Virus record (IMG/VR): IMGVR_UViG_3300005764_001667
Location: 1 to 56,241 of that record
Source: a virus
Lineage: Duplodnaviria > Caudoviricetes
Direction: 5' to 3' (one strand)
DNA length: 56,241 nucleotides
Made by a program: the position numbers and the translations under genes. Of the stretch, positions 1 to 56,241 are shown one piece after another. How positions within the stretch are numbered: the stretch's first letter is position 1; the number at the start of each line of letters is the position of its first letter. The notes under the pieces are model-generated. The model was not told the origin of the DNA and did not search any database. It saw nothing but the letters and a program-made list of their open reading frames with translations.

Positions 1-647
1 CTGCCCTCGTAGCCGGGGTACTCGAAGCCACCGGCCCCACGCACGGTCTTCTTGACCAGGCGGAAGTCGCGGCCTTCCTTCGGGTCGGTAATATCGCCCT
101 TGCGCTTCTTGCCGGCCTTCACGTCACCCACGATGGCCGTCATTATCATGGCGTGAACCGTCTTGCCGCACGAGAAGATGAGCGGCCCGACGTTCTTCTC
201 CAGCTTGTTGGTCTTGGGGTTGACGTACTCGCGGACGACGACGTTGTAGTAATAGCGCTCGACGGGCTTGATGATGCGGCAGGCGTTCTGGATGGCCTCG
301 CGCACCTTCTCGTCGGTCACCTTCAGCGACTTCTGCCACTGTGCCTTGTAATACTTGCACACCGGGCAGTCCTCGCCCTCGTCCGGCGCGACCCAGAACG
401 GGCCGTTGGGGGTCATCGTCAAGACCCGTGGGCAGTGGTAGGTCTTGTCGGCCAGCTTGTGCGTGCGGGTCGCACAATATAACTTCTTGCCCGACAGGCG
501 CGGCAAGAACCGCATGAGCAGGTAGCCATCGCCCTTCGGCAGACGGACGAAGTTCTCCAAGAAACTGCCGGCACCCGGCTCGCGGGACACCCGCTCGGCT
601 TCGACGCCGATCTCGGAGAGGTCGAGGGGAGCGTACTCAATCGACAT
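1..647 (-). CDS. T4 gp32-like single-stranded DNA-binding protein (3' end outside window)
   Basis: Not in ORF track. Manual translation from ATG 647 (SD AAGGAG): MSIEYAPLDL...LMRFLP...HCP...DCPVCKY...KPVERYYYNVVV...GPLIFSCGK...DITDPKEGRDFRLVKK...EYPGY. The RFLP, CPVC, YYNV, GxDF and YPxY motifs are gp32-like. Confidence 0.85.
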   Translation of the reverse strand, partial: MSIEYAPLDLSEIGVEAERVSREPGAGSFLENFVRLPKGDGYLLMRFLPRLSGKKLYCATRTHKLADKTYHCPRVLTMTPNGPFWVAPDEGEDCPVCKYYKAQWQKSLKVTDEKVREAIQNACRIIKPVERYYYNVVVREYVNPKTNKLEKNVGPLIFSCGKTVHAMIMTAIVGDVKAGKKRKGDITDPKEGRDFRLVKKTVRGAGGFEYPGYEG

Positions 648-772
648 GACGCAACTCCTTTAGAAAGTAAGAGACTGTTGAAGACAGTTGTGCCGGATAT
701 ATCGTTTATAACCGGCGTGTCTCAGTTGTACCTTCTATCGGCAGTGCGTTCCAGTCCGTTAAGTCGATTTTC

Positions 773-810
773 AAAAAATATTGGGAAGCCAGTCTTACCT
801 GGCTTCCCAA
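773..810 (-). terminator. Rho-independent terminator
   Basis: 12-bp IR ttgggaagccag/ctggcttcccaa (781-810) followed by a T-run on the minus strand. Confidence 0.75.
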
Positions 811-876
811 TGTGTAGCGAGAAAGGAGATGCCTGCGATTATCCGCAAGAACTATATCGCTCGCTGGAATATTTTC

Positions 877-1284
877 TCATGCTTCTGGAGTCGATTCAAG
901 TGGAGTTCCCTTGATAACGTTGCCGTCCGCGAGGACCGCAGCCTTCTGCGACAACGCCTCCAGTTTCTCCGGCAGGGTGATATATCCCTGGGCCTCCAGG
1001 TCATCGTTGCGGTCCTTGCGTGTCTCCATCTCCGTTAGATATTCCTGCTCCAGCGCTTCGAGGATTTTCATGTTCTCCTGAAGACGGTTCATTATCGCCG
1101 CGTCCTTCTTCTGGTCGTTGACGATGGGTTTCGGGGGCGACTGGTACTCGCGCTCGTACTGGTCCTCCTTTTCCCGCTCCTCGGCCTTGTGCCGGCGCAG
1201 GGCTTCGCGGCGGTGCAACACTTTCTTGCGCACGGCCCGCTCGCGCTCCTTCTTCTTCTGGAACTTTTTCTGATTATTTGCCAT
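877..1284 (-). CDS. hypothetical charged coiled-coil protein
   Basis: ORF with SD GAGG, co-oriented in operon. Confidence 0.7.
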   Translation of the reverse strand: MANNQKKFQKKKERERAVRKKVLHRREALRRHKAEEREKEDQYEREYQSPPKPIVNDQKKDAAIMNRLQENMKILEALEQEYLTEMETRKDRNDDLEAQGYITLPEKLEALSQKAAVLADGNVIKGTPLESTPEA

Positions 1285-1290
1285 ATTTCC

Positions 1291-1989
1291 TCATCGTAGT
1301 TTGGGCATGTTGGGGTCATCCACCATGCCATCCCAGCGCAACTTGCCGCCCTCGCGCTTCGTCACGTCCTCGCTAAAACCGATCTCCTTGTCCAGCACAA
1401 GATTGACCTCGGCAGGAATGAAATACTTGTCCGATATAAGCTGCTCCCGCCCACTGTCATCCAGGGTCGTCAAGGCCAGGCCGATCCCCGTGGGGTGGGC
1501 CTGCTCCTTGAAGACGGGATATTTCTTGTCCACAGTGAAACGCAGGCCGCGCTGCCTGACTTCCGGCAGCATCGGTAGTTCCGGGGAGAACACCACCCAC
1601 TTGATGGGCCGCAGTTGATTACCGTTGTGGGGGTGGAAGGATTCGGGCGATTGAGAAACGGCCTGGGGCACCAGTTGGTTGGCGGCTTCCAGAATATCCT
1701 GAACCACCACATTGGCGTCCTGGTCCACGAGGAATTTCTTGTTTTTCAGGATGATACCGCCCTTCGTCTCGCGGAACGTCACCTTCTTCTTGCTGTACTC
1801 GAACACTTCCACGTCGGTAATCCACACGTCGCGGCGGCTAAGTTGAGCCATCACGGCTCCGGCCAGCCGTTCCAAGGGAACGTCCTCGAAGGGGTCGCCC
1901 ACCTTCTTCTTGAAGGTCTTCGTCTCCTCCTTGTTGTAGCCCCCTTCCTCAAGGCGATCATGATAGATATACAATACTTCAAATCCCAT
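1291..1989 (-). CDS. hypothetical protein
   Basis: 232-aa ORF, SD AAAGGA, phage-like codon usage. Confidence 0.75.
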   Translation of the reverse strand: MGFEVLYIYHDRLEEGGYNKEETKTFKKKVGDPFEDVPLERLAGAVMAQLSRRDVWITDVEVFEYSKKKVTFRETKGGIILKNKKFLVDQDANVVVQDILEAANQLVPQAVSQSPESFHPHNGNQLRPIKWVVFSPELPMLPEVRQRGLRFTVDKKYPVFKEQAHPTGIGLALTTLDDSGREQLISDKYFIPAEVNLVLDKEIGFSEDVTKREGGKLRWDGMVDDPNMPKLR

Positions 1990-2029
1990 GTTATCCTTTC
2001 TAATTAAGTGGCATCGGTTATTTATTCAC

Positions 2030-2653
2030 TCATCGCTCTATAATCCCGGCCCCGTACCGCGTGTCAAAGGTGACCGGCTCGCGGTTCTTACCCTTGCAAA
2101 AGTCGAAAAACGCCTGCCGCGCCGGTTGGTGCCGGACGATATAATCCATTACGATATATCCGTTTAGCTCCATCTGCGGCCAGACGAAATCGAGATAGGC
2201 CAGGTGCTTGTCATAACCTGTCTCCTCATTAAATATCACCACGTCCCACTTATTTCTCTGGAACAAGTCCGTGAACTCGTCGTCATGAAGGGTGCCGACG
2301 TAGATGTTGACGGGGGTATGCCGGCGGGCGTTCTGGAGGACGTTGGCCCTGCCCAGGCGCGGCGAGTAATATTCCTCGGCCTTCTCCTGAAACCCCAACA
2401 CGTTCTCCACCGTCTTGCACCCCTTCAGGAACGCGGAAGTGAACAGGCCCAGGCGGATGCCGAACTCGGCAACGTTCTTGGCCTGAACACACTGGCCCAG
2501 GTGGAAATAGAAGGGGATGTACAGGGGATCGCTGTATGCCGAAGTCTTTCGAGAGGACTCGTCAATTAGCCGCAGGTTGTCCAACAAAACCCTGGCGCTG
2601 AAGGGTTTAGTGAGTTTGGCGTCCAGCGTTTTCTTGAGGTCCGTCAGTTCCAT
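2030..2653 (-). CDS. class I SAM-dependent methyltransferase (Methyltransf_24-like)
   Basis: VAEFGIRLG motif I; 'WDVVIF...LNGYIVMD' strand pattern. Confidence 0.65.
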   Translation of the reverse strand: MELTDLKKTLDAKLTKPFSARVLLDNLRLIDESSRKTSAYSDPLYIPFYFHLGQCVQAKNVAEFGIRLGLFTSAFLKGCKTVENVLGFQEKAEEYYSPRLGRANVLQNARRHTPVNIYVGTLHDDEFTDLFQRNKWDVVIFNEETGYDKHLAYLDFVWPQMELNGYIVMDYIVRHQPARQAFFDFCKGKNREPVTFDTRYGAGIIER

Positions 2654-2664
2654 TCATTAAAAGA

Positions 2665-2696
2665 GAATGCCCCAGAGGATTCCCTCCGGGGCATTC
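2665..2696. terminator. hairpin terminator after hsp20
   Basis: gaatgcccc/ggggcattc IR flanked by A/T runs. Confidence 0.6.
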
Positions 2697-2713
2697 AAAA
2701 CCGTGGCGGATGT

Positions 2714-3238
2714 TTACTTCTCGTCCAGGTTCTTCACGACGACCTGCTTGGGTTTGGGCCGCTTCAGTTCGGGCACGTCCCAGGTGAGGCGCAGGATTCC
2801 GTCCTTGATGGTCGCCTGGGGTTCGTCCTTGATGAACTCCGGCAACAGAATGCGCCGCTCGAAGCCGGAGCGCTTCAACTCGCGGACGTGCCAGTGCGCG
2901 CCTTCCTTATACTGGTGGTCCTCGCTCATGCGGCCAGAGATGAGCAGGATGTGACGTTGCGGGGCGTCCACTCCGAACTTGCACTCCTGTTCCACCGGCA
3001 GCATCTCCACCCGCAGGTCGGAGAGCTTGACGCCGGGGACCGACGCCTCCACGATCCACTTGCCTTCCTCGGTAATCACGTCAAGGCGCGGGTAGCCCAT
3101 CTTAGACCGCACCGTGTTGGCCGCAGAGTCCGAGAAGAACTCGTCCACTACCTTGTCGAAATACTGCTGGAAGGGATAGAAAAGGTCGTCCCGGCTGGGA
3201 ATGAGGGAAGACCAGTGACTCGGAATTAAAGTACCCAT
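2714..3238 (-). CDS. small heat-shock protein (Hsp20/alpha-crystallin)
   Basis: YPRLDV...VPGV...LLISG...RE...FERRILLPE...ATIKDGILRL; C-terminal VVV (IXI-like); SD GGAGGT. Confidence 0.92.
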   Translation of the reverse strand: MGTLIPSHWSSLIPSRDDLFYPFQQYFDKVVDEFFSDSAANTVRSKMGYPRLDVITEEGKWIVEASVPGVKLSDLRVEMLPVEQECKFGVDAPQRHILLISGRMSEDHQYKEGAHWHVRELKRSGFERRILLPEFIKDEPQATIKDGILRLTWDVPELKRPKPKQVVVKNLDEK

Positions 3239-3338
3239 TGGTGTACCTCCATAATGTAACCACCGCCTTATTGCGTGTGGTGAATTTGGACCGAGCTACG
3301 CCCGTGTCCATACCTATATATTCATCCTAGCATGTTTT

Positions 3339-3452
3339 TCACAACCTGCGGCCCATCATCATCCAGTAAATCAAGGCCCAGGGCACCAGGGCCAGCGCCA
3401 GCAGGAACACCAGAAACAACAAGCCCTCGATCAGTTCTTCGAGAATCTTCAT
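3339..3452 (-). CDS. 37-aa membrane peptide
   Basis: Manual translation MKILEELIEGLLFLVFLLALALVPWALIYWMMMGRRL, SD GGAGGAG. Confidence 0.6.
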   Translation of the reverse strand: MKILEELIEGLLFLVFLLALALVPWALIYWMMMGRRL

Positions 3453-3464
3453 GGCTCCTCCAAT

Positions 3465-3495
3465 AAAAAAGGGAGTATGAAACGATCATACTCCC
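3465..3495 (-). terminator. Rho-independent terminator
   Basis: gggagtatga/tcatactccc 10-bp IR plus T6 on the minus strand. Confidence 0.75.
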
Positions 3496-3640
3496 CGCCG
3501 TGTTTCGGCATTTTGGTTAAGACCCGCCCTTGGCTCGAACCATCAGAGCGCCATGAAGGCCATCGCCTGGCTTGCAAATAGGATGCTGCATCCTCATGGT
3601 CAGCAGCAACGGTACATTGCAATCCGTGAAGACAGGACGT
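3465..3640 (-). ncRNA. candidate ~170-nt structured small RNA
   Basis: TATAAT at 3641-3646 (-), terminator at 3465-3495, nested pairings CCTGTCTT/AGGGCGGG, ACCGTT/GATGGT and CCATGAGG/CCTTCATGG; no convincing ORF. Confidence 0.35.
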
Positions 3641-3729
3641 ATTATATATATCAATGGACACAAAAATCTGCACCATTTGCGTTGAGAAGGCAATTGAACC
3701 TGCCGACCTGGCCAAACACTTGTCCTAAA

Positions 3730-4266
3730 CTACTTGGTGACCAAGTTTTTGACGGGAATCCATTTCACCTGGCCGGGGTCAAAGTCCTCGGCATCCCATT
3801 GGACTGATGTGCTTTCAATCAACACCGTGTAACCGGCTGGTTCCTTGCTCACCAGGAGGGGCCGGTCACTGCTTTTGGGGCCGAGCAGGGCGTGCGGGTG
3901 AAGCCAGACGCGGCGTTTGCCGTCCACCCGGATCGTGTCCGTTGAGACATATGCCTTGGTGCCGTCCTTCATGTTCTCCAGGCGGTTGCGAACTAAATTG
4001 ATAGGGAGGACAGCCACCGAGTCGCTGCCCGCATCGTCCACGCCGACCACCTTGGGCGGGGCGTCGTCCTTTTCTTTCTTATCGTCCTTCTTGTCGTCTT
4101 TTTCCTTGCCGGGTAGGCGGGGGTCGAAGGGCGGCGGCTCTGCTTTCTTTTTGGGCTGGGCCACTGGCTGCGGTTGCTGTCCCTCACTTTGGGCATGGCC
4201 CATATAACAAACCGACATCATTAGGAGCAACATCACGCAGCCATAGGCAATTTTCCGTTTCATCAT
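3730..4266 (-). CDS. exported hypothetical protein
   Basis: N-terminal signal peptide (KRK + hydrophobic + HAQ), K/D/P-rich linker. Confidence 0.7.
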   Translation of the reverse strand: MMKRKIAYGCVMLLLMMSVCYMGHAQSEGQQPQPVAQPKKKAEPPPFDPRLPGKEKDDKKDDKKEKDDAPPKVVGVDDAGSDSVAVLPINLVRNRLENMKDGTKAYVSTDTIRVDGKRRVWLHPHALLGPKSSDRPLLVSKEPAGYTVLIESTSVQWDAEDFDPGQVKWIPVKNLVTK

Positions 4267-4841
4267 CCCGTACTCAAGTAATATTCCGGCAAATATTCGA
4301 TTACCTCCACTCCAGCCTTGGCGAAAAGGAAACGACTGCCGAAGGAGTAATCACGCCCCCAATCTATTATATACACCTTTTTGATGCCGGAGTTGATTAT
4401 CAGCTTGGTGCATTCCTGACACGGGCAGCCACACCAGCAGAACATCTCGGCCCCCAACAGGTCGTCGCTGGCGTTGACGATGGCGTTGGTTTCCGCGTGG
4501 GCACAACTGCACAACTCCAGGCGAGTGCCACTTGGGGCACCGATGGCCTTACGGGGACAAATACGGGCGTTGCCATACTTTTGTATAAACTGCCCGCAGT
4601 TGGCGCAGTCGGAATTCCCCTTTTCTTGCTCGGTCAACTGCGGCCAGACAACCTCAGCCAGATACTCCGGGTCATCGTTATGGGGCACGCCACGCGGCGG
4701 GCCGTTATAGCCCGTGCCCAGGATTTTATTGGCCTGCGGGTCCACAATCACCACGCCGATGGAACGGCTGTAGCAGGGGTTCATGTCCTCGCCAACGTGC
4801 TTCGCCAGACGCATGTATTTGCGAACAAACTTATCCTTCAT
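4263..4841 (-). CDS. dCMP deaminase
   Basis: GYNGPP, HAETNAI and PCxxC zinc motifs. Confidence 0.92.
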   Translation of the reverse strand: MKDKFVRKYMRLAKHVGEDMNPCYSRSIGVVIVDPQANKILGTGYNGPPRGVPHNDDPEYLAEVVWPQLTEQEKGNSDCANCGQFIQKYGNARICPRKAIGAPSGTRLELCSCAHAETNAIVNASDDLLGAEMFCWCGCPCQECTKLIINSGIKKVYIIDWGRDYSFGSRFLFAKAGVEVIEYLPEYYLSTG

Positions 4842-5361
4842 CTTTTACCCTCCGTGGCTTTGGCCTTCCCAAGTGAGCAGCAGCTATTTTCAGCTTTGTT
4901 TCCTGAGAATGCCGATAACCAACACGACCCTTAATTCGTTTGGCAACAAACTCCGCAGTTTGTTTTTTCCCAACCTTGGCGGCTGACATCCTCGCTTTGG
5001 CTTCGTCGGACTTCGGCCTTCCCAACAGGGCCTTACGAATTTTGTCCTTATGCTCCTGGCTGAGCGCTCCGTTCCGACCTCCTTCACGCAAATTATACAC
5101 CTTCCCGCCTTTGGCCCGAAGGGAGGAAATGTGGAACTCCTCACGAGTATTTGCATCCTCAAAACCTTGACATTCCTCGATAACATCGTAAGCAAACGCA
5201 CCTGAACCGTGCTTATTATAGGAACGCTGCAAGTAAGGATTACAATGACATCCATCCCGCAGAGTACGGCGATGGAGCGAAAACCGCTTTCTTGGGCAAT
5301 TCGTTTGCCCAATATAAACCTCAAGGGTTACACGGTTCAGGATGCTGTATATGAAGTTCAT
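4831..5361 (-). mobile_element. GIY-YIG homing endonuclease with NUMOD3-like repeats
   Basis: FIYSI..VYIGQT, YNL..GG, then repeated (H)SxExKxKI/MSxAxxG; lower GC than neighbours. Confidence 0.9.
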
Positions 5362-5367
5362 TTCCGG

Positions 5368-5883
5368 TCATTTCTTCTCCAGAGGGTGGAACCCCTCCTT
5401 GACGAGATGGTTCAACGGCAGGCCGGGGCCACACCGACCCACCGGCGCGGCAGCAACCTCGTCGTGCGTGGAATAACCCTCGATCCAAACCTCGTTGGGT
5501 TTGCCGGGGTCGTAGTAACAGCAAACGTAGTTGTCCACGTCCGCACTAAAATGCTCGACCTCCACACGGAGCCACGCGGGCCGGTAGGTTGTGGTCTTGA
5601 CCCCCACGTTGCCGTAGCCCGGAATGTCGGTCAGGTCCACGCCGTTGTCGCCGCAGTTCTCATGAACGGTGGTGTCGATCATGCGGCCAAAATACTTGGC
5701 AACCGCTCCCTCGCCCAGAATGCCGATGTCGTGAGCTTCCTGTCCGCCGCGCTTGCCGTTATAGGTCATCGCGCCGAATTTCTTCTCCTTGGCGTTGCGG
5801 GCCTTGGAATTCTTCAACAGGAACTCGCGCTCCTCATCGGTCAGGGTCACCAGAATGGCCTGGTGCTTTGAAGCCATTAACAT
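5368..5883 (-). CDS. hypothetical, PD-(D/E)XK nuclease-like
   Basis: GILGEGAVAKY...DNGVDL...VGVKT pattern. Confidence 0.45.
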   Translation of the reverse strand: MLMASKHQAILVTLTDEEREFLLKNSKARNAKEKKFGAMTYNGKRGGQEAHDIGILGEGAVAKYFGRMIDTTVHENCGDNGVDLTDIPGYGNVGVKTTTYRPAWLRVEVEHFSADVDNYVCCYYDPGKPNEVWIEGYSTHDEVAAAPVGRCGPGLPLNHLVKEGFHPLEKK

Positions 5884-5893
5884 AATTATCTCC

Positions 5894-6259
5894 TTATATT
5901 TCTGCCACGATCACGTCGCTGAGCCGGTTGCTCAGGACGTGGTAACGGGCGTTCATTTCCTCGGTTACGCGACCGCCGCCACTGGCGTTGTCCGCGTAGG
6001 TGAGCAGGGCCTCCTCGGCGGCGAACGTGTCCTTGTCCCGCAGGGCCTCCTCGGCGGCGTCGAGCCACACGTTCATGTCCATCTCCGCTTCCAGGCGGCT
6101 GCGCAACGCCTCGTATCGAGGGTCTAAATCGTCAATCGGGTAGTGTTTGTTGAGGCGGGCGCAAAGAAAATGAACCATCCAGTGGTTGGCCTCGATCCAG
6201 TTCTTGGCCTCCATCGCCCCCTCGGCGTTGTCCAGCATCTCCCTGGCGGACTCACTCAT
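5894..6259 (-). CDS. hypothetical protein
   Basis: ORF in operon with SD. Confidence 0.65.
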   Translation of the reverse strand: MSESAREMLDNAEGAMEAKNWIEANHWMVHFLCARLNKHYPIDDLDPRYEALRSRLEAEMDMNVWLDAAEEALRDKDTFAAEEALLTYADNASGGGRVTEEMNARYHVLSNRLSDVIVAEI

Positions 6260-6923
6260 ATTTCACCCCCTCGGTCAAGGGACGTATTTTATCGAGCAGT
6301 ACCTTTTTCCGCTCCTCTGCCTTCTTAGAATAAGCCCGCCAGATGGTCAGATCAAGGTCAGCTATCGACATCCCCGATTTATCGGCCAGGGCAATAAACA
6401 GCCGCTCAACCTTGCGGTACTGCTTCTTGCTGCCGGGGGTGCCCTGGGGCACCGGGTAGCCCAGGTCGCCCAGGAACTTCAAAATATGCGTATCCAGGCA
6501 GGCCACGCGGACATCGGGGCGGGTGTGCAAAATAAAAAACCGTGCGGTCTTCGCGCCGATGCCAAAGACCCGCTCCAGGTCTTCCGCCTCCACCGTCTTC
6601 AGATCGAAATTGCGGCGGATCACGTCATATATCGCCTGGGCCTTCAGGCCGTGACAGCCGACCCCGTGGCGCTTCAACATCTCCTGAAGCTCATCCTTCG
6701 TGTAAAGGGCCAGGGACACGAAGGGACGGAAATCGTTCACCCCGTTGGTGTCGTGGCTCTCCTTGAGAATGTTTTCCAGGGAGCGGGCGATGATCCGCGC
6801 CGTTTTGCCAGCCACCAGGATGGAGAAGATCAGGAACTCCTCCAGGCGGTGTTTGCTGAGATTGAAACGGGTGCAGTCGTCTGGATTGACCATGTTCCAC
6901 CTTGAACTTTTCAGTTCGTCCAT
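6252..6923 (-). CDS. HhH DNA glycosylase (Ogg2/8-oxoguanine glycosylase-like)
   Basis: GIGAKTARFF HhH motif, ACLDTHILKFL, 'DLDLTIW'; start 6923 or 6893. Confidence 0.8.
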   Translation of the reverse strand: MDELKSSRWNMVNPDDCTRFNLSKHRLEEFLIFSILVAGKTARIIARSLENILKESHDTNGVNDFRPFVSLALYTKDELQEMLKRHGVGCHGLKAQAIYDVIRRNFDLKTVEAEDLERVFGIGAKTARFFILHTRPDVRVACLDTHILKFLGDLGYPVPQGTPGSKKQYRKVERLFIALADKSGMSIADLDLTIWRAYSKKAEERKKVLLDKIRPLTEGVKYE

Positions 6924-6932
6924 AAATACGTT

Positions 6933-7439
6933 ATGTCTATGACACTGCCTTTTCCGGTGGCGAAGCAATATCTCAGCGAAGTCTTCGTTGAAACCGGAAC
7001 GTACAACGGGGACGGAGTAGAAAGGGCGTTACAGTCCGGTTATAAAACCGTCTACAGCGTTGAATTATACCCTGAACCCTACGAGTTGGCCAAGCGACGA
7101 TTCGCGGACAACCCCGCCGTCTTCTTGTTTCAAGGATCGTCCGAGGTCATGCTGCCGGAAATCCTTTCGCACATTACCTGCAAGGCGACCTTCTGGCTGG
7201 ATGCCCATGAGATGAACGCCGGCCCCAAATGCCCACTCCCCCTGGAGCTTGACGAAATTAAGAAGCACCACATCAACTATCACACCATCATGGTCGATGA
7301 CCGCCGCGAGTTACCCTGGTGGGGCACCAGCGAGGCCGAAGTCATCCGCAAGCTTTTGGAAATCAACCCCAAGTACAAGATCGTCTTCCACGACAATCTC
7401 TACCGCAAGGAAGACCTCATTGTAGCCGTACTTGATTGA
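6933..7439 (+). CDS. SAM-dependent methyltransferase-like protein
   Basis: FVETGTYNG, SVEL, FWLDAH, IMVDD. Confidence 0.7.
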   Translation: MSMTLPFPVAKQYLSEVFVETGTYNGDGVERALQSGYKTVYSVELYPEPYELAKRRFADNPAVFLFQGSSEVMLPEILSHITCKATFWLDAHEMNAGPKCPLPLELDEIKKHHINYHTIMVDDRRELPWWGTSEAEVIRKLLEINPKYKIVFHDNLYRKEDLIVAVLD

Positions 7440-7650
7440 CCGTCTCGACCCAGCACACCGCCCCACAGGAGAGTGGTTTGTCGGGCCGGTAAACGACACG
7501 AGCAACCTCCACGCCCTGCGAGTCGTAGATCACGACTTCGTGAGCGTAGTGGTTGCTCTTGTAGGTTTTAACGGTAATGACCGGCTCGCGGGCACCCGTC
7601 TTCCGGTTTGATTTAATCCGGTGCTGGTTGACGTGGATTATGGTTTTCAT
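7417..7650 (-). CDS. conserved small phage protein
   Basis: MKTIIHVNQH...PVITVK...PDKPLSCGA.CWVET, a pattern I recall from large-phage hypotheticals. Confidence 0.65.
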   Translation of the reverse strand: MKTIIHVNQHRIKSNRKTGAREPVITVKTYKSNHYAHEVVIYDSQGVEVARVVYRPDKPLSCGAVCWVETVNQVRLQ

Positions 7651-9247
7651 ACCGTTGGAACAATGGGGTGGGGCGTCCCTGGTTCAGAATATCGCGTGCC
7701 ACCCCCAAATCATAATCCAGACGACCCTCCGGCTGGTATAGCAGTTGGCGGAAATATTCCAGGTCCACTTCCTCCCAGGGTTTGCGGAAGGTAAACGACT
7801 CGTATATCTTCCGCGAGGTCTGTGGCAATATCGGTTTGAGCAGGATCGCCACCGCCCGCAGCCCGTTCATCAGGTTGCCGATGACCCCCGCCGCCTTCTC
7901 GCGGTCGGTCTTGATGAGCGCCCAGGGTTTCTGCTCGTCAATAAAACGGTTCATCGCCGCCAGGTCGCGCCAAATGTTCTCCAGCACGGTGCGGTAGAAA
8001 CAGTTCTCGATATTGTCGCAGTACGCCAGGTAGGCGTTGGCACCGAACGGCACGATCCCTTCCGGCTGCTCGGTCACCGACAGGTCGCCGTCGAAATAAC
8101 GGATGGCCATGCTGACGGTGCGGCTCAGCAGGTTGCCCAGGTTGTTGGCCAGGTCGGCGTTATAAACCTCGACAAAGTGATCGAAACTGAATTCACCGTC
8201 GCTGCCGTAGTCGCAGCGACTCAGGAAGTAATAGCGGTAGGCGTCACAGCCGAACTCCTTGACCAGTTCCATCGGGTCGAGGAACTTCCCGCTTTTGCTG
8301 GCCTTTTCGCCGTCGATGTTGATGAAGCCGTGGGCGAAGACCTTCTTTGGAAGCTCCAGTTCGTAGTAAGAACCCTCGTGGCCCTCGTTGTAGGCAATAA
8401 TCATGGCGGGCCAGAGAGCGCAGTGAAACTTGGTAATGTCCTTGCCAATGAAATGCACATCGGCAGGCCACCACGTCATGTCCGGCCCTTCCTTGTCCAT
8501 GCCCACCCCGGTCAGGTAGTTGAGCAGGGCGTCAAACCAAACGTAGATCACCTGGCTGTGGTCCCAGGGGACCGGAATGCCCCAGCCCTCGTTGCGGCGG
8601 CTGATGGAAATATCAAGCGGCTCACCGTCCGGGTCGTCCAGTTCAAAGGACACAAACTTCACGACCTCGTTATATCGGGACTCCGGCTCGATCACCAAAT
8701 CCGGGCCGGCGATGGCTTTCGGAGCCAGCATGTTAATGAGCTTGTTGCGGAACTTGTGAAGAAGGAAAAAGTAGTTCTCCTCCTCGGTCGTGCGAAGCTC
8801 CTGCTTGGGGTGGTTGGGACAGCGCCCGTCCACAACCTCCTTGGTCGTCTTGTAGGCTTCGCAGCCGTCACAATACAGGCCGGAGTATTTGCGCTTCTCG
8901 ATGAAGCCGGCCTTGTTCACCATCTGAATAAAGTGCTGGACGCCCTCGCGGTGGCGCTGTTCGGTGGTCTGGATAAAGCCGTCGTAGGAAATATCGAGGG
9001 CGTCCCACACGGCTTTGAACTCTGCGGCCATGCGGTCGCAGTACGCCTTGGGGTCTTCACCGAGATCGCGGGCACGCTGGGCGACCTTCCAGGTGTTCTC
9101 GTCGTTGCCCATCAAAAAGAAAACATCGTCGCCTTTGAAGCGACGATAGCGGGCCTGCACGTCGGCACCGATCTTCTCGAAGGCCGTCCCGATGTGGGGA
9201 CGGCTGTTGGGGTAGTCAATGGCCGTGGTCAGGAAAAACTTCGCCAT
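7613..9247 (-). CDS. metG: methionyl-tRNA synthetase (544 aa, no C-terminal dimerisation domain)
   Basis: TTAIDYPNSRPHIGT (HIGH variant), CxxC knuckle, ISISR, YVWFDAL, IGKDI, KASKS, NADLANNLGNL; SD GAGGG before ATG 9247. Confidence 0.95.
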   Translation of the reverse strand: MAKFFLTTAIDYPNSRPHIGTAFEKIGADVQARYRRFKGDDVFFLMGNDENTWKVAQRARDLGEDPKAYCDRMAAEFKAVWDALDISYDGFIQTTEQRHREGVQHFIQMVNKAGFIEKRKYSGLYCDGCEAYKTTKEVVDGRCPNHPKQELRTTEEENYFFLLHKFRNKLINMLAPKAIAGPDLVIEPESRYNEVVKFVSFELDDPDGEPLDISISRRNEGWGIPVPWDHSQVIYVWFDALLNYLTGVGMDKEGPDMTWWPADVHFIGKDITKFHCALWPAMIIAYNEGHEGSYYELELPKKVFAHGFINIDGEKASKSGKFLDPMELVKEFGCDAYRYYFLSRCDYGSDGEFSFDHFVEVYNADLANNLGNLLSRTVSMAIRYFDGDLSVTEQPEGIVPFGANAYLAYCDNIENCFYRTVLENIWRDLAAMNRFIDEQKPWALIKTDREKAAGVIGNLMNGLRAVAILLKPILPQTSRKIYESFTFRKPWEEVDLEYFRQLLYQPEGRLDYDLGVARDILNQGRPTPLFQRYENHNPRQPAPD

Positions 9248-9827
9248 AGTAGCCCTCCTCTTCCAGACCGCATTGCTCACAGTGGTTGGTGGGGCACAGA
9301 CCAAGCATGACCGGGCAATCTTCCAGCCCGTACTTGCACCCATGCTTGGTGCAGCAGTGCGTGGTGCAGCACAGGTTCCGCTCCAGTACATCCTTCTCCC
9401 AATCGGCCTCCAGGTCTGTTTTCGCGTCCGCCATCATTGTAGATGGCTTCGGGTCCGTAAAGAACGCCTGCGGTTCCTTCAACTTGCTCGTTTTTGGCCA
9501 GGGGCAGGGCACACGCTGGTTTTGCTGGTTAAAAAAGACCCGCTCCTTCACCCGCTTGTTCCCATCGCAGACCTTACACACGCCATTCTGCTGGAACCCG
9601 AAGGCAAATCCAGTGGCCTGACAGGACCGACAGGGGAACCCTTTCTCCTCGATCTCGTTCTCCTTGAGCCAGGCAAACAGGCACGCCAAGTTACAAAAGA
9701 AGTATTCCCACTTGGGCTGGTCGTAGTGGTGACAAGCCGGGCAAACGCGGTTCTCGTACTCGAAGGACAACTGCAAGTCAAACGACCCCTCGGCACCGCA
9801 GTGGGAACAGTGGATGACGCAAATCAT
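9216..9827 (-). CDS. Cys-rich zinc-finger protein
   Basis: Multiple CxxC pairs, including DnaJ-like CxxCxxxG. Confidence 0.6.
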   Translation of the reverse strand: MICVIHCSHCGAEGSFDLQLSFEYENRVCPACHHYDQPKWEYFFCNLACLFAWLKENEIEEKGFPCRSCQATGFAFGFQQNGVCKVCDGNKRVKERVFFNQQNQRVPCPWPKTSKLKEPQAFFTDPKPSTMMADAKTDLEADWEKDVLERNLCCTTHCCTKHGCKYGLEDCPVMLGLCPTNHCEQCGLEEEGYYGEVFPDHGH

Positions 9828-10333
9828 GACTTCTCTCCCGTCTGGTACGCCGCCGCGTCCTTCACGATCTCGTCCACCCGCTCGTCCAGATCGTGCGAGT
9901 AAAACCCCAGGTTCAGCTTCTCCATCTCCTTGCGCATGAAGTGGCCCCGGTTGTTGGCCTGTTCGCGGGCGGCGTGGAGCGCCTGTAAGTGATTGTACAG
10001 CAAGGACTTATTGTTGCGAGCGGCAATGGCAATCTCTCTGGCCTGGTGGTATTCCAGTTCGCCTTTCGCCCACATTTCGGCGCTTTTGTCGCTTTTGCCT
10101 TCTTCCTTCCAGTAGCGGAATTTTTGGGCATACATAGATTCTACTTCGCGCTCCCGCAGTAAGTAAAGTGCTTCGGCGTCAGCGAGTGCGCGACCGATGT
10201 AGTCGATGCGTCCCGACACCCGCTCGAAGAACTCATGCAGGTTCCGGTCGTTGAACTTCAGGTCCGCCGGGTCCATGACCACCGTTTCGTCACCCAGCTT
10301 GATTTCCCGTTTGTCAGAAAGCTTGCTCATCAC
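9824..10333 (-). CDS. UvsY-like recombination mediator
   Basis: Helical ~170 aa, 'KSDKSAE...EY' pattern, adjacent to helicase. Confidence 0.5.
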   Translation of the reverse strand: MMSKLSDKREIKLGDETVVMDPADLKFNDRNLHEFFERVSGRIDYIGRALADAEALYLLREREVESMYAQKFRYWKEEGKSDKSAEMWAKGELEYHQAREIAIAARNNKSLLYNHLQALHAAREQANNRGHFMRKEMEKLNLGFYSHDLDERVDEIVKDAAAYQTGEKS

Positions 10334-11841
10334 ATCCCCTCCCCGTAGGCCGGCGTTTCTTCGCCGTCGCCGCCCTTGAACTTCGGCTTCACCCGGTCGA
10401 TGGGCACGTCTTCCGCCGTCTTGCCCATCATGTCGTGGTATTTACAACGCCAGTTGTGTTCCTTGATCTGGAACATATCCAAAATATCATAGTTGAAGGC
10501 AACCCAGAACGGGAAACGACTTTTGCCCCGCCGGTGCTTGATGACAAAACCCCGCCCGATGCCGGCCTTCTTCTCGTCCGTCAACTGGTTGATACTCCAG
10601 AATCCGTCCAGAGGTTTGTACTGGTCGAAACTGGCACCGATGTTGCCCTCGTCAATATATTCGGTGATGGTCAGTTCGGCGGCGGTCTTGTTGGGCTGGA
10701 CGCAGGTAAACGTGCAGTGGTTGTCCTCCACACCGAAGCCGCGCAGGTCGCGGAGGATTTCGTAACGGCTCTGCCAGGTCGGCTTGCCGGGAGCGTCCCG
10801 CATCTCCCCGATGTAGTCAATGATGAGCAGGTCCGGCTTGAAACCGTACAGTTGAAGCTGGGCGCAATAGGCACGGATCATATTCACGTCCATGCTCCCG
10901 CCTGGGAACTGCCGAATTATAAGGCGGTTGGGGTTTTCATATGCCTTCATCCAGTCATGAACGTGTTCAACAATATCGTCCTTGTGCTGAAACAGGTGGT
11001 TGATGGGCTTGAACGCGAACTGCGCGGTGAACCGCTCGCCAATGCCAACCTCGTCCATTTCCAGGGTGATATAGAGAACCTTGTGCCCGTTGAGAACATT
11101 CTGGACTGCGGCTTTTACGAGGGCCAGCGATTTGCCGACGCCCGGCATACCGATCCACGAGTAAATTTCGCCGCGCTTGGCACCGCCCCCGGCGATGGCG
11201 TCGTCAATGGCCTGGAACCCGGAAGTGAAACGCTCCTTGCCGTCCTCGTCAGCCTTCATCCGCTCGAACATTTCCTCGATCTTGGGGAAATACTCCAGAC
11301 CGACCTCGAAGGAGCGGTCCACCAACATGGCCTCACGGACCATCTCGTAGACCTTGCTCCAGGTGGCATCTTCTTCGGGGGCCTTTTTGATTTCCTCCAG
11401 GGAATTGGCGAAGGCGACCTTTAGGGCCTGGGCCTTGGCGAAGACCGTGAGCTTGTCCAGCAGTACGTCGCGGGTAGCCAAGCCGGGAACGAAGAACTCG
11501 TAGACCGAGTTGAGTTCGGAAATAAAGTACAGCTTAACCGCGTCGTCCTTCTCCCGTATTTCCGACTTCAACTCCTCCATCATGATAAAACGTTCGGGCA
11601 GGCTGCGGTACTTCTGGAACAGGCGGAAAAGAATGCGGCAGACCAGGGCATGGACTTCGTTGGAGAAGTAGTCGGGTTTGACGAGGCTCTGGCTTTGCAA
11701 CAGGAAGAAACGGTCGGTGAGGAGCATTCCGAGGAGCCGGCGCTGGAAATTGTCGTCCCAGGCGTAGCGAGGCTTTTTGAGAACGTCGGGGTCGATGAGC
11801 GTGTCCAGAATCGCTTGTTGTTTATCGTTCAGTTCCCTCAT
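10330..11841 (-). CDS. replicative DNA helicase (DnaB/T4 gp41-like)
   Basis: GMPGVGKS Walker A, YITLEM, LLIIDY, KHRRG. Confidence 0.92.
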   Translation of the reverse strand: MRELNDKQQAILDTLIDPDVLKKPRYAWDDNFQRRLLGMLLTDRFFLLQSQSLVKPDYFSNEVHALVCRILFRLFQKYRSLPERFIMMEELKSEIREKDDAVKLYFISELNSVYEFFVPGLATRDVLLDKLTVFAKAQALKVAFANSLEEIKKAPEEDATWSKVYEMVREAMLVDRSFEVGLEYFPKIEEMFERMKADEDGKERFTSGFQAIDDAIAGGGAKRGEIYSWIGMPGVGKSLALVKAAVQNVLNGHKVLYITLEMDEVGIGERFTAQFAFKPINHLFQHKDDIVEHVHDWMKAYENPNRLIIRQFPGGSMDVNMIRAYCAQLQLYGFKPDLLIIDYIGEMRDAPGKPTWQSRYEILRDLRGFGVEDNHCTFTCVQPNKTAAELTITEYIDEGNIGASFDQYKPLDGFWSINQLTDEKKAGIGRGFVIKHRRGKSRFPFWVAFNYDILDMFQIKEHNWRCKYHDMMGKTAEDVPIDRVKPKFKGGDGEETPAYGEGM

Positions 11842-12373
11842 AGATGTCCTCCATAAAAGGTTGTTTCATTCCAATCCGCACCCCGACTTGATGCCGTTGC
11901 CGGCCACGGCTGGGGCCGTGATCGCGGACCACCCACCGGCGCACGTCGCCCATCATGAGCGGGATGATGAGGCGAAGGTTGGGCATCAGCCGCTTGTCGT
12001 CCTGCACCGTCATCCAGTCGTACCAGCCGATCTGTTCGCACTCGCCGTCGCGGGGCTGGATTTTCTGGGCGTAATAAACGTCCTCCTTGACGCAGTACAC
12101 AGTGCAGTCGTCACAGTCGATCTTGCCCATCAGCTTGGTGTCGATATAGGCAATGGCCGGGTCATATTCACAGATCGGCTCCAGGCCCGCCTCCTCCTTC
12201 AACTCCCGCACGGCGGCATCCAGTATAGATTCACCCGGCTCCACTTTTCCGCCGGGGAGGTTGAGGCACCCCTTCTGCCAGGCGGGCTTCTGCTTCTCGA
12301 TGAGCAGGACGTTGCGCCAGTAGGGGTCGTTGATGGGGTTGGCGTACACCACGACATATTCAGGCTTATTCAT
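11822..12373 (-). CDS. NUDIX hydrolase
   Basis: Nudix box GGKVEPGE...AAVRELKEEAGL. Confidence 0.92.
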   Translation of the reverse strand: MNKPEYVVVYANPINDPYWRNVLLIEKQKPAWQKGCLNLPGGKVEPGESILDAAVRELKEEAGLEPICEYDPAIAYIDTKLMGKIDCDDCTVYCVKEDVYYAQKIQPRDGECEQIGWYDWMTVQDDKRLMPNLRLIIPLMMGDVRRWVVRDHGPSRGRQRHQVGVRIGMKQPFMEDIYEGTER

Positions 12374-12442
12374 TTCACTACCTTTATTTCAAGGTGCCGG
12401 GCACTTGGGTTTATGGTGACATTATGTCGTAAGCCTCGGCAC

Positions 12443-12817
12443 CTATATTTCAATTTCAATAACTTTCTTCTGAGCTTGGTACTGCACGATCTTGGGCGGC
12501 TTGCGGCGCATGGGCGGGATGTTCACCCACCACTGCTCGGACAGCCAGCAGAAGTCTTCCTGGCCGAACCCCTCCTCCGGCGCATCGACGTGTTCGATCA
12601 GGTCGCCGTGGACCACGCCCACGAAATAAGCCCCTTTGGGCACTTCCGGGTTGGACGAAGCCGACGTGCAGGCCAGGAAGCCGCCCTTGTGGTTTTGGAA
12701 CACGTCAAAGCCACGAGTGTCCGCCTCAAAATTCGACCAGAACGCAAATTGCTGGGACATATTCCCTCCGTGGAAATAAAAGGCGGTGGTGACCGTGCCC
12801 ACATCCAATTCCCCCAC
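12443..12817 (-). CDS. hypothetical protein
   Basis: ORF; true start probably MSQQFAF after GGAGG. Confidence 0.5.
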   Translation of the reverse strand: MGELDVGTVTTAFYFHGGNMSQQFAFWSNFEADTRGFDVFQNHKGGFLACTSASSNPEVPKGAYFVGVVHGDLIEHVDAPEEGFGQEDFCWLSEQWWVNIPPMRRKPPKIVQYQAQKKVIEIEI

Positions 12818-12843
12818 ACGGCCACCACCGCACTTTTAGCATT

Positions 12844-13542
12844 TTATTCGATAACGGGACGTGACTCAAGGCGGTTTGCGGCGACCTTGCAGCACAGATC
12901 AATAAAGTAGTCCAACCCGAACTTATACTTCATCATGTTGATGTGCTTGTGGACCCAATGGATATTGGTCGGGGTATACCCCTTCCTGCTGTCGATGCGG
13001 TCCAACGAGGCTGTCTGCGGTTTGGAAAACGAGAGCGGGAGTCCACTGATCTGGCACCGGCCACCCTGCTTCTCAAATAAGGCCAAAGCCTGCTCCTCGG
13101 AAATCTCCCAGGAAATATCCCTTGCTTCCGCTTGGCGTATGGTTTTATACCACCAGACTTCGGGGATAACCTTTGTCTGCATCTTCTTTTTATGGCCACA
13201 GTCGAAGCAACACCGGGACGCACCTTTGATGAGGTTGCCCCCGGAGACAGTACACTCCTTTCCGCACTGGCATCGACAAAGCCAGATCGTGTGATGATGG
13301 GCGTCCACACCCAACGGTTCTAAGACTTCCCACTGGTAAAAGTGCCGACCCTTCAGCTTAGACCGTTTGCATTTCGTGCATTGTTTGGTCCGGCCCGCAG
13401 CCACCGCCGATGCTGCCAGACTCTTTTCAGCACCGCATTGGCACTGGCACCAATACCGCCTGCGCCGCCGCTCATCCACTCGGTCAAACCGCAGCACCGT
13501 CCAACAATGATACTCCCGACCAATTTCCAAAATCGTCTTCAT
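12844..13542 (-). mobile_element. HNH-type homing endonuclease
   Basis: Two tandem WxCxCxCG repeats plus SLDRIDS.KGY...N..WV...IN.MK. Confidence 0.85.
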
Positions 13543-13576
13543 AATAACCTCCGTGTCATTATATATGAGTACGACA

Positions 13577-14158
13577 TCAGGAACCAGTGGAAACTAGGTA
13601 GTCATATTCACTCAAAGACACCTGCCCGCTTCTAAGCGGTTTTTCGCGGGTGATGCGCTTGCCCATGCTGCGCTGGGCATTCCAGATAATCTGTTTGCAG
13701 TAGGTTGCGAACTTGGGATCGAGACGGAGGCGTTGGCGGCGGGAGGGTCGGAAGGGCTTGGGAACGACGGTTCGCATTATCAGCCTGAGCAGCCGCTCCT
13801 GATGACCGCCGTATTTCTGGCGGTTGGCACCGTGACGGGTGCGGTTGTTCCAGAGTTCTTGCAGTTCGGAGAGCAGGTGGACCAGGAAGGGGTCTATAGC
13901 GAACCGCTTACACACTTCCAAGGACCGCTCGATATAGACCTGGCGCTTGTAGTAGGAGCCGGCCCGAATTACCGAGAACAGGAGTTCCTGCTGGAAGTCG
14001 TCTATGTCGTTCTGGTGGTTGTTTTTGGTGTTCTTGCGGGAGAGTTGCCAAGCGGCGTAGTAGCAAAGTTGACCGAAAGCCTTCTCCAGTTCCGCGAATT
14101 CTTCCTCAAGAATCGGGAACGCTTCTAATACTGTCTTCATTCGTTGCCTTTCTTCCAA
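13577..14158 (-). CDS. sigma-70 region-2-like protein
   Basis: DDFQQELLFSVIRA...KFATYCKQIIWN resembles D.xQE...A / F.TYA...I; no region 4. Confidence 0.5.
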   Translation of the reverse strand: MEERQRMKTVLEAFPILEEEFAELEKAFGQLCYYAAWQLSRKNTKNNHQNDIDDFQQELLFSVIRAGSYYKRQVYIERSLEVCKRFAIDPFLVHLLSELQELWNNRTRHGANRQKYGGHQERLLRLIMRTVVPKPFRPSRRQRLRLDPKFATYCKQIIWNAQRSMGKRITREKPLRSGQVSLSEYDYLVSTGS

Positions 14159-15437
14159 TTGATTTCAGTTTGTTGAGGGAACGCCCCGCCTTGCAGTTCA
14201 CCTTCAAGCCCAAACCAGGGCACAGTTCGCTCTCCGATTCCAATATCCCCTTGGCCGTCTTGTAGACCGACTGCCAGGTGCCTTTGGTCGCCAGAACAAC
14301 GTAGCCGTCGTGTATGTGGAAAGCCACGGTTACACTCCTGTGAAGTTGAATCAGCTTATCGAGACAGATGGTCGATGCAGGTGCTTGCACCACAAAGTTG
14401 CGCACCAGATATGCCTTGTCCGGGAACTCCCGGCGTCGGCCAAAGTAATCCTTGGCGGTTCGGTGGACCTCAACCTCCCCCTGGATGTTGTCCACCCACC
14501 CCGTCGCCTGCGGAAATAAATCGTACACGCGGCTGACAATTGCCTGGGCGGTGTCGAACGCGATATTCAATTTTTCCGCGAGGGCGTTGGGCGACTGTCC
14601 GTATATAGTCGGCAGAAAGAACTTTTTCGCAATGTCGCGGTCCTCGCACTTCTTCCCAACGACGATCTCGAAAACGGCGGTGTAGAAGTCCGGCGCAGAT
14701 TTCAATATTTCGCCCAGCCGCTCGTCGCCGGAGAGCCACTGGAGCATCGCCACTTCCATGTTCTTGAAATCGAAATACAGGAATATTTCGTCCAGCCCCG
14801 GCGGCGTGATATTCTCGCGGTCCTCGGCGCTCAGGGCGTGGGGCACGAACCCCAGGGCGAACGCCTTGTCGCACTTCAGGCGACCGTTCTCCTGGCCGTC
14901 GATCTGGTAGTGGGCATGAACGGGACTCTGAAGGCGCAGGTCAAGCAGTCGCCGCGTCTCCAGGGCGGGAATAACCGTGGTCAACAGAGGCAGGTGGATT
15001 CGTTTATAGACCTTCTGCACGCCGTCCCAGAGGCCGCTATTGAAGATGGCCCGCACGCGGCCTAGAGCCTGGGCCAGTGAGTCCGGTGCCAGCTTGGCGA
15101 TGCCCAGGTAGCTCTCGATGATCTTCAGGTCGATGAGCGCACCCTCGGCCTTGAAGTCCTTGCCGCCGTAGTAGCGGAGGTAGCTGAACAGACTTTTCAA
15201 ATTCCAGCCGATCACCTTGCGCCCGGCACCGAAGATCGAGAACTGGAGGATGCTCCACAACACCAGCACGTTTTCCTTGTCCAGACTGACCCGGACCTCG
15301 TTGCCTTCTTGACCGCAGACCACTACTTCAGCCTTACCAGAAGTCGTGAAGTCCAAGACCTCCGGCTTCTGATAAATGAAGACGGTCTGCCCCTTGGCAA
15401 CATCTGCCAACATCGCCGCTACTGACATAAAGCTCAT
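14106..15437 (-). CDS. family A DNA polymerase (compact, no clear exonuclease)
   Basis: GRL, motif A DFKNMEV, motif B RDIAKKFFLPTIYG, FGRRR, N..VQ, motif C HD. Confidence 0.88.
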   Translation of the reverse strand: MSFMSVAAMLADVAKGQTVFIYQKPEVLDFTTSGKAEVVVCGQEGNEVRVSLDKENVLVLWSILQFSIFGAGRKVIGWNLKSLFSYLRYYGGKDFKAEGALIDLKIIESYLGIAKLAPDSLAQALGRVRAIFNSGLWDGVQKVYKRIHLPLLTTVIPALETRRLLDLRLQSPVHAHYQIDGQENGRLKCDKAFALGFVPHALSAEDRENITPPGLDEIFLYFDFKNMEVAMLQWLSGDERLGEILKSAPDFYTAVFEIVVGKKCEDRDIAKKFFLPTIYGQSPNALAEKLNIAFDTAQAIVSRVYDLFPQATGWVDNIQGEVEVHRTAKDYFGRRREFPDKAYLVRNFVVQAPASTICLDKLIQLHRSVTVAFHIHDGYVVLATKGTWQSVYKTAKGILESESELCPGLGLKVNCKAGRSLNKLKSIGRKATNEDSIRSVPDS

Positions 15438-15566
15438 GATCGGAACCAGGCGGAATGATGTACCCAGCCCCAATGTAAACATTCTACTCAGCCGACACAA
15501 TGCAGGTATTATACGCGCTTCTTAATGCGCAGACCGGGGGGCGGACTTAATGGGATGCCACTGATG

Positions 15567-15600
15567 TGAAGGGAGAAGAATATCAGTTCTTCTCCCTTCA
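15567..15600. repeat. perfect 14-bp inverted repeat
   Basis: tgaagggagaagaa-N6-ttcttctcccttca. Confidence 0.9.
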
Positions 15601-16040
15601 ACTAGGGGTCCATTAAGCTTAGCCCACGAGATGGGGCTGGACTGAACGAAGCACTCAGATCATTCGCTTCGAGAAGCAAAAGATATGGCAGCTTGCTAAA
15701 ATCAACTCCCTCTGGCTGTCCGTTAGGAACTGCGCCCTCGTCCGCTTTTTGAGGGCGGAAGGAGTGATAACTTACACTGCCTCGCCGGAAGTACCAGCGC
15801 CCCGTAGCCTGGGTGACTTTACACACCGTTATTGCGCGCCGAAGGATAAACCTCCGGGTGCATGGTTCAACATGCACCGTGCCGGCGTAGTTTCTTGAAG
15901 GCCGTTGCAGGAGTGCATCTGCGCAGGCCAACCGGACGGTGGGAGTTGCTGGTGCCCGTTGAGAAACATGGGCGTCGCGCCAAAAGGCGGAAAGGTAGTT
16001 AAAGGCTGTTCGGGCACCACTTGATCCCCCACTTGGTCAT
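15567..16040 (-). ncRNA. candidate ~470-nt structured non-coding element
   Basis: Largest stretch without a credible gene; TATAAT at 16046-16051 (-); multiple hairpins (ggtgcatg/catgcacc, tggtgcccg/cgggcacca). Confidence 0.35.
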
Positions 16041-16227
16041 CGGCTATTATAGCAGGTCTGGAGGCCGGCGCAAGGGGAATATCATGAATTGGCGACGATT
16101 TAATGCCCGTCGAAAAGAAGAACGCGCTGCCCGTCGCAAGGAAAAGGTGCGTGAGATCAACGCGGTGGCTGCCAAAGAAAAGCGCCTGTTGCCGGAGAAC
16201 GAGGTCGAAACGATCTTCAAACTGCTG

Positions 16228-16731
16228 CTAAACATACCCAGCCAAGGCCGCGACCTTCCCGAACCGCCGCCGTAATTCGCTCTGGGTGCTTAGGTGATAC
16301 TCGTGGCTGTGCAGGGTACGACGCCCACTGAGCCAATATGCAAGAAGGCGGTGGTGGCCATCACGGACCTGAAACGCACCGTCTGGGCAACGAGCGAGGG
16401 CGATCTGGGGTAATGGGTCGCCACGGGCGATGGAATCCATCATCCCCGGAATCTGGTGCCGGCGGAACAGGTGGTCCTGGGACACCCAAATATCGGCAAT
16501 GATAATCGACTCAACGGGATCGAACAAGTCCTGTTCGATCCTGCCGAAGCGTTTGACAGGCCGACCCGACGATTGAATGACGATGCTGGGCGTTATCAGC
16601 GCCGGCACCGGGGTGGTGGGTGGTAAGGGTAATGGCAAGGGCGGGAGCTTGATCGGCGGCGCAGGCGATAGGACGCGGCCCCAGACATCCTGGCGACGAA
16701 GGGTGCTGCGGATGACCCTGGTGGTTTGCAT
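16228..16731 (-). CDS. ParB/Srx-like domain protein
   Basis: P.I.L...FQVRDGHHRLLAY. Confidence 0.6.
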   Translation of the reverse strand: MQTTRVIRSTLRRQDVWGRVLSPAPPIKLPPLPLPLPPTTPVPALITPSIVIQSSGRPVKRFGRIEQDLFDPVESIIIADIWVSQDHLFRRHQIPGMMDSIARGDPLPQIALARCPDGAFQVRDGHHRLLAYWLSGRRTLHSHEYHLSTQSELRRRFGKVAALAGYV

Positions 16732-16758
16732 AAGTTCCTCCGGGTGTATATATACACC

Positions 16759-16989
16759 ATGCAGTCCTTCGAGCAGTTCACCGAGGCCAAAGACTCCAGT
16801 TCAAAAATCAAGGCAATGACCACGCTGGTCCACGCCCTCAAGGACGTTTTTGGAAAATATGACCTGCCGACGCGGCGGCACATCTGGGAGAAGCTGACTA
16901 GCAAACGCGGCCAGGAACTCGTGCATAAAATCCTCCGCTATCCCGGCACCTACTTGTCGGACAGCGAGTTCAGGAAGCTGGTTGATTGA
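16759..16989 (+). CDS. small protein with CTS-like N terminus
   Basis: MQSFEQFTEA, preceded by TATATA. Confidence 0.55.
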   Translation: MQSFEQFTEAKDSSSKIKAMTTLVHALKDVFGKYDLPTRRHIWEKLTSKRGQELVHKILRYPGTYLSDSEFRKLVD

Positions 16990-17012
16990 TGGGTCATTTA
17001 TAAACAAATCCT

Positions 17013-17020
17013 TATAAATA
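17013..17020 (+). promoter_or_regulatory. T4-type late promoter consensus TATAAATA
   Basis: Exact match in an AT-rich intergenic region upstream of ORF 17075. Confidence 0.45.
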
Positions 17021-17074
17021 TTCCCGAAATCTTTTCGCAAAAGATTTGGGTGTCAAACTGGCAGGGTGGGCAAA

Positions 17075-17749
17075 ATGGACAACAACATTCTTGACGTGGC
17101 CGAGTATTATGGCATGGACGCCGACCAGGCCAAGGCGTTCCAACTGTGCCACATCTGGCTGGAAACCTCCCGCAAAGTGTTCCCGGATTATAAACACTAC
17201 CGGATGCCCAAGAAGGGCGACCCGCGTAAGTCCATGCTCTGGAAGCTCTGCTATAAACTCGTCCGCGAAACCAAGGGCCTCATTGAAGACCAGGATTACC
17301 AACTTTATATTCGGGCGCAACTCGATATTCTGAAAGCAATTACGGACGGCAAGGAGCATCCCCTCGTGGACCCGCAGATATTAGTGGGGAACAAGGCGTG
17401 GGTGCGCTGGCGCATTTGGAAAAAGAAGTACGATGCCAAGGTGAAGGTCTTGGCCAACGAGTCGGCACCGGCGGTCAGCAAGATCAAGGAGGCGATGGAG
17501 CGGACCAAGGCGTTCCTGTTCAAGCATTTCCGAGGGCAGCCGACTTTGCAGATGATGCAGGAGGCGGCGGGCAACAAGAACCTGCTTCGGTGGGCGAGCG
17601 ATAAGCGTTTAAGCGCATATTATTTGGCCAATAGCGAATATATTTCAAAAATATTTCCCAACGGTATGGGGATAAATGTGGATTTTGACGTGTACCGGAC
17701 GCCGGAGGCGGCGGCGATATACGGCGAGGTCTTTGGGTACGAGAAATAA
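17075..17749 (+). CDS. hypothetical protein
   Basis: 224-aa ORF ending at a terminator. Confidence 0.75.
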   Translation: MDNNILDVAEYYGMDADQAKAFQLCHIWLETSRKVFPDYKHYRMPKKGDPRKSMLWKLCYKLVRETKGLIEDQDYQLYIRAQLDILKAITDGKEHPLVDPQILVGNKAWVRWRIWKKKYDAKVKVLANESAPAVSKIKEAMERTKAFLFKHFRGQPTLQMMQEAAGNKNLLRWASDKRLSAYYLANSEYISKIFPNGMGINVDFDVYRTPEAAAIYGEVFGYEK

Positions 17750-17781
17750 AAAGGCCGGCGGAACAAGTCCGCCGGCCTTTT
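17749..17781. terminator. bidirectional terminator
   Basis: aaaaggccggcgga/tccgccggcctttt between convergent genes. Confidence 0.85.
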
Positions 17782-17805
17782 GGCAGTTGGGATATTGCGG
17801 GGCGG

Positions 17806-18996
17806 TTAGCTCAGGTCGATGTCGCCCTGCTTGGCCTTGGCCACGAGTTCCTTGTGGAGATCGACGTACAGCTTGTTCATCTGCTCGTCGTTCTTCACGG
17901 CCACCAAGTCGCGCACCTTGCACTCGCGGACGGCCTTGAGCGCCGAGTTGAGGATGCTGGCGAACGACTTGTGCTTCATCTCCGGGTGCTTCTTGGTGAC
18001 CTTCTCGGTCACGGTCTTGAGGGTGGCGTCCGGCTTCTTCAGGTCTTCAAGCACGTCCTTACCGGCGTGCTGGACGAGCTTGGCGATGTCACGGACCCCA
18101 CGGGTCTTGTCCGTGACCTTCTCGGCTTTCTTGCCGTTGTCCGACTCGACCTGGCCCGCCATGATGGACACGAAGTCCGCCTCGCGGCCCTCGTCCACGA
18201 TCTTGCGGAGCTTGGGCTTGCGCTCCAGTTCCTCGAAGCTGGGCAACAGCTTGTCGGGGTTGGTCAGGCGGTCCTTGGCCGGCTTGTCCTTCTCGTCGGC
18301 CTTGAGCTTGCGGAGGCGGTCGTAGGCGCGGAGCTTCTGCTTCACCAGGGTCTTGCTCAGGCCCAGGAACTCCGCGATCCACTCGGCGCTGCGGCGGTAC
18401 TCGTTGTGGAGGCGGGACAGGTAGCGGGCGTTGCTGGACGGCGACCAGCCCTTCATGCCCGCGCCGCCGCCCTCGTGGCGGATCGTGCCGTGGCCGATGG
18501 AGCCGATGAAGTAATCCCACTCCTCGCGGGTGGTGTCGTCAGGCAGTTCGATGCAGGTCATCTTGGCGAACTTGGCCCGCTCCGACTCGTTCTCGCTTTT
18601 GTTGAGGACGCCGTACACGGCCCACCGGCGGTTGCCCTCCCACACCGTCCAGAACCCCGGACGGTTGCGGATGCGCTGGACGTAGATGGGGACAGTGTGA
18701 CCGCCCGCCGTGCGGATCGCGTCGTAGAGTTTCTTGCCTTCCTCGTCCTCCATGAACACGTCCTGATACCAGTCCGTCTCGTGGGCCTTGGGCGGGCCAC
18801 CGTTCTCCTCGATCTTGTCGAGGATGCGGTCGTTCAGGGCGTTGGGAACGAGATTCGCCCAGGGAATCTCCTTCACCGTGCTGGGCTGAACGCGGAGGAT
18901 GACGTTGACGGGGAGGGTCGCGCCAACGGTCAGTTCGTTGACTTTGACCTGGGGCACCCCGTCGTTGCCCTGCCGATTGCGTTTCTTGGTACTCAT
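17806..18996 (-). CDS. ParB/Srx N-terminal domain protein with HTH
   Basis: PIYV...VWEGNRRWA; HTH-like 'AEWIAEFLGLSKTLV'; SD GGAGG; strong GC3 bias. Confidence 0.7.
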   Translation of the reverse strand: MSTKKRNRQGNDGVPQVKVNELTVGATLPVNVILRVQPSTVKEIPWANLVPNALNDRILDKIEENGGPPKAHETDWYQDVFMEDEEGKKLYDAIRTAGGHTVPIYVQRIRNRPGFWTVWEGNRRWAVYGVLNKSENESERAKFAKMTCIELPDDTTREEWDYFIGSIGHGTIRHEGGGAGMKGWSPSSNARYLSRLHNEYRRSAEWIAEFLGLSKTLVKQKLRAYDRLRKLKADEKDKPAKDRLTNPDKLLPSFEELERKPKLRKIVDEGREADFVSIMAGQVESDNGKKAEKVTDKTRGVRDIAKLVQHAGKDVLEDLKKPDATLKTVTEKVTKKHPEMKHKSFASILNSALKAVRECKVRDLVAVKNDEQMNKLYVDLHKELVAKAKQGDIDLS

Positions 18997-19115
18997 CGCT
19001 GAGCCTCCAGAAATTGGGAAAAGTGTGGCTAATGCTGATCCGATAGTACGTCGCAGCCGGAAGTTCGTCAACCCAATTTTCCCCAATTTTTGTGGAAGTA
19101 TGGACAATTTTCTAG

Positions 19116-20120
19116 TCAGAGGGGTGCCCCGCCGGGTGAATCCTCCCCAATTTTTTCGCCGCGCACCCATGTCTTCCCAATTTTTTTGGGCCGGAATTCG
19201 GGCTTCAACATCAGCCTGCCACGATCTAAGTCCTTGCGATCTTTGGGGATAGAGAAATACTGCTCCAGGTCAGGCCAGTCCTGCTCGCGTATGGTCAAAG
19301 GTTCACCACGGAAGAAGCCCACCCAACTGTTCCCGACCTTACCGGAAAAGTTGTCCTGCTTTAGCTGGCCCTCGGCAGTTTTTTGGTAAGGCTGGCTTAG
19401 CTCGAAGCCGATGTACTTACGGCCCAGGTGCTTTGCGGCGAGGGCGGTCGTCCCCGTGCCCATGAAGGGGTCGAGGATGATGTCGCCCTCGTCGCTGCTC
19501 ATCAGGATGAGGCGCTCCATGAGATGCACCGGCAGGATGCAGGGGTGGTGTAGCTTCTCGTGCTGGCCGTGCTTGATGCGGTGGATGTCGGTCCAGCAGT
19601 CGCCGGTCAGGGAGCCGAACAGGGGGATGCGGTCCTTTTTGCCGCCCCAATCTTTTGCAATTCGCTTGCAGCGTATGCAGTATTTATGGGCGTGGCGTAG
19701 CTGATAAAACTTGGGTTTCTCCGTGACGCCGTAATATAAGATGCCGTAGTGCCGGGGTTGAAGGCCCTTGCCCATCGGCCCGGCGGGCGCGTCCCAGGCG
19801 ATCCAGTTTTTGAAGACGGCCTTGGGGTTTAAGTGAGCCGCGTACTCGATAAGATATTTCGGAATATGATGGACGAATATAGAACCGTCGTCTTTGGTCA
19901 CTCGCACCATTTCGCCCAGCCAGAGCTTGGACCACTCGATATATTCTTCGTGTTTCTTGCGGTCGATAATGCCGCCCTCGTACTTCTTGTCGAGGTTAAA
20001 AGGCGGGTCGGCAAAGGAAACCTGGGAACTCTTGGCGGGGATGGCCTTGAACAGATCGAGGCAATCACCGAAGGTGATTTCGTCAACGTATTGTGCCAGG
20101 CTGATTTTATCTTGGAACAT
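19116..20120 (-). CDS. N4-C/N6-A DNA methyltransferase (beta class)
   Basis: DPPF precedes LDPFMGTGTT; HPC..P; TATAAT-N6-ATG at 20120. Confidence 0.92.
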   Translation of the reverse strand: MFQDKISLAQYVDEITFGDCLDLFKAIPAKSSQVSFADPPFNLDKKYEGGIIDRKKHEEYIEWSKLWLGEMVRVTKDDGSIFVHHIPKYLIEYAAHLNPKAVFKNWIAWDAPAGPMGKGLQPRHYGILYYGVTEKPKFYQLRHAHKYCIRCKRIAKDWGGKKDRIPLFGSLTGDCWTDIHRIKHGQHEKLHHPCILPVHLMERLILMSSDEGDIILDPFMGTGTTALAAKHLGRKYIGFELSQPYQKTAEGQLKQDNFSGKVGNSWVGFFRGEPLTIREQDWPDLEQYFSIPKDRKDLDRGRLMLKPEFRPKKIGKTWVRGEKIGEDSPGGAPL

Positions 20121-20184
20121 AGGGGTATTATAAAATGCCTCCGGGACCGGCACCAGCCCAGATTTGCAAATCTATAATTTTGGT

Positions 20185-20730
20185 ATGTACATCGAAGAAG
20201 CACGTCATCAGTATCGCAATGTTCTTTATCCGTTCGTGGTTCAGACCACACCTGCGTTACTTGCCACCGATTTTGATACAAAGGGACTGATCGCCCCAAA
20301 GCATTGGGAGTGCCTGGCGGCGATCTTGCGTGGTGACCGCAAGTCAAGAAGTCGATATGGTATCGACCTCTGCCACGCCGAAGTGAAAACGGCGCTAGAT
20401 ATGAATGGCAAGTTCGATTACCAATGGCACCGAAAGAACTGGCGCAAGACCTTTTGGCAGCAGATGCAGAACGATCACGTTTTCGTCACGTTCCCGGAAG
20501 ATTATTCGTGGATCGTGGTGCGGGTTTTGACCCCGGAATATATGCAGCCGCGATTGTTGGAATGGAGGCCGAGAATTTATCAGGCATATGTCATCCCCGA
20601 AAAGCCGGAGAAACGATGCCGTGCAACTTTGGACCTGGGGTATGTCAAAAAGTACGGCACCGTTATTTTTGAGGACCGTATCGAGGCCCCGGTCGCTTCA
20701 CCGAAAGCGATCCAGTTGTGGGCCTCCTGA
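20185..20730 (+). CDS. hypothetical protein
   Basis: TATAAT-N6-ATG leaderless start. Confidence 0.6.
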   Translation: MYIEEARHQYRNVLYPFVVQTTPALLATDFDTKGLIAPKHWECLAAILRGDRKSRSRYGIDLCHAEVKTALDMNGKFDYQWHRKNWRKTFWQQMQNDHVFVTFPEDYSWIVVRVLTPEYMQPRLLEWRPRIYQAYVIPEKPEKRCRATLDLGYVKKYGTVIFEDRIEAPVASPKAIQLWAS

Positions 20731-20816
20731 GACTGGTCTTTCACTTTAGCGATTGAATGTATACCATAACTCGATTCTGAGGAGGCTTATTATGAAACAC
20801 GGAGGTTACGAAAGTC

Positions 20817-21641
20817 ATGGGTTCATCGGATGAGTGTCAGCGTATGCAGGTGATTCGCCTGATGGAGAAGAAGCCTGGTTTGGCGGCAACGATCTTGAAA
20901 CTGTACGACAAGTGCGAGGATGATTACGGCATTCCCCTTTCGGACCTGCCCCTGATGCTGGAGATGAAGAAGGTCGATTCCATGATGCGGGGTAGTGCGA
21001 ATGAATTTCGTCACTACCACGCCCTGGAAGGCATGGTCAAGGGTCAGGAGGGCTGCGAGGTTATAAAGGGTGACAGTGTAGACGCGGACATTTTCTTTGG
21101 CCGTCCGGGTTGCGAGGTCGTGAGCGCCACCAAGGATGGAAAATTAAAAGTAGAGGACAAGCTGGCAGCAGACCGGCCATTCAAGGCCAAGGACGGGTAC
21201 GCTCGCGTTCCCATGAAGGTGATGCGATCCCGGACTGCCGGGAAAAAAGTTTGCCAAAAACGGTCTGCCAAGACGGGGGTGGCCTGGCAGATACATCGAA
21301 AACATTCGGACAGCTACCGCCTTTCGGACTTCGACGTGGTGTTTACCTCAATAGAGGAGAACATCTTCGTTGCCGAGCCGGGGACCAAGGAGTGGGATAA
21401 AGAAGAAGAATTTCTGAACGGCTTCGGTTTGACTCACCGCATCGCCCGGAAGATGCGCGAGTTCGTCTTCTGGGCTTATGCGAAAGACCTGATCTCGACG
21501 GAAACGAACCCGGTGTGCCGCCGGAGGAAGTGTGACAAGAACTGCGGGTTTATTTACAACCACCCGATAGCGACAATCGAGATGGGCAGCAGGAAGGTTC
21601 TCCACCCCTGGCACCTACTCACCCCCTCGTGCTATCCATAA
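20817..21641 (+). CDS. hypothetical, possible restriction endonuclease-like
   Basis: RG.A.E...AD...Y..SDFDVV; near a DNA MTase. Confidence 0.4.
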   Translation: MGSSDECQRMQVIRLMEKKPGLAATILKLYDKCEDDYGIPLSDLPLMLEMKKVDSMMRGSANEFRHYHALEGMVKGQEGCEVIKGDSVDADIFFGRPGCEVVSATKDGKLKVEDKLAADRPFKAKDGYARVPMKVMRSRTAGKKVCQKRSAKTGVAWQIHRKHSDSYRLSDFDVVFTSIEENIFVAEPGTKEWDKEEEFLNGFGLTHRIARKMREFVFWAYAKDLISTETNPVCRRRKCDKNCGFIYNHPIATIEMGSRKVLHPWHLLTPSCYP

Positions 21642-22547
21642 ATCCAGCACCTTGGGCAGTAGGGCCATGCGGGTATAAACTCCGTTCTTTACCTGACGCC
21701 AGATTGCGCAACGCGGGTCGGCCTCCAGCCACTCCGGTATCTCGTTGTTACGCGGGAGCGGGTGCAATATAATTGCATTCCTTTTCATGTGGTGAAGAAT
21801 ATTGCTATCCACCGGCCACTGCCAGCACTTCTTTTCAAATTCTTCCTGGGCCTCCACCGGCCAGCGTTCCTTCTGTGGCCGAATCAAATAAAACACGTCG
21901 ATCTCGTGGGCTACCTCCAGCCGGTTTACGTTTTCGTGCATTATATTGTTGCCGCTCCATTTGAAATTTTCCTCCAACTCCAACCCCTTCGGGTGCGCGA
22001 GGTACGCGGTCACATCAAATTGCTGGAGGAGGTTGAGCAGCGAGTGGGCGGTGCGGCTGTGCTTGAGATCGCCCAGGAACATGACGTTCAGCCCATCCAC
22101 GGTGCCCAACTCGTTTTGGATGGTGAAAAGGTCGAGGAGGGCTTGTGTCGGGTGTTCGCCGTCGCCGTTGCCCGCGTTTATGATGGGACAATCACTGACG
22201 GTGGCTGCCTGATCCATCGCCGTGCGGTCGGCGTGCCGAATCACGATCACGTCGGCGTACTGGCTGACCGTCTTCACGTTGTCCTCCAGGGACTCGCCCT
22301 TCCGCAAGGACGTGGTGTCGGCCTCCGTGACGCTGAGGACGGAGCCGCCCAACCGTTTCATGGCCGTCTCGAAGGAAAGGCGCGTGCGGGTGGATGGCTC
22401 GAAGAACATGGTCGCCAGGATGTGATCGCGGAGGATTTGTACTTCCTGCCACATTCCGGTTTCTGCCAGGTGTTTCATGCTGCCGGCAGACGCCAGCACG
22501 TCAAGAACAAAAAAGCGGTCCAAGCCGCGCGTAGAAAGGACGTGCAT
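21615..22547 (-). CDS. pyrB: aspartate carbamoyltransferase catalytic subunit
   Basis: FFEPSTRTRLSF, INAG.G..EHPTQ, GDLKHSRT, HPLPR. Confidence 0.96.
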   Translation of the reverse strand: MHVLSTRGLDRFFVLDVLASAGSMKHLAETGMWQEVQILRDHILATMFFEPSTRTRLSFETAMKRLGGSVLSVTEADTTSLRKGESLEDNVKTVSQYADVIVIRHADRTAMDQAATVSDCPIINAGNGDGEHPTQALLDLFTIQNELGTVDGLNVMFLGDLKHSRTAHSLLNLLQQFDVTAYLAHPKGLELEENFKWSGNNIMHENVNRLEVAHEIDVFYLIRPQKERWPVEAQEEFEKKCWQWPVDSNILHHMKRNAIILHPLPRNNEIPEWLEADPRCAIWRQVKNGVYTRMALLPKVLDLWIARGGE

Positions 22548-22583
22548 TCCGTTATACCTCCCAGGCTCAGTATAACGGCTACG

Positions 22584-23396
22584 TCAGTAGGAGGCCATCA
22601 TTTTTACGATGCAGTCGGTAATTTCTTCCTGCGATTGGGTCGGCATGAACACTTCGTCCCATCGGGATACCCGCGACTTCCACTCGTGCTGGCGGGTGCG
22701 CGAGACGATCTCACAGCCCCAGCAATGCAGGATGCCCCGCTCTGGTTGGAAGACCATGTTGATGTCGAACTGTTCGCAGCGTAGCTGGGTGGGAAGTTCA
22801 ACACCGTGGCCTCGGTAGGAAAGGTAAACGATGTAATACTGGTCGTTGACCTTTTTGATGCCTTCATTCACCATGACGAGGGGGTGGTCGCGGCGAATGG
22901 CGTCGGACACGCGAATGACCAGGCGTTGGAACTCCGGGAAGTAGTCCTTGGGGGCCTCCAGCATGGCTGTGCGGTCGAGGTTGTTCAGTTCAGTATATAT
23001 CGTGTGCGCCAGGTTGACTTCCTTAGCTTTGCCTTCCGCGAACTCCTGCCCGGCCAGGGGCAAGACCTTTTTGCATATCCAGTGGGGGTCGCCCTGAATA
23101 TCGGTGACGAGCTTGCGCAACGTGACCCGCAACGACCCCAGGGGCGATACGTCCATCGTCCAGGCACCGGGTTGATCGCCCCACTCGATATGGTCGCTGA
23201 AGGTGCGGCGGGGCGATTTTGTGCCCACGTTGCCCAAATGCACCAATTCCCGCAGTAGAATATCAAATGAGAGTGGTTTCAACACGTCCTCGGATCGGTC
23301 GGTGGGGCGGTTCGCGTTGAGGCCCGCTTTGGTGTCGAAGCCGAACATTTCGTCCGCGCTCTTGGTAAACCACTCTCGGAAATGCAAAGATTTCAT
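22584..23396 (-). CDS. hypothetical protein, CTS-like N terminus
   Basis: MKSLHFREWF, preceded by TATATA. Confidence 0.65.
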   Translation of the reverse strand: MKSLHFREWFTKSADEMFGFDTKAGLNANRPTDRSEDVLKPLSFDILLRELVHLGNVGTKSPRRTFSDHIEWGDQPGAWTMDVSPLGSLRVTLRKLVTDIQGDPHWICKKVLPLAGQEFAEGKAKEVNLAHTIYTELNNLDRTAMLEAPKDYFPEFQRLVIRVSDAIRRDHPLVMVNEGIKKVNDQYYIVYLSYRGHGVELPTQLRCEQFDINMVFQPERGILHCWGCEIVSRTRQHEWKSRVSRWDEVFMPTQSQEEITDCIVKMMASY

Positions 23397-23427
23397 ACCT
23401 ATGCTATATATGAGCAAAGGAGGCTTT

Positions 23428-23619
23428 ATGATGCGATTTCTCGGTTGGCTGTTGGTCGTATTGCTTCTGTTGGGCGTTTTTGGGTTTTTCATGGATTGGG
23501 TGGACCTGAGCAAGCATAATACGCCCGGCAGGTGTGAGATCACCTTGGGGGTCAACGGCGGCAAGGTGAAATCCGATTTCAGTGATGCTTACCATACCGT
23601 GGAGGGGTGGTTCAAATAA
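23428..23619 (+). CDS. small membrane protein
   Basis: SD AGGAGG, one TM helix. Confidence 0.6.
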   Translation: MMRFLGWLLVVLLLLGVFGFFMDWVDLSKHNTPGRCEITLGVNGGKVKSDFSDAYHTVEGWFK

Positions 23620-23942
23620 TGAAGAAGTTCGCCGTCTGGTTGGAGGCGCGGCTCGGCAACGATCCGCAGGAGTTGCGGCGGATGATGATGGACTATCTGG
23701 GCCTCAAGTTCGATCCCAAGAAGGGCATGGCCATCACGATGGACACCTTCGACACCCGCACTATCCATCAGATGGCCGACAAGATAAAGGGCTGGACGGC
23801 ACTTTCGTCGGACCAAAAGGTAGCGGCCTTGGACGTATTATACAACAAGCCGGGCGCGAACCTGGGTGACCTGGCCGATGCCCTCGCGGGCGGTCCCCAA
23901 CCGTTGCCTGCCCCGGAAAAACCGGCAGAGGAGGGTCTGTGA
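23619..23942 (+). CDS. hypothetical protein, CTS-like N terminus
   Basis: MKKFAVWLEA; TAATG coupling. Confidence 0.65.
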   Translation: MKKFAVWLEARLGNDPQELRRMMMDYLGLKFDPKKGMAITMDTFDTRTIHQMADKIKGWTALSSDQKVAALDVLYNKPGANLGDLADALAGGPQPLPAPEKPAEEGL

Positions 23943-24340
23943 AATCGTTTCAGGAATGGGTCGAAGCACGCATGTTTGGCCGCGAGGACTGGCCGGTAGC
24001 TCTGGATTATTACGGCGAGAAGGGTGGGGCCGGTCTGGGGGCATGGCTTCGGCCCGCGTATTCTCGAATGATCGCCATTCTCCGGCGCTCCATTTACCCG
24101 GCGATGGAAGGGGACGCCGAGCCGGACGAAATCGAGGAATACCGCCGGCAAAATCAGCAGTGGGCGATGACATTGCAGGCGATGAGCAGGAACGCGGCGA
24201 TCAACGGGGCCAGGGACCGGCAACACCAGTTGGAGTTTCTGCGCGAGCTTCAGAGCAGTCCCCATGACCCGGCGATCAACCGCCACCTGGCGTATCTCAT
24301 TCAAATCTGGCAACAAATCTCGCAAAGGGTGGAGTTCTGA
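23939..24340 (+). CDS. hypothetical protein, CTS-like N terminus
   Basis: MKSFQEWVEA; GTGA coupling. Confidence 0.65.
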   Translation: MKSFQEWVEARMFGREDWPVALDYYGEKGGAGLGAWLRPAYSRMIAILRRSIYPAMEGDAEPDEIEEYRRQNQQWAMTLQAMSRNAAINGARDRQHQLEFLRELQSSPHDPAINRHLAYLIQIWQQISQRVEF

Positions 24341-24355
24341 CGCTAAAATACAGAC

Positions 24356-25183
24356 ATGGGACTGCCACCTTTATTTTCGCAGCGTATGCTGATGTGCTGG
24401 CCCAGGCACTATCAAGTTTGCTATAAGATCAACCCCTGGATGAAGCCCGACGAGCCGGACCAGGCGGTTAAAAGGTCGCTCGCCGTCAAGCAGTGGATCA
24501 ATCTTCATCATACCCTCATTCGCCTTGGCGTCTTTGTGGAATACATCGACGCCACCCCCGCTATACCCGATCACGTCTTTACCGCCAACGCCGGATTGAT
24601 TTATGGCGAAAAGGTGGTATTATCCAATTTCAAATACAAGGAGCGGCAGAAGGAACGCCGTAAATACCATCGCTGGTTCGAGGACCATTGCCTTGAAGTC
24701 AAGACCCTTCCCGCCAAGCTTCACTTCGAGGGGGCTGGTGACGCACTGTTTGTTGGTGATACCTTATACGGTGGTTTTGGTTTTCGCTCTGATTATCTCG
24801 CTCATATTCAGGTCGCTGATACGCTGGGAATCAAGAAGTTCCATCTTCTCAAGCTTGTCGATCCTCGTTTTTATCATCTGGATACCTGTTTTTGTCCTCT
24901 GCGGAGCAATACGGCTCTTGTATTCCCGGACGCCTTCGACCCCGAATCCCTGGCTGTGATGGACTCGCACCTGAACATGGTGCCGGTCCCGCCCCAGGAG
25001 GCCGAAAGATTTGCTTGCAACGCCGTCGTCCTCAACAACGACATCGTGATTCCGAAAGGCTGTCCGTTGACGCGGGAGCGACTGATCGGGGAGAACTTTC
25101 GCGTATATGAAGTCGAGATGGGGGAGTTCATCAAGGCCGGCGGTGCCTGCAAGTGTTTGACCCTGAATTTAGGTGTAATATGA
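24356..25183 (+). CDS. amidinotransferase/dimethylargininase family protein
   Basis: INPWM, PD.VFTANAG, FEGAGD, FYHLDTCF, FIKAGGACKCL. Confidence 0.9.
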   Translation: MGLPPLFSQRMLMCWPRHYQVCYKINPWMKPDEPDQAVKRSLAVKQWINLHHTLIRLGVFVEYIDATPAIPDHVFTANAGLIYGEKVVLSNFKYKERQKERRKYHRWFEDHCLEVKTLPAKLHFEGAGDALFVGDTLYGGFGFRSDYLAHIQVADTLGIKKFHLLKLVDPRFYHLDTCFCPLRSNTALVFPDAFDPESLAVMDSHLNMVPVPPQEAERFACNAVVLNNDIVIPKGCPLTRERLIGENFRVYEVEMGEFIKAGGACKCLTLNLGVI

Positions 25184-26121
25184 AACAGATTAGCATGGAC
25201 TTGGTTCGCGTCACGGAGGCGGCGGCGATTTCCGCGTCGGCCTGGGTTGGGAGCGGCAATAAGGAGGAGGCGGATCGGGCGGCGACAGACGCGATGCGGG
25301 ACCGTCTGAACCAGCTTCCCATGCACGGTGTCATTCGTATTGGCGAGGGCAAGAAGGACGGGGCACCGGGATTGTTTCGCGGCGAAATCGTCGGGGGTCT
25401 GCGCGACATGGCGGTAGACCTTCATGTTCCTTCGCTCGATATTGCGGTGGACCCCATCGACGGCACCCGGCAGACCACCATCGCCGGCCCGGAAGCCATC
25501 AGCGTACTGGCGGTCGCGGACCACAACACCATGTTCCATACCGACGATTTCTACATGCTGAAATTGGCCTACGGCCCGGAGATCGCCACCCGGACCACCC
25601 TGAACGTGGACGCCCCGCTCAAAGACACCCTGGGGCGGGTTGCCAAGGCCATTTATAAACAGATCGAGAAGTTGACCGTCTGCATTTTAGACCGTCCGCG
25701 TCACGCGGAATATATTGATGAAATGCGGCGCTGTGGTTGCCGCATCAAACTCATTCAGGACTGCGATATTTCCGGGGCCATCGCCACCTGCCTGCCCGAT
25801 AGCGGCGTGGACCTGCTGTTCGGCATCGGCGGTGCCCCGGAGGCGGTTATCACGGCCTGCGCCATGAAATGCTTGGGCGGCAACATGGACTGCCTTATTT
25901 GGGACCAGAAAAGCGGCGAACAAACGGGCTATGCTCGCGGCCAGCCCTATACCCTAAAGCATTTGGTGGACGGCAATTGCTGCTTTGCGGCCACCGGCGT
26001 GACCAACGGCAGCTTGCTCAAGGGGGTACGCTGGACGCAGCACGGCCCGATCACCAACAGCGTCTTCATGCGGTCGGAGAGCGGCACAGTGCGTTGGCTA
26101 ATCACGGAGCATGGGAACTAA
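25180..26121 (+). CDS. glpX: fructose-1,6-bisphosphatase class II
   Basis: RVTEAAA, IGEG, DIAVDPIDGT, LDRPRH, GIGGAPE, AATGVT.G. Confidence 0.95.
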   Translation: MKQISMDLVRVTEAAAISASAWVGSGNKEEADRAATDAMRDRLNQLPMHGVIRIGEGKKDGAPGLFRGEIVGGLRDMAVDLHVPSLDIAVDPIDGTRQTTIAGPEAISVLAVADHNTMFHTDDFYMLKLAYGPEIATRTTLNVDAPLKDTLGRVAKAIYKQIEKLTVCILDRPRHAEYIDEMRRCGCRIKLIQDCDISGAIATCLPDSGVDLLFGIGGAPEAVITACAMKCLGGNMDCLIWDQKSGEQTGYARGQPYTLKHLVDGNCCFAATGVTNGSLLKGVRWTQHGPITNSVFMRSESGTVRWLITEHGN

Positions 26122-26534
26122 TGCTTTGGGAAATAAAACCGATTGTTGAGCAAGTCGCGGTGGACTCGGCGGAGGCATCGGCGTCTGAACTTCCGCCGGT
26201 CGCCGGTGTGCGTGCCGACTCCCAGGCCGTCCGCCGCCAACCAGATGTCGTTGGCCGGGGTGCCCGCGTCCCTGACGACAGCATCCAGAGGGTGCCAGAG
26301 ACTTTGGTGGAGACGGGCGCGCTCCACCAGGACCGCAACCTTCTCCGGCGTGCCCGGAAGGGCCGCAGTCGGCGGTGGCAACGGGGAGCGCCCATTGAAG
26401 TTCGCGGCGATGCCTCGGACGGCGTACTTGCTGGTGGAGGGATACAGGGTGCGAATGCCGGGAGTGTAGTAGCAAGTCCAGCACAAACCCTTGGGGCGGC
26501 TGGGTTTACGGTTGTTGCAGTGGCGGCAGAGCAT
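26118..26534 (-). CDS. Zn-finger protein of planctomycete-type hypothetical family
   Basis: CRHC...RP.GLCW.CYY...PT.A.PG.PEK..VL..RA...LWHP.D. Confidence 0.65.
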   Translation of the reverse strand: MLCRHCNNRKPSRPKGLCWTCYYTPGIRTLYPSTSKYAVRGIAANFNGRSPLPPPTAALPGTPEKVAVLVERARLHQSLWHPLDAVVRDAGTPANDIWLAADGLGVGTHTGDRRKFRRRCLRRVHRDLLNNRFYFPKH

Positions 26535-26608
26535 GGTCGCTTCCTCCCACGGTCAACGTAGCAAAATCGAGCAACTTTACAAGTGTCCTTATTGGGAGTA
26601 CCATAGCG

Positions 26609-27310
26609 GTGGAGTTCGTCTTTATCAGGCACGCGGAAAGCCAGTACAACGTCCGCCTTACTGAAAATCTGGACAGCCGGCTCACAGATGCAGGGTACTG
26701 GCAGGTGAAGTCTTTGGCAACCTGGCTGAAGCAGAATTGGCCCTCGATCAGCAGTTATGAGGGGCTGGTTTCGCCTTACTGGCGCTGTCTGGAGACGGCG
26801 CGGTTGCTGCGGGAGGAGTGCGGGATCAACTTCACGGTCGATCCGGGGCCGATGGAGATTCGCATATATCGCTACCACCCCTTGGTGCCGCGACGGGCCG
26901 ACGAATTTCCCATGTTCAATTGGGATTTGTACCCGGAGGATATGGCACTCAAACGGGAGACGATAGACGAGTACATGGGGCGGATGGAGGGTTTTCTGGC
27001 GACTTTCGGTCAGGAGGGACCGCATCCGGGCAAGAAGTGGTGGGAGCGATGGTTGGTCATTAGCCACGGCACCCCCTGTCAGACGATGGCGGAAATGGCG
27101 GCGGGAATACACGAAATCCCCACCGACTTCGATAAGGTCAAGAACTGCTCGATCTCCTGGGTGGACCAGGGTGAGATGATCTACTTTAACAAGGTGGTTT
27201 ATGGAGATTTCGGAGGAGCTTCTGGGCCGCTATGTGAACGGTCAGTTGGAGTGGCAACACCCGGAGGAAGGTTGGATGTACCGGGGCCAGATAACGGCCA
27301 TCAAATTTGA
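26609..27310 (+). CDS. histidine phosphatase family protein
   Basis: FIRHAES, SP..RC.ETA, VISHG, NCSI. Confidence 0.88.
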   Translation: MEFVFIRHAESQYNVRLTENLDSRLTDAGYWQVKSLATWLKQNWPSISSYEGLVSPYWRCLETARLLREECGINFTVDPGPMEIRIYRYHPLVPRRADEFPMFNWDLYPEDMALKRETIDEYMGRMEGFLATFGQEGPHPGKKWWERWLVISHGTPCQTMAEMAAGIHEIPTDFDKVKNCSISWVDQGEMIYFNKVVYGDFGGASGPLCERSVGVATPGGRLDVPGPDNGHQI

Positions 27311-27617
27311 GAAAAACCCCCGCCCCGGTGACATCTGGTTTAATTACAAGGTGACCATCGACTTCGAGTGGGTGGCCGAACTGGATAAAGAGCGGGCGTG
27401 CTGGGTCGAAGTACCTGACAGGAGCATCAGCTTCGACACGATGCTTTACAGCTTCAACTTCCTGGGGGAAGGTTTGCATCACCCTGGCGAGCGCCTGGGG
27501 ATGGCCTCGCATATTACCGGCGAACTGGCCGTCTTTTTCCCGCCCGGAGGGAGTATACTAGATCGTGGGAAGGTTGTCCCGCGAGAGAAGCAAAAACATG
27601 ATGACCCAGAAACTTGA
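27201..27617 (+). CDS. hypothetical protein
   Basis: ORF overlapping the previous gene. Confidence 0.55.
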   Translation: MEISEELLGRYVNGQLEWQHPEEGWMYRGQITAIKFEKNPRPGDIWFNYKVTIDFEWVAELDKERACWVEVPDRSISFDTMLYSFNFLGEGLHHPGERLGMASHITGELAVFFPPGGSILDRGKVVPREKQKHDDPET

Positions 27618-28158
27618 CCCGGAATTGTTGAATATGACCAAAACACCCGACGCCTTATACCAGGAGCAGCGCCGCCTGGCTCTGTCGAAGGCCAAGGAAG
27701 TCCTCCAGGGTTTGATGGTTAAGCTCCAGATGAAGTACGACGGCAAGCCCTTCAAGTGGGTTTTCCCGGACAACGTGTATTCCTATACCGACGCGGTGAA
27801 GGAACTGGTGGTCGAGGCGATGCAGGCGCAGGGCTGGAGGATGAAGAAGGATCGAGGCCGCAGCTATACCATCACCAAGGGTTCCGCGATCCAGCCGGGC
27901 GAAGCCTGGTACGGGACGCTCAAGATCGCCGGGGAGGGCACGCAGGGTTTATTGGTGGTGAAGACCAACCCAGAGATGGAGACAGGTTACGACATCCTTA
28001 ACAGCCACCTTGAGGGTTCCCTCAAGGAAGGAGACGACGTTCATTTGCTGGACGAGGACGATGGGTGGAGTTGGATAGGTCGCCTGCACGAAAACGGCGT
28101 GCCCGTGGAAATCCAGGCGTTGGAATTGCTCAAGTTGCATCACGAGGGCGGTAAGTGA
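27598..28158 (+). CDS. hypothetical protein
   Basis: ORF in operon. Confidence 0.6.
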   Translation: MMTQKLDPELLNMTKTPDALYQEQRRLALSKAKEVLQGLMVKLQMKYDGKPFKWVFPDNVYSYTDAVKELVVEAMQAQGWRMKKDRGRSYTITKGSAIQPGEAWYGTLKIAGEGTQGLLVVKTNPEMETGYDILNSHLEGSLKEGDDVHLLDEDDGWSWIGRLHENGVPVEIQALELLKLHHEGGK

Positions 28159-28712
28159 ACGACTTCTTCTTGGAGTGGCATCTGGACGCGGAAAACAACC
28201 CATTCGTTCTCTACGTCATGCGGGGCGTTCCGGGGTCCGGGAAAAGCCATGAGGCCAAGAAACTTGCGCCGCCGGAGCAGATTTTTTCTGCCGACGACTT
28301 CTTCGGCACTACCCGCGAGGAATATATCGCCGCCTGGAAGCAGGACAAACTTGGCGCTGCGCACAGCCAGTGTCAGCAGAAGGTGCGCATGGCGATGCAG
28401 TGCCGCCTGATGCCGCTCGTGGTGGATAACACCAACACCTTGCGGTGCGACGTTTTCCCCTACCTGGAAATGGCCCTGCGTTACGGCTACCGGCCTGAGA
28501 TAAAGGAGCCGACCTCGGAATGGTGGTTGACCCTGGTGGTTCCTTACCTGGGGAAGTTCGGGGCTTATCCTGACGAATTGGATGTGGCGGTCAAGGCGCT
28601 TTTCGACAAGTGCCAGCACGGTGTCCCCGAATCGACAATTCGTAAGATGTTGGTCAGGTGGCAGACCGTCTCTGCCGCCGACATGATGAAGTCCATCCTG
28701 CGGAGCAAATGA
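28155..28712 (+). CDS. P-loop kinase, AAA_33/N4BP2-like (polynucleotide kinase-like)
   Basis: MRGVPGSGKS, SADDFF, AH..CQ, VVDNTN, HGVP...I.KM. Confidence 0.8.
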   Translation: MNDFFLEWHLDAENNPFVLYVMRGVPGSGKSHEAKKLAPPEQIFSADDFFGTTREEYIAAWKQDKLGAAHSQCQQKVRMAMQCRLMPLVVDNTNTLRCDVFPYLEMALRYGYRPEIKEPTSEWWLTLVVPYLGKFGAYPDELDVAVKALFDKCQHGVPESTIRKMLVRWQTVSAADMMKSILRSK

Positions 28713-29254
28713 TGTACACCCTGGAGGTTGGTAAGCCGTATAACCCCGGCGTCAAGGTCTATCCTGAAGGCGGGGAGTACGGGTTTCGTTGTGGCGTCCA
28801 CGAGTTGTTGCTGCGATTCGGCAAGCCCACGGCCCAGGAAATTCGGGACGTGGCACGGGGGGAGAGTGAGTTCGCGGTGACGAGCGCCGAGGGCATCCTG
28901 TTCTTCCTGTACCGATTTGGTCAGGCGATCAAGTGGAGCGATGCCCCGTACACCTGGCATCTCGTGCCGGAGGATAACCGGGTGCCACCCGAACCGCCTG
29001 CGACCCCCAACACGCGGGCGGTCCTGCATGTCGTGCTGCTCGATGCCAACACCGGCATCGTGCGGGCGTTGCGGCTGGTCACCCTGTCGCCGGACATCAC
29101 CCGCACCCTTTATGAAGCCATCAAATCCCAGACGGAGACGCCGTGGACCGGCTGGAAGGAATATGACCGGCACCTGGCGGCGGCGTACCGGACCTATGGG
29201 AAAAGTACCGACCTGCTGAAACTCGCCATCGCTCGCGCCACAGGAGGCGTCTAG
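28709..29254 (+). CDS. hypothetical protein
   Basis: ATGA-coupled ORF. Confidence 0.65.
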   Translation: MMYTLEVGKPYNPGVKVYPEGGEYGFRCGVHELLLRFGKPTAQEIRDVARGESEFAVTSAEGILFFLYRFGQAIKWSDAPYTWHLVPEDNRVPPEPPATPNTRAVLHVVLLDANTGIVRALRLVTLSPDITRTLYEAIKSQTETPWTGWKEYDRHLAAAYRTYGKSTDLLKLAIARATGGV

Positions 29255-29278
29255 TTTTTATTTTCCGAAAGGATACAC

Positions 29279-29494
29279 ATGAGCGTCCGCATTCAGCTTC
29301 GCCAGGGGGAGCCGGTTCAGGTAGCCGTGCGCCGTTTCAAAAAGGCCATCGAGCGTAGCGGCATTCTGCGCGACGCCCGGCGCAAGGAGCATTTTCAAAA
29401 ACCCTCGCTGCTGCGGCGGATCGCCAAGGCCCGGAAGCGGAAGGCGGCGCAACGCGCTAAAGAAGATGCCTTCGGTACAAAGGACCGTAAATAG
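29279..29494 (+). CDS. rpsU: 30S ribosomal protein bS21
   Basis: GEP...A.RRFKK....GIL...R.KEHF.KPS..RR; SD AAAGGA. Confidence 0.9.
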   Translation: MSVRIQLRQGEPVQVAVRRFKKAIERSGILRDARRKEHFQKPSLLRRIAKARKRKAAQRAKEDAFGTKDRK

Positions 29495-30464
29495 GGTGGG
29501 CGTCGATCTCCCGCTCCAGGTCCGCGACAATATCACCGCAGGCATCGAGTCGCTGCTGTTTTCGTTCCCAGGGGATGTCCCAACTCATCATCTTGATGTG
29601 GTGGACCATCCCCGGACTTAGCGGGACAAACTTGAGGCCGGCGGCTCTGCCGTCGTGGAATATCCAAGCCCCGATGTCGTAGCTGATGTAGCGATATGCC
29701 TCGTCCTTGATGGGCCGGGTCGATACCGTCTCTACCACTCCCTGCTCCCGCCACCAGGCGAGCCAGGAGTCATAATCCACGCAGTCGGGCAGCATGAAGT
29801 CTTCGCAGCAAAGGTGAAAGGCGTCCCAACGACTGCCAATCCGGTGCATGAGGCCCTTCCGGCAAATGTTGAAGTTTCCGGCCATGTTCGGGAAAAGGAG
29901 CAAAGGCGCGTCCCCCCGCCAGCCGTGATGGTTGTAGGAGGTCAGGTCGCAGCACAGAAGTGCGGGACTGTAGGCCATGAGAACGTCGGGGTCGGCAAAG
30001 AATTTGCTGTCTACCTCATCGGTCCAGTTGGCGTTGAGGAGGATGTTGTCGTCGTGGACCGTGAGGTAGGCTTCGGTCATGACGAGGTTGGTGGACATCT
30101 CGACGGCCATCGCCTCGGTGACGTAGGACGGGTACGGACTGCCGGGGTACTTGTGCCAACTGCGGATGAAAGAAAGGGGCATGTCGCGGCGGTTGTCGGG
30201 GTCGTCCGCATGAAACCAGGGGGCGTAGTAGAGTTCTTCCAGAAGTCGCTGCTTGCGGTCGATCTCCTCTTGGCGGTAGCCGCTCATGCAAACGATGATG
30301 TGTTCGAGTTGACGGTTGGGCCTTGTTCGCAGTAAAAGAGATAGGAGGGACCACAGCAGGCACCGAATCGGGGCCTGACCCGTGGCGATGATGGCGGTGA
30401 TCTTGCCGGGGATGTGAGTTCGGGTGACGCACTCCTCCTTGCTGCAAATCATTTGCGGGTGCAT
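29457..30464 (-). CDS. glycosyltransferase-like (GT-A) protein
   Basis: ITAIIAT...TEAYLTVHDD...YDIG; upstream TAAATA. Confidence 0.6.
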   Translation of the reverse strand: MHPQMICSKEECVTRTHIPGKITAIIATGQAPIRCLLWSLLSLLLRTRPNRQLEHIIVCMSGYRQEEIDRKQRLLEELYYAPWFHADDPDNRRDMPLSFIRSWHKYPGSPYPSYVTEAMAVEMSTNLVMTEAYLTVHDDNILLNANWTDEVDSKFFADPDVLMAYSPALLCCDLTSYNHHGWRGDAPLLLFPNMAGNFNICRKGLMHRIGSRWDAFHLCCEDFMLPDCVDYDSWLAWWREQGVVETVSTRPIKDEAYRYISYDIGAWIFHDGRAAGLKFVPLSPGMVHHIKMMSWDIPWERKQQRLDACGDIVADLEREIDAHPIYGPLYRRHLL

Positions 30465-30481
30465 GGGACTATTTAGGAGAC

Positions 30482-33400
30482 GTGATGGATACTCTCAAGA
30501 AAAACGCCCACGGCGGCTACATGAAGATCGCCAGCCTGGAAGACTACCTGGGGCACGAGCGGTACACCCGCGAGTGGATCGAGAAAAACCGACCGGCGGA
30601 AGAACTGCCGGCCCACGATAAACGTAGTGCCGAGGCCGAGGAGCGGCGGATGAAGGTGCTGGAACGTTTCCGCCACACCCTGGTTTGTGAGGGTTCATAT
30701 CCAGAGCATGACGTGGCGCAACGTTGGTGCTGGCGGCGTTTCGGGCCGGTCGATACCAAGAAGTGCTACGAATACCACTCGGAGTATCCGGGATGTTCCC
30801 TGGTGCTGGAAACCAAGGTGCTGGCCACGGGCGGGAACAAGGACGGCTCCCGGTGGGCCGAGTGGCGGTACAAAGACCCAGGTGAACATTCCCACGAAGG
30901 AACCTGGACCACGATCTGGCACGGCAAGACCGGCTACGACTACGGGTTTGCGGAATATTGTTTCCAGCACGAAGCTGACCGCGATGCCTTCGGGGAAATC
31001 GTGGAAAAGTTGGGCATGGGCGAACTGTATGACGCACATGATAAACCGGGGAGCGATCCGAGCATGGTGCCCCAATGCGAATCTACCCGTCCGACTTGAT
31101 GCCTGTCGCCCACGGGACATACTGCATCTTTTGCAAGAAGGAGAACGGCTACGAGTTAATGGTCCGGGCAGACATGGACCTAACCTGCCCCGACCAGGAA
31201 GACTTCGTAATTGCTCAGTGGGACGACGCGGAGGATGCGCTGGACGCCGCCGAGTGGTACAAACGCTCGATGAAGAAGTTGGGTGTGGTGGTCGAGGAAG
31301 TGCGGGTCTTCCACAAGGACTCCATCGGGCGGATTTACGAGGTTTACTACAACGACTACGGTGAGGTAAACTTTAACCCGGAGAAATTCTGATGCTTCCG
31401 CTCGGCAACATCGTGCGCAAGTTCAACTTCCACGCCCGGAAGTTGGAAATAACGTCTACTTTTTACGCCCCGGCGGAAGACCTGACCATGCACACCTTCG
31501 TGGGCGGCGAGGTTTATAACGTGGCCTACCAGGGGAACAACATCTGGCTGCTCACGGATTTAGGGAAGAAGGTCCACATCACGGACTGGCAACTACTGAG
31601 TGTCGAACCGCGAGGTTGAAATGGACGAAGAACAAGCCCTCCTGGCCATCGGCAAGGAGGGGGATTGGGAAATGAACCTGTGCGAGACGGGAACTTCCTT
31701 CCTGTCTTTGACCATCGAGTACGCCCCGCGCCACAACAACGGGGAAGTGGATTCCCAATGGTATTGGGACATCCTGGTTCACAGCGAGGACTCCCTGAGT
31801 CGGCTGATGAAAATGGTGAACAGCCCGGTGGAGGAACGCCCGGCCCATGCTATGATGAGCTTCGGGGTGTTCGGCGGCATGGCGGTGGAGTTTGTCTGGG
31901 ATGACGAGTTCACCGACCGGGTGTTTCTCAAGGCACCCAGCGTGGGCAACGGGACGTTTATCTGGACCATCGCAGGCCAGGCGTTGGCCGACTTCGCGGC
32001 CTGCCTCAAGAACTTGTTGGAGGACTTGAACAAATGAAGCCGAAGGAAGTGTTCGAGAAGTTGAAATCGGTCAACGTCCGCATCTTCGCCCTGCGCCTGA
32101 GCGGCCATCGGCGGGAGACGTTGCTGTACATCCACCCAGACAAGACCACGCCCCAATGGCGCGAGGATGTGAGCCGCTTCCGCGACCGTAGCGAGCGTGA
32201 AACCAACGATTGGGCGGATGATCGAGTCTGGAACGACCTGACCAACTACCTGGCGGGCCTGGGCTACTGCCAGGTGGAGGACGTGGCGGCAGACGTGTTC
32301 GAGGGCCGGGTTTCCGCGACGGTTGCCAAACTGGTGGACGACCCAGACCATGACGACATCCAGAAGGATGGCTTCGGCCATTTTGGGTGGGAGAGCAAAG
32401 ATGCCAAGGAAAAAGCGTAGCGCCGACGACTACAAGAAGGCGGCGGAAGACTCGCTGATTCTGGCGGAAACCCTGGCCGGTCAGAAACCGATGACCGACC
32501 AGGAATTCCTCCAGCGCATGGGCCGCAGTGACGAGATGGTGGAGCATGATGGCAAGAAGTGCGGCCTCTGCTATAACATCATCCTCGGTGCCCAAGTCGC
32601 CCGCGACATGCTGAAGGCCGGCGAGACGGAAGATGTCATTAGCAAATGGGCGGAAGAGGCCCGCCGCCGTTGGCAGGAAAGCAAGTTTTTCAAGCTCTGG
32701 CAGAAGGAAAAAGCTGCCGGACGCGACCCTCACGAGGCGTTCAAGAAGCGAGGCTGGGAGCCATGAAAGACATCTTCCCGCTCGGTAAGGACGCGGTGGC
32801 CGTTATCCCCACGGTCATCAAGGAAATTGATGACATGGAGAAGGTCGCCGCCGAGATGAAGGACTTCGCCCGCACGCACCCGCACGACTACAAGGCGACC
32901 ACGGAGGCCGTCCTCAAGGCCCCGCACCTGGAGGCCGAAAAAGACGCCACGGGCCTGCTGCACGTCCGTGGTTACGACGACCTGCTCCAGAAATATAACC
33001 GCTTCATCATCTTCCCCGGCTGGTTGCGTCCCATCCAGTTGACCTGGGTGGAAAACGTTGTGCCGGAGGGTATGATCCAGCAGTTAACCATCTTGGACTA
33101 CAGCCACCAGCCGTTGGAGTCCGAGATGATCCGGTGTTTGACATCGTTCTTCTGGGACTTCGACAACAAACCGGAGTGGAGGAGCGTGAAGCAGATTCCC
33201 GGAACACCACTCTACGCTGCGGTCTTGGCCCGCCTGGTGCCCCATGACGCCTAAAGAAGCAATGACCCGCATCGAGAGCATGGAGTTCTCGGTCGAATAT
33301 AATGTGTGCAGTGGCCTGGATCACCTGCTGCGGTGCATTGAGGAGGATGAAGGCTTCAAGGTACTTGACGCCCTAGAGGCGGTCGGCAATCCCATTACCA

Positions 33401-33636
33401 ATGAAGGCGAGCCGACCAAGAAGGCAGTGCTTTGTTCGCGCGTCCTTGAACTGGTGTGCGAGGCGGCGGACCCGCAGTACGAACACCCACGCGACATGGC
33501 GGTGGCGGCGTATTTGTGGGTGTTGCGGGACGCCCCTTTCTGGCGGAAGAGCGCGGCGGACTTTATTCTTTCCGGCACTTGCTGCAACTGGAACTGGTTC
33601 TGGGCAAGGAGGGTAGCCGAGAAATATCGAGGTTGA
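30482..33636 (+). CDS. run of coupled hypothetical ORFs (30482-31099, 31075-31392, 31392-31619, 31600-32037, 32034-32420, ~32401-32766, ~32763-33254, 33244-33636)
   Basis: Tightly overlapping co-oriented ORFs, no recognisable motifs. Confidence 0.6.
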
Positions 33637-33717
33637 CATGGAAGTTATTGGGGTTCTCCTCATTATATTGATCGTGTGGTGGTTCTGGCACATGCTCTCC
33701 GATGGTGAGGACGACTG

Positions 33718-33969
33718 ATGCCAAAACTTGGCTTTTGGTGGTGGGTCAGGGCGTATTTCAAAGTCTGTTTCAGCCGTGAAATGTGGCTGAACTGGCTTTT
33801 CGTCATCTTCTACGTTCTGATGCTGGCCACCCACCTGGAACGCGGCTCTTTCGACCCCTGGTTGCTAGTCAAACAAGGGCTTCTTTTGGTTGTCATGGCT
33901 CTGGTGTTCGGGGCGATGGGTGTCATCGGGGCGATGATAAAACTGCGAGATCAAAATGGACCATCGTGA
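33718..33969 (+). CDS. small membrane protein
   Basis: Two hydrophobic segments, TGATG coupling. Confidence 0.55.
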   Translation: MPKLGFWWWVRAYFKVCFSREMWLNWLFVIFYVLMLATHLERGSFDPWLLVKQGLLLVVMALVFGAMGVIGAMIKLRDQNGPS

Positions 33970-35158
33970 AATCGGGCGGCGGTTGGACCTGTTCATGCAG
34001 CACGAGCTTGCGCCGGGCTGCCCAATCTGGCTGCCCAACGGCACCTTGATTTACAACCTGTTGGCGGACAGAATCCGCAAGTTCAACGCCCAGCACGGCT
34101 ACCACGAGGTCCGCACGCCGGTCCTGTGGAACCACGAGCTTTATAAACTGTCCGGGCATTGGGACCACTACCAGGACTTCATGTATGGCGTCCACGGGCG
34201 GGAGGAGGACAAACTCTATAACCTCAAGCCCATGAACTGCCCTGGGCACATGCTGATCTTCAAAAGCAAGCAGTGGTCGTACCAGGACTTGCCCTACCGT
34301 CTCCATGACCAGGGGATATTGCACCGCGATGAAACCTCCGGGGCCGTAGGGGGTCTGACCCGGTGCCGGGCCTTCTGCCAGGACGACGGCCATGTGTTCC
34401 TGCGACCCGACCAGATCGCTCAGGAAGTCGAGGACATGATAAAGATGGTGGAAACCATCTACGTCGAGCGCTTTGCCATGCACGACTTCCGCATGGCTCT
34501 GTCTACCCGCCCCGAAGACTTCATGGGCGATCCCGGCGAGTGGGACCACGCCGAGGCCCAGCTTCGGCTGGCCATCAATCGCCCCGGTGCGAAGTTCACC
34601 ATCGAGGGAGGCGGTGGCGCGTTCTACGGACCCAAAATCGACTTCTTCGTTAAGGACAGCCAGAACAAGGAGTGGCAGACCGCCACCATCCAGCTTGACT
34701 TCCAGTTGCCGCAGCGATTCCAGTTGGAATACACGGACGAGGAGGGCGTGCGTCGGACGCCCGTGGTCATCCACCGGGCCTATTACGGCAGTTTCGAGCG
34801 CTTTATCGCCATTCTGCTGGAACATTACCAGGGCAACCTGCCGTTGTGGTTGTCCCCGGTCCAGGCAGTCTTCTTGCCGATCAGCGAGAAGCAGAACGGC
34901 TACTGCGGCACCCTCAACGCGGAGTTCAAGGCGCGGGGTCTGCGTACCGAGGTCGATACGTCCAACACTCGCATCAACGCCAAGATCGTCCACGCCAGCG
35001 AGCGGATGGTGCCGTTTATGCTGGTGGTGGGTGACCGGGAAGTGCAGAGCAGCCGCGTTAACGTGCGCCACTTCCACGACAAGGCCGAGGAGGGGGAGAA
35101 GCCCTGGCAACGAGTCATGGAGCATTTAAGCAAACTGGACCGGGAGTCCTTCTACTAA
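33956..35158 (+). CDS. thrS: threonyl-tRNA synthetase lacking N1/N2 (editing) domains
   Basis: Starts at DHREIG; SGHW.HY, KPMNCPGH, HR.E.SG..GLTR.R.F.QDD.H, AFYGPKID, TIQLDF, IHRA..GS.ERF, anticodon-binding domain. Confidence 0.96.
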   Translation: MDHREIGRRLDLFMQHELAPGCPIWLPNGTLIYNLLADRIRKFNAQHGYHEVRTPVLWNHELYKLSGHWDHYQDFMYGVHGREEDKLYNLKPMNCPGHMLIFKSKQWSYQDLPYRLHDQGILHRDETSGAVGGLTRCRAFCQDDGHVFLRPDQIAQEVEDMIKMVETIYVERFAMHDFRMALSTRPEDFMGDPGEWDHAEAQLRLAINRPGAKFTIEGGGGAFYGPKIDFFVKDSQNKEWQTATIQLDFQLPQRFQLEYTDEEGVRRTPVVIHRAYYGSFERFIAILLEHYQGNLPLWLSPVQAVFLPISEKQNGYCGTLNAEFKARGLRTEVDTSNTRINAKIVHASERMVPFMLVVGDREVQSSRVNVRHFHDKAEEGEKPWQRVMEHLSKLDRESFY

Positions 35159-35371
35159 GTGCGGAAATACTACAAGTTCTACCTGTATTTCTCCTCCCGC
35201 AGCCAGGACACGATGTACTGGTATTGCGACGATTTGCGATTTAAGAACAAGGACGAAGTGGTGGCCGAATGCGTTCGCCAGGGTTTCCTGTGCGACGTGT
35301 TCGCGCCGTTCGTAACGGCGGTATGGGAAGTCAGCCAGGCGGAATATCTGGAGACGATGTACGAGGATTAG
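35159..35371 (+). CDS. hypothetical protein
   Basis: ORF abutting thrS. Confidence 0.5.
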   Translation: MRKYYKFYLYFSSRSQDTMYWYCDDLRFKNKDEVVAECVRQGFLCDVFAPFVTAVWEVSQAEYLETMYED

Positions 35372-35631
35372 TGGACGCTGGCAAACAGGAACAGGATGAA
35401 AAGGAAGGCCAAGACCACGGCGATGTTCCAGACGCCGATGACCCACCACAACGGTAGGGTGACGACGGCAACGACCACGAACCACCCTCCTGCGATGCGG
35501 AGGAGGTTGTAGGGCACCATGTCCAGGTTGGGGGAGCGGATGGCGGTCAGGTAGAACAGGATCGGCCAGTGGAACAAGCCGCCGATCAGGTAGGCAATGC
35601 CGCCCAGGCGACCGTCGATGGGGTCGAACAT
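35368..35631 (-). CDS. membrane protein
   Basis: Hydrophobic ORF, SD GGAGGAG. Confidence 0.55.
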   Translation of the reverse strand: MFDPIDGRLGGIAYLIGGLFHWPILFYLTAIRSPNLDMVPYNLLRIAGGWFVVVAVVTLPLWWVIGVWNIAVVLAFLFILFLFASVH

Positions 35632-35672
35632 CGGTTTCTCCTCCCTACCCATAATACGTCGGGACGTTACGA

Positions 35673-35948
35673 ATGACAATGACAAAAACGCAGGCCCGCC
35701 AGTGGCGGTTCCTGGCGAAGAACGGTGCCCGACCCGCGATCCCGGAGTCCGTTTCCTGGTTGTTCGGCAAACCGGGGGACGAGATCAAGGCGGACATCGA
35801 ACACGCCCGCACCTGGGATTACGGCACAACCACGCACACCTGCGCCCGCCGCCTGGTGCAGATGGGTTTGCTCGACAATGATTTTAACCTGACTGAGTTG
35901 GGGCAGCAATACATGGACCGAGGCCCGCCGGAAAAACCCCTCCGTTAA
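35673..35948 (+). CDS. hypothetical (winged-helix-like) protein
   Basis: L.QMGLL...LTELG motif. Confidence 0.45.
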   Translation: MTMTKTQARQWRFLAKNGARPAIPESVSWLFGKPGDEIKADIEHARTWDYGTTTHTCARRLVQMGLLDNDFNLTELGQQYMDRGPPEKPLR

Positions 35949-35959
35949 ATAGATAAGGC

Positions 35960-37264
35960 ATGGGATTCAAGCACTGGCTGGAGAACTTGGAGGGCGAATC
36001 CGTTCGGGCCGAATTGGAACAGTTCTTCGGGCAGATCAAACAGCACGTCCTTCGCTCCTTCCGCCCCTCTCGCGGCTACGCCAGTTTCAGTTTTCCTGAT
36101 TATTCGAGTTTGTCCAGGCCGCTCATGCGCCTGGCCGCTTCCACTTTCTACCCCGGCGACCTCGTTGAAGCAAAATCAGGTGGCTGGGCTAAGGAGGGCG
36201 GTAAGGGCCAGGTCGCGCTTGGCAAGTTAGGCAGCACCCTCGCCTGGAATCCGCAGCAGCGAACCATGTTCCAGAAAGCAATGGACGCTCCCAAAGGGCG
36301 GTCGCTGCCGGCTACAGTTGGCCGGGAGATGGGCCTTCTGTTCGAGCTTGAGGCATTCATATATCTGGTACAAAATCGTGGCTTGAAGCCAATAACCGGC
36401 AAGGACTTGGCGTTCGCCCAGACCGAGCAGCAGAAATTGCAGGCGGGGCTGGTCGCCAAGTTAGGCCAGGATTTGACCGATCTGGTCATGGAATTCGTGC
36501 AAGTCCATGCCGCCGGCCCGCCGCACGGCATGGGGGAGATGATGTATCAGAAGACGTTGCAGTTGATCGGCAAGGGCTGCAACGTTGACGCCATCGAGTT
36601 CATGGGCGGACATGGTGGCACGTCCTACGATCCACTGCGCGGCGACACCGCAGACATTCGCATCGGTTGCGAGCAGTTTATGCCAGGGCAAAGGAGCGAT
36701 GTGGGCTATTCATTAAAAGCCGGCACCGAGCCGGAGATGCAGATTCGGAGCCTCACGCTGGGCAAGACGGTGCGCTTGTTTGGTGGCGATAACTGGAAAC
36801 TGGCTGCCCGGAGAATAAAGGCGCTGTTTAGCAACCCGTTGCTGGATGATAAGGAACGCCGCTCCGAGGTCATGCAAATCCTCCTCGACCTGGCGCGGAA
36901 ACGATTTAACACGCCTGGCAAGTTCGTGCGCTTGTTGGAATTGTTGCTGACCGGCGGTGCCGACACGCTCCCTGCTGCTCGACAGATGGTACGCAATCTG
37001 GGTGGGCCGGGCTGGTCACGGGCGTTTCAGATGTGTTTTGCCACCAGCGAAGAGCCTGGACGAAAGCTGGGGCCGAAGGCCGGTGCCACGTTGACGGTGG
37101 ACGCGAACCAGACCTATATTTCCCTGGCCTATATCGTCCGTGAGCCGAAGGCCAATTGTCGCACGACCCTGAAGTTCGAGCCGGAATATCAATTGACGGG
37201 TTTTCGGTCTGGGGTCGATGTAAGTGTGAACAACCTGACGGCGCTGGGTGGTCGGGGATACTAA
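35960..37264 (+). CDS. hypothetical protein, CTS-like N terminus, possible nuclease fold
   Basis: MGFKHWLE; FE...TADI...GYSLK. Confidence 0.65.
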   Translation: MGFKHWLENLEGESVRAELEQFFGQIKQHVLRSFRPSRGYASFSFPDYSSLSRPLMRLAASTFYPGDLVEAKSGGWAKEGGKGQVALGKLGSTLAWNPQQRTMFQKAMDAPKGRSLPATVGREMGLLFELEAFIYLVQNRGLKPITGKDLAFAQTEQQKLQAGLVAKLGQDLTDLVMEFVQVHAAGPPHGMGEMMYQKTLQLIGKGCNVDAIEFMGGHGGTSYDPLRGDTADIRIGCEQFMPGQRSDVGYSLKAGTEPEMQIRSLTLGKTVRLFGGDNWKLAARRIKALFSNPLLDDKERRSEVMQILLDLARKRFNTPGKFVRLLELLLTGGADTLPAARQMVRNLGGPGWSRAFQMCFATSEEPGRKLGPKAGATLTVDANQTYISLAYIVREPKANCRTTLKFEPEYQLTGFRSGVDVSVNNLTALGGRGY

Positions 37265-37418
37265 TACCTCGGCCCGTTATTCCTCCCGTCCCTCCACAGT
37301 ATGTAGATCAGTAGGGCAAGCAGGACCAGGAAGAACGTGCTGTAGCAGTCGAAGAAAATAGTCGTGTGCGCAAACATCATTGCGTCCTTGTTCTTTGCCG
37401 CACTGGTGGCAGATATGT

Positions 37419-38897
37419 TTAGAAATCAATCTCGCGGACGCTGACATTATGACCTCCATTACCTAATATACGCATCCGTTTGCGAGAATGTTCCAATAAA
37501 TAAGGATTTATGTCAAAGATAAAGTCATAATAGTTGAGCATTTCTTTGTCGTCCGCCTGGCGCAGCCCGCGCCCAATGCGTTGTTCGATCTGGTGTTCGG
37601 CCTGACCGCCTGCGGCATTGATGAGATTGTGAATAAAAACATTGATGCCGGTGTTGAAGATGCCTTGAGTGGCGATGGCGACGACGTTCCCCTTGGCTCG
37701 CTGGAGCTTCTTGATGACCTCCTGGCGGGTGTCCGCGTCGTCTTTGCCCTGGACCCAGAGTGCCCCTGGGATCATGCCGTAGAGGGCATCGCCGTGGGCC
37801 AGACGTTCCACGAGGATGAGGGTGCGACCCTGGAGGCGTTTGGCGAGGCGGCTAACGACCTGATGAAAATGATAGCTCTCTGCGATGCCGTGGGTGACGG
37901 CATCCATGTAAATGTCAAAGGGAATGGCCGGCTCAGTGATCGGGTAGAAGAAGCACCGCGACTTGGCAAGGATGTCACGGGCCTGGAGTTCCTTGGTGGT
38001 GATCTTGCCGTCGAAGGTGGCGTGAGTCTTGAGGGGCGGGCCGAAGAAACCCTTGACGAAATACTTCTGGACCCGATCCGTTTCCCCGAACTTGAAAGGG
38101 GTCGCGGACAGAGCCACCCGGACGCAGCATTCTTTCAGCATCCGGTACGCGGCCTTCGTCTTGACAGTCATCATGTCGTGGATTTCGTCCACGATCAGGC
38201 ACCGAATCTTGGGCAGCAGCCGTTTTATTTTGCCGATGCTCTGGATGGTGGAGCAGGTGATGATGTTAGGGTTGTTGCAACCGCCGCCCAACATCCCGCA
38301 GTAGGGGAAGCCCCAATTGGTGATTTCTTCGTAGTTCTGCTTGGCCAGGCTGATGCGGTTCTGGAGGACCAGGGTGGGGGTGCCGGGCGGCAGCGCCTTC
38401 AGGATGCCCACCATGATATATGTCTTGCCACTAGCGGTCGGGGCGTAGATCACTCCCCGCTTGTTCTTGATGACTTGGTTGATTAGGTCCACTTGATAGT
38501 CGTGTAACGTGACCGGCGAAGCCTGCTCGCCGTTGGTCCACGTCTTGGGCAGCCATTTGTTGAGAAACTGGTCGTCAACGGCGTCGAAGCGGAAGTCGAG
38601 TGGCTGGCGTTCGTCCACGATCTGGTAGCGGACGCCCCGGCGGTCCAGGGCCATGCACACTTCAGGAAGGAGGCCAGTCAGGAACTTACCGGGTTCGCGT
38701 TTGAAGAACTCAGTATAGCCGTCCCATATTTTTTGTTTGTAGGCGCGGTTGTGGAAATAATTGCGCTCGCGGAAGCGCAAGCTGGTCCACAGCAGGTTTT
38801 TGATCGAGTCGTTGTTGGTGACGAGCCAGGAGTAGTCGTTTTGAATGCGCAGGATCGCCATGTCCATATTTACGACCTCCATCCCTGAAAGTCGCAT
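37419..38897 (-). CDS. UvsW-like SF2 helicase
   Basis: DYQ, PTASGKT, DEIH, SAT, TGIN, QRIGRGLR. Confidence 0.9.
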   Translation of the reverse strand: MRLSGMEVVNMDMAILRIQNDYSWLVTNNDSIKNLLWTSLRFRERNYFHNRAYKQKIWDGYTEFFKREPGKFLTGLLPEVCMALDRRGVRYQIVDERQPLDFRFDAVDDQFLNKWLPKTWTNGEQASPVTLHDYQVDLINQVIKNKRGVIYAPTASGKTYIMVGILKALPPGTPTLVLQNRISLAKQNYEEITNWGFPYCGMLGGGCNNPNIITCSTIQSIGKIKRLLPKIRCLIVDEIHDMMTVKTKAAYRMLKECCVRVALSATPFKFGETDRVQKYFVKGFFGPPLKTHATFDGKITTKELQARDILAKSRCFFYPITEPAIPFDIYMDAVTHGIAESYHFHQVVSRLAKRLQGRTLILVERLAHGDALYGMIPGALWVQGKDDADTRQEVIKKLQRAKGNVVAIATQGIFNTGINVFIHNLINAAGGQAEHQIEQRIGRGLRQADDKEMLNYYDFIFDINPYLLEHSRKRMRILGNGGHNVSVREIDF

Positions 38898-38925
38898 TAT
38901 AACATACGGCCACGATCAACTCCAG

Positions 38926-39162
38926 TCATTGGCGGGGTATGTAACCCAACATCCTGCGTAATTTCTCGTCTACAAAATCTCGTGGGGTTTTACCGGCGCG
39001 GTGATTGGGCACCAAAAACTCGTCGCGGTTGGTTCGCCGCATCCTTCGTAGCCGCCGCAATGCGTAATACCAGTCCGCTTGGGGGTCACCCGGAATCCCC
39101 CTCCTTAGACGGCTCAGGTAGCGGTAGTAAGCCGCTACCTGGATTTGCTCCTGAGTTATCAA
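38926..39162 (-). CDS. DUF2934-like protein
   Basis: EQI..AAYY.Y..R...G....DW..A. Confidence 0.6.
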   Translation of the reverse strand: MITQEQIQVAAYYRYLSRLRRGIPGDPQADWYYALRRLRRMRRTNRDEFLVPNHRAGKTPRDFVDEKLRRMLGYIPRQ

Positions 39163-39234
39163 CCCCCACTCGCTGGCGGTCTGGAGGCTGGCTTTTCATC
39201 AGATTTAGCTGGTTGGACATGCACCGGCTGCTGG

Positions 39235-39591
39235 CTAGGGGTCAGCACCGGGAGATAACGGGGTATCGGGCCGCTTTTGCCCTTCCGCCTTGGTTGCCTC
39301 CTTTTGCCTCCGCAACATGCCATGTTTACCTCCTTTGAGTACGCGACTCGGATAGTTTATATAGCCGTCCATGCCTTCATCTTCCTTTTTCTTCTCGTCG
39401 TATTCATAAAACGACGAGTAGTCGTCGGTGATTACCACCTGCAAGTCGTGGTGGTGAATCAAGTAGTCCTTGTACTGCGAGCGGTCGGCTTCGTTGTAAA
39501 CCCGGAAGAACAGTTCCCCGTTCACGCCGCGTAGCAAGTAGCCCTTGACGTTGTGGGCCGAGGTTTCATTGGCTTGGAAGGTTCGTTCCAT
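39235..39591 (-). CDS. hypothetical protein
   Basis: ORF downstream of valS. Confidence 0.6.
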   Translation of the reverse strand: MERTFQANETSAHNVKGYLLRGVNGELFFRVYNEADRSQYKDYLIHHHDLQVVITDDYSSFYEYDEKKKEDEGMDGYINYPSRVLKGGKHGMLRRQKEATKAEGQKRPDTPLSPGADP

Positions 39592-40957
39592 GTTGCACCT
39601 TGGGTTTGAGTTTGATGAGGGTGCCTGGCATGAACACCCCCATGTATTCGCGCATGTCGTCGTAGATGGCCCGTAATGTGCCGTTCATGGGCTGGCGCTT
39701 GGATTCTTCAATCCGAATGGCGCAGAAACGGTGCCAGAAGTATTCAAAGAACAACTCGCCGGCCTCCGGCCAGTCATAGTCCTCGAAGGCGGCATTGATG
39801 CCCGCTTTGCGGTCCAGCCACTCCTTCCAGACTGCCTCGTTGGTGGTCTGGTCCGCGTGCATTTCCAAGAAACGCTCCGCGTTGCGCCACTTGGTAACAC
39901 ACCGTTTCCCGTATTCCATGCACACAGGGTTGATGCGGGTGTCGGAGCCGATGGTGGACTGTGCGGCCCAATAGCGAACGCCATCGGACGTGTGCTGGTC
40001 GAAGTATTCATTCGGCGGCTTGTAGTTTCCCTCCGTCTTGGAGATTTTCTTCCCTTTGGGGTCCAGGGCGTGACCACTGATGACGATGGTGCGCCAGGGA
40101 ATCTGATCGTTGTGGAGGACGCTTTTAATGATGGTGAATAGCGCCCAGGTGCGGATGATGTCGTGGGCCTGGAACCGAACGTCAAATATCGGACACTTGA
40201 GCGTGTTCTGGTATTTCCCTTCCTCATGCCAGGCTAGTTGCGGTGATAAACTGGACGTGTGCCAGGTGTCGAAGACGATGCCGGGCGGTTCTCCGGGGAT
40301 GGGGATGCCGTAGTTTCGCTCGCGGCTGATCGACCAGTCCTGGTTGCACTGGTCCAGCCAGGCCAGCAGGCGGTCTTTATATTTCTGCGGCTTCCAAACG
40401 ATCTGGTTGATGGCGGCGCGGATGCGTGGCAGGTTGTCGAGGACTTTTATGAACCAGCCCTCGCCCCGCCGGATTTCGACCTTTTCGCCGCTTCGCTCGT
40501 ACCGCCCGTCCTCGGTCAGTTCGTTTTGGGAGACGGAAACCTTGGTGACCGGGCAGAAGAAATAGTCCCGCTCGGCTTTGTACGCCTGGCCCTTGGCCAC
40601 CAAGTCGTGGAACGAGAGTTCGGCCAGGCGGACGGCGAAGGGGCTGAAAGTGCTATAGTGATGCCACGAGTAGGCCATCGCCAGGCGCATGAACAGGATG
40701 TGGTAGGCGAGGGCTTCGCCGTGGGAGAACCCGATGATTTGGTCTTGCTGCATAATGCCCGCAGCGTGGGCCAGTTTCTCCGTTGGGAGGCCGTTGTTGT
40801 CGTAACAGTACGGGTAGACGAGGTATTCGTCTTTTATGTGTCTGTGGTATCGGGCAATGAAGTCCATCTGGGCGTAGCTGAAAACATGGCCCATGTGGAG
40901 GGTGCCGCTAACGGTAGGCGGCGGAACGTCGATGAGGAATTTTCTGTCCTTGTTCAT
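39566..40957 (-). CDS. valS: minimal valyl-tRNA synthetase (463 aa; CP1 editing, CP2 and coiled-coil absent)
   Basis: ID.PPPTVSG.LHMGH, DNNGLPTE, DWSISR, FDTW..SS, QAHDIIRTW, KISKT. Confidence 0.92.
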   Translation of the reverse strand: MNKDRKFLIDVPPPTVSGTLHMGHVFSYAQMDFIARYHRHIKDEYLVYPYCYDNNGLPTEKLAHAAGIMQQDQIIGFSHGEALAYHILFMRLAMAYSWHHYSTFSPFAVRLAELSFHDLVAKGQAYKAERDYFFCPVTKVSVSQNELTEDGRYERSGEKVEIRRGEGWFIKVLDNLPRIRAAINQIVWKPQKYKDRLLAWLDQCNQDWSISRERNYGIPIPGEPPGIVFDTWHTSSLSPQLAWHEEGKYQNTLKCPIFDVRFQAHDIIRTWALFTIIKSVLHNDQIPWRTIVISGHALDPKGKKISKTEGNYKPPNEYFDQHTSDGVRYWAAQSTIGSDTRINPVCMEYGKRCVTKWRNAERFLEMHADQTTNEAVWKEWLDRKAGINAAFEDYDWPEAGELFFEYFWHRFCAIRIEESKRQPMNGTLRAIYDDMREYMGVFMPGTLIKLKPKVQHGTNLPSQ

Positions 40958-41063
40958 GGCGCAGTTGTCGGTTAGGGTGCGTGAAACGGCTGGGGTTGCG
41001 ATCCCACAAGGACTCGCAACCCTGACGCACGCCGACAACAAACCTGACTGCAACAAGGTGCAT
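40908..41063 (-). promoter_or_regulatory. Val-rich leader peptide/attenuator of valS
   Basis: TATAAT(41070-41075)-N6-ATG; MHLVAVRFVVGVR... has 5 Val in the first 12 codons, the last three lying in a long hairpin that ends a few nt before the valS ATG. Confidence 0.65.
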
Positions 41064-41106
41064 GGAGGTATTATACTCCCCCGGCCCAGAAAACGCTACC
41101 GAAAAT

Positions 41107-41202
41107 TAGCCGAGGCGGGACTCGAACCCGCAAGCCCTAACGGGCAGAGGATTTTAAGTTGCCTGGCTTAATCCTCAGCGTATACCTTTCCGCCACTCGG
41201 CC
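41107..41202 (-). tRNA. tRNA-Leu (UAA-like) with 13-nt insertion in anticodon loop
   Basis: Acceptor GGCCGAG/CTCGGCT+A73, D arm, stem GAGGA/TCCTC closing a 20-nt loop, long variable arm, GGTTCGAGTCC; no encoded CCA. Confidence 0.85.
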
Positions 41203-41888
41203 TAAACCTGCCAGTCCGCGTCCAGGCTGCGGTAGATCGGCTTCTTTTTGGGCCTTGGGGCACCGACGCCCGTGTGCTGCTGGATGACCTTCTGCACGGT
41301 GGCTTGGTCCTCCAGTCGGACCATACCACTCAGATCGTGCAGGGAGGCGATCCAGAAATCCCACTCGTGCCGGCTGCCAGCAACGGAAGGCTGGAGGAAC
41401 CGGGAATCGTCGTAGCTGGGGTACATCATGCCGCCGCCGGCCTGTTGCATTTTACGAACCACCAGCAGGTCGCGTCCAGTTTTATACGCCGTCACGTCGC
41501 CCAGCGCGGGGCTGTCGATGTCGCCCGCGACGGCCCGCATAACAACGGTGTGCAACATCTTGCCCATCGAAAAGACCATCGGCCCCTGGTTCTTGGAGAA
41601 AATGCCGCCCCGGTGGATGACGTTGTAAAAGTAGCGCTCTATCGGTTTGACCTCGCGGGCTTCTTGCACCTGATGTGGCCAAAGCGACTGGTAGAGGGCG
41701 CAGTAGTCGCACTGCCCTTGCCACCTGCCGTTCACCAGGATGCGGTGGCAGGTGTGGTTGGTCTGGCAGAGCCGATGCTGGCAGAAGCCGTGGAAAAGGC
41801 CCTTGCCCTTCCCAGGGGGCAGGATACGCAGCGTCACGGGGTCCGTCCCGGTCGGCAACGTGAAGAAGATGTTGCTGAGGTTTCCCAT
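41202..41888 (-). CDS. second gp32-like SSB paralog
   Basis: LRILP, CDYC, KPIERYFYNV, GP..FS.GK, GRDL, YPSYDDSRF; collinear with the gene at 1-647. Confidence 0.8.
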   Translation of the reverse strand: MGNLSNIFFTLPTGTDPVTLRILPPGKGKGLFHGFCQHRLCQTNHTCHRILVNGRWQGQCDYCALYQSLWPHQVQEAREVKPIERYFYNVIHRGGIFSKNQGPMVFSMGKMLHTVVMRAVAGDIDSPALGDVTAYKTGRDLLVVRKMQQAGGGMMYPSYDDSRFLQPSVAGSRHEWDFWIASLHDLSGMVRLEDQATVQKVIQQHTGVGAPRPKKKPIYRSLDADWQV

Positions 41889-42009
41889 ACGGGCCGATCT
41901 TATCCTGTTTTTTTCGCCGTGTAAAGCCTTGAAACTTTCATCCTTGACAGTACAATCAGACTGGAGGAAGTGCGCGACGAAACTAGACGGAAGTTCACCT
42001 ATATACGGC

Positions 42010-42723
42010 ATGGGTGAATTCGCAAACTTCTTCCGGCTACAGGAGATGGCTGCCCGGCGGTCCTTCACGCGGACGATGGGCAAGTACGAGCCGGAAGACA
42101 TCGAGAAGCCGGTAGCTACCCTGACCGCCTGGCGGGCGGAACTGAAGAACCCCGCCGGCCAACTCTACCCCGAAGAAGTGCGGCGGCGACGGAACGACGC
42201 TGCCAACGAGAAATTAAAACGCAATATTGAAAAACGCGGACTGTCGCATTACCCGGTGGTCGGTGCCGGCCAGGAGATGAAGAAGGGCGTGCTGACGGTG
42301 AACAAGGAAAACAGCTTTATAATCCAGCCGATTGGCACGATGTCGAACGACGAATTCATGCAGCATGTCCGCGAACTGTTATGGAACCCGACCGAGGAGG
42401 AAGGGCGCGGCCCGTTCCCGCATACGCAGTGGGGTGCCAGCATCAAGCTCCCCGGCAGGAAGCAGTCGTTCCTGAGTTACCATCCTGGTGACGTTCCGAC
42501 CGGCCCTGAAAGTTACACCGAGAAGGATGACATTGGTGCGAGGGCAGAACCCAGACGGGGGCAGGAGCGATATTACACTCAGATGAAATATGGGCCACGA
42601 GCCGAGCCGGCGATGATGGACCCATTGGACCAGCCCAGCGACGTAGGCAACCCGCCGCCGGGCAAAAGGGGTGAGGGGTTGCCTGGTCAACGTTTCACGA
42701 TCAAAGACAGAGAAGTGCCATGA
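42010..42723 (+). CDS. hypothetical (DUF3293-like) protein
   Basis: LTAWR...N..AN..L...GL...V.G...E.SF; upstream TATATA. Confidence 0.55.
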   Translation: MGEFANFFRLQEMAARRSFTRTMGKYEPEDIEKPVATLTAWRAELKNPAGQLYPEEVRRRRNDAANEKLKRNIEKRGLSHYPVVGAGQEMKKGVLTVNKENSFIIQPIGTMSNDEFMQHVRELLWNPTEEEGRGPFPHTQWGASIKLPGRKQSFLSYHPGDVPTGPESYTEKDDIGARAEPRRGQERYYTQMKYGPRAEPAMMDPLDQPSDVGNPPPGKRGEGLPGQRFTIKDREVP

Positions 42724-42983
42724 AGCAAGTTTGCATGAACTGTGGGTGGGAAGAAGAAGGCAGCCAGCATAAGGTCTGCCCTTCCTGCCAGAGCTTCGTT
42801 TATAACCACCACGATGTTCCGGTCTGCAAGGTCTGCGGCGACAAGACGGTGGCCACGTCTGGTTCGGGCCAGGGTGCGACCTGGGAATGCAAGAAAGGCC
42901 ACTACCAGGAGGGCCTGTCCCAATCTGGGCGGTGGTGCTACATGAACGGGGAGTACCAAGTTCTCGAAAGCTGGCAGAGCTAA
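42720..42983 (+). CDS. Zn-ribbon protein
   Basis: Three CxxC plus CxxGH. Confidence 0.55.
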   Translation: MKQVCMNCGWEEEGSQHKVCPSCQSFVYNHHDVPVCKVCGDKTVATSGSGQGATWECKKGHYQEGLSQSGRWCYMNGEYQVLESWQS

Positions 42984-43705
42984 TTGGCCTGGGGGTCGGG
43001 CTGTTCTTCCTCGTCCTCGTCATCAAGGCCGAGGTCTTCCCAGGGCACGCACTTCAATTCGCCGGTTTTTATCTTCTCGGTGGTGTCCTTCATTTCTTCG
43101 AGGAAGGCGGCGTTGTCCGCCGGCCCACCCATGAAGGAAATATCATCGTAGATGGCGTCGAGGATGTCGAGCAGCGAGAAGTCGCGCTCGCCCACGAACA
43201 GCAGCTTGGGTGGCCCCGTGTGGGGACGGTAAATCTCGACCGTGGTGTTCAGCTTCACCGGCAGGTGCGCCAGTTCCCACATTGGAGAATAAGAAACGCT
43301 GTAGCAAGTGAAGCCGTGGTCATCGGCCCTGCCGATGCCGTGGAAGTCTGGGTTCAGGTCGATGCTGTTCTTGCCCTTGTAGTGGTGGGTGCTGGCGTGC
43401 CAGTGGATTTCCAGGTAGTCGAGCGGTGCCTCCTGGTCGGGCAGCTTGAAGATAGACTTGCGGGCGTCCTCGTGGAAGTCGTCAATGTGGCCGCACCAGG
43501 AATACTGCGAAATGAACTCCTTGAGTTCAGGGAAGCCTTCGACGGCCTCGAAGATGTCCCGGAGCGTCACGCCTTCCTCGATCTCGCAGGAGCAGCGCAG
43601 GAGGGTCCAGACGTACTTGGGCTTGCGTTTTTTATATTCGCGGGCGTCTCTGTCCCACTTGTAGGACCAGATGCCGTCCTTTTCGATTTTGGCATGTTCT
43701 GACAT
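42980..43705 (-). CDS. hypothetical protein
   Basis: 241-aa ORF, acidic tail. Confidence 0.7.
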   Translation of the reverse strand: MSEHAKIEKDGIWSYKWDRDAREYKKRKPKYVWTLLRCSCEIEEGVTLRDIFEAVEGFPELKEFISQYSWCGHIDDFHEDARKSIFKLPDQEAPLDYLEIHWHASTHHYKGKNSIDLNPDFHGIGRADDHGFTCYSVSYSPMWELAHLPVKLNTTVEIYRPHTGPPKLLFVGERDFSLLDILDAIYDDISFMGGPADNAAFLEEMKDTTEKIKTGELKCVPWEDLGLDDEDEEEQPDPQAN

Positions 43706-43848
43706 GATTCTTTGCAGCCTTGGCAGTACCAGTAGTGCGGCTTCGACAGGTACTCATTTGCCATTTCAAGGTTTACTTTGCCGCTCTCAATATTGTCCAG
43801 TAGCCTCAAAAGGCAGGACCGACCCAAAGCCCTTCCGGTTGGACACAA

Positions 43849-44095
43849 GGCAGTACACCCCCATAAGCGGGATTCTGTTCTATGCCATCATTTATCTCAC
43901 AGGCCGTGGTGGGCCTGCGGCCTTGCGGCTGCACCTACCAGACCGTCGCCCTGCTCACCGGCATGGGTCTATTTGGCTTGCACCCTCCGAGGTAACTCGA
44001 TACTGAGCCTTGCGGCTGTTCTCTCCCTCGTTAAGCAGTGGTGTCCCGACTTTCCTCTACGGCTTGCGCCGCAGCGATGGCTCGGAGTGACTGCC
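43849..44095 (-). ncRNA. rnpB: minimal RNase P RNA (~247 nt)
   Basis: GAGGAAAGTCGGG (CR I) and ACAGAATCCCGCTTA (CR V) with compensatory P4; P1 GGCAGT-CACTCC/GGGGTG-T-ACTGCC; P2 GCCATCG/TGATGGC; P3 with GCAA loop; TACAAT -10 at 44101-44106. Confidence 0.9.
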
Positions 44096-44107
44096 CGCTT
44101 ATTGTAT

Positions 44108-45403
44108 CTATTCATCGGGCAGTTGTAAAGGTGACAGCCACACCCGCCGCCACTTCTTGTTAAACTTCTCTTTTTGCTGCCAGGTGATCTGGTTGATGGC
44201 CGTGGGCGACAGACCGTTCAGCGTTTTGCAGCCCCCTTCCGCATGGTCCACAACCGCGCTGGTGACCAGGCAGTGGGCCAGGTGGTGTTTTTGCAATCGC
44301 AGTGCATAATCATTGTCTACGAACCAGAACCCAAATTGCGGGTCGTAGGGGCCGATGATGTCGAAGACCTCACGGCGATGCAGAATGCACCAGCCGGTGA
44401 CTACCTTGATGACCTCGTAGCCAAATACCAGCCCGGAGTTAAATTCGATTTTGAATTTTGGGCTTTGGGCGGGGCAAAACGCGGACGTACTCATGATGTC
44501 CGGGCACTCCTCCATGACCGCGATTTGTTCGGTGGCCCAATGCGCGTAGAAGGACACGTCGTTGTTGCAGATGCAGACATATCTTTTGTTAGTCATGCCC
44601 AGACCGATGTTGCTGTACGTCGAGTAATTGAAATCTTCATCGGGATAGTGGGTCCGGCACCCACGGTAACCGAAAGGCTTCAGTTCCCTGTTGGACTCCA
44701 ACACGAGCGGGTGGAAGGTTACCCCCTGTTGCTCGGATTGGTGGAGCGAATCCAGGCACGCCTGCGTTAAGTCTTGCAGTTCTTGGGTCTTGCCGTAGGA
44801 CAAGATAATCACATCCACGTCGCGGGTTGGCGAGAGCGGCCTGGGCGGCTCGAAGGGCATCCCCCTGGGCGCACGGAGGTTCCTGAAATAGATCGGGTTG
44901 TTGATCGTAGTCTCGCTTTTCAGAAACCTCATCACCCTCCAGGGCCAAAAGGAATCTTCGCCCTTGCTGAATTTCCAGAACGGCACCTGGCGGGCAAGTT
45001 CCAGGCGGTAGCACATGAACAGGTCGGGCGGGCCGTAGAAGTTGCATTCGGTATCAACCTCGTCGTAGCGAATGCTACAGAACTTGTTCTTGTGCCCTTC
45101 CTCGTAGTCGATCTGGTAGTGGAAGTTGATGAGGTCCACTCCGGGGTTATTTCTGATTGCCGCCAGGAGGCAGTCGATGTAGTTGTGGTTGATGTGATCG
45201 CCGGCCTCCACGAATGTAATGTACTTGCCCTGGGCATGGTTGAGGCAATCATTGCGCCGCTCGCTCACGCTGCGGGCCTCGTTGTCGAGGATGCAAAAGA
45301 CCTCGACCGGCACGCCCACCGTCTGGGCGTTTAATTCGTGGAGCAGTGGTCGGAGCCTGTTTAAGTCCTTGGTGGACCCTAGCACGGCAACTGTGAGTTC
45401 CAT
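44108..45403 (-). CDS. two-domain GT2 glycosyltransferase
   Basis: Domain 1 GKYITFVEAGD..GED; domain 2 ICNNDV..F.DND. Confidence 0.85.
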   Translation of the reverse strand: MELTVAVLGSTKDLNRLRPLLHELNAQTVGVPVEVFCILDNEARSVSERRNDCLNHAQGKYITFVEAGDHINHNYIDCLLAAIRNNPGVDLINFHYQIDYEEGHKNKFCSIRYDEVDTECNFYGPPDLFMCYRLELARQVPFWKFSKGEDSFWPWRVMRFLKSETTINNPIYFRNLRAPRGMPFEPPRPLSPTRDVDVIILSYGKTQELQDLTQACLDSLHQSEQQGVTFHPLVLESNRELKPFGYRGCRTHYPDEDFNYSTYSNIGLGMTNKRYVCICNNDVSFYAHWATEQIAVMEECPDIMSTSAFCPAQSPKFKIEFNSGLVFGYEVIKVVTGWCILHRREVFDIIGPYDPQFGFWFVDNDYALRLQKHHLAHCLVTSAVVDHAEGGCKTLNGLSPTAINQITWQQKEKFNKKWRRVWLSPLQLPDE

Positions 45404-46671
45404 TTTCGTATAAACCTGTCTTCCTGTTCGCGTAAAATTCTCGAATCCAGGGGCTTGGCCAAATGTGTCTTGCCGCCCTGGTCGATGTGGTTTACTACCC
45501 CGTTGGTGACCAGGACGTGCTTCAAGCCGCGTTCGCGGAGGCGGTACTGCATGTCCTTGGTGGCGTGCCACCAGATGAACTGCTCGTCCCAGGCCCCAAT
45601 GAGGTCGTAAAGACTGCGGCGGTGGAAAAAGCACCAGGGCGTGAAATACTTCATGCCTTCATGGGTGCCACTGTCCTGGGTGATCGCCAAGTGCGGGTGG
45701 GTGTACATGCAGAACGCGGACGCCGTGTAAACATCCGGGTTCTCCCGCAGGAATTTGATAATGCGTGCCGCCCAACCGGGGTGGAAGTGGGCGTCGTTGT
45801 GGGCGATGCACACGAATTCACTGTAGGTCTGCTTCACCACCGGGTTGACGTAGCGACTGTAGGAGAATGGGCCGTCCGGGTATATTGTCTGGCAGTTGTC
45901 GTATGGACGCTGCTCGCGGTTGCTTTCCAGCACGATGATGTTGCAATTTACGGACTTGTCCAGGTGTGACGTGTAGCAGGAATTAACCGCGTAATTCTGG
46001 GTCAGACTCCACAGGTCGTGGTTCAGGCAGTGGGACAATATAATCACGTCCACGACCGGCGTGGCCGGTGCCGGCGGACGGGCACGCTGGGCGACTATTT
46101 CCCTCTGCGTCTCGGTGGTCTGGCTATTGAACGTGTAGATGTACAGCGTTTTGTCAATGCGGGCCTGGCTTTTGATGTGCTTCGCCATCTCCCTGGCCCA
46201 ACGGGTATCTTCTTCCAGGTTGATCGGCTCGAAGCGAACCTGCCGGGCGTTGTCAGTGCGATGGCAACAGAAGTGCGAGGGGTAGCACTTCTTGTCGTAA
46301 ACGGTGTATTGGCTGGGGTTGTCTGTGTGGTACTGGAGGACGAACGGTTCGGGGAGGTCATCCAGGCGGCGTTCCAGGTCGAAGGCGATCACATCAACGC
46401 CCCGGTTTTGCCGGATGGATTCCAGCAGGGTGTCGATATAATCGTCGGCCACGTCGTCGTCGTCGTCAACGCAGGTGATATACTGTCCCTTGGCCATATC
46501 GAGGAGGGTCTGCCGTTTCTCGCCCACGGTTCTAGCCCGGTTGTCGAGAAAGCAGAGGATTTCCACCGGCTTTCCCGCCGCCTGCTCGTTCAGGCGGGTG
46601 AGGATGTTGGGGAGAAAAGTGTCAAGCCGGCTTGACAGGGACAGAACAGCTACGGTAAGGTCTATGCCCAT
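45379..46671 (-). CDS. two-domain GT2 glycosyltransferase (paralog of neighbour)
   Basis: GQYITCVDDDD..EED; second domain IAHNDA. Confidence 0.87.
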   Translation of the reverse strand: MGIDLTVAVLSLSSRLDTFLPNILTRLNEQAAGKPVEILCFLDNRARTVGEKRQTLLDMAKGQYITCVDDDDDVADDYIDTLLESIRQNRGVDVIAFDLERRLDDLPEPFVLQYHTDNPSQYTVYDKKCYPSHFCCHRTDNARQVRFEPINLEEDTRWAREMAKHIKSQARIDKTLYIYTFNSQTTETQREIVAQRARPPAPATPVVDVIILSHCLNHDLWSLTQNYAVNSCYTSHLDKSVNCNIIVLESNREQRPYDNCQTIYPDGPFSYSRYVNPVVKQTYSEFVCIAHNDAHFHPGWAARIIKFLRENPDVYTASAFCMYTHPHLAITQDSGTHEGMKYFTPWCFFHRRSLYDLIGAWDEQFIWWHATKDMQYRLRERGLKHVLVTNGVVNHIDQGGKTHLAKPLDSRILREQEDRFIRKWNSQLPC

Positions 46672-46699
46672 TCCGTAAAGGAGTATGCCAAGTTGAAAA

Positions 46700-46784
46700 T
46701 GCCCCCGCCAGGACTCGAACCCGGACACCCGTTACAGGTACTTGGGCCTAAGCCAAGCGCGTCTACCTTTTCCGCCACGGGGGC
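46700..46784 (-). tRNA. tRNA-Leu(UAG)
   Basis: GCCCCCG/CGGGGGC+A73, loop CT-TAG-GC, long variable arm, GGTTCGAGTCC; no encoded CCA. Confidence 0.95.
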
Positions 46785-46788
46785 AATG

Positions 46789-47073
46789 TCACCGGGCACC
46801 CACCTGGGGCGCTTGTTTCTCGGCAACCTCGGCACGTCGTTCGAGAAGCGTTCGGAGTGAATCCGACAACGCCTGCTCGTCTGGGAATTCCTTCTTCTCC
46901 AGCTTGGAAAATACAAGCTGGCCGTCGTAAGTGACCTCAAAACAGCCCTTGTCGCCGGGGATGAGGGTCAGTGACGTAATGTTGCGCTTGTGGGTCGTCA
47001 GCAGCAGGACCGCCAGACTAGCGGCCTTCGGCTCGTACCCTCACATGCTGCAATATTTAATCTCGATCTTCAT
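46789..47073 (-). CDS. Rdx/SelW-family selenoprotein (in-frame UGA = Sec)
   Basis: MKIEIKYCSM[TGA]GYEPKAASLA...LIPGDKGCFEV..DGQLVFSK....FP, 94 aa; hairpin 14 nt after the UGA. Confidence 0.88.
47008..47026 (-). promoter_or_regulatory. bacterial SECIS-like hairpin
   Basis: GGCCGCTA-GTC-TGGCGGTC, apical GU 23-24 nt after the UGA. Confidence 0.7.
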
Positions 47074-47081
47074 GATTTTTC

Positions 47082-48137
47082 CTATCGTCTGGATGCCACC
47101 CATATAACAGAGTGCTTGGCCCGCGAAGCGGCGGTGTAGGCCCAGCGTTTGTGGTCCCACCTGTCGCAAATCTGCTCGTATACCAGGATGTTGTCCCACT
47201 CGTCCCCCTGGCTTTTATGGCAGGTGACGCAGTATCCGTAGTCGAAAGGATTGGGCGGGTCGAAGCCCGGTTTGAGTTCGGTCTTTTCCTTGCCGAATTG
47301 CTCGCGGTCGTAGGTTATATAGTAAAACATCTGCCCGTTGGCCTCGAAGTCGAACATATCGGCCCGGTGCAGCTTCTTCACCACCCCCTGCATCCCGTTA
47401 AAGATGCCGAGGCGCTTGTTGTTCTTCAGGCACATGACCCGCTCGTTGATCTCCACCAGGGCCTTCTTGCCGAGGGCGTGGCGGATGCGCTCGTTGGTGT
47501 TGACCCGGAACTTGTTGTAAGCGCAGATTATCTGGTCCGTGTGGGTCAGGTGTTCATCTTTGATGACGTGGACCGTGCCGATCTGGACCTTCTGGCGGTC
47601 GGTGAACGTCCAGGGGGAGCGGCCCATGCGCAAGTGTTCGGCAAAGTGGGCGATCTCCCCGGCGTTTCGATGCACCGTCTCCAGCTTGTACATCGGGTTG
47701 CCCATGAGGTTGAAATCGCTGCCGACCGGCTCAAGCTGCCCGTGGTCCCCGACGTAGATGATGGGCAGGCCGAAGGACCGCAGGTCGGTGTCCAGTTCCT
47801 TGCTGACCATCGACCCTTCGTCCACGATGAAGCCCCGCTTGGTGAAATCGAGCGGGTGGATCAAGTCGAAGTAGATGTGGCCGTCTTCGCCCTCGAAGGC
47901 CCGGTAGATCGTGCTGTGGATGGTCTGGGCGTTGTGGATGCCCTTGCGCCGCAGGACGTTCGCGGCCTTGCCGGTGAAGGCGCACACGGCCCAATCCGGG
48001 AGTTTCTGGATCAGAACCGAGATGAGCGTGGTCTTGCCGGTGCCGGCGTAACCGCCCACGGTCTGGATTTGCTCCTGCTCCTTATTCTGGAGGAGGGACT
48101 TGATGATCGTCTTCTGTTCGTCGCTGAGCGTTGGCAT
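47082..48137 (-). CDS. Dda/RecD-like SF1B helicase
   Basis: GYAGTGKT, AFTGKAA, DEGSMV, GD.GQL.PV, TCHKSQG.EW, YTA.SRA. Confidence 0.9.
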   Translation of the reverse strand: MPTLSDEQKTIIKSLLQNKEQEQIQTVGGYAGTGKTTLISVLIQKLPDWAVCAFTGKAANVLRRKGIHNAQTIHSTIYRAFEGEDGHIYFDLIHPLDFTKRGFIVDEGSMVSKELDTDLRSFGLPIIYVGDHGQLEPVGSDFNLMGNPMYKLETVHRNAGEIAHFAEHLRMGRSPWTFTDRQKVQIGTVHVIKDEHLTHTDQIICAYNKFRVNTNERIRHALGKKALVEINERVMCLKNNKRLGIFNGMQGVVKKLHRADMFDFEANGQMFYYITYDREQFGKEKTELKPGFDPPNPFDYGYCVTCHKSQGDEWDNILVYEQICDRWDHKRWAYTAASRAKHSVIWVASRR

Positions 48138-48326
48138 CTGCTTCTTTCTTTCTGAACTTCCAGCACTTGAGGCAGTATTCGTATTGGGGCCAGTCCGGTT
48201 CGTCCAGACCAGCCCAATAGAATATACTCCAAATGTGGCCGAACGTCAGTCCGCAAAGCCACCGCCGCCACCAACCAGGATGGGGGACGAGCGACCTGGG
48301 CCAGCGATCCTTCGGCCAGAACTCGC

Positions 48327-48722
48327 TCATCGCAGTGCCTTCGGGGACCAGAACTTAACTTCGATATGGCCGTTGCATCGCCCTTTCACGGGTTTGGCCA
48401 GCAGCCGGCCCTTGCGGTCGATCTGAAACTTCACCGCGTAGTCATAGTCGCTGAAATTCGTGCCGTTCAAAGTTTCCTTGGTCCGAAGCACGCCGTCCTT
48501 ATATTCCCAGGTGCCGTAGTACCGGGTGGCTCCCAGCGTGCAGTAAAACTGGTTCCCGGTTTGGAGGACGTAAACCCCGTCCTGGCCGGAGTAGGTCCAT
48601 TGGAATTCGTGACCGGCCAGGTGTTTTTCCTCGACCTTGGGTATTGGTTTGGGCAGGGGGGCGGGAGCCGCCTGGCAGAGTCCCGCGAGTAACAGGCCGA
48701 ATCCGATCAGCAGGCGCTTCAT
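48327..48722 (-). CDS. exported protein with APAP motif
   Basis: Signal peptide then AAPAPLPKP. Confidence 0.65.
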   Translation of the reverse strand: MKRLLIGFGLLLAGLCQAAPAPLPKPIPKVEEKHLAGHEFQWTYSGQDGVYVLQTGNQFYCTLGATRYYGTWEYKDGVLRTKETLNGTNFSDYDYAVKFQIDRKGRLLAKPVKGRCNGHIEVKFWSPKALR

Positions 48723-48737
48723 GCGCTCCTCCGTGAG

Positions 48738-49220
48738 TTAAATCTCGTCTCGATACTTCTCCCCGACCTCTCGGACAATTTCCCCATCCGGGCCTTTTTT
48801 GAAAGTCGTCACCCGCAGGGGCCGCTCGCCCTTGGCCCATTGAAGACTTTCTTGCAGTCCCCGCACGATCCTCTGGCCCACCGTCTGCGGCTCGCCCAAC
48901 TTCTCACTCGCTTTCCAGGCTTGCTCAATGCTGGAGCCGATCCGGGCAAACAGATCGTCCGGGGCGTAGCCGGGAAACGCGGTGCCGGTGGCGTGATATT
49001 GCTCGGCCTTCCAGTGGCAGTTGTCCTGGTCGTCACCCGCGCAGAGGGTGATGCCGTTCTCCGCGACATAGCCGCCGTTGGGCATGGCGTGGCGGTCTTC
49101 GATGTGGTGTGCGTCCAGTTTACAGCCCTTGCGCCCGCACATGACGCACTGGTGGCCGTCCCGCTCGAAGCAGGCGGTGCGGAAGGCTTCGCGGACGGCT
49201 TTTTTGTCGGCCTTAGCCAT
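48738..49220 (-). CDS. HNH endonuclease
   Basis: RDGHQCVMCG...LDAHHI...NGITLC...CH. Confidence 0.8.
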   Translation of the reverse strand: MAKADKKAVREAFRTACFERDGHQCVMCGRKGCKLDAHHIEDRHAMPNGGYVAENGITLCAGDDQDNCHWKAEQYHATGTAFPGYAPDDLFARIGSSIEQAWKASEKLGEPQTVGQRIVRGLQESLQWAKGERPLRVTTFKKGPDGEIVREVGEKYRDEI

Positions 49221-50553
49221 GCAAGTACACCACGACTTTCTGTAGCTCGCACAGGGCGTCCCGCAACTCGTTGGCGCTGCACCGTACTTTAGCGCCGGAC
49301 CTGCCCAGGGGGCACCAGTCGGTGTCGGCACAGGAACAGTGGCCGGGCAGTGCGATATTCTGCCCCTTATTTTGCGGGCTAAAACGTTTGTAGGGCTGTT
49401 CCTCAAAGCTCTCCAGTTCCCGGAGGAATTCCTTGTCCGTCATCCTTACCCTCCTTGGTCTTTTTCATCGCTGGCAAACCGGGAATGGCACCGGGTTTGA
49501 CGTGATGGCAAACCTCCGGCGGCGGGTCGGCGGGCGTCAGGCCGCAACTCGGCATGTGTTTCACTTCGCCGCAGCCAAACCAGACACGATACCACCCTGG
49601 CCAGTCCCCTTTCCCCACCACCAATCCCAGGGCGTCCCGATTCCACACCCAGGACAGAATGTCAAAATCGGGGTACTCCGGCTCTTGGAGGACGATCTTG
49701 CGGCGCTTGCCTTTCTCATCGAACATGCTCGGCCCGGCGTGCCCAGAGAATTTCAGGTCTGCGAAATAAGAACCGACCTCCTGCTCATTGCGCACCCGCA
49801 TGAAGGTTCGCAGGGCTGCTTCAAGGTCCGGCGTTTGATTCATGACCTTGCCGTTATAAACCACTTCCCAACCCTTCGTGTGGCCCGGCCCGCCGTAGCC
49901 GATCTCCCGCAGTTCCAGGGTGGAGTCGTGGTCCAGGCAGCCCTTTTCCGCAAAGGCCGGGCCGACGATGCGGATAACGAAGTCGCGCTGGCTGGCGAGC
50001 AGAGTCAGGATCGCCACTTCCAACCTTTCCTCGTCGCCCGTGGACCAGTAGTAGCGGCGGATTTCCTGGTCACCCTGTTTATAGACCACCAGTTCTCCGG
50101 CCCGCCAGGGGTGACGGACGGTTTCGTGGGTGGCGCGAAGCGGCTCTCCTTGCGGTTTCATTGGCATTCCTCCGGCCATTCGATGACGTTGGTGGTCGCT
50201 TCCTTCAGTGTAGCGTAGTCGATGATCCCGTGGTAGCTGAAATGCGGCTCTCCGGCTGCCTTGCAAAACGCCCGCAGGGTTTCATCCGACTCCATCATCT
50301 GGAGAACCATGTCAAGCTTCATGCCGCTTTGGTACATCCGCTCGTAATACTCGACCTCCTCCGGCGGGTCGTCGCGCAACTGCTCTCCGAAGATTACCTC
50401 CTCGCCCAACATCACCCGCAGGTAACCCCAACGATACCGTGCGTAGACCTCCTGGCCGTCCGCCGTCTTGCCCACCCAGGAAGACGGGCAGCCGAAGCAG
50501 GTCTGTTCGACCGTCACCACGGTTACTTTGCTGACTTCTCGGTATTCCTTCAT
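49213..50553 (-). CDS. three hypothetical ORFs (49213-49443, 49403-50161, 50158-50553)
   Basis: Coupled co-oriented ORFs. Confidence 0.55.
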
Positions 50554-50554
50554 C

Positions 50555-51094
50555 CTACCACTCAATATACTGCGCCGGAACGTGATCTGTTAACCAGACT
50601 CCGTTCTCGGACTGGTAGAATTTGTAGCCGGCGTCGTGCATGTCGCCGGCACGCACACGCAGAATCACGGGTCTTCCGCGCCGCAGGGCGACCTTGCGGG
50701 CCGTTTCCTGGTCCGGGGACAGGTGAACGTGATGCCGCCGCATCTTGTGCAGCCCTTTTTCCCTTATGGTGGGGGCAAACCGATCCACGGTGCCGTGAAA
50801 CAGATGGTTGGGAGGTCGTTTTTCAACAAGCTGGAGATCAACCGGAGTGGAGTGACCCTGGTTGGCGCGGATGAGGGTTTGCGTCTCGTCCAGCGAGAAG
50901 CGTTTCTTGTCGTTGTTATCCACGCATTCTTTTATTTCCTCCGGCGTGACCGGGAATCCTTGTTGACGAGCGCCCTCGATGACGCTGGCCAGAGAAACCC
51001 AGCCGCCGGGCATCAACGTCAGGCCCAGGGCCTCCGGCTCGTGCCGCAGGTACTTGGCGAGGAACTTGCTCACGCGAATATGTCGGGGTGTCAT
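50555..51094 (-). CDS. kptA: RNA 2'-phosphotransferase (Tpt1/KptA)
   Basis: SKFL...LRH, K.RF, IRANQGHS, FHGT, RHHVHLS, SENGVWL. Confidence 0.95.
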   Translation of the reverse strand: MTPRHIRVSKFLAKYLRHEPEALGLTLMPGGWVSLASVIEGARQQGFPVTPEEIKECVDNNDKKRFSLDETQTLIRANQGHSTPVDLQLVEKRPPNHLFHGTVDRFAPTIREKGLHKMRRHHVHLSPDQETARKVALRRGRPVILRVRAGDMHDAGYKFYQSENGVWLTDHVPAQYIEW

Positions 51095-51663
51095 GATGAA
51101 TACTGCTTTACGGCGATTCGGGAATAGCGGAGAACGTCGTCCAGGGTTCCGTAGCGCGGCCACGGGATGGTGGTGATGAAGTCGGGGTCTTCTTTTGAGT
51201 TAGCCTCCCACGTTTTCCAGTCCGGGCCGTTGGCATCACTAACCCGGTCGTCATTGACATACGCATGTGCCTTCAGGTAACCGCCGTGCAGGCTGGCGCT
51301 CTGGGTCCAAATGCTGCTCCAGAACGAGGAGATGACCGCCTTGAAGAAACTTTCCTCCTCCGGGTAGCCGTTTTTCACGCTCTCCATGCAAATACGCAAG
51401 TCCTGGTTATAGACGTTCCACAAGTTCGGGTAGAAAAGGCATTGGTCCCGTTGACGCAGGGATTCGTTGCGGAACGCCAGGTGCAAGGTGATGTGGTGGT
51501 GCCTGGTATATGCAATAATAAATACCAGCCAAGGAAAGGCCAGGAAGTGGGTATAGTGTTTAGCAGCGCGATCATGCTCCGATACGCGGACGGAGATTAC
51601 TCGACAACACGGCGGCGTTTCGAGGACCGCGATCCCGTCCTCAGCATAGCGAAGCCTCAACAT
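51091..51663 (-). CDS. possible prokaryotic E2 family D-like protein
   Basis: FP.LVF...L.NVY...IC...FW.S pattern. Confidence 0.4.
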   Translation of the reverse strand: MLRLRYAEDGIAVLETPPCCRVISVRVSEHDRAAKHYTHFLAFPWLVFIIAYTRHHHITLHLAFRNESLRQRDQCLFYPNLWNVYNQDLRICMESVKNGYPEEESFFKAVISSFWSSIWTQSASLHGGYLKAHAYVNDDRVSDANGPDWKTWEANSKEDPDFITTIPWPRYGTLDDVLRYSRIAVKQYSS

Positions 51664-51678
51664 ACATCGCGGCTCCTT

Positions 51679-52011
51679 TTATTTGCAGCACCATGCGATG
51701 AGGCACGCGACCCCAAGCACGCAGAGGCCGATAGCGACCCAATACCACCAGGCCGATCCGTGACGGGCGCGTGGCACCCACATCGTTATGTGCGGCTTGT
51801 GGTGCTGGGCGGCGTCCTGGCGTGTGAGCTTATCGAGGAACAGGTGGCAGTTGCCGCAGTAGTGCTGTTGAATATCGTCCCGGTTGTAGCTGGTCATGCC
51901 GCACAGGTGGCAGGTTATGCCGCCGTCGCGGACGGTGTAATTTTTACCCTGGTGTTCTTTCTTGGCCTGCTCCAAGTGCTGTTGGATAAGCCGGCGATTA
52001 CTTTGAGTCAT
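51679..52011 (-). CDS. Zn-finger membrane-anchored protein
   Basis: CHLCG..S....D....YCGNCH; C-terminal TM. Confidence 0.55.
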   Translation of the reverse strand: MTQSNRRLIQQHLEQAKKEHQGKNYTVRDGGITCHLCGMTSYNRDDIQQHYCGNCHLFLDKLTRQDAAQHHKPHITMWVPRARHGSAWWYWVAIGLCVLGVACLIAWCCK

Positions 52012-53179
52012 AATGCACCCGCTCCCCGAAAATGTGCGGCACGAAGCGGCTCATGTTCTGGGTGATCCGGCCCCCGTCCTCGCGGACGCCCATGCCGCAA
52101 GCCCAGCCGTTGACGATCCAGCTTCCGATCACCGGGAAGTGGCCGTCGAAATTTGGAAGTTCCCAAAGTTCTTGGTATATTGCAGGGCCGTCGTATGGCC
52201 CCTCCGTCTCCTCCACCTTCTCGCCATGCTCGAAGATGGCGATGTTGGCACCCTCCCGTGACAAGATCGGTTTCTTCACATAATCCTTGATGTCGTGGAT
52301 TTCCAGGTCCACCGGGTCGAAGTAGCACGCCAGCAAGTAAGTGTTGTTCGGATACAACTCCCACAACGTCGGCAGTAGTGCCTTGTTGCTTAACAGGGAC
52401 TTCCAGGGCGGCTCCCACCACTTGGTCCGGGCCTGGCGCAGATACGGGCCAAACTGCTCGCGCATCAGCCATTCCCAGGGGTAGAGTTTGAAGATTTGTT
52501 TGATCTCCCGCTCTTGCAAGTCGGTGAAGATGCCGCTCGCCTGGTTCCAGCCCACGTCGTCTATGTCCAGGTACTCCACCCCCGCCAACGGCCCGAAGCC
52601 CGCCTGCACGGCCACGTCCTTGAGGTAGTTGACGGTCATGTAGTCTTCGACGCTGCCCTTGAGCGCTGCGAAATAAAAACGCTCATCCCCGACCTGTTCG
52701 CGGATGACTTTGAAGACTTCGAGGAGGCGGTCGTGGATGCTGTTGAACTGGTCGCCGCCCGGATGCACGTCTTTCAACCAGAACCACTGGATCACCGAGG
52801 CTTCGAGCAGGGACGTTGGCGTGTCGGCGTTGTACTCAAAAAGCATCGGGTCGTGGCCGGGCTGGAAGCAGAAGTCGAAGCGACCGTAGATGGTGTGGTC
52901 ATCTTCTTCCCAGGAGCGCACGATGTAGTCGTCGTAACCGGGCGGGATTTGGAAGCGGTCGAAAAGATCGTGGTCGATGATGTGCTGCACCGCCGCCAGG
53001 CACATCTCGTTGAGGGCGTAAGTGGCCTTCTCGATCTGGTCCACTTCTGCGCGGCTGAATTCGTAGTAGGCAGACTCGTTCCAGTAGGGCGCACCGTCCT
53101 CGCTGGTGTGGAAATAGAGTCCCTGGCCTTCCACTATTTTCTGCCAGTTCTCACGAGGTTCCACCGTGAGCCTTCGCAT
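51998..53179 (-). CDS. glutathionylspermidine synthase family ATP-grasp ligase (YgiC/YjfC-like)
   Basis: YW.E.AYY, YGRFD, EYNADTPTSLLEA, FKLYPWEW, EPPWK..LSNK, KP..SREGAN, RED. Confidence 0.93.
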   Translation of the reverse strand: MRRLTVEPRENWQKIVEGQGLYFHTSEDGAPYWNESAYYEFSRAEVDQIEKATYALNEMCLAAVQHIIDHDLFDRFQIPPGYDDYIVRSWEEDDHTIYGRFDFCFQPGHDPMLFEYNADTPTSLLEASVIQWFWLKDVHPGGDQFNSIHDRLLEVFKVIREQVGDERFYFAALKGSVEDYMTVNYLKDVAVQAGFGPLAGVEYLDIDDVGWNQASGIFTDLQEREIKQIFKLYPWEWLMREQFGPYLRQARTKWWEPPWKSLLSNKALLPTLWELYPNNTYLLACYFDPVDLEIHDIKDYVKKPILSREGANIAIFEHGEKVEETEGPYDGPAIYQELWELPNFDGHFPVIGSWIVNGWACGMGVREDGGRITQNMSRFVPHIFGERVHYDSK

Positions 53180-53480
53180 CTCGCTTCTCCAACTCGTCCG
53201 CGATGTCGAACATGGTTCGCTCGTCGCCGCAGTACAAGGTCCGCAGACCGTCCGCTAGTTCCTGGGAAGTCATGGGGACTGTCTTGACCACCACACCCAG
53301 CAGTGCCTCCATGTCCCGGACGGCGTTGTGGTCACCCGCCGGGCCAATGCCGATTTTCAGTACCCCGTCCTTGTAGCTGAGCGGAAGGACGTGGTAAAGC
53401 ATCGTCAGAGTTTCGGGGATGAGATGTGCCGCGCCACGCTGGTCGTCGTGCGGCACGGCCCATTCATGGTAGGTCTTCAT
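53151..53480 (-). CDS. stand-alone GspE/PilB N-terminal domain
   Basis: LIPE......VLPL...G.L.I......A..D....LG..V........L...L..LY. Confidence 0.6.
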   Translation of the reverse strand: MKTYHEWAVPHDDQRGAAHLIPETLTMLYHVLPLSYKDGVLKIGIGPAGDHNAVRDMEALLGVVVKTVPMTSQELADGLRTLYCGDERTMFDIADELEKRDAKAHGGTS

Positions 53481-53482
53481 GC

Positions 53483-53797
53483 CTAGCTCCCCGCAGCCGC
53501 ATGACCCATGCCGCCGAAACCGCCCCGCACGGAAATCGAAGGGGACTTCGCGCCGCCCGATGCCATCCCGTGCCCGCTAAAAACTGCCGCACCACCGGCG
53601 TGCGGGAAAATAACGCTGCCGGCGGTGTCAGGCATGGGCGCGGCGTGGGGATAAATGATGTAGCCACCGCCCCGCACTACGGGCCGATCCCGGTCGTCGT
53701 GATCCGGCGGGCCGTGACCGGCACAACCGGCCAGGATCAGCGACGACGAGATCAGCCACAGGTTTATTTTCTTTGAGAGTCTGCTGTAAAGCCACAC
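53483..53797 (-). CDS. YgiB/DUF1190-like lipoprotein
   Basis: Lipobox LAGC; C-terminal RGGFG; operon position. Confidence 0.65.
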   Translation of the reverse strand: MWLYSRLSKKINLWLISSSLILAGCAGHGPPDHDDRDRPVVRGGGYIIYPHAAPMPDTAGSVIFPHAGGAAVFSGHGMASGGAKSPSISVRGGFGGMGHAAAGS

Positions 53798-53803
53798 GGT
53801 TGC

Positions 53804-54046
53804 TCACCGTACCACTTGACCCACGAGGTAGGCGATTCCCAGGAGGATCGCAGCAATAACGATGGCGACGGCGGTGTTTTTGTGTTCGGAGAGTTCGCGC
53901 TGGAAGTGGACGCTGGGGAACAGCCAGTCGAACAGCTTGAATCCGAACAACATCAGCGCGATGCCGATGAGGCCGAAGATGAGCGATCCTGCCATTCCCT
54001 CCCCGATTTTCTCCCAGGAGAGTTCAGCAAAGAGCAACATTACCAA
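53804..54046 (-). CDS. DUF350 membrane protein
   Basis: Two TMs, 'FD...P.....EL...N.AVAIV'. Confidence 0.8.
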   Translation of the reverse strand: MVMLLFAELSWEKIGEGMAGSLIFGLIGIALMLFGFKLFDWLFPSVHFQRELSEHKNTAVAIVIAAILLGIAYLVGQVVR

Positions 54047-54086
54047 CTCCTTTTTGAAATGTGGACACCTTGCACCCAGGGCTGGA

Positions 54087-55370
54087 TTATACCGGGTGGT
54101 CCAAAGGTTGTAAAGCCAAACCAGGGGCGAAGCAGTGGAGCATCGGGAGCAGCGCCGCCACCGTCGCGGGGGAAGGCTTTTTCTCCCGATTCTTGTTGTA
54201 AAACCCCATCAGGGTGGAGACGACCTTGTTGACCTTCCAGCTTTGTAAGTAGTGGTGGACCTGGGCGTGGAGATCGGTCAGGTCGATGTCGTTTTCACCG
54301 GGCTGGGACAGCCAGCGCCGCAGCCGGCCCAGGAACCGGCGAATACCCGTGATGGCTTTGTCGTCCCAATCACCCCCTTCCTGATACGGTCCCAGGAACA
54401 TTAGATAAAGGCGCAGTTCGTCGGGGTCGTAATCGTCGGGGTTGACGGCGTTGCCTTTGCTTTTTCCCATCTTGGCACCGCCCGCCGTTATCATGCCCTG
54501 GTGGACGACGTGTTTGAAGGGTTCCTCCTGCGTGACGATGCCCAAGTCGTAGAGGAACATATTGATAAAGCGGGCGTAGATCAGGTGCATACACGCATGT
54601 TCCGGCCCGCCAACGTACAGGTCCACCGGCTGATAGTTGTGGGCGTGCAGGAAAACCTCCGGGTCATTTTCCAGGTAGCGGAGGAAATAAAAGCTGGAAT
54701 CCACGAACGTGTCCAGCGTGTCCGTGTCGCCCTCGATGGGGATGGGGCAACCCCACTTGCGTTGGCGGGACACGCACCAGTCACGCAGGCCCTCCAGCCA
54801 GACCCTCTGCTGCTTGCGGGTGCCTTCGGGGTAGTCGATCCGGTCCAGGTTGTCGATGAGCCGGTCCTTGTAGGCGGTGATTTTGAAATACCACTGGTTG
54901 AGTTGGCGGACCTCCGGCTTGGCGCTACAACGATTGCAGTAGCCACCGCTCACCTGCTCGTTCGCCAGCACGGTGTCGCAGGAGGGGCAGTAGTTGACCG
55001 GGCCGAAGGCTTTGTACGCCAGCCCCTTGTTCTTCAGCAGGGTGAAGAGCCACTGCGTCCATTTGTAGTAGGAAGGGTCACAAGTCACCAGCTTTTCTTC
55101 GTACTGCGTGTTCATGCGGGCCATCTGCGCCCGGAACCGTTCGATGTTGCCCCAGGTGACGGTCTTGGGGTCGCCGCCGATGGAGCGGGCGTAGTTCTCC
55201 GCAGGCAGGCCGAAGGCGTCGTAGCCGAAGGGCTGGAAGACTTCGGTGCCGAGGTAACGCAGCCACCGGCAGTAGGAGTCCACGATTGCGTAGTTGTAGC
55301 AGTGCCCCAGGTGCAGGCCCGCGCCGGACGGGTAGGGAAACATCACGCAGCAATAGAATGGTTTACTCAT
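54087..55370 (-). CDS. leuS: minimal leucyl-tRNA synthetase (427 aa; CP1, CP2, Leu-specific and C-terminal domains absent)
   Basis: MFPYPSGAGLHLGH, DAFGLPAEN, YYKWTQW.F, TVLANEQV, LRDW..SRQR.WG.PIP, DTFVDSS, YVGG.EHA..HL.YARF, KMGKSKGN. Confidence 0.95.
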   Translation of the reverse strand: MSKPFYCCVMFPYPSGAGLHLGHCYNYAIVDSYCRWLRYLGTEVFQPFGYDAFGLPAENYARSIGGDPKTVTWGNIERFRAQMARMNTQYEEKLVTCDPSYYKWTQWLFTLLKNKGLAYKAFGPVNYCPSCDTVLANEQVSGGYCNRCSAKPEVRQLNQWYFKITAYKDRLIDNLDRIDYPEGTRKQQRVWLEGLRDWCVSRQRKWGCPIPIEGDTDTLDTFVDSSFYFLRYLENDPEVFLHAHNYQPVDLYVGGPEHACMHLIYARFINMFLYDLGIVTQEEPFKHVVHQGMITAGGAKMGKSKGNAVNPDDYDPDELRLYLMFLGPYQEGGDWDDKAITGIRRFLGRLRRWLSQPGENDIDLTDLHAQVHHYLQSWKVNKVVSTLMGFYNKNREKKPSPATVAALLPMLHCFAPGLALQPLDHPV

Positions 55371-55518
55371 TCTTACGGACTCCAGGCCACCACGTTCGCA
55401 GGTTCGCTTCCGCCGCCTCCGCTTTATATTTCAAAAACAGGGCAATTAGAAACTCCCGGCGCACTTCGTCCGGGAGTTGTTCGATTTTGTCGAGGATGTT
55501 CTTTTCGTCTTCGCTCAT
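55363..55518 (-). CDS. 51-aa hypothetical protein
   Basis: Manual translation MSEDEKNILDKIEQLPDEVRREFL..., coupled to both neighbours. Confidence 0.5.
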   Translation of the reverse strand: MSEDEKNILDKIEQLPDEVRREFLIALFLKYKAEAAEANLRTWWPGVRKNE

Positions 55519-56192
55519 TTTTTCGCTCGTACAAACTTCTGGGTGTCTTTATTGTACGAGGCGAAAAGCCTGAATTCCTTGACGCAGTTAATGTCCCACA
55601 GTACGCCGCTCGCGCAGTCCCAGCCGTAATACCATTGGGACAGCAGCCGCTTCTGGTAGAGGTAGGGGGCGATCTCCACGCCCGCATATTTCTCAGCCAC
55701 CGCCGGCCAGTCGATATAATCCATCCGCAGGCCACCGTCCCGGCGGCGCAGGGGTTTCAGGATCGCCTTCAGGCGTTCGTCCCGTTCCCAGGGCGGGCCG
55801 CAGGAGAACTCGTCCTCGAAGTCTTCAAACTCCTTAATGGTAGCAATGACACGCAGGGCGCTGGTGTCCACAACCAGTTCGTAGAAGTAGCGTTCACTGC
55901 CTCGGAAACGCTCACATAGGCACCAGTCAGCCCAGGAGCCGTCGATCCCCCACCAAAAGCCGGTTGGGACTGGTTCCGGCTGTTCCAGCGAGTACGTCGC
56001 CGGCTTATAGTCCAATTGGTCCGGCGGGTATTCAATCTCCAGCTTCTTGATCTTCTTCTTCGACAAGTGCAGGCGGCGGTCCCCTTTGAGGCGGTCGATA
56101 AATTTCCGCATCGCCGTGTTGACCGGGCTGGCTTCGTGGCGGCGATGGTGCGCCCGCGTCTTCTTGATGCGTTCCTTGAGAGACTTGTCCAT
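55515..56192 (-). CDS. hypothetical protein
   Basis: IDW..V...YAG.EI...WYYGWDCASG motif; upstream TAAATA. Confidence 0.7.
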   Translation of the reverse strand: MDKSLKERIKKTRAHHRRHEASPVNTAMRKFIDRLKGDRRLHLSKKKIKKLEIEYPPDQLDYKPATYSLEQPEPVPTGFWWGIDGSWADWCLCERFRGSERYFYELVVDTSALRVIATIKEFEDFEDEFSCGPPWERDERLKAILKPLRRRDGGLRMDYIDWPAVAEKYAGVEIAPYLYQKRLLSQWYYGWDCASGVLWDINCVKEFRLFASYNKDTQKFVRAKK

Positions 56193-56241
56193 AAGTCATT
56201 CTATTTACGCCATGAATTCCGAAATGGCGCATCCCAATGTG

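Follow-up and report, generated by a model that had tools for sequence, protein, structure and literature searches.

Aminoacyl-tRNA synthetases lacking editing domains and a reduced RNase P RNA in a huge-phage genome fragment

The huge phages described by Al-Shayeb et al. 2020 encode up to 15 aminoacyl-tRNA synthetases (aaRSs) per genome together with S21 and tRNA repair genes, while the main text of that paper makes no mention of truncated or editing-less aaRSs and contains no occurrence of 'rnase p' (PMC7162821). Among cellular enzymes, the LeuRS of M. mobile is naturally devoid of the CP1 domain, and a tetrapeptide takes the position of its leucine-specific domain (PMC3643597). Natural editing-less forms of ThrRS likewise exist in yeast mitochondria (3ugq) and in Crenarchaeota (ThrRS-cat, 3a31), and in type T RNase P RNA, found in Thermoproteaceae (Pyrobaculum), the catalytic domain is accompanied by a specificity domain that is drastically reduced. 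We found no paper describing a mini-LeuRS or mini-ValRS and know of no described case of a natural CP1-less ValRS, in literature searches that were not aimed at ValRS specifically; the literature searched likewise held no paper describing a phage RNase P RNA. Here, we analyzed a 56,241-nucleotide stretch of viral DNA, hereafter the window, whose gene content suggests that some phages may bring a reduced set of tools of their own for producing and charging tRNAs.

The window is an IMG/VR record in full, with a CheckV completeness of 11%, i.e. about 11% of a huge phage. It contains gp32-like, DnaB-like, Pol A, GIY-YIG/NUMOD3, dCMP deaminase, and DNA methylase genes. Its closest relative, the 343-kb viral contig G001 (69% complete), is collinear with it over 53 kb at 68–80% nucleotide identity, as taken from aligned blocks of at least 300 bases. 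The related records further include G002 and G005, two viruses with direct terminal repeats and 100% completeness, and GenBank huge phages, of which LR745206 is the closest. The window belongs to the kind of phage described by Al-Shayeb et al. and shares its gene classes. The source genome is a huge phage of roughly 0.5–0.7 Mb, related to Mahaphage-sized uncultured phages.

Anatomy of the phage synthetases

The window contains four aaRS genes, with replication and metabolic genes between them, and the top NCBIfam matches of their products are LeuRS, ValRS, ThrRS, and MetRS, each by a wide margin. All four are present as annotated, and LeuRS, ValRS, and ThrRS have the lengths given by the first-pass annotation (Table 1), which had read the four as part of one miniaturised, proofreading-free charging and processing system. 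Alignments to the T. thermophilus and E. coli enzymes confirm that LeuRS, ValRS, and ThrRS lack their editing domains, and the losses are clean and parallel in the class I pair (LeuRS, ValRS) and the class II ThrRS. With domains missing, LeuRS and ValRS predictably score below the equivalog cut-offs, and family membership of these two is therefore assigned by the core only.

Table 1 Features of the window (positions in the 56,241-nucleotide stretch).
Feature	Coordinates	Strand	Length and evidence
MetRS	7613-9247	-	544 aa from ATG at 9247; ORF to 9391
P-loop kinase (AAA_33)	28155-28712	+	185 aa; AAA_33 E=2.7e-9
bS21 homolog	29279-29494	+	71 aa; PF01165 E=1.2e-12
Short ThrRS	33956-35158	+	400 aa; TIGR00418 positions 172-562 of 565, 475.4 bits (cut-off 383.65)
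Mini-ValRS	39566-40957	-	463 aa from ATG (ORF to 41056); PRK13208 332.5 bits (equivalog cut-off 738)
tRNA-Leu(UAA)-like gene	41107-41202	-	96 nt, Leu-type cloverleaf; Rfam tRNA model E>1
RNase P RNA	43847-44093	-	247 nt; full-model RF00010, 60.3 bits (Rfam gathering score 100), E=5.9e-16
tRNA-Leu(UAG), canonical type II	46699-46785	-	default ARAGORN + Rfam
Tpt1/KptA RNA 2'-phosphotransferase	50555-51163	-	202 aa; E=1.2e-49
Mini-LeuRS	54087-55370	-	427 aa; TIGR00396 394.5 bits (equivalog cut-off 548.4), any other aaRS model <=137.6

Residues 6–192, 194–212, 208–296, and 299–360 of mini-LeuRS align with residues 36–224, 418–436, 487–579, and 636–701 of T. thermophilus LeuRS, respectively, and the protein ends at residue 427. 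The gaps of this alignment demonstrate the absence of the CP1 editing domain, an insert of ~50 aa, the leucine-specific domain, and the C-terminal region; the N-terminal ~30 aa are missing as well. The Rossmann core (HLGH, KMGKS), the ZN1 insert, and the four-helix bundle of the anticodon domain are retained, and five residues of these two motifs (H20, G22, and H23 in HLGH, M301 and K303 in KMGKS) show little or no variation among 67 sequences. The AF2 model (pLDDT 93.7, pTM 0.92) finds its best fold match in M. mobile LeuRS (3ziu; TMq 0.89–0.90), which shares the bacterial-type core without CP1 and the replacement of the leucine-specific domain by a few residues (phage family consensus ITxDGxKMSKS, window ITAGGAKMGKS). 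The M. mobile enzyme, however, has 637 aa and is the sole LeuRS of its cell, whereas mini-LeuRS is phage-encoded, additional to the host enzyme, and further lacks the N-terminal residues, the ~50-aa insert past the WG.PIP motif, and the C-terminal domain. Removal of the C-terminal domain from E. coli LeuRS abolishes aminoacylation. The phage enzyme may depend on features that compensate for its absence, or may be unable to charge standard tRNA-Leu.

Mini-ValRS has ~160 aa fewer than T. thermophilus ValRS in the stretch from residue 93 to residue 358 of the latter, and is alignable up to about residue 661 of 862. The protein carries ValRS-type signature motifs and scores best against the ValRS family, but differs from canonical T. 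thermophilus ValRS (1gax) in having neither the CP1 editing domain nor the coiled-coil or stem-binding C-terminal domains. It retains PPPTVSGTLHMGH, KISKT, and the helical anticodon-binding bundle, and residues H21, G23, H24, and K307 and the PPP motif of the active site are kept. The AF2 model (pLDDT 91.2, pTM 0.89) has a MetRS-like body plan, superposing on MetRS chains of ~500 aa with TMq 0.75–0.79, and gives TMq 0.82 and TMt 0.45 against 1gax.

Residues 2–389 of the short ThrRS correspond to residues 243–626 of the 642-residue E. coli enzyme, and its only Pfam matches are to the catalytic core and the anticodon-binding domain; TGS and the N2 editing domain are absent. The protein is ~50% identical to full-length bacterial enzymes; residues C95, H146, and H273, the presumed zinc ligands, and the motif-3 block G278–R282 are invariant in 30 sequences that include such enzymes. 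It aligns end to end with N-terminally truncated E. coli ThrRS (1evk and others) and shares the domain content of this form and of the yeast mitochondrial and crenarchaeal enzymes, differing from all of them in belonging to a phage-borne clade. Dock-Bregeon et al. reportedly found in 2000 that truncated E. coli ThrRS is active on tRNA-Thr and mischarges serine.

The loss of a C-terminal domain noted for MetRS is correct insofar as the E. coli-type appendix is absent. Solved bacterial MetRS chains of 497–547 aa, which may be constructs, match the phage protein end to end, and it is therefore an ordinary short bacterial form rather than a miniaturised one.

Reduced RNase P RNA, tRNAs, and other RNA-related genes

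The RNase P RNA is indeed shrunken, as had been annotated: P1–P4 and the conserved core strands are kept, while most of the S-domain is gone and a short stub is left, and the full-model match lies below the Rfam gathering score (Table 1). Its ortholog in G001 (249 nt, 65.9 bits) is conserved against diverged flanks with compensatory changes, and double compensatory changes occur at 19 of 52 predicted pairs across four sequences. A search of five related records with RF00010 gave a match in G001 and nothing in the other four. Among IMG/VR loci selected by short P4–P4 spacing, all 13 distinct loci match full-model RF00010 (221–269 nt), and 11 of them adjoin tRNA genes, mostly in dense arrays; reduced RNase P RNAs are recurrent in phage tRNA arrays. 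The RNA resembles type T of Thermoproteaceae in its domain content, but is of bacterial type A in sequence and core, is phage-encoded, and in other phages lies inside tRNA arrays. We interpret it as a catalytic-domain-only type A ribozyme, which would most likely process pre-tRNAs of the phage in concert with RnpA supplied by the host; some relatives have an RnpA gene of their own (three of the seven related records). The C-terminal region of LeuRS and the S-domain of RNase P RNA are modules that read the tRNA elbow, and both are gone, in agreement with a remark of the first-pass annotation on their anatomy.

Default ARAGORN and Rfam detect a single tRNA in the window, Leu-UAG. Only this one of the two annotated tRNA-Leu genes is canonical; the other is a tRNA-Leu(UAA)-like gene in which 13 nt inserted between anticodon stem and canonical CUUAAAA loop pair with the anticodon and mask it. 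In its ortholog in G001 the insertion is 10 nt long, and compensatory changes are seen in the acceptor and anticodon stems. Additionally, the bS21 and Tpt1 genes are present as claimed, the former also in G001, and the latter in the window and G001 but in neither of the complete genomes G002 and G005. The PNK-like kinase stands as a P-loop kinase, for which the label PNK-like is a weak fit, since the match to the PHROG 'polynucleotide kinase' reaches E=5.9e-7 and covers the kinase half of the profile only.

Conservation of the short forms and their origin

Computed between the window and G001, dN/dS is 0.148 for LeuRS, 0.121 for ValRS, 0.168 for ThrRS, and 0.235 for MetRS. The orthologous open frames span 425–432 aa for LeuRS (six genomes), 454–499 aa for ValRS (three), and 405–433 aa for ThrRS (three), with no stop within the aligned frame. 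The best 120 LeuRS relatives are nearly all 409–443 aa long (64–81% identity, contigs up to 633,754 bp), as the best 120 ValRS relatives are nearly all 423–492 aa (43–91% identity, contigs up to 769,991 bp); every one of the best 42 ThrRS relatives has 385–413 aa (contigs up to 670 kb), and full-length enzymes with TGS and tRNA_SAD begin at rank 43. Close homologs of ValRS (79%) and ThrRS (77%) lie on the same 669,797-bp contig. The short enzymes form large phage-borne families of constant short length, on contigs of up to 770 kb, and are not products of decay. The short forms are under purifying selection (dN/dS 0.12–0.17) and keep their lengths over 43–94% identity, which supports the first-pass annotation to this extent.

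The idea that these genes are decaying remnants of captured host genes starts from the large portions of the ancestral proteins that are gone, and is close to refuted by dN/dS values of 0.12–0.24, constant length down to 43% identity with intact frames, invariant or nearly invariant catalytic residues in the LeuRS, ValRS, and ThrRS families, and the compact, confident AF2 folds of LeuRS and ValRS; the frameshifts or neutral decay envisaged in the first-pass annotation were thus not found. It is also highly improbable that the contig is cellular, for example from a reduced symbiont or CPR bacterium, and the synthetases its normal housekeeping enzymes. A small number of homologs carry labels of MAG proteins from various phyla and IMG/VR classes some relatives as 'provirus', but the window has no rRNA, no ribosomal protein operons, and just the four aaRS genes, it carries homing endonucleases and phage replication genes, and its relatives are the complete viruses and GenBank huge phages described above. 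In a scan of GTDB species-representative genomes, 2 of 29 loci are of the mini-type, both on MAG contigs, from different phyla, one of them 375 kb long. The window is of phage origin, and none of mini-LeuRS, mini-ValRS, and short ThrRS is the normal enzyme of a cellular lineage.

Independent parts and proposed function

The reading of the window as an integrated proofreading-free system is only partly supported. Its parts are spread over 48 kb with replication and metabolic genes between them, and they are inherited independently of one another: LeuRS without CP1 occurs in all seven related huge-phage records (six within the length range given above, and LR756501 with a longer form of ~503–520 aa at 32% identity), mini-ValRS in three, and short ThrRS in three. 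Nor is proofreading abandoned throughout. LR745206 encodes an IleRS of 735 aa that keeps CP1, because its match over TIGR00392 positions 2–803 is uninterrupted, and such an enzyme, which looks competent for editing, speaks against a general tendency to lose proofreading. The suggested trans-editing found no phage-encoded counterpart either, since neither tRNA_SAD nor YbaK nor a free LeuRS-CP1 is present in the seven related records.

We consider it unlikely that the parts are one co-selected proofreading-free backup module against host tRNA-targeting defence or starvation. The window and G001 do share all parts in an identical order, tRNA-Leu is strongly over-represented in G001 (8 of 12 tRNAs), and the Tpt1 and RNA-ligase-family genes of G001 are compatible with tRNA repair; the scatter among unrelated genes, the independent presence or absence of each part, and the CP1-bearing IleRS speak against it, and we found no aaRS gene neighbor conserved beyond G001 and no link between these genes and any defence system. 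A non-translational job of the short proteins as aaRS paralogs, such as amino-acid activation, supply of aminoacyl-tRNA for cell-wall, DNA, or metabolite modification, regulation, or service as inhibitor decoys, also appears improbable. It would suit the sub-cut-off scores of LeuRS and ValRS and their missing tRNA-body-binding domains, and phage use of aminoacyl-tRNA outside translation is known from Mom, which uses Gly-tRNA (PMC13219725). All three proteins, however, retain anticodon-binding domains and co-occur with phage tRNA sets, and the HIGH and KMSKS motifs, which serve catalysis and handling of the tRNA 3' end, are invariant or nearly so in LeuRS and ValRS. Moreover, the short ThrRS passes the ThrRS equivalog cut-off and corresponds exactly to the truncated ThrRS forms that have been crystallised, which are active.

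From sequences and models, we therefore favor as probable that the four aaRS genes of the window are maintained independently, with editing-less LeuRS, ValRS, and ThrRS active in tRNA supply and the RNase P RNA processing pre-tRNAs. These three synthetases belong to phage-borne families cut down to what amino-acid activation and transfer to tRNA require, each keeping the catalytic fold and a helical or α/β anticodon-binding domain and having lost the hydrolytic editing domain, and LeuRS and ValRS also the C-terminal domains that bind the tRNA body. The synthetases most likely are active and raise or secure the Leu-, Val-, Thr-, and Met-tRNA supply during infection. Their substrates would be tRNAs of the host, joined in the case of leucine by the large set of tRNA-Leu that the phage itself encodes; no post-transfer proofreading would take place, and the host would either tolerate the errors or clear them with its own factors. 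G001 (343 kb, 69% complete) has no tRNA-Val, tRNA-Thr, or tRNA-Met, and therefore the substrates of ValRS, ThrRS, and MetRS would be host tRNAs. The complete relative G002 carries 41 tRNAs, including seven for Leu and one each for Thr, Met, and Val.

Synthetases of the window and their phage context

The window (56,241 bases; G+C 52–60% along the entire length) makes up an entire IMG/VR virus record, classed as linear. Its CheckV completeness is 11%, which would put the full genome at about half a megabase. The replication genes encode a gp32-like ssDNA-binding protein, a DnaB-like helicase and a family A DNA polymerase, and the window further encodes a dCMP deaminase, an N6/N4 DNA methylase, RecD-like and ResIII helicases, and the auxiliary and mobile genes listed in the table. 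The codon-position G+C of the GIY-YIG frame (0.55/0.43/0.47) is atypical, a sign that this frame may have been inserted recently. The closest IMG/VR record is G001 (343 kb, 69% complete), and the entire window aligns collinearly with it: window 1–56170 corresponds to G001 62320–114982 at 68–80% nucleotide identity in aligned blocks of at least 300 bases. Megablast of 25 kb of the window against GenBank phages gave no match and the relatives came from protein search, by which the closest GenBank phage is the uncultured phage LR745206 (634,780 bp; LeuRS 60% identity). Additionally, a 669,797-bp contig holds close homologs of two window proteins (ValRS, ThrRS). Together, the phage genes, the collinearity with G001, the relative LR745206 and the homologs on the 669,797-bp contig make the phage origin of the window well supported, and a cellular origin of the contig was rejected on its phage gene content and phage relatives.

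Coordinates of features in the window and in related virus records
Feature	Record and positions	Strand	Remark
HSP20	window 2714–3238	−	auxiliary metabolic/stress gene
GIY-YIG/NUMOD3 homing endonuclease	window 4831–5361	−	adjoins dCMP deaminase gene
MetRS	window 7613–9247	−	
Aspartate/ornithine carbamoyltransferase	window 21615–22547	−	auxiliary metabolic/stress gene
DDAH-like amidinotransferase-fold protein	window 24356–25183	+	auxiliary metabolic/stress gene
GlpX fructose-1,6-bisphosphatase	window 25153–26121	+	auxiliary metabolic/stress gene
Kinase	window 28155–28712	+	
Short ThrRS	window 33956–35158	+	
Mini-ValRS	window 39566–40957	−	
tRNA-Leu(UAA)-like gene	window 41107–41202	−	150 nt upstream of ValRS start, same strand
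RNase P RNA	window 43847–44093	−	
tRNA-Leu(UAG)	window 46699–46785	−	
HNH endonuclease	window 48738–49406	−	weak match
Tpt1	window 50555–51163	−	
Glutathionylspermidine-synthase-like protein	window 51998–53179	−	auxiliary metabolic/stress gene
Mini-LeuRS	window 54087–55370	−	
Interrupted tRNA-Leu(UAA) ortholog	G001 99858–99952 (L058 1507–1601)		10-nt insertion, same pairing
tRNA-Leu region	G001 122015–127072 (L102)		just past window end
IleRS	LR745206 382047–384254 (L009 34–2241)		CP1 kept, C-terminally shortened
RnpA	G003 165889–166158		
RnpA	G004 440379–440669		
RnpA	LR745206 76444–76752		

All four synthetase genes proposed by the first-pass annotation are present with exactly the lengths it gave, and, judged by sequence, their family assignment is unambiguous. 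The mini-LeuRS scores best with the NCBIfam model TIGR00396 (leuS_bact), at 394.5 bits versus at most 137.6 bits for any other synthetase model, and stays below the curated equivalog cut-off of 548.4 bits, which is set for the full-length architecture. It carries HLGH and KMGKS, and HIGH/KMSKS-type motifs are invariant or nearly so across the LeuRS family. The CP1 editing domain is absent, a single residue bridging positions 224 and 418 of T. thermophilus LeuRS; residues 437–486 and the leucine-specific domain (580–635) of that enzyme have no counterpart either, and the aligned chain terminates ~110 residues short of its C-terminus. Compared with 21 full-length relatives, the mini-LeuRS lacks ~30 N-terminal residues, 195 (median) after residue 193, 52 after residue 212 and ~80 at the C-terminus. 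The AlphaFold2 model is compact and confident (pLDDT 93.7, pTM 0.92) and has a C-terminal helical bundle; its chain stops after this four-helix bundle, and the C-terminal tRNA-binding domain is absent. The nearest structure is the naturally CP1-less LeuRS of Mycoplasma mobile (TMq 0.89–0.90), in which, according to PMC3643597, a few residues replace the leucine-specific domain. The mini-LeuRS is alike in this respect, with the family consensus ITxDGxKMSKS.

The mini-ValRS carries the signature motifs PPPTVSGTLHMGH, FDTWHTSS and KISKT, and its HIGH/KMSKS-type motifs are likewise invariant or nearly so across the family. Its best NCBIfam model is PRK13208 (332.5 bits, versus 133 bits to IleRS), below the ValRS cut-off of 738 bits (PRK13208 / TIGR00422). 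In the alignment to T. thermophilus ValRS, 103 residues occupy the CP1 position where the latter has 266, indicating that the CP1 editing domain is absent, and the chain ends soon after the helical anticodon-binding region. This region corresponds to helices 344–442 of a compact and confident AlphaFold2 model (pLDDT 91.2, pTM 0.89) with a C-terminal helical bundle; the matching domain PF08264 is recorded on many family members and is not listed for the window ValRS itself at E≤0.001. The body plan of the model is MetRS-like (TMq 0.75–0.79 to MetRS), while comparison with a ValRS structure gives TMq 0.82 and TMt 0.45.

The short ThrRS passes the TIGR00418 equivalog cut-off (475.4 > 383.65 bits), with a match that begins at model position 172, and aligns with residues 243–626 of E. 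coli ThrRS. Its only Pfam domains are PF00587 (class II core) and PF03129 (HGTP anticodon domain); the N-terminal TGS (PF02824) and the second-additional editing domain (PF07973) were absent from the Pfam search, and a profile search found no tRNA_SAD across the entire window. Residues C95, H146 and H273, which we take to be zinc ligands, and motif 3 are invariant in the alignment. The absence of editing domains from LeuRS (427 aa), ValRS (463 aa) and ThrRS (400 aa) claimed by the first-pass annotation is borne out by alignments and Pfam. The MetRS has catalytic and anticodon domains, passes the TIGR00398 cut-off (419.8 > 336.35 bits) and matches solved bacterial MetRS chains of 497–547 aa, some of which may be constructs, over the full length. 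This match to ordinary ~500-aa bacterial enzymes led us to reject the MetRS as a miniaturised or otherwise unusual enzyme.

The short forms belong to families of constant length. The best 120 LeuRS relatives share 64–81% identity, are almost all 409–443 aa long and lie on contigs of up to 633,754 bp; the best 120 ValRS relatives share 43–91% identity and are almost all 423–492 aa long, on contigs of up to 769,991 bp. The top 42 ThrRS relatives are all 385–413 aa, and full-length bacterial ThrRS that carry TGS and tRNA_SAD (~50% identity) come in at rank 43 and below. In a library of 1.84 billion representatives, the top LeuRS match is a 429-aa protein (60% identity), followed by a tier of 530–657-aa two-block forms without CP1 that retain more elsewhere, and then by three-block enzymes of 780–1344 aa (~41–52% identity). 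One homolog of the mini-LeuRS, the 541-aa protein P0008, has an extra reverse-transcriptase domain (PF00078), perhaps through gene fusion or an error in gene calling.

Two alternatives to working phage enzymes were weighed. Pseudogene decay would leave frameshifts or neutral change among homologs. Orthologous open frames of 425–432 aa (LeuRS, 6 related records), 454–499 aa (ValRS, 3 records) and 405–433 aa (ThrRS, 3 records) are stop-free throughout the aligned frame. Between the window and G001, dN/dS is 0.148 for LeuRS, 0.121 for ValRS, 0.168 for ThrRS and 0.235 for MetRS, at dS of 0.75–1.09; more distant pairs are saturated. Decay was therefore rejected on the constant-length families, the stop-free frames, the dN/dS range, the kept catalytic residues and the confident models. 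The other alternative, that the short forms are the normal enzymes of the host, is at odds with the species-representative genome collection, where only 2 of 29 LeuRS-related loci are of the short type and the other loci are full-length LeuRS genes; both short-type loci lie on MAG contigs (375,071 bp and 16.5 kb) with different phylum labels. Short LeuRS, ValRS and ThrRS are real, selected, phage-borne families, and most likely they work as editing-less enzymes.

A reduced RNase P RNA and the tRNA genes

The shrunken RNase P RNA noted at first pass was recovered as a 247-nt, whole-model match to RF00010 (bacterial class A; E=5.9e-16), with 60.3 bits against an Rfam gathering score of 100. Its specificity domain is mostly replaced by ~47 nt, in place of ~140 model positions, while the catalytic core is kept (P1–P4, with the GAGGAAAGUC and ACAGAAUCCCGCUUA strands, which are invariant in 14 phage sequences). 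Double compensatory changes occur in 19 of 52 predicted pairs among four sequences (the window, G001 and two further relatives). The G001 RNA is an estimated ~95% identical inside the RNA and 91% identical over the whole aligned stretch; the flanks diverge, and P1 and P3 show compensatory changes. The closest known architecture is the archaeal type T RNA, as described in passages of PMC7191817.

We searched IMG/VR with a pattern of two P4 strands only 150–180 nt apart, so that shortness is built into the hits. It matched 15 contigs (L137–L151; 10–343 kb), 13 of them distinct, and all 13 gave full-model RF00010 matches (221–269 nt, 46–136 bits), two above the gathering score. Eleven of these 13 reduced RNAs adjoin tRNA genes, mostly in dense arrays, and many of the contigs are unrelated. 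As a side observation, tmRNA genes occur in L143, L147 and L149, and a GOLLD RNA in L143. Among the five related IMG/VR records, RF00010, a model weak on reduced forms, found an RNase P RNA in G001 and none in G002–G005. G003, G004 and LR745206 encode the protein subunit RnpA; the window, G001, G002 and G005 do not. In G003 and G004, RnpA occurs without an RF00010-detected RNA.

The first-pass annotation had counted two tRNA-Leu genes. One, Leu(UAG), is the single canonical tRNA of the window; the second is an interrupted, non-canonical gene. This tRNA-Leu(UAA)-like element has a Leu-type acceptor stem, a D-arm, a long variable arm and a canonical T-arm, and carries 13 extra nt at position 31/32, which separate the 5' half of the anticodon stem from a canonical CUUAAAA loop. 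Five of the inserted nt pair with the anticodon loop, and the MFE fold is a cloverleaf whose 10-bp anticodon arm buries UAA, with no 7-nt anticodon loop. The element gave no Rfam match at E≤1 (RF00005) and no default ARAGORN call, and removal of the insertion restores a normal tRNA-Leu(UAA). Its G001 ortholog differs in the apical loop, and the acceptor and anticodon stems show compensatory changes. A group I or bulge-helix-bulge intron was considered for the insertion: Rfam gave no intron match at E≤1 across the window, and on inspection the two 3-nt bulges of the latter are missing from the structure. Within the clade, a pattern search for interrupted tRNA-Leu genes recovered G001 alone. The five remaining matches (L061, L062, L064–L066) are 3' halves of tRNA-Leu(UAA) without an Rfam match; we take them for att sites of temperate phages integrating into tRNA-Leu(UAA), since in L062 (~8100–8700), the one locus read, such a half lies directly downstream of an ORF that by eye resembles an integrase.

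G001 has 12 tRNAs and a tmRNA; eight of the tRNAs are tRNA-Leu and none is Val, Thr or Met. Three of its tRNA-Leu (CAA, UAG, CAG) are 75 nt long; their variable arm is short, their T-loop reads UGCAAYU, and their 3' ends read as carrying the A73 discriminator. The complete 452-kb genome G002 (36.5% G+C) has 41 tRNAs, including 7 Leu, 1 Thr, 1 Met and 1 Val. The abundance of tRNA-Leu in both makes it plausible that the mini-LeuRS is linked to phage tRNA-Leu genes; with phage tRNA-Val, -Thr and -Met scarce, ValRS, ThrRS and MetRS would have to work largely on host tRNAs.

Distribution of the parts

The first-pass annotation read these genes as one integrated, proofreading-free system. The ten parts are dispersed across 48 kb with unrelated genes between, and across related records each is present or absent independently of the others. 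LeuRS without CP1 occurs in all 7 related records, at 425–432 aa in 6; that of the huge-phage record LR756501 is longer (~503–520 aa, 32% identity). The mini-ValRS is found in G001, G005 and LR745206, and the short ThrRS in G001, G002 and G003. Proofreading is also not lost throughout. The 735-aa IleRS of LR745206 matches TIGR00392 positions 2–803 in a single stretch (674 bits, above cut-off), and such an uninterrupted match means that it keeps CP1; it coexists with a CP1-less LeuRS and a mini-ValRS. The parts therefore form a system only loosely, and their distribution does not bear out a single purpose-built one.

Phage-encoded trans-editing fared no better. The search covered free-standing tRNA_SAD, YbaK-type and LeuRS-CP1 domains, and none of these three was found in the 7 records (no match to PF07973 or PF04073). 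PF13603 matched only weakly, in 739–749-aa frames of G003 and LR745206, and the LR745206 one (735-aa ORF) is the IleRS. With no phage-encoded editing domain found, host factors would clear mischarged tRNAs, if these are cleared. Nor did a search confined to the synthetase neighbours reveal a supplier of trans-acting domains for LeuRS, ValRS or ThrRS; neighbours are conserved only in G001 and not at the other loci searched. Separately, a similar open frame of 749 aa at G003 51904–53625 is a candidate IleRS.

Proposed leucine channel and wider meaning

Huge phages carry tRNAs, up to 15 synthetases per genome, S21 and tRNA-repair genes, according to passages of Al-Shayeb et al. 2020 (PMC7162821); the main text of that paper mentions neither shortened synthetase forms nor 'RNase P', and its supplementary synthetase tables may already list the short synthetases. 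Jumbo-phage synthetases are mentioned only in passing by Iyer et al. 2021, and our search of the open-access literature turned up no work on a mini-LeuRS, a mini-ValRS or an RNase P RNA encoded by phages. As far as our searches reach, the mini-LeuRS, the mini-ValRS, the reduced phage RNase P RNAs and the anticodon-masked tRNA-Leu(UAA) are undescribed.

If active, the enzymes would be the smallest natural LeuRS and ValRS scaffolds, natural experiments on the dispensable modules of class Ia synthetases, on the proofreading need of a short-lived infection and on the extent of phage takeover of tRNA supply, and compact starting points for orthogonal synthetase–tRNA pairs. Reduced bacterial-type RNase P RNAs in phage tRNA arrays would bring ribozyme-based tRNA processing to viruses, and provide natural 'C-domain-only' ribozymes with which to revisit the long-standing question of the S-domain's contribution.

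A bolder reading, which we hold to be improbable, is a private leucine channel independent of tRNA-elbow reading and including a spliced interrupted tRNA-Leu(UAA). Such a channel would combine a 427-aa LeuRS that lacks the elbow-binding domain at its C-terminus, an RNase P RNA cut down to the catalytic domain, with no S-domain to read the T-loop, and an unusual tRNA-Leu set, of which the G001 genes (8 of 12 Leu; three of 75 nt with short variable arm and aberrant T-loop) would be examples. Its tRNA-Leu(UAA) would be held inactive by the 10–13-nt anticodon-masking insertion at position 31/32, which would be excised and the tRNA resealed via a kinase–ligase–Tpt1 pathway. If true, Tpt1 of bacterial viruses would have a natural substrate in this splicing, and the insertion would rank as the first short tRNA intron to be spliced in any bacterial system. 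The interrupted tRNA-Leu(UAA) in Tpt1-bearing genomes offers a concrete, testable starting point for explaining why Tpt1 occurs in the bacterial world. The window Tpt1 is a full-length PF01885 match (169.2 bits, cut-off 26; positions 2–176 of 177), and Tpt1 occurs in exactly the two records with the interrupted gene, the window and G001, and not in the two complete relatives G002 and G005, a pattern that at four records is an anecdote. PHROGs identified no RNA ligase among ten genes neighbouring Tpt1, the kinase or ValRS in the window; RNA-ligase-family genes lie elsewhere in G001, G002 and G005, with RtcB only in G005.

What the first reader, a model, noticed from the sequence alone, without database searches (positions are those of the whole stretch)
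39566..40957. ValRS with CP1 replaced by a few residues
Seen: CPVTKVSVSQNEL-TEDG-RYERSG...WF bridges the position of the ~150-aa editing domain. GIPIP-GEPPG-IVFDTW removes CP2. The C-terminal coiled coil is absent. The signatures PPPTVSG and QAHDIIRTW resemble archaeal-type ValRS. Known: ValRS needs CP1 to clear Thr-tRNA(Val). Inference: it would mischarge Thr unless the active site is more selective.
Basis: partly seen in the sequence, partly recalled or inferred. Interest (0 to 1): 0.78.

Follow-up and report, generated by a model that had tools for sequence, protein, structure and literature searches.

The report
Editing-free mini ValRS of huge phages
A huge soil phage carries a half-size valyl-tRNA synthetase that keeps the catalytic core but has lost its proofreading domain, and it belongs to a large conserved phage family that tests how much proofreading translation needs.

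Summary
The minus-strand ORF 39566-40957 encodes a 463-aa class Ia synthetase with intact HIGH (HMGH) and KMSKS (KISKT) motifs and a ValRS-type valine pocket. Its best curated model is the 801-position ValRS model PRK13208 (332 bits; cut-off 738). Three parts of that model are missing: about 158 alignment columns of the CP1 editing domain (junction at residues 149-153), about 46 columns at GIPIP|GEPPG, and about 116 C-terminal columns. The AlphaFold model (pLDDT 93) has the domain content of a minimal MetRS.

This is not a one-off or a broken gene. The window is a fragment of a huge phage. The 120 best relatives are all 423-644 aa, on contigs up to 770 kb, and form one clade. dN/dS against the closest relative is 0.12.

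No separate CP1 was found in the window or in two complete related genomes (488 and 519 kb). Both of those encode tRNA-Val with A35, C36 and A73. The window also carries a CP1-less LeuRS-like gene, and other ValRS lineages lost CP1 independently.

Best reading: a proofreading-free ValRS that charges tRNA-Val during infection. Charging and Thr mischarging remain untested. No description in print was found.

The parts
39566..40957 (-). CDS of the 463-aa short ValRS (P0001); stop codon at 39566-39568
40904..40924 (-). PPPTVSG (residues 12-18), the ValRS-type start of the amino-acid pocket; aligns with PPPNVTG of 1GAX
40886..40897 (-). HIGH motif HMGH (residues 21-24)
40799..40801 (-). Asp53, invariant; aligns with Asp81 of 1GAX (its role in binding the alpha-amino group is recalled, not tested)
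40454..40552 (-). Residues 136-168, a short beta-hairpin that stands where the CP1 editing domain is inserted in full-length ValRS; junction at EDGRY (149-153, window 40499-40513)
40271..40309 (-).
40145..40171 (-). QAHDIIRTW (residues 263-271); D266, I267 and W271 align with D490, I491 and W495 of 1GAX
40034..40048 (-). KMSKS motif, here KISKT (residues 304-308)
39617..39928 (-). Residues 344-447, a four-helix anticodon-binding bundle. It keeps K356, N359, A360, F363, F406, F407, W408, E417 and K420, which full-length ValRS also conserve. Residues 448-463 form a low-confidence tail.
54087..55370 (-). Second editing-less class Ia gene of the same window: a 427-aa LeuRS-like protein (FPYPSG..HLGH, KMGKS, CxxC..CxxC knuckle kept, no CP1)
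7613..9391 (-). 592-aa MetRS (PRK12267 501 bits; TIGR00398 420 bits, over its cut-off of 336)
46699..46785 (-). tRNA-Leu(tag), the only tRNA gene in the window

Best explanation
The gene encodes a phage-made, proofreading-free minimal valyl-tRNA synthetase. It descends from an archaeal-type ValRS by in-frame loss of three parts: the CP1 editing domain, a second insertion in the Rossmann fold, and the C-terminal junction and coiled-coil modules. What remains has the domain content of a minimal MetRS: Rossmann fold with a short CP hairpin, the KMSKS region, and a four-helix anticodon-binding bundle.

During infection by a huge phage it would activate valine and load it onto tRNA-Val, whether phage-encoded or host. 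It would recognise A35, C36 and A73 with the retained bundle and core. Because the valine pocket is unchanged and the hydrolytic site is gone, it cannot clear Thr-tRNA(Val) itself. The phage either tolerates the errors or relies on the host's full ValRS to re-edit released product.

Shown: the anatomy, the conservation, the phage setting, the absence of a separate CP1, and the presence of suitable tRNA-Val genes in relatives. Inferred: Val activation, tRNA-Val charging, Thr mischarging and trans-editing by the host.
For: Identity. ValRS models score highest (PRK13208 332 bits, E 7e-99), and 1GAX is the best solved relative by sequence.

Catalytic integrity. HMGH and KISKT are present. In 85 family members H21, G23, H24, D53, W232, D266, I267, W271, K304 and K307 are invariant. 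P12, P13, D53, W232, I267 and W271 align with P41, P42, D81, W456, I491 and W495 of 1GAX. These positions are conserved alike in 121 short and 120 long ValRS.

Anticodon domain. The bundle motifs K356, N359, A360, F363, F406, F407, W408, E417 and K420 are conserved at 90% or more in both sets.

Fold. The model has pLDDT 93.1 and pTM 0.90. It covers whole minimal MetRS chains (2d54: TMq 0.80, TMt 0.74) and the core of ValRS 1GAX (TMq 0.81, TMt 0.45).

Selection. dN/dS is 0.12 against L009, 0.21 against L010 and 0.31 against L011.

Family. The best 120 relatives are 423-644 aa, median 447.5. All 41 sampled short proteins form one clade with SH-aLRT 99.

Phage setting. The window is an IMG/VR record estimated 11% complete. 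Relatives lie on records of 343-533 kb, two of them with terminal repeats. A terminase is over cut-off in 3 of 5 of these records, including the closest one. One relative is in GenBank huge phage LR745206.1.

Substrates. Complete relatives G003 and G004 encode 3 and 2 tRNA-Val genes, all with A35, C36 and A73.

No separate CP1. Searches found none.
Against: No biochemical or expression data exist.

The protein scores far below the curated ValRS cut-off (332 against 738 bits). The Pfam anticodon-domain match is below threshold (16.9 against 25.1 bits).

It lacks the C-terminal modules that contact the tRNA elbow and anticodon stem in 1GAX. Their deletion is recalled to weaken T. thermophilus ValRS (Fukai et al. 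2003, recalled, not read here).

Huge phages carry 50-60 tRNAs anyway, so tRNA-Val genes in relatives are weak support.

The window holds only about 11% of its genome, so a partner encoded elsewhere cannot be excluded for this phage itself.

My ValRS-based CP1 profile missed 1 of 5 phage IleRS editing domains, and the Pfam editing-domain model PF13603 missed the same one, so a very divergent free-standing editing protein could escape.
Confidence: 0.65

Rival explanations
1. A ValRS-derived paralogue that no longer serves translation. It still makes an aminoacyl-adenylate but passes the amino acid to another acceptor, such as a small molecule, a carrier protein or a modified tRNA base. Alternatively it only binds tRNA-Val as a decoy or shield.
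For: It has lost three tRNA-handling parts. It scores under half of the equivalog cut-off. NCBI names one member only 'class I tRNA ligase family protein'. Truncated synthetase paralogues with new acceptors are known (GluQRS and MshC are cited in the reference list of PMC9437257, seen).
Against: The anticodon-bundle motifs and the pocket residues are conserved exactly as in true ValRS. The remaining architecture equals that of a fully active minimal MetRS. No conserved partner gene was found: only 3 of 11 loci share the small neighbouring ORF. The same genomes also carry MetRS, IleRS and many tRNAs, which fits a translation module.
Confidence: 0.2
2. The family is a relic that never had CP1: a pre-editing ValRS preserved in phages rather than a secondary loss.
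For: In both trees the short clade is not nested inside the sampled CP1-bearing ValRS. It is sister to them or sits in a basal polytomy.
Against: The roots rest on two very long outgroup branches (2.2-3.5 changes per column), and the tool warns about such joins. CP1 editing domains are shared by ValRS, IleRS and LeuRS, which places them before these enzymes diverged (established knowledge). Other CP1-less ValRS are nested among CP1-bearing ones with support of 98-99, so loss does happen. The short family's pocket and motifs are those of modern archaeal-type ValRS.
Confidence: 0.05
3. Editing is supplied by a separate phage-encoded CP1-like subunit, making this a split enzyme.
For: Only 11% of this phage's genome is in hand. 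Split class Ia synthetases exist (Aquifex LeuRS, recalled).
Against: The window and G003 were searched in six frames with my CP1 profile; the best E was 2.4. G004 was searched the same way; the best E was 1.8. The full ValRS and IleRS models and PF13603 hit CP1 positions only inside IleRS genes in 5 related records, and PF13603 hit nothing in the window. As a control, the CP1 profile found 4 of 5 phage IleRS editing domains.
Confidence: 0.04
4. A decaying gene, or an assembly or gene-calling artefact.
For: No evidence supports this beyond the low score against the full-length models.
Against: The frame is open with all motifs present. dN/dS is 0.12-0.31. More than 100 relatives have the same length and the same junctions. 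The stretch is held by soil DNA runs of several studies.
Confidence: 0.01

Closest known systems
Canonical ValRS (T. thermophilus, PDB 1GAX; NCBIfam PRK13208 archaeal type)
   Same: Class Ia Rossmann core, HIGH and KMSKS motifs, the PPP/D/W/DI/W valine pocket, and the helical anticodon-bundle motifs.
   Different: It lacks the CP1 editing domain, the second insertion, and the C-terminal junction and coiled-coil domains. It has 463 aa against about 800-860, and scores 332 bits against a cut-off of 738.
Mycoplasma mobile LeuRS, a natural class Ia enzyme without CP1 (PDB 3ZIU)
   Same: The editing domain is naturally absent from an otherwise intact class Ia synthetase. The folds match (TMq 0.76, TMt 0.62).
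   Different: Different amino acid (Leu). It is a cellular enzyme and the cell's only LeuRS, and it keeps its C-terminal domain (chain of 575-637 residues). That it mistranslates is recalled from Li et al. 2011, not read here.
Minimal MetRS core (for example T. thermophilus 2D54/1A8H, 500 aa)
   Same: Same overall domain content and size. These are the best whole-chain fold matches (TMq 0.75-0.80, TMt 0.69-0.74). The GIPIP-to-FDTW junction has no insertion, as in MetRS.
   Different: By sequence it is ValRS, not MetRS: MetRS models score 60-73 bits against 332. There is no Zn knuckle in the CP hairpin (only C135 nearby).
Synthetases of huge phages (Al-Shayeb et al. 2020, PMC7162821)
   Same: It is encoded on a huge-phage genome together with many tRNAs. 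One family member lies on LR745206.1, a 634,780-base 'uncultured phage' record. The paper reports up to 15 synthetases per genome (passages seen).
   Different: The passages seen do not mention missing editing domains or reduced architectures. The paper's supplementary tables could not be opened.
Stenotrophomonas jumbo phage RAS14/CM1 'valyl-tRNA synthetase' (WAX21612.1, 449 aa)
   Same: A phage ValRS with PPPNITG..HLGH and KFSKS motifs and no CP1, no second insertion and no C-terminal domain.
   Different: It is of the bacterial type (PRK05729 314 bits against PRK13208 173). It is only 24% identical and falls outside the clade in the tree, so it is an independent loss. It comes from a cultured phage.

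Membership tests
Valine-tRNA ligase (ValRS, class Ia) | Class I signature motifs HIGH and KMSKS | tested here: met
   HMGH at residues 21-24 and KISKT at 304-308. H21, G23, H24, K304 and K307 are conserved in 85 relatives.
Valine-tRNA ligase (ValRS, class Ia) | ValRS-type amino-acid pocket (PPP..[ST]G, Asp, FDTW Trp, D-I...W) | tested here: met
   P12, P13, D53, W232, I267 and W271 align with P41, P42, D81, W456, I491 and W495 of 1GAX and are conserved in short and long sets. The pocket roles of the 1GAX residues are recalled from Fukai et al. 2000.
Valine-tRNA ligase (ValRS, class Ia) | CP1 editing domain that hydrolyses Thr-tRNA(Val) | tested here: not met
   Model positions 193-342 are unmatched. 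About 158 long-only columns fall between residues 149 and 153. The CP1 profile gives no hit.
Valine-tRNA ligase (ValRS, class Ia) | Second Rossmann-fold insertion (CP2) between the GIPIP strand and FDTW | tested here: not met
   About 46 long-only columns fall between residues 221 and 223. 1GAX residues 413-452 are unmatched. The name CP2 follows IleRS usage (passages of PMC13752280); I did not map it on a structure.
Valine-tRNA ligase (ValRS, class Ia) | C-terminal junction domain and coiled coil | tested here: not met
   About 116 long-only columns follow residue 457. The model ends with helices up to residue 447 and a disordered tail. The C-terminal profile gives no hit.
Valine-tRNA ligase (ValRS, class Ia) | Helical anticodon-binding domain | tested here: inconclusive
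   PF08264 scores 16.9 bits, below its cut-off of 25.1. However, the model has a confident four-helix bundle at 344-447, and its motifs are conserved as in full ValRS.
Valine-tRNA ligase (ValRS, class Ia) | Score over the curated whole-protein cut-off of an equivalog model | tested here: not met
   PRK13208 332 against 738, TIGR00422 199 against 612, PRK05729 145 against 704.
Valine-tRNA ligase (ValRS, class Ia) | Forms Val-tRNA(Val) | not testable with these tools
   Needs an enzyme assay.
Naturally editing-domain-less class Ia synthetases (M. mobile LeuRS kind) | Intact synthetic core with the editing domain deleted in frame, conserved under selection | tested here: met
Naturally editing-domain-less class Ia synthetases (M. 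mobile LeuRS kind) | Mischarges near-cognate amino acids | not testable with these tools
   Needs Thr and aminobutyrate misacylation assays.
Methionine-tRNA ligase | Sequence membership in MetRS models | tested here: not met
   MetRS models score 60-73 bits against 332 for ValRS. The likeness is in fold and architecture only.
Huge-phage translation genes | Encoded on a tailed-phage genome of more than 200 kb | tested here: met
   The window is a virus record estimated 11% complete. Relatives lie on 343-533 kb records, two with terminal repeats. A terminase is over cut-off in 3 of 5 of them. One relative is in LR745206.1. No capsid or terminase gene lies in the window itself.

The most novel reading that the evidence does not exclude
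Losing the proofreading domain is a repeated, adaptive move of large phages, not an accident. ValRS lost CP1 at least three to four separate times: in this archaeal-type family, in two further metagenomic lineages, and in the bacterial-type enzyme of cultured Stenotrophomonas jumbo phages. LeuRS lost it in the same genomes, while IleRS kept it. These phages would then run part of their protein synthesis with half-size, editing-free chargers. Possible gains are speed, insulation from host control, or a dedicated pairing with phage tRNAs. The cost would be a measurable Val-to-Thr statistical proteome.
Probability: 0.25. Interest if true: 0.8.

Novelty: new variant of a known kind. Interest (0 to 1): 0.62.

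Why it matters
ValRS is a textbook case for the double-sieve idea, in which the synthetic site cannot exclude threonine and CP1 removes it. A large family of ValRS that has dispensed with CP1, is under purifying selection, and has shrunk to about 450 residues gives three things.
(i) A natural experiment on how much editing translation needs when a second, editing enzyme (the host's) is present and the time horizon is one infection cycle.
(ii) A lower bound on the parts a ValRS needs to recognise tRNA-Val.
(iii) Compact scaffolds for minimal or orthogonal translation systems.

The contrast inside the same genomes, where IleRS keeps its editing domain and ValRS and LeuRS do not, makes the question of which proofreading steps are dispensable directly testable. 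The RAS14/CM1 phages offer a cultured system for this.

Tried and rejected
- Expression: the look-up of sequencing runs listed 8 soil-metagenome DNA runs and no RNA holder. No reads were laid.
- PHROGs has no family for the short form. It gave only partial matches to a 903-position family of unknown function.
- BFVD holds no comparable short ValRS. The giant-virus IleRS and LeuRS it lists are 812-1353 aa.
- Cellular genomes: a scan of species-representative genomes with the family profile returned only ordinary full-length ValRS at 28-38% identity in the best 80 of 583 confirmed matches. One member is labelled as a Nanoarchaeota MAG contig of 82 kb.
- Conserved partner: the 118-aa ORF next to the gene is shared by only 3 of 11 loci. 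It has no Pfam or PHROG family, and its Atlas score of 0.83 is at chance level. It was rejected as a general partner.
- Origin of other CP1-less ValRS: the listing of cluster members gave no informative names.
- Literature: six searches and one on the Stenotrophomonas phages found no paper describing a CP1-less ValRS or reduced phage class Ia synthetases.
- Papers read as passages only: PMC7162821, PMC9437257 (hits in the reference list only), PMC11580382 and PMC13752280. All others were seen as search listings. Supplementary tables were closed; Supplementary Tables 6 and 7 of PMC7162821 may list these genes.
- A pseudogene or artefact reading was rejected on conservation.
- No complex-prediction job was run, because no protein-protein binding claim is made.
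Full report
**What is there**

Window 39566-40957, minus strand, is an open frame of 463 codons. A longer TTG start at 41056 exists, but relatives begin at the ATG (consensus MxxxYLIDxPPPT).

Pfam sees the class I catalytic domain: PF00133 scores 138.5 bits and PF09334 75.3 bits. The anticodon domain is sub-threshold (PF08264 16.9 bits against 25.1).

Among NCBIfam models the ValRS models lead:
- PRK13208: 332 bits
- alt_ValS: 246 bits
- TIGR00422: 199 bits
- PRK05729: 145 bits
- IleRS: 133 bits, LeuRS: 77 bits, MetRS: 73 bits

None reaches its whole-protein cut-off. PRK13208 passes its cut-off in 4 of the 14 control genomes, and that set contains four archaea.

**The missing parts**

Three comparisons agree.
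- Against 1GAX, query 6-64 pairs with 35-92, 168-221 with 359-413, and 228-427 with 452-661 of 862.
- The 801-position model matches only at 35-192, 343-411 and 458-664.
- An alignment of 121 short proteins with 30 of the 120 long ValRS found gives long-only columns as follows: about 158 between residues 149 and 153, about 46 between 221 and 223, 10 after 370, 13 after 424 and about 116 after 457.

Profiles of the three parts, built from all 120 long ValRS, do not hit the protein.

The AlphaFold2 model, made with 85 relatives, is confident (pLDDT 93.1, pTM 0.90). It shows a beta-hairpin at the CP1 site and four helices at 344-447, followed by a disordered tail. Foldseek ranks whole minimal MetRS chains first (2d54: TMq 0.80, TMt 0.74). 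ValRS 1GAX matches only in its core (TMq 0.81, TMt 0.45). The naturally CP1-less M. mobile LeuRS matches at TMq 0.76, TMt 0.62.

So the protein is a ValRS cut down to the domain content of a minimal MetRS.

**Is the catalytic machinery intact?**

HMGH and KISKT are present. In 85 family members H21, G23, H24, D53, W232, D266, I267, W271, K304 and K307 are invariant.

P12, P13, D53, W232, I267 and W271 align with P41, P42, D81, W456, I491 and W495 of 1GAX. That these line the valine pocket is recalled from Fukai et al. 2000. They are conserved alike in 121 short and 120 long ValRS.

Fixed differences between the two sets are few: I74/C, Y85/F, G167/Q, S209/C, I220/F and F229/M. None is at those pocket positions. 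I therefore see no sequence sign of a more selective synthetic site.

The anticodon-bundle motifs K356, N359, A360, F363, F406, F407, W408, E417 and K420 are conserved in both sets. This argues that tRNA anticodon binding is retained.

dN/dS is 0.12 against L009 (dS 1.09), 0.21 against L010 and 0.31 against L011.

**Setting**

The window is an IMG/VR virus record with a CheckV completeness estimate of 11%. This implies a genome of roughly half a megabase.

Its other genes include:
- a DnaB-like helicase, a family A polymerase, a DNA methylase and two helicases
- two glycosyltransferases and a glutathionylspermidine synthase
- an SSB-like protein
- a 592-aa MetRS and a 427-aa LeuRS-like protein
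- one tRNA-Leu

A profile scan of viral contigs found 11 loci, on records of 32-533 kb. Of the five records searched whole, two have direct terminal repeats (G003 488 kb, G004 519 kb). A large terminase is over cut-off in 3 of 5, including the closest relative G001. It was not found in G003.

A 42%-identical copy lies on GenBank LR745206.1, an 'uncultured phage' of 634,780 bases.

G+C ranges from 30% (G004) and 48% (G003) to about 57% (the window). The family therefore spans phages of very different hosts.

**Family**

Among proteins of 254-811 aa, 1479 of the 4660 candidates scored at E <= 0.001. The 120 best are 423-644 aa (median 447.5) at 43-91% identity. Nine of the 120 sit on contigs over 300 kb, and none sits on a contig over 770 kb. 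By contrast, 3 of the 120 best long ValRS sit on contigs over 1 Mb.

The best full-length ValRS reach only 289 bits and 29-39% identity.

In a tree of 41 of the 121 short rows, 40 of the 120 long rows and two outgroups, the short rows form one clade (SH-aLRT 99) and the long rows another (97).

**A separate editing subunit?**

The full ValRS and IleRS models and Pfam PF13603 hit CP1 positions only inside IleRS genes of G002 and G005. PF13603 hits nothing in the window.

My CP1 profile, run on six-frame translations, gave a best E of 2.4 for the window plus complete G003 and 1.8 for complete G004.

As a control it found the editing domain of 4 of 5 phage IleRS (E from 1.5e-10 to 7e-5). It missed the reduced one of G004, which still carries WTTTEWT, and PF13603 also missed that one. 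A very divergent free-standing domain could therefore escape.

**Substrates**

G003 has 63 tRNA genes plus a tmRNA, including tRNA-Val(gac) and two tRNA-Val(tac). G004 has 51 plus a tmRNA, including two tRNA-Val(tac). All five tRNA-Val genes have A35, C36 and discriminator A73. These are the classical ValRS identity elements (recalled).

**Wider pattern**

The LeuRS-like gene of the window (FPYPSG..HLGH, KMGKS, zinc knuckle kept) also lacks CP1. Counterparts of 426-434 aa occur in G001, G004 and G005. IleRS in G002 and G005 is full length.

I sorted the 150 best 50%-identity representatives with my three profiles:
- 75 have all three parts
- 28 have CP1 and the C-terminus
- 19 have none (several of these are fragments)
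- 10 have the second insertion and the C-terminus but no CP1

The rest are partial (one search also classed P0242, which is counted separately here).

In a tree of 64 chosen rows, the placements were:
- The query's core clade of 13 short rows has support 100.
- Four more short rows form a clade (support 91) in an unresolved polytomy.
- P0341 is sister to a CP1-bearing ValRS (99).
- P0275, P0285, P0302 and P0316 form a clade (98) nested among CP1-bearing ones.
- One row I had classed as CP1-less (P0381) in fact has a 120-residue insert.

The 449-aa 'valyl-tRNA synthetase' of the cultured Stenotrophomonas jumbo phages RAS14 and CM1 is of the bacterial type (PRK05729 314 bits). It also lacks all three parts.

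CP1 is ancestral to Val-, Ile- and LeuRS (established knowledge). Taking that as given, these are at least three, and probably four, independent losses.

**Reading**

Most likely (0.65) this is a working, proofreading-free ValRS that adds Val-tRNA(Val) capacity during infection. Threonine errors would be tolerated over one lytic cycle, or re-edited by the host's full ValRS. Both of these last points are inference.

The main rival (0.2) is a paralogue with another acceptor or a non-catalytic tRNA-binding role. Its support is the loss of the C-terminal tRNA-binding modules and the sub-threshold scores.

A never-had-CP1 relic, a split enzyme and an artefact are each unlikely.

**Novelty**

Huge phages are known to carry synthetases (PMC7162821, passages). 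A CP1-less LeuRS is known in M. mobile (structure 3ZIU listed; the biology is recalled).

I found no description of a CP1-less ValRS or of this reduced family in seven searches. Supplements were closed. JGI labels members plainly as 'valyl-tRNA synthetase'.

I rate it a new variant of a known kind, with interest 0.62.

Noticed in passing
window 54087-55370 (-): A 427-aa LeuRS-like protein (bacterial leuS model 394 bits against a cut-off of 548). It has FPYPSG..HLGH, KMGKS and a CxxC..CxxC knuckle, but no CP1 and no C-terminal domain. Counterparts of 426-434 aa occur in G001, G004 and G005.
   Followed up: partly
L130 2881-4230 (OP752703.1, Stenotrophomonas phage RAS14; also CM1 OP883945.1): Cultured 319-kb jumbo phages encode a 449-aa bacterial-type ValRS (P0242) that also lacks CP1, the second insertion and the C-terminus. 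It is an independent loss and a possible laboratory system.
   Followed up: partly
proteins P0260, P0275, P0285, P0302, P0316, P0283, P0341 (one search hits): Other metagenomic ValRS lack CP1 but keep other parts. For example, the 671-673 aa forms have the second insertion and the C-terminus. In the tree they sit apart from the query's family. Their genomic origin is unknown.
   Followed up: partly
window 39235-39591 (-): A 118-aa ORF whose start overlaps the end of the ValRS gene by 26 bases. It is conserved beside the gene in L009, L010 and L011 only, and has no family in Pfam or PHROGs.
   Followed up: partly
G004:C1:193000-196800 (L126) and G005:C1:95055-97235: The IleRS of G004 is reduced (666 aa). 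It still carries the WTTTEWT editing motif but is about 100 residues shorter over the aligned stretch and lacks about 170 residues at the C-terminus compared with the G002 IleRS. The IleRS match of G005 contains one in-frame TAG.
   Followed up: partly
G003 (L100-L124) and G004 (L132-L157): G003 carries 63 tRNAs, a tmRNA, two tRNAs with anticodon CTA and one with TCA, so stop-codon recoding is possible. G004 carries 51 tRNAs, a tmRNA and three tRNA-like genes with irregular anticodon loops.
   Followed up: no
window 7613-9391 (-) and 46699-46785 (-): A 592-aa MetRS of ordinary core architecture, and a tRNA-Leu(tag). Together with the two reduced synthetases they form a translation gene set scattered among replication genes.
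   Followed up: no
window 51998-53179 (-): A glutathionylspermidine synthase-like gene (PF03738, 468 bits), unusual cargo for a phage.
   Followed up: no
window 40995-41020 (-): An inverted repeat (7-bp stems, 12-base loop) about 40 bases upstream of the ValRS start codon. No Shine-Dalgarno-like sequence lies before the ATG.
   Followed up: no
proteins P0039 (644 aa) and P0104 (534 aa): Two family members carry extra domains according to the precomputed Pfam hits: PF00107 in P0039, and an N-terminal extension with PF27001 in P0104.
   Followed up: no

Follow-up and report, generated by a model that had tools for sequence, protein, structure and literature searches.

A conserved upstream reading frame and hairpin at a phage mini-valS gene: a candidate translational attenuator

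The valS gene of the phage DNA analysed here (56,241 nt in all, hereafter the window) is preceded by a short reading frame that is predicted to begin with the first transcribed base, and whose RNA folds into a long hairpin spanning the valS start. Based on folding models and comparative analysis, we tentatively propose that valS is unmasked in a ribosome-dependent manner, probably tuned by stalling at Val codons (translational attenuation). Both the leader and the hairpin are retained in three relatives, including three Val codons that form part of the pairing strand.

The mini-valS gene and its upstream reading frame

The valS product carries the HIGH and KMSKS-type motifs as HMGH and KISKT, both of which align to 1gax, and its best family match, NF009687 (332 bits), exceeds the IleRS, LeuRS and MetRS scores while staying below the full-length cut-off of 738. 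The protein aligns to 1gax residues 35-232, 378-414 and 450-686; the CP1 editing domain (1gax residues ~233-377) is without counterpart in the structure alignment (463 aa compared with 862). Its family comprises 1454 members, and judging from its sequence the enzyme is plausibly functional. No Shine-Dalgarno sequence (GGAG-like) precedes the valS ATG in the window or in any of the three relatives described below (none in 4/4 sequences); by a loose test, such a motif precedes 24 of the 44 long minus-strand ORFs of the window. An N-terminal extension of valS, or a +1 frameshift into it, was rejected: the alignment of eight homologues starts at one and the same Met, and an evident shift site is lacking. 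Huge phages are described as carrying many tRNAs and synthetases (PMC7162821). The source phage of the window is a huge soil phage.

The leader ORF encodes MHLVAVRFVVGVRQGCESLWDRNPSRFTHPNRQLRHEQGQKIPHRRSAAYR*. ACCTCC separates its ATG (41063-41061) from a perfect TATAAT, and given this six-nucleotide spacing, it is credible that the transcript starts at the A of the ATG, which is thus the predicted first transcribed base. The spacing is the same in all four sequences, with differing flanks, and each of the four folds leaves leader RNA nt 1-5 unpaired. A leaderless start gains credibility because the arrangement also starts real genes in the same phage: of the 26 TATAAT hexamers in the window, three or more are followed by N6-ATG (~0.4 expected by our own arithmetic), and two such sites open genes, one at 20120 for a 334-aa N6_N4 DNA methylase and the other, at 20185, for the divergent neighbour of this gene. 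A sigma-70 -35/-10 scan found no -35 match at the putative leader promoter and, for this reason, called no promoter there. Further upstream, the tRNA-Leu(UAA)-like gene directly follows an SSB-like gene (41202-42101); it is also the only Rfam signal near the leader, as a weak tRNA-Sec match (24.3 bits, E 0.019).

The valS ATG sits 106 nt downstream of the leader ATG in frame +1, and the leader ORF crosses it out of frame (-1/+2 frame) to stop 47 nt inside valS. Val occupies leader codons 4, 6, 9, 10 and 12 and none of the remaining 39. The original prediction, drawn from the letters alone, had described just this layout (TATAAT, six nucleotides and the ATG; five Val codons within the first 12; an out-of-frame passage across the valS start), and each element was found when the sequence was checked. 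Not included in that prediction were the two basal helices over the valS start codon, the missing Shine-Dalgarno motif and the tRNA-Leu-like gene.

Table 1. Features of the valS leader region (positions in the window)
Feature	Position	Strand	Description
valS	39566..40957	-	463-aa ValRS without CP1 editing domain and without C-terminal part
Leader ORF	41063..40908	-	51 codons + stop; open in 4/4 sequences
-10 box TATAAT	41075-41070	-	Within conserved GTATAATACCT; identical in L005, L001, L007
Codons 9-12	41028..41039	-	GTT GTC GGC GTG (V V G V); invariant Val cluster; 5' strand of H3/H4
Long imperfect hairpin	40948..41058	-	RNA nt 6-116, leader to valS +9; MFE fold, z -2.91
H1	41058-41053 with 40953-40948	-	Leader nt 6-11 pair valS +4..+9
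H2	41047-41042 with 40960-40954	-	Leader nt 17-22 pair valS -3..+3; contains valS AUG
H3	41039-41032 with 40971-40964	-	Codons 9-11 pair valS -14..-7
H4	41030-41025 with 40982-40977	-	5' strand overlaps Val codon cluster
H5	41022-41014 with 41001-40993	-	Helix of long hairpin
H3 3' strand CCGACAAC	40964..40971	-	-14..-7 of valS; usual Shine-Dalgarno position
tRNA-Leu(UAA)-like gene	41107..41202	-	13-nt insert in anticodon loop; ends 32 nt before TATAAT

A conserved hairpin across the valS start

The minimum-free-energy (MFE) fold of the window's leader (-48.7 kcal/mol) is matched by only one of 200 dinucleotide shuffles, and the corresponding hairpins of the relatives (z -3.3 to -3.8) by none of 200. 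Leader codons 2-17 provide the 5' strand, while the valS upstream region, its AUG and valS codons 2-4 provide the 3' strand; the tip is paired as UCC/GGG. As the two basal helices, H1 and H2, pair across the valS AUG region, the start codon itself is buried. The arms that had been predicted to pair, GUUGUCGG and CCGACAAC, do so in this fold, with the 3' arm ending 6 nt before the valS AUG, and both GUGCGU/ACGCAC and the inner stem GGGUUGCGA/UCGCAACCC are likewise present.

Folding with and without a ribosome footprint had been suggested as a check of the original prediction. In an equilibrium-thermodynamic model with the footprint taken as -12..+14, covering codons 6-14 raised the probability of the valS initiation region being unpaired from 0.25-0.46 to 0.50-0.81, in agreement with that prediction (window, 0.25 to 0.50-0.60; L005, 0.28 to 0.63-0.81; L007, 0.36 to 0.66-0.72). 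When the footprint was shifted to codons 18-24, the value dropped back. The terminator scan gave no terminator-like site on the minus strand between 41063 and 40957, which favours a translational over a transcriptional mechanism; the folds consist of one nested hairpin, with no antiterminator that would exclude a U-tract terminator hairpin. Neither a T-box nor any other Rfam family was matched in the leader, whether by the gathering scan of the whole window or by an E<=10 scan of 40800-41400. A thrS-type anticodon-arm mimic is not seen either, as the apical loops of the four sequences (UUGU, GUGUG, GUGGA and GUGGU) lack the NAC Val anticodon.

The leader is present in three distinct relatives (L005, L001 and L007) with ValRS 79-91% identical, and absent from 29 of the 32 other mini-valS loci, the more distant ones. 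Retained in all three are -10/N6/ATG, the open frame, the frame offset, GTT GTC NGN GTG (V9 V10 V12) and the hairpin. Across the four sequences, the two ATGs lie either 106 or 115 nt apart, each distance leaving a remainder of 1 on division by 3, since the leader indels total 9 nt; the leader ORF terminates 47-50 nt beyond the valS AUG. The conservation of Val codons and stem covariation, also suggested as checks, bore the prediction out for Val 9, 10 and 12 and for the pairing, which is kept with compensatory changes. With just four sequences in two sub-clades and an alignment fitted to the structure, both-side changes occur in 7 of 35 pairs (0-1 when partners were slid), 90.7% of 140 alignment cells pair (39-46% with slid partners) and the covariation score is 0.295 (0.01-0.07 with slid partners). 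The covariance-model alignment imposes the window register on H1 of L001 and L007, in which this helix is consequently under-counted: H1 reads CCUUGU(U)/(A)ACAAGG in the window and L005 compared with GUUCUUG/CAAGAAC in L001 and L007, a difference that tracks an N-K-D versus D-K-N change in ValRS. As its alignment is not structure-aware, MAFFT with RNAalifold yielded the structure only in part.

Contigs of four soil DNA runs contained an L005-like variant and another with leader codon 5 changed from GCA to TTG, in an unpaired stretch; no change was listed at 41028-41039 in these runs, parts of the stretch being without cover in some. The sequencing runs listed for the sequence include none of RNA. 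A pattern scan of viral contigs recovered only the already-known contig. In genome contigs, 54 pattern stretches included no relatives and the leader pattern had no matches, and the best phage GenBank record, LR745206.1 (42% identity), is without the leader.

Proposed mechanism, a possible valine signal and competing explanations

We propose the following course of events. Transcription would start at position 41063, and the naked RNA, as folding and covariation show, closes into one long hairpin hiding the valS initiation region. A 70S ribosome would then initiate on the 5'-terminal AUG and, by translating the first ~14 codons, strip away the 5' strand of the hairpin, so that the freed valS start could be entered by a second ribosome; once the first had passed, the hairpin could re-close. 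Of the four codons that make up the strand opposite the valS upstream region, three encode Val (GTT GTC NGN GTG). Scarce Val-tRNA(Val) would hold the ribosome at these codons and prolong the open state, which would yield more ValRS when charged tRNA-Val is scarce. Such control would be of the type of the mycobacterial leaderless Cys-sORF or of ermC translational attenuation, without a terminator. It is possible, though we hold it with somewhat greater reserve, that the phage in this way senses host charged tRNA-Val via a leaderless Val-coded uORF, and turns on a proofreading-free ValRS only when Val-tRNA is short.

The evidence for valine differs between the sub-clades. Val makes up 5 of 34 codons in the window's leader, not above chance (mean of dinucleotide shuffles 3.65; P=0.28), and six codons in that of L005 (P=0.12), compared with 9 and 8 of 37 codons in L001 and L007 (P=0.005 and 0.009), which carry VVRVGV, i.e. 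four Val in six codons; the background in 11 long ORFs is 6.2%. Val 4 and Val 6 are not conserved: V6 is Ala in the relatives, and the codon of V4/V3, when reverse-complemented, reads as the valS Asn codon AAC. V9, V10 and V12 are invariant in all four sequences, with no synonymous or compensated non-Val replacement. As these codons are also the 5' strand of H3/H4, selection on the amino acid is inseparable from selection on pairing. The cluster is weaker than the eight Cys of the mycobacterial sORF Ms5788A. A comparable leader is absent before the phage LeuRS, ThrRS and MetRS (0/3; MetRS in the relative G001), and no additional synthetases turned up in G000 or G001 in searches with PF00152, PF00749 and PF00579. 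Thus, for the valine-sensing translational attenuation originally predicted, conservation, pairing, unmasking under a footprint and the lack of a terminator argue in favour of the attenuation, whereas valine as its signal did not find support.

The leaderless uORF might instead serve constitutively, merely loading ribosomes that melt the hairpin for the SD-less valS; the need for this would have arisen when valS acquired a tRNA gene and a promoter upstream, and its Val codons would be a by-product of a G/U-rich strand pairing with an A/C-rich initiation region. Indeed, GUU and GUC complement AAC and GAC of the 3' strand, the window's Val count does not exceed that of shuffles, and valS lacks an SD in every clade member. 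In several more distant relatives the valS ATG overlaps or abuts the preceding stop (+1 in L009, L013, L015, L022 and L033; +11 in L008), so the valS family may need just a passing ribosome, and in L016 and L017 an SD-led uORF comes after a tRNA; this uORF, too, runs across the valS start, and it is not Val-rich. We regard constitutive coupling as less likely than attenuation, but as a serious competitor. The phage starts other genes straight at TATAAT-N6-ATG, so a simple constitutive solution was available, and a conserved hairpin of 106-115 nt would be an odd route to the same end; moreover, a uORF stop 47-50 nt beyond the valS AUG is far for termination-reinitiation, GT dinucleotides fall mostly in frame (9 of 12 in L001, 8 of 11 in L007), and it is the cognate residue that is enriched.

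In another alternative, the element acts as RNA only and the ORF is incidental: the hairpin could be a site of processing or stability (for example of RNase III type, following the tRNA) or the operator of a protein, or it could belong to a Rho-dependent attenuator. Between phage genes, long imperfect hairpins are a classic type of processing site. Covariation supports the structure as such, the 3' strand has many C and few G (our own count for RNA nt 63-106 is 21 C and 7 G), and the peptide is under no visible purifying selection, most differences within sub-clades being, by our reading, non-synonymous. An ATG placed at exactly N6 from the -10 box and a frame kept open in all four sequences, together with indels in multiples of three, make this improbable, and the absent NAC anticodon in the apical loops, the missing Rfam match and the shortness (44 nt) of the rut-like stretch point the same way. 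As for a functional small protein (51-55 aa) that simply overlaps valS, the ORF is open and conserved, and G-C-x-S-[LV]-x-[DE]-R-x-P is common to both sub-clades. This motif, however, comes from the part of the ORF that forms the covarying apical hairpin, the valS frame determines the last third of the protein, a Pfam match is absent and even the closest pairs show frequent amino-acid changes; we consider such a protein very improbable. Ribosome-dependent unmasking, with probable stalling at Val codons, stays our preferred, if tentative, reading.

Relation to known leaders and implications

The leader peptides of E. coli pheST (pheM), ilvBN (ivbL) and ilvGMEDA (ilvL) act as transcription attenuators, with an SD-led leader, alternative hairpins and a U-tract terminator. 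The phage leader shares with them a short upstream peptide rich in the cognate residue and would share the logic that scarce charged tRNA gives more enzyme; it differs in its lack of a terminator-like site, its single nested hairpin and its predicted leaderless start. In M. smegmatis, Ms5788A is described as a leaderless sORF whose regulatory codons pair with the downstream initiation region, as tested by mutation (Canestrari et al., 10.1101/834739). In that account, as here, the sORF lies at the 5' end of the transcript and is leaderless (a prediction for the phage), a single, highly stable duplex takes in almost all of the leader in place of competing terminator and antiterminator hairpins, and the regulatory codons pair with the region just 5' of the downstream start, which a stalled ribosome is proposed to free; the control is translational, as we propose for the phage. 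Ms5788A has eight consecutive Cys codons at the 3' end of the sORF, as opposed to three Val in four codons in the phage (four in six in L001 and L007). Its masked region contains an SD, which the phage lacks, and its sORF ends 97 nt before the gene, whereas the phage sORF crosses the start to end 47-50 nt inside valS. It serves cysteine-metabolism targets in a cellular genome, with experimental proof; the phage leader precedes an aminoacyl-tRNA synthetase gene and is known from sequence alone.

For Deinococcus deserti, leaderless leader peptides have been predicted upstream of tRNA synthetase genes, with 14 cases given (PMC4007540). Its cysS resembles phage valS in a 5'-terminal AUG on a synthetase mRNA (a predicted one for valS) and a short peptide with cognate residues; as described there, it differs in being a cellular gene with an SD and in its predicted transcription attenuation. 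With ermC and cat, the phage leader would share a ribosome whose arrest on the leader ORF reshapes a hairpin that masks the downstream initiation site, although in those systems the signal is an antibiotic and the nascent peptide, not tRNA charging (10.1101/834739). The original prediction had named no phage precedent for translational attenuation, and our literature search found none.

A conserved cis-regulatory leader on a phage synthetase gene indicates regulated expression of that gene, and it hints at a host apt at translating leaderless mRNAs. At about 125 nt, the leader is a compact element suited to reporters for phage sensing of host aminoacylation status. Should the valine reading fail, the locus would still be a clean natural case of an SD-less gene driven through a hairpin that a uORF opens. 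If the proposed mechanism is true, leaderless-sORF translational attenuation, so far shown in mycobacteria, would extend to viruses and to a synthetase target. If valine sensing also holds, the leader would be the first viral attenuator described as sensing an amino acid, and direct evidence that the mini-synthetases of huge phages are working enzymes regulated on demand, not passengers.

A reduced valyl-tRNA synthetase in a huge phage

The window, a 56-kb virus-record fragment (GC 57%; CheckV completeness 11%) whose closest relative is a 343-kb viral contig, derives from a huge phage from soil metagenomes. The top NCBIfam matches of the product of valS, its mini-ValRS gene, were ValRS models (NF009687, 332 bits, versus 133 for IleRS, 77 for LeuRS and 73 for MetRS), with none of the scores reaching the full-length cut-off. 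A profile of eight family members aligned to residues 35–232, 378–414 and 450–686 of T. thermophilus ValRS (1gax), with HMGH and KISKT matching HIGH and KMSKS, indicating an enzyme that has neither the CP1 editing domain nor the C-terminal part. Eight homologues (54–91% identity) share the same initial methionine just before FLIDVPPPT, which places the valS start at 40957 and speaks against an extended N-terminus. The family comprises 1454 proteins at E ≤ 1e-20 (254–811 aa, carried by contigs as long as 770 kb) and looks virus-restricted, as one genome from each of 185,579 prokaryote species, scanned by pattern, yielded no relative; one member carries the label of a Nanoarchaeota MAG protein. 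The phage's ValRS, LeuRS and ThrRS are all stripped down, ThrRS missing its N-terminal editing part as judged from its partial match to TIGR00418.

Features of the phage and its relatives discussed here
Feature	Position	Strand	Description
valS	39566-40957	-	463-aa class Ia synthetase
mini-LeuRS	54087-55370	-	427 aa; TIGR00396, 394 bits
mini-ThrRS	33956-35158	+	400 aa; TIGR00418 match confined to positions 172-562 of 565
MetRS-like gene	142-1776 of L095 (relative G001)		544 aa; named by eye
TATAAT-ACCCCT-ATG	20120	-	opens 334-aa N6_N4 DNA methylase (Pfam E 1e-44)
TATAAT-TTTGGT-ATG	20185	+	opens 181-aa gene, no family; divergent neighbour of methylase
TAAAAT-N6-ATG	24356	+	opens 275-aa DDAH-like gene
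TAGAAT-N5-ATG	56192	-	similar leaderless-type start
TATAATAC(C/G)(T/C)	3646, 15513, 20132, 23842, 41075	-	extended motif; all five on this strand
tRNA-like gene	41107-41202	-	class II; directly after SSB-like gene
Small hydrophobic ORF	33638-33718	+	26 aa; upstream of thrS
Small hydrophobic ORF	33718-33969	+	83 aa; overlaps thrS start by 14 nt

Leader ORF and hairpin at the valS start

On the minus strand, TATAAT (41075–41070) and ACCTCC precede an ATG at 41063 that opens a 51-codon leader ORF (MHLVAVRFVVGVRQG...) with valine at codons 4, 6, 9, 10 and 12 only. The leader runs at a +1 offset to valS, starting 106 nt upstream of the valS ATG and ending 47 nt into the gene; on re-checking the window, every sequence statement of the original prediction proved correct. 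A promoter scan found no −35 at the leader. Since the 6 nt before its ATG (ACCTCC) contain no Shine-Dalgarno (SD) sequence, translation would have to be leaderless. Such a start appears credible given comparable ones elsewhere in the phage: at least three of the 26 TATAAT hexamers in the window (9 on the plus, 17 on the minus strand) are followed at N6 by an ATG opening an ORF of ≥30 codons, with 26/64 (~0.4) expected. Two of these, the divergent starts within 20118–20187 that open the methylase gene and its neighbour, are separated by 65 nt. Motifs resembling GTATAATACCT (≤2 mismatches) occur nine times in the window, all on the minus strand (shuffle mean 3.9), and an extended motif, TATAATAC(C/G)(T/C), is probably the phage's promoter −10 plus discriminator; downstream of the sites at 3646 and 23842, no gene start is obvious over long stretches. 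No GGAG-like motif lies upstream of the valS ATG; scored as a loose motif on uncurated starts, it precedes 24 of the 44 long minus-strand ORFs in the window, often as textbook GGAGG.

In the minimum-free-energy fold, the three stems originally named were all present, together with two overlooked pairings: leader nt 6–11 (CCUUGU) with valS +4 to +9 (ACAAGG), and nt 17–22 with −3 to +3, which places the valS AUG itself in a helix. From nt 6 to nt 116 the RNA folds into a single long imperfect hairpin of ~38 pairs that leaves the 5′-terminal leader AUG unpaired (−48.7 kcal/mol; z = −2.91; 1 of 200 dinucleotide shuffles as good). The leader matches no T-box or other Rfam family, its strand carries no terminator-like hairpin plus U-run, and an alternative-hairpin layout was not seen in it. 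A Val anticodon occurs in none of the apical loops (UUGU, GUGUG, GUGGA, GUGGU), so a thrS-type anticodon mimic is not seen.

For the neighbouring tRNA-like gene, ARAGORN called tRNA-Leu(UAA) at 41107–41202 only when permitted to place an intron, here 13 nt inserted into the anticodon loop (10 nt in relative L007; 8 nt in relative L001, for which an alternative placement yields 'tRNA-Stop(tta)'). Inserts this short are not the usual bacterial group I tRNA introns; through UUAAG–CUUAA pairing, this one lengthens the anticodon stem. The gene's acceptor, anticodon and variable stems show covariation between the sub-clades, so it is a maintained RNA.

Conservation among relatives

Mini-ValRS loci were sought in viral and metagenome contigs by protein-guided scans, and 32 were examined, leaving out duplicates of L001 (L006, L085, L089), loci with the same upstream sequence as another (L012, L017 and L023, as L011, L016 and L022), those with the start at the locus edge or missing (L018, L032) and L038–L084 (≤32% identity). 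The full order of SSB-like gene, tRNA-like gene, TATAAT, leader and valS was found in three distinct loci, L005, L001 and L007 (91, 79 and 80% ValRS identity). The other 29, including L009 (77%), L008 (68%) and L086 (65%), have no such leader; in these, valS overlaps or adjoins the ORF before it, or comes after a terminator in AT-rich genomes, and no Val-rich uORF crosses its start.

The window and the three relatives with a leader have the same TATAAT-N6-ATG spacing and an open leader ORF, and their two ATGs lie 106 or 115 nt apart, each 1 mod 3. The core of the valine codons and the pairing proposed for the phage extend to the three relatives: GTT GTC NGN GTG (V9 V10 x V12) is invariant, reading VVRVGV in L001 and L007; in the relatives Val 4 is shifted to Val 3 and Val 6 is replaced by Ala. 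Each relative forms the same long hairpin (z = −3.28, −3.61 and −3.81; 0 of 200 shuffles as good). Pairs were counted on an alignment to a covariance model derived from the window and L005, a procedure that leans the alignment towards structure; on it, 90.7% of 140 cells pair, against 39–46% with partners slid by 1–3 columns. On the same model-fitted alignment, both sides changed in seven of 35 pairs (0–1 when slid) and the covariation score was 0.295 (0.01–0.07 when slid), while none of 500 column shuffles reached the observed pairing or score. One sub-clade has GUCGG/CCGAC as helix H3 and the other GUCCG/CGGAC, and the fourth pair of the apical stem is U-A, U-G or C-G; with only four sequences in two sub-clades, independent covariation events are few. 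The basal helix H1 is a different 7-bp helix per sub-clade (CCUUGUU/AACAAGG versus GUUCUUG/CAAGAAC), a difference that follows the N-K-D versus D-K-N change at the ValRS N-terminus.

A probable ribosome-operated switch and its possible signal

That valS carries a conserved switch operated by ribosomes is well supported, and we consider it likely that ribosomes unmask the gene. When a footprint of −12 to +14 around the P site was imposed (pairing probabilities from equilibrium modelling only), the valS initiation region (−13 to +5), 0.25–0.46 unpaired in the free RNA, became 0.50–0.81 unpaired with the A site on codons 6–14 and returned to 0.25–0.46 on codons 18–24. The modelled opening thus coincides with the Val cluster, a near-automatic result given that the cluster lies in the 5′ strand of the hairpin.

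Valine sensing is the best single candidate mechanism, and we favour it tentatively. In its favour, the cognate residue is the clustered, invariant one at the strand masking the valS start, and GT dinucleotides fall in the leader frame more than in shuffles in L001 (9 of 12, P = 0.005) and L007 (8 of 11, P = 0.009); for comparison, Val makes up 6.2% of 11 long ORFs. Against it, the Val count is not significant in the window leader (5 versus a shuffle mean of 3.65, P = 0.28) or in L005 (P = 0.12). Further, the invariant codons are stem bases without synonymous variation among the four sequences, and GUU and GUC simply complement the AAC and GAC opposite them. Also against it, no such leader precedes mini-LeuRS, mini-ThrRS or the MetRS of G001, each of which overlaps or abuts an upstream ORF; a Thr-rich leader is absent upstream of thrS (33638–33969), where the two small ORFs are joined by ATGA. 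The main rival, constitutive coupling of valS to the uORF, is somewhat less likely. One argument for regulation over mere ribosome loading is that valS could start at TATAAT-N6-ATG as other genes of the phage do, yet the phage instead keeps a covarying hairpin of 106–115 nt.

Among tested systems, the nearest is Ms5788A, a leaderless polycysteine sORF of M. smegmatis; its leader is almost wholly one stable duplex in which Cys codons pair with the region before the downstream start, and mutations showed that sORF translation and pairing are both needed (10.1101/834739). Leaderless leader peptides before aaRS genes such as cysS are predicted in Deinococcus deserti (PMC4007540). The phage valS element differs in lacking an SD, in a uORF that passes over the start of valS and stops within it, in a shorter codon cluster, and in its location in a phage, before a phage synthetase. 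Among the papers listed by full-text literature searches, none appeared to concern control of a phage synthetase by a leader peptide, and the passages covered of a huge-phage survey mention synthetases but neither leaderless mRNAs nor introns (PMC7162821).

In the 51%-identical relative L016/L017 (~1290–1500), valS likewise follows a tRNA gene, and an SD-led uORF (MSLSATTMETDVRTHATA...) that is not Val-rich crosses the valS ATG out of frame. uORFs that cross the start of a valS lacking an SD may recur as a solution in the mini-ValRS family, and the full complement of proofreading-free synthetases in a single phage may merit separate study.

Follow-up and report, generated by a model that had tools for sequence, protein, structure and literature searches.

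A tRNA-Leu(UAA) gene with an anticodon-masking insert in a T4-like soil phage lineage

A tRNA-Leu gene in a 56,241-nt stretch of phage DNA (the window) encloses 20 nt, TTAAGCCAGGCAACTTAAAA, inside its anticodon stem GAGGA/TCCTC, where 7 nt is the canonical size. The question is whether the additional sequence is an intron, part of an RNA that does not read codons, or an accident. To our knowledge, bacteria and phages remove tRNA introns solely by self-splicing ribozymes. The insert described here cannot be a ribozyme because it is 10–13 nt long. Our preferred but tentative answer, which draws on sequence comparison, is that the gene may encode the precursor of a functional phage tRNA-Leu(UAA) with a mini-intron that would be processed by proteins.

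The gene, its insert and its anticodon

The gene, its parts and an ordinary tRNA-Leu gene of the same phage are as follows.

41107..41202, minus strand: tRNA-Leu(UAA) gene, class II, complete (ARAGORN intron mode, cloverleaf fold, syntenic homologues)
41172..41176, minus strand: 5' strand of the anticodon stem, GAGGA, nt 27–31 (sequence and fold)
41159..41171, minus strand: 13-nt insert TTAAGCCAGGCAA between nt 31 and 32 (ARAGORN intron mode, fold, 22 insert-free bodies)
41152..41158, minus strand: canonical Leu(UAA) loop CTTAAAA, C32 to A38 (same in four of four homologues)
41147..41151, minus strand: 3' strand of the anticodon stem, TCCTC, nt 39–43 (sequence and fold)
46699..46785, minus strand: ordinary tRNA-Leu(UAG), used for comparison (ARAGORN; Rfam 52.7 bits)

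The gene is 96 nt long with the insert and 83 nt long without it, extends from G1 at 41202 to the discriminator A73 at 41107, and does not encode CCA. It has an acceptor stem of 7 bp with a G1.U72 pair, a D stem of 3 bp, a long variable arm and a T arm of GCGGG/CCCGC, and its anticodon TAA occupies 41154–41156. A73 is a leucine identity element and is found at the same position in the relatives L001, L069 and L071. A preliminary description of this DNA had reported the 20-nt loop in the GAGGA/TCCTC stem, which agrees exactly with the sequence, and had regarded the remaining arms as intact, which fits a complete cloverleaf with stems under selection.

ARAGORN misses the gene by default and reports a single gene in the window, Leu(tag) at 46699–46785. 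In intron mode, a check that the preliminary description had suggested, it calls a tRNA-Leu(taa) at 41107–41202 that measures 83 nt once a 13-nt intron is set aside. The window copy falls under the gathering score of the Rfam tRNA model RF00005, and the copy in G001, a 343-kb T4-like record, reaches 50.6 bits, above the cut-off. The sole match of the window tRNA in a clan search is tRNA-Sec (24.3 bits, E 0.013). A default ARAGORN call of tRNA-Trp(cca) in L069 and low-stringency calls in the window are rejected, as they take the hairpin tip, a TCGG tetraloop in the sister clade, for the anticodon loop.

Assembly error is ruled out as the source of the insert. Contigs from three runs (X3, X5 and X6, from three samples and three studies) show no differences and no joints over the tRNA and its insert. 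A further run, X7, covers only 2 of 30 bins. A search of sequencing runs for the stretch returned seven soil DNA runs and no RNA runs, and blastn of 39000–43000 against a phage GenBank collection gave no match.

The insert site is fixed by insert-free homologues. A search pattern built on the D arm, stem and T arm of the tRNA body, which allowed any loop sequence of 7 to 24 nt, retrieved 23 viral stretches, 22 with a plain CTTAAAA loop and one, in G001, with the insert. Because all 22 insert-free bodies carry CTTAAAA directly after the stem, the insert lies between nt 31 and 32 and the anticodon is UAA. The 3' register gives CTTAAAA and UAA in four of four homologues, and the 5' register gives AAG in two of them and UAA in the other two. 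Of the two anticodons proposed earlier according to register, UAA thus stands, and AAG is discarded as inconsistent between clades and contradicted by the 22 normal homologues. The earlier remark that the loop contains four Leu triplets is true and carries no evidential weight. When viral contigs were scanned with an arm pattern, 52 stretches were found and the masked tRNA appeared in G001 only; a second arm pattern yielded 54 stretches (20 viral and 34 genome), namely one in G001, four ordinary tRNA-Leu and 49 without a complete tRNA.

The gene sits mid-way in a conserved block of replication and translation genes, between the following neighbors.

41202..42101, minus strand: upstream ORF of 299 aa, weak match to a single-strand DNA-binding protein (PHROG 1.8e-06)
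39566..41056, minus strand: immediate downstream neighbor, a ValRS-like class I synthetase that lacks an editing domain (Pfam, NCBIfam, alignments)

The last base of the stop codon of the 299-aa ORF is G1 of the tRNA, and the arrangement is the same in the relatives. This overlap suggests that the tRNA is probably co-transcribed with the ORF. The probable true start of the ValRS-like gene is a conserved ATG at 40957, upstream of which lie a conserved TATAAT (41070–41075) and a long conserved leader hairpin. With these separate elements between the tRNA and the gene, the tRNA is unlikely to be the leader of the ValRS-like gene. A sigma-70 scan did not call the TATAAT, the −35 element being wanting.

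Masking of the anticodon and its conservation

The first five bases of the insert, TTAAG, pair with loop nt 36–32, and the other eight form the hairpin tip. This pairing sequesters nt 32–36, five of the seven canonical loop bases, and leaves A37 A38 as a bulge. The minimum-free-energy fold is a cloverleaf whose anticodon arm is extended by the pairing between insert and loop, which confirms the earlier proposal that TTAAG pairs with CTTAA and hides the anticodon; a cloverleaf is obtained for all four homologues. The fold z-score is −2.46 for the window tRNA, with 7 of 200 shuffles equally stable or better, and −3.0 to −4.2 for the three relatives. The loop measures 20 nt here and 17 nt in the sister clade, and no 7-nt anticodon loop presenting U34 A35 A36 is formed. 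Judged by inspection, the arm folds contain a single 2-nt bulge in the window and L069, and a 1-nt bulge or 1x2 internal loop in L001 and L071, each with a terminal loop. Neither a bulge-helix-bulge (two 3-nt bulges and a 4-bp helix) nor its relaxed form is seen among these folds, as had been stated for the clean form.

Masking in a single sequence is weak evidence because random inserts sometimes pair with the loop. In a chance control with 3000 trials per setting, random inserts of the same length paired with all five of nt 32–36 in 0.6–1.9% of trials and with at least four of them in 8–16%. The masking nevertheless goes beyond chance because its pairing part is kept in four of four distinct homologues while the hairpin tip has diverged.

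These homologues are the window tRNA and those of three diverged relatives (L069, L001 and L071), in which the masked tRNA lies directly upstream of the same ValRS-like gene; the conservation thus concerns four distinct sequences from two clades only. The 5' TTAAG of the insert pairs with positions 32–36 in all four, and CTTAAAA, including the unpaired A37 A38, is identical throughout. The insert is 13 nt long in one clade and 10 nt long in the sister clade (L001/L071), and the hairpin tip is wholly different, an 8-nt loop (CCAGGCAA / CCAAGCAA) versus TCGG. Position and pairing of the insert are therefore conserved in related phages, the possibility raised by the preliminary description.

The rest of the molecule has changed in a concerted manner. 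Acceptor pairs 2-71, 5-68 and 6-67 and D-stem pair 11-24 are altered on both sides between the clades and still pair, both bases of the anticodon-stem pairs 27-43 and 28-42 are replaced in the L001/L071 clade (CGGGA/TCCCG), and the variable arm has changed over its whole length with its pairing kept. No pair is broken anywhere. Although other stems covaried, none of the five masking pairs changed between clades. Sequences and folds served to identify the compensatory changes, as the insert and the variable arm were wrongly placed in a MAFFT alignment. As judged from these changes, the tRNA body is under selection on all its arms. The tRNA survived a divergence across which the neighboring gene retains about 76% amino-acid identity. 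Two other relatives with the ValRS-like gene, L072 and L073, have no tRNA at the corresponding place.

A protein-processed mini-intron as the preferred reading

The long-arm Leu tRNAs of G001 have the anticodons UAG, CAA, GAG and CAG in addition to the masked one, and no intact Leu(UAA) gene was found in this 343-kb record, which is about 69% complete (the window is about 11% complete). Because G001 otherwise has only those four, the masked gene corresponds to the missing fifth isoacceptor. UUA occurs at about 4 per 1000 codons and accounts for 4.4% of Leu codons. Among ORFs of 150 aa or longer, taken from crude calls, 30 of 48 in the window and 164 of 253 in G001 contain it. In a hand-picked and therefore weak set of G001 genes, all seven structural genes checked contain UUA, which Tpt1, the two ligases and several replication genes lack.

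The following enzymes of the window are relevant to tRNA repair and charging.

50558..51163, minus strand: RNA 2'-phosphotransferase Tpt1/KptA (Pfam 1.2e-49, 169 bits; NCBIfam 247.7 bits, above cut-off)
28155..28709, plus strand: P-loop kinase AAA_33 (Pfam 2.7e-09; PHROG ATPase 2.2e-25, polynucleotide kinase 5.9e-07, weak)
54090..55370, minus strand: LeuRS-like catalytic core, 427 aa, without an editing domain (NCBIfam leuS_bact 394.5 bits, below the cut-off of 548)

Tpt1 and a polynucleotide kinase-like protein had been noticed in the window before; the former matches with 169 bits, and the latter is the AAA_33 kinase with its weak PHROG match. Both have syntenic copies in G001, that of Tpt1 at 108852–109349. 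Tpt1 is a candidate for the last step of a heal-and-seal ligation, its link to the tRNA being conjectural, and the kinase is a candidate RNA 5'-kinase. G001 also encodes two PF09414 RNA ligases, of which the 56-kb window has none, and one 2H phosphoesterase, which matches the anti-CBASS Acb1 family as well. Two CCA-adding-type nucleotidyltransferases are found in the lineage, and the LeuRS-like core is a possible charging enzyme for the phage Leu tRNAs. None of the ligase, kinase and 2H genes is a Trl1-like fusion or adjoins the tRNA; the repair genes lie from 9 kb to more than 90 kb away from it.

The search for a ligase and an endonuclease suggested by the preliminary description thus yielded two ligases in G001 and no splicing endonuclease PF01974 in either record (the window, about 11% complete, and G001, about 69% complete). 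RtcB is likewise absent from both. Among the Pfam matches of the 118 window ORFs no endonuclease leaving 2',3'-cyclic phosphate and 5'-OH ends was recognized, and no endoribonuclease family appeared among those of 285 of the 309 G001 ORFs (E<=1e-6); most ORFs have no family. The neighbors of Tpt1 (49406–50266, 51094–51663 and others) gave no Pfam match at E up to 1, and 49406–50266 gave no sequence match in PDB.

The preferred reading proposes the following route. The gene would be transcribed as a precursor whose nt 31 and 32 are separated by an intervening sequence of 13 nt, or of 10 nt in the sister clade. Pairing of TTAAG with nt 32–36 would lock the anticodon into a 10-bp arm, and reading of UUA would require removal of the insert by proteins. 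Two single-strand cuts would be made, one after nt 31 and the other 13 nt downstream at the hairpin tip. Healing and sealing of the ends would fall to the phage kinase, possibly the 2H esterase, and an ATP-dependent RNA ligase, and Tpt1 would act if the junction carries a 2'-phosphate. This reading gains indirect support because the canonical loop is kept, the missing isoacceptor is supplied, and ligases, a kinase and Tpt1 occur in the lineage; the divergence of the tip but not of TTAAG also counts for it. Against it stand the failure to find a splicing endonuclease or RtcB in the two incomplete records, the distance of the repair genes from the tRNA, the match of the 2H protein to Acb1, the small number of distinct sequences behind the conservation, and the geometry of the arm, which has no bulge-helix-bulge. 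Because the anticodon loop itself supplies the 3' strand of the masking helix and has to be kept, a double-strand RNA nuclease cannot simply clip the hairpin, and RNase III-type clipping is rejected on this ground. We also know of no protein-dependent tRNA splicing in bacteria or phages.

A more far-reaching form of this proposal, in which a true intron is removed by a phage-encoded, protein-only cut-heal-seal pathway ending with Tpt1 and its unmasking serves as a timer for the sole decoder of UUA, seems clearly improbable. If true, it would be the first non-self-splicing tRNA splicing in the bacterial and phage world, it would provide a natural 2'-phosphate substrate for a phage or bacterial Tpt1, and late-gene translation would wait for the RNA-processing enzymes of the phage. 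A regulated tRNA-Leu(UAA) has a precedent in bldA of Streptomyces, a developmentally controlled tRNA that alone reads the rare UUA codon against a GC-rich background, and whose control can gate the expression of UUA-containing genes. In contrast to the masked gene, bldA has no insert and is regulated by transcription and processing. The idea of UUA gating by the masked tRNA derives from the weak codon count given above.

Known insertions and repair pathways resemble the proposed mini-intron in part. The catalytic core of a group I intron (P3–P9) is usually longer than 150 nt. The insert had been judged far too short for this class, which its length of 10–13 nt bears out, and no Rfam intron match was found at the insert even at E up to 10. 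In bacteria, cyanobacteria among them, tRNA-Leu(UAA) may contain a group I intron, hence in the same isoacceptor and with the same mature loop, CUUAAAA, but that intron is a self-splicing ribozyme between U34 and A35 (10.1101/2020.01.27.920355), whereas the insert here is at 31/32. Archaeal and eukaryal EndA/TSEN introns (reviewed in PMC4090602) are likewise short, pair with the anticodon loop, extend the anticodon stem, and do not self-splice but depend on an endonuclease and a ligase, as would be the case here. They differ in their site, 37/38 instead of 31/32 on the 5' side of the anticodon, in the two 3-nt bulges around a 4-bp helix, which are not seen here, and in the PF01974 enzyme, which was not found in the two records; the host here is presumably bacterial. 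T4 Pnkp/Rnl1 repair (PMC7824862) and fungal or plant Trl1 with Tpt1 involve the same enzyme types as this lineage encodes, and rejoin tRNA halves broken in the anticodon loop. Neither a fused ligase of Trl1 type nor an endonuclease was found in the two records, and the link between these genes and the tRNA is conjectural. Jumbo-phage reviews read such repair genes as a defence against host anticodon nucleases (PMC7824862).

The closest parallel is found in Lak megaphages, for which tRNA genes with non-classifiable 'enigmatic introns' are reported (PMC6784885; preprint 10.1101/356790). Both are phages of several hundred kb with tRNAs that bacterial finders miss and extra sequence in the anticodon region, and in both the inserts are unclassifiable with Rfam and conserved among relatives, with no established mechanism of removal. 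The masked gene accordingly shares the Lak-type features, an oversized tRNA gene of a huge phage with an unclassifiable insert conserved in relatives. The Lak phages infect Prevotella in the gut and have 26% GC, whereas the phage described here is a T4-like soil phage with 56–58% GC. One Lak insert is long enough to contain a predicted tRNA, whereas the insert here has 10–13 nt, lies at 31/32 and is defined by its pairing with the anticodon; the Lak class itself is only loosely defined. Besides the Lak reports, whose supplement may list short inserts, no 10–13-nt or protein-spliced tRNA inserts of bacteria or phages turned up in literature searches.

Other readings and what the gene may mean

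The unspliced RNA may instead be a tRNA look-alike that does not decode, its anticodon being deliberately locked, and may act as a decoy or sponge, regulate a synthetase, or donate leucine to a non-ribosomal acceptor. We consider this unlikely, though a serious alternative. Such an RNA would be processed by RNase P, receive a CCA end and probably be charged with leucine, as bacterial LeuRS does not read the anticodon; a decoy would be aimed at a host anticodon nuclease or a tRNA-sensing defence. Pairing with the anticodon is the one conserved property of the insert while the tip varies freely, no cutting enzyme was found among the Pfam matches of the window and of 285 of the 309 G001 ORFs, the phage encodes LeuRS-like and ValRS-like cores that lack editing domains, and G001 carries further odd tRNA-like genes, all of which speak for a look-alike. 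However, a structural helix need not keep the exact Leu(UAA) loop, including A37 A38, in both clades, nor leave all five masking pairs unchanged while the other stems covary, and the gene exactly fills the place of the missing isoacceptor. Neither a nuclease target nor a defence partner was identified. The leucine-donor version gained no support: L/F-transferase, cyclodipeptide synthase and FemAB (PF03588, PF16715 and PF02388) are absent from the window and G001, both of them incomplete records.

It is quite improbable that the insert is a tolerated scar, left by a duplication or recombination accident in a dispensable tRNA-Leu(UAA) whose function the host supplies. The inverted TTAAG...CTTAA cores of att sites that phages use in tRNA-Leu(UAA) may offer a parallel to such an accident, and TTAAG-spacer-CTTAAAATCC is indeed present at att-like tRNA 3' halves in the viral contigs L048, L027, L034, L056 and L068. 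Its short length could explain why the disabled gene persists, and so could a remaining role as an RNase P processing signal where the upstream mRNA ends. The rarity of UUA, the frequency with which random inserts pair with at least four of the five loop bases, and the lack of the tRNA in L072 and L073 are in keeping with such a scar. But a neutral scar is expected to decay as the hairpin tip has done, whereas the insert has been remodeled in length and tip with the 5-bp pairing and the loop intact, and the gene has survived the divergence of its neighbor with compensatory changes in every variable stem.

Decoding of UUA by the unspliced tRNA is very improbable. The insert would have to loop out or melt on the ribosome and leave the 3' seven bases as the anticodon loop. 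The canonical loop and the closing pair A31-U39 are intact and the masking helix consists of only five A/U-rich pairs, the whole arm amounting to −7.4 to −10.3 kcal/mol. An insert 5' of nt 32 nevertheless removes the stacking of nt 32 on nt 31 and the 32-38 interaction, and in the sister clade a stable TCGG tetraloop closes the helix. We know of no A-site function for loops longer than 8–9 nt.

A phage attachment site or integration junction in a host tRNA-Leu gene is close to refuted: IMG/VR labels G001 'provirus', and tRNA-Leu(UAA) 3' halves with a similar motif are common at att-like sites (the 49 of 54 pattern matches without a complete tRNA), but the whole tRNA is present here, including a 5' half with clade-specific compensatory changes, in contrast to the att-like half in L048, the locus is inside the conserved gene block, and no integrase family appears in the Pfam matches of the window or of 285 of the 309 G001 ORFs.

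Whether as the mini-intron that we tentatively prefer or as a look-alike, the gene bears on the biology of huge phages. Either phages cut and rejoin tRNA by proteins, by a splicing route undescribed for bacteria and phages, or they make charged look-alikes with hidden anticodons, RNAs that work without reading codons. With a tiny insert, a site fixed by 22 homologues, two natural variants (13 and 10 nt) and few candidate enzymes, the gene is a compact test case. It bears on the nature of the widespread 'enigmatic' inserts in huge-phage tRNAs, on the role of Tpt1/KptA outside fungi and plants, and on the ways in which huge phages that encode synthetases and tRNA sets of their own may take over or time translation.

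An oversized tRNA-Leu gene and its genomic context

The minus strand of the window carries at 41202..41107 a class-II tRNA gene of 96 nt, whose anticodon stem encloses 20 nt instead of the usual 7.

Parts of the window tRNA-Leu
Acceptor stem: GGCCGAG/CTCGGCT, with a G1.U72 pair
D stem: 3 bp
Anticodon stem: GAGGA/TCCTC
Variable arm: 4 bp
T arm: GCGGG/CCCGC
Discriminator: A73; CCA is not encoded

With bacterial default settings, ARAGORN missed this gene and called only an ordinary tRNA-Leu(UAG) at 46699-46785 in the window. When introns were allowed, it reported an 83-nt tRNA-Leu(taa) with a 13-nt intron, reproducing exactly the coordinates that the preliminary description had proposed for a tRNA-Leu with a 13-nt insert. 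The window copy scores under the gathering threshold of the Rfam tRNA model, and its sole match in the Rfam clan is tRNA-Sec (24.3 bits). The insert is far too small for a ribozyme, and no Rfam intron or ribozyme family matched here at E values up to 10, in agreement with the earlier view that 13 nt are too short for a group I intron. The predicted fold is a cloverleaf with an extended anticodon arm, in which the initial five bases of the insert, TTAAG, pair with C32-A36 of the anticodon loop, A37 and A38 are bulged and eight bases cap the helix; the TTAAG:CTTAA pairing that had been proposed to hide the anticodon is present in this fold. Contigs of three soil runs (three samples, three studies) span the tRNA and its insert with no differences, and none contains a joint that skips the insert. 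The insert is no artefact. Seven sequencing runs are listed as holding this stretch, all of them DNA and none RNA.

The window is an entire 56-kb record (about 11% of the genome by CheckV), and its source is a huge phage. It encodes replication proteins (DnaB, PolA and a RecD-like helicase), metabolic enzymes, the previously noticed Tpt1 and P-loop kinase, and four synthetases, all syntenic in G001, a 343-kb relative.

Synthetase genes of the window
7616-9391 (-): MetRS
33956-35155 (+): ThrRS catalytic core, without the N-terminal part
39566-41056 (-): ValRS-like core, 496 aa
54090-55370 (-): LeuRS-like core, 427 aa

The ValRS-like and LeuRS-like proteins lack the editing domain and score below NCBIfam cut-offs. 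The oversized tRNA sits between a 299-aa ORF and the ValRS-like gene. The last base of the ORF stop codon (41202-41204, minus) is G1 of the tRNA, as in the related loci L069 and L071, and RNase P cleavage at G1 would strip the ORF mRNA of a complete stop codon. A conserved TATAAT of its own precedes the ValRS-like gene, followed by a conserved leader hairpin of about 90 nt before the start (window 40957-41075, minus; L001:5990-6110; L069; L071). Two-sided substitutions that preserve pairing affect 8 of the 43 base pairs predicted for this hairpin, which has no Rfam match and may serve in autoregulation of the synthetase gene.

A free-standing GIY-YIG/NUMOD3 homing-endonuclease gene (window 4834-5361, minus) lies between a dCMP deaminase gene (4266-4841) and a DUF5843-like gene (5371-5883). 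These two neighbors abut in G001 with nothing between them (L084:6584-7198, 7198-7869), and the endonuclease gene looks like a mobile insertion. The window also carries host-like genes for aspartate/ornithine carbamoyltransferase, a DDAH-like amidinotransferase, GlpX fructose-1,6-bisphosphatase and glutathionylspermidine synthase, located jointly at 21618-22547 (-), 24356-26118 (+) and 52001-53179 (-).

Conservation and position of the insert

A search of IMG/VR with the ValRS-like protein returned one contig, G001 (76% identity), with the Pfam content of a T4-like myovirus (Gp23, portal, sheath). When an alignment of the window and G001 ValRS-like proteins was used to scan metagenomes, eight loci came back, five of them closely related (68-90% identity). 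Of these five, L069 and L071 have the oversized tRNA directly upstream of the ValRS-like gene, L070 is identical to G001 at this tRNA, and L072 and L073 have no tRNA upstream of the gene; none was seen in the three distant matches (30-31% identity). Four distinct insert-bearing sequences, falling into two clades, are thereby available.

Anticodon arms of the insert-bearing tRNAs (5' stem, insert, loop, 3' stem)
Window: GAGGA, TTAAGCCAGGCAA, CTTAAAA, TCCTC
L069: GAGGA, window insert with one G-to-A change in the hairpin tip, CTTAAAA, TCCTC
L001: CGGGA, TTTAAGTCGG, CTTAAAA, TCCCG
L071: CGGGA, ATTAAGTCGG, CTTAAAA, TCCCG

TTAAG and CTTAAAA are unchanged in all four, whereas the clades differ in insert length (13 versus 10 nt) and hairpin tip (a loop of 8 nt in one, a TCGG tetraloop in the other). 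Two-sided pair changes occur in the acceptor, D, anticodon and variable stems with no pair broken, and all four sequences fold into the same cloverleaf (z-scores of -2.5 to -4.2). The conservation in related phages that the preliminary description had asked about is therefore seen in both position and pairing. Inserts drawn at random masked all five loop bases in 0.6-1.9% of control trials, and four or more in 8-16%. Masking in a single sequence would thus be weak evidence, and the support lies in how the insert is conserved. The case is also backed by two natural variants that have diverged and by an insertion site located exactly.

This site was mapped by an IMG/VR scan whose pattern combined the D arm, the T arm and the GGA/TCC segment of the anticodon stem, and left the loop unconstrained in content and in length from 7 to 24 nt. 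It matched 23 stretches: in 22 the loop is 7 nt long and always reads CTTAAAA, right after the stem, and in the remaining one, G001, it is 17 nt long. Therefore, the body of the gene is that of a standard tRNA-Leu(UAA), with additional nucleotides between positions 31 and 32. Of the two registers considered earlier, UAA agrees with the 22 insert-free loops; the AAG register was dropped, since its anticodon would be AAG in only one clade and UAA in the second.

In bacterial tRNA-Leu(UAA), the group I intron splits U34/A35, according to 10.1101/2020.01.27.920355, whereas the present insert lies at 31/32. Archaeal and eukaryal pre-tRNAs share the anticodon-pairing architecture, but the insert has neither the bulge-helix-bulge nor the position of their introns. 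The closest published case is that of the 'enigmatic introns' in Lak megaphage tRNAs, which PMC6784885 describes as predicted with eukaryotic tRNAscan settings, conserved between cohorts and unclassified by Rfam. Literature searches turned up no account of bacterial or phage mini-inserts of this kind.

A masked-arm pattern matched 52 viral stretches, of which only G001 is the oversized tRNA. A second pattern matched 20 viral and 34 genome stretches. Among these 54, ARAGORN recovered G001 and four ordinary tRNA-Leu genes; the other 49 lack a complete tRNA, many of them being tRNA-Leu(UAA) 3' halves at att-like sites. Judged by these patterns, the insert-bearing gene is limited to the window's phage lineage within the collections scanned. 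Such halves occur in the viral contigs L048 (9480-9545, minus; adjoining a divergently oriented ORF), L027, L034, L056 and L068, preceded by a stem copy and TTAAG to form a TTAAG-spacer-CTTAAAATCC inverted repeat, as in the insert; ARAGORN found no complete tRNA in L048, L027 or L056. Recombination at such sites could be the origin of the insert.

Proposed removal of the insert and possible isoacceptor role

The intact loop, including unpaired A37 and A38, the filling of an isoacceptor gap and the selection on every arm speak for a putative decoding role after insert removal. Removal would need two single-strand cuts, one after nucleotide 31 and the other immediately 5' of C32, where the hairpin tip meets the helix. 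Simple excision of the hairpin by an RNase III-like enzyme is not feasible because the anticodon loop itself forms the 3' side of the masking helix. The cut ends could be healed and sealed by the lineage's own RNA-repair-type enzymes. The lineage encodes two PF09414 RNA ligases (PHROG 'RNA ligase'), a 2H esterase that also matches Acb1, an AAA_33 kinase, Tpt1 and two CCA-adding-type nucleotidyltransferases. Of the RNA ligase and endonuclease for which a genome search had been proposed, the ligase is present in the lineage, but neither RtcB nor a PF01974 endonuclease was found in the window or G001. Nor was any endoribonuclease family seen among the Pfam matches of 118 window ORFs and 285 of 309 G001 ORFs (fifteen straddling piece boundaries and nine very long ones being left out). 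Phage RNA-repair genes are usually read as counter-measures to host anticodon nucleases, according to PMC7824862. The cutting step and any link of Tpt1 to this tRNA are therefore inferences.

The main alternative, a tentative one, is a non-decoding, probably chargeable tRNA look-alike. It accounts for the conserved masking and requires no extra nuclease, but accounts less well for the frozen, exactly canonical loop, and no aminoacyl-tRNA transferase family that would use it was found in the window or G001. A neutral scar is improbable, being hard to reconcile with an insert that was remodeled yet retained its pairing. Direct decoding by a 17-20-nt loop with the insert kept is very unlikely on structural grounds, and an att site is all but excluded by a complete, covarying tRNA and by the lack of an integrase among the Pfam matches.

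G001 contains other unusual tRNA-like genes. Four tandem tRNAs of about 75 nt with short variable arms lie at 126651-127072 (L087:6652-7072, minus); ARAGORN assigns the Leu anticodons CAA, UAG and CAG to three, and the fourth is an Rfam tRNA match only. Leu anticodons on a type-I body suggest charging by a non-LeuRS enzyme, or mimicry. A dense cluster at 127800-130000 (L087) includes three Phe(GAA), Ser GGA, GCT and CGA-like genes, several whose sole match is the tRNA-Sec model, at scores under the cut-off, and 93 nt that match the ends of the tmRNA model; a full tmRNA (tag AENDLRLAA) lies at 12849-13200. G001 also encodes an intein-interrupted T4-type portal, NAMPT-type NAD salvage adjoining a NUDIX gene, a microbial PARG in the vicinity of one RNA ligase, and a CmoB-like methyltransferase (Methyltransf_9) with tRNA U34 as a possible target (jointly L093:16366-18945, L090:7312-8700, L097:11700-12419 and L089:2024-2695).

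The long-arm Leu tRNAs of G001 are UAG, CAA, GAG, CAG and the oversized one; UAA, the fifth isoacceptor that the other four leave missing, is the sole one that can read UUA. This codon is rare (about 4 per 1000) but used: by crude ORF calls, it occurs in 30 of the 48 ORFs of the window and in 164 of the 253 of G001. In small, hand-picked sets of G001 genes, UUA occurs in all seven structural genes checked (17 in 3731 codons) and 12 times in 5560 codons of twelve early or RNA-processing genes, with Tpt1, both ligases, PolA, DnaB, ThrRS and the ValRS-like gene free of it. This distribution is a weak hint at translation timing. For researchers on tRNA and on phages, the oversized tRNA-Leu holds genuine interest.
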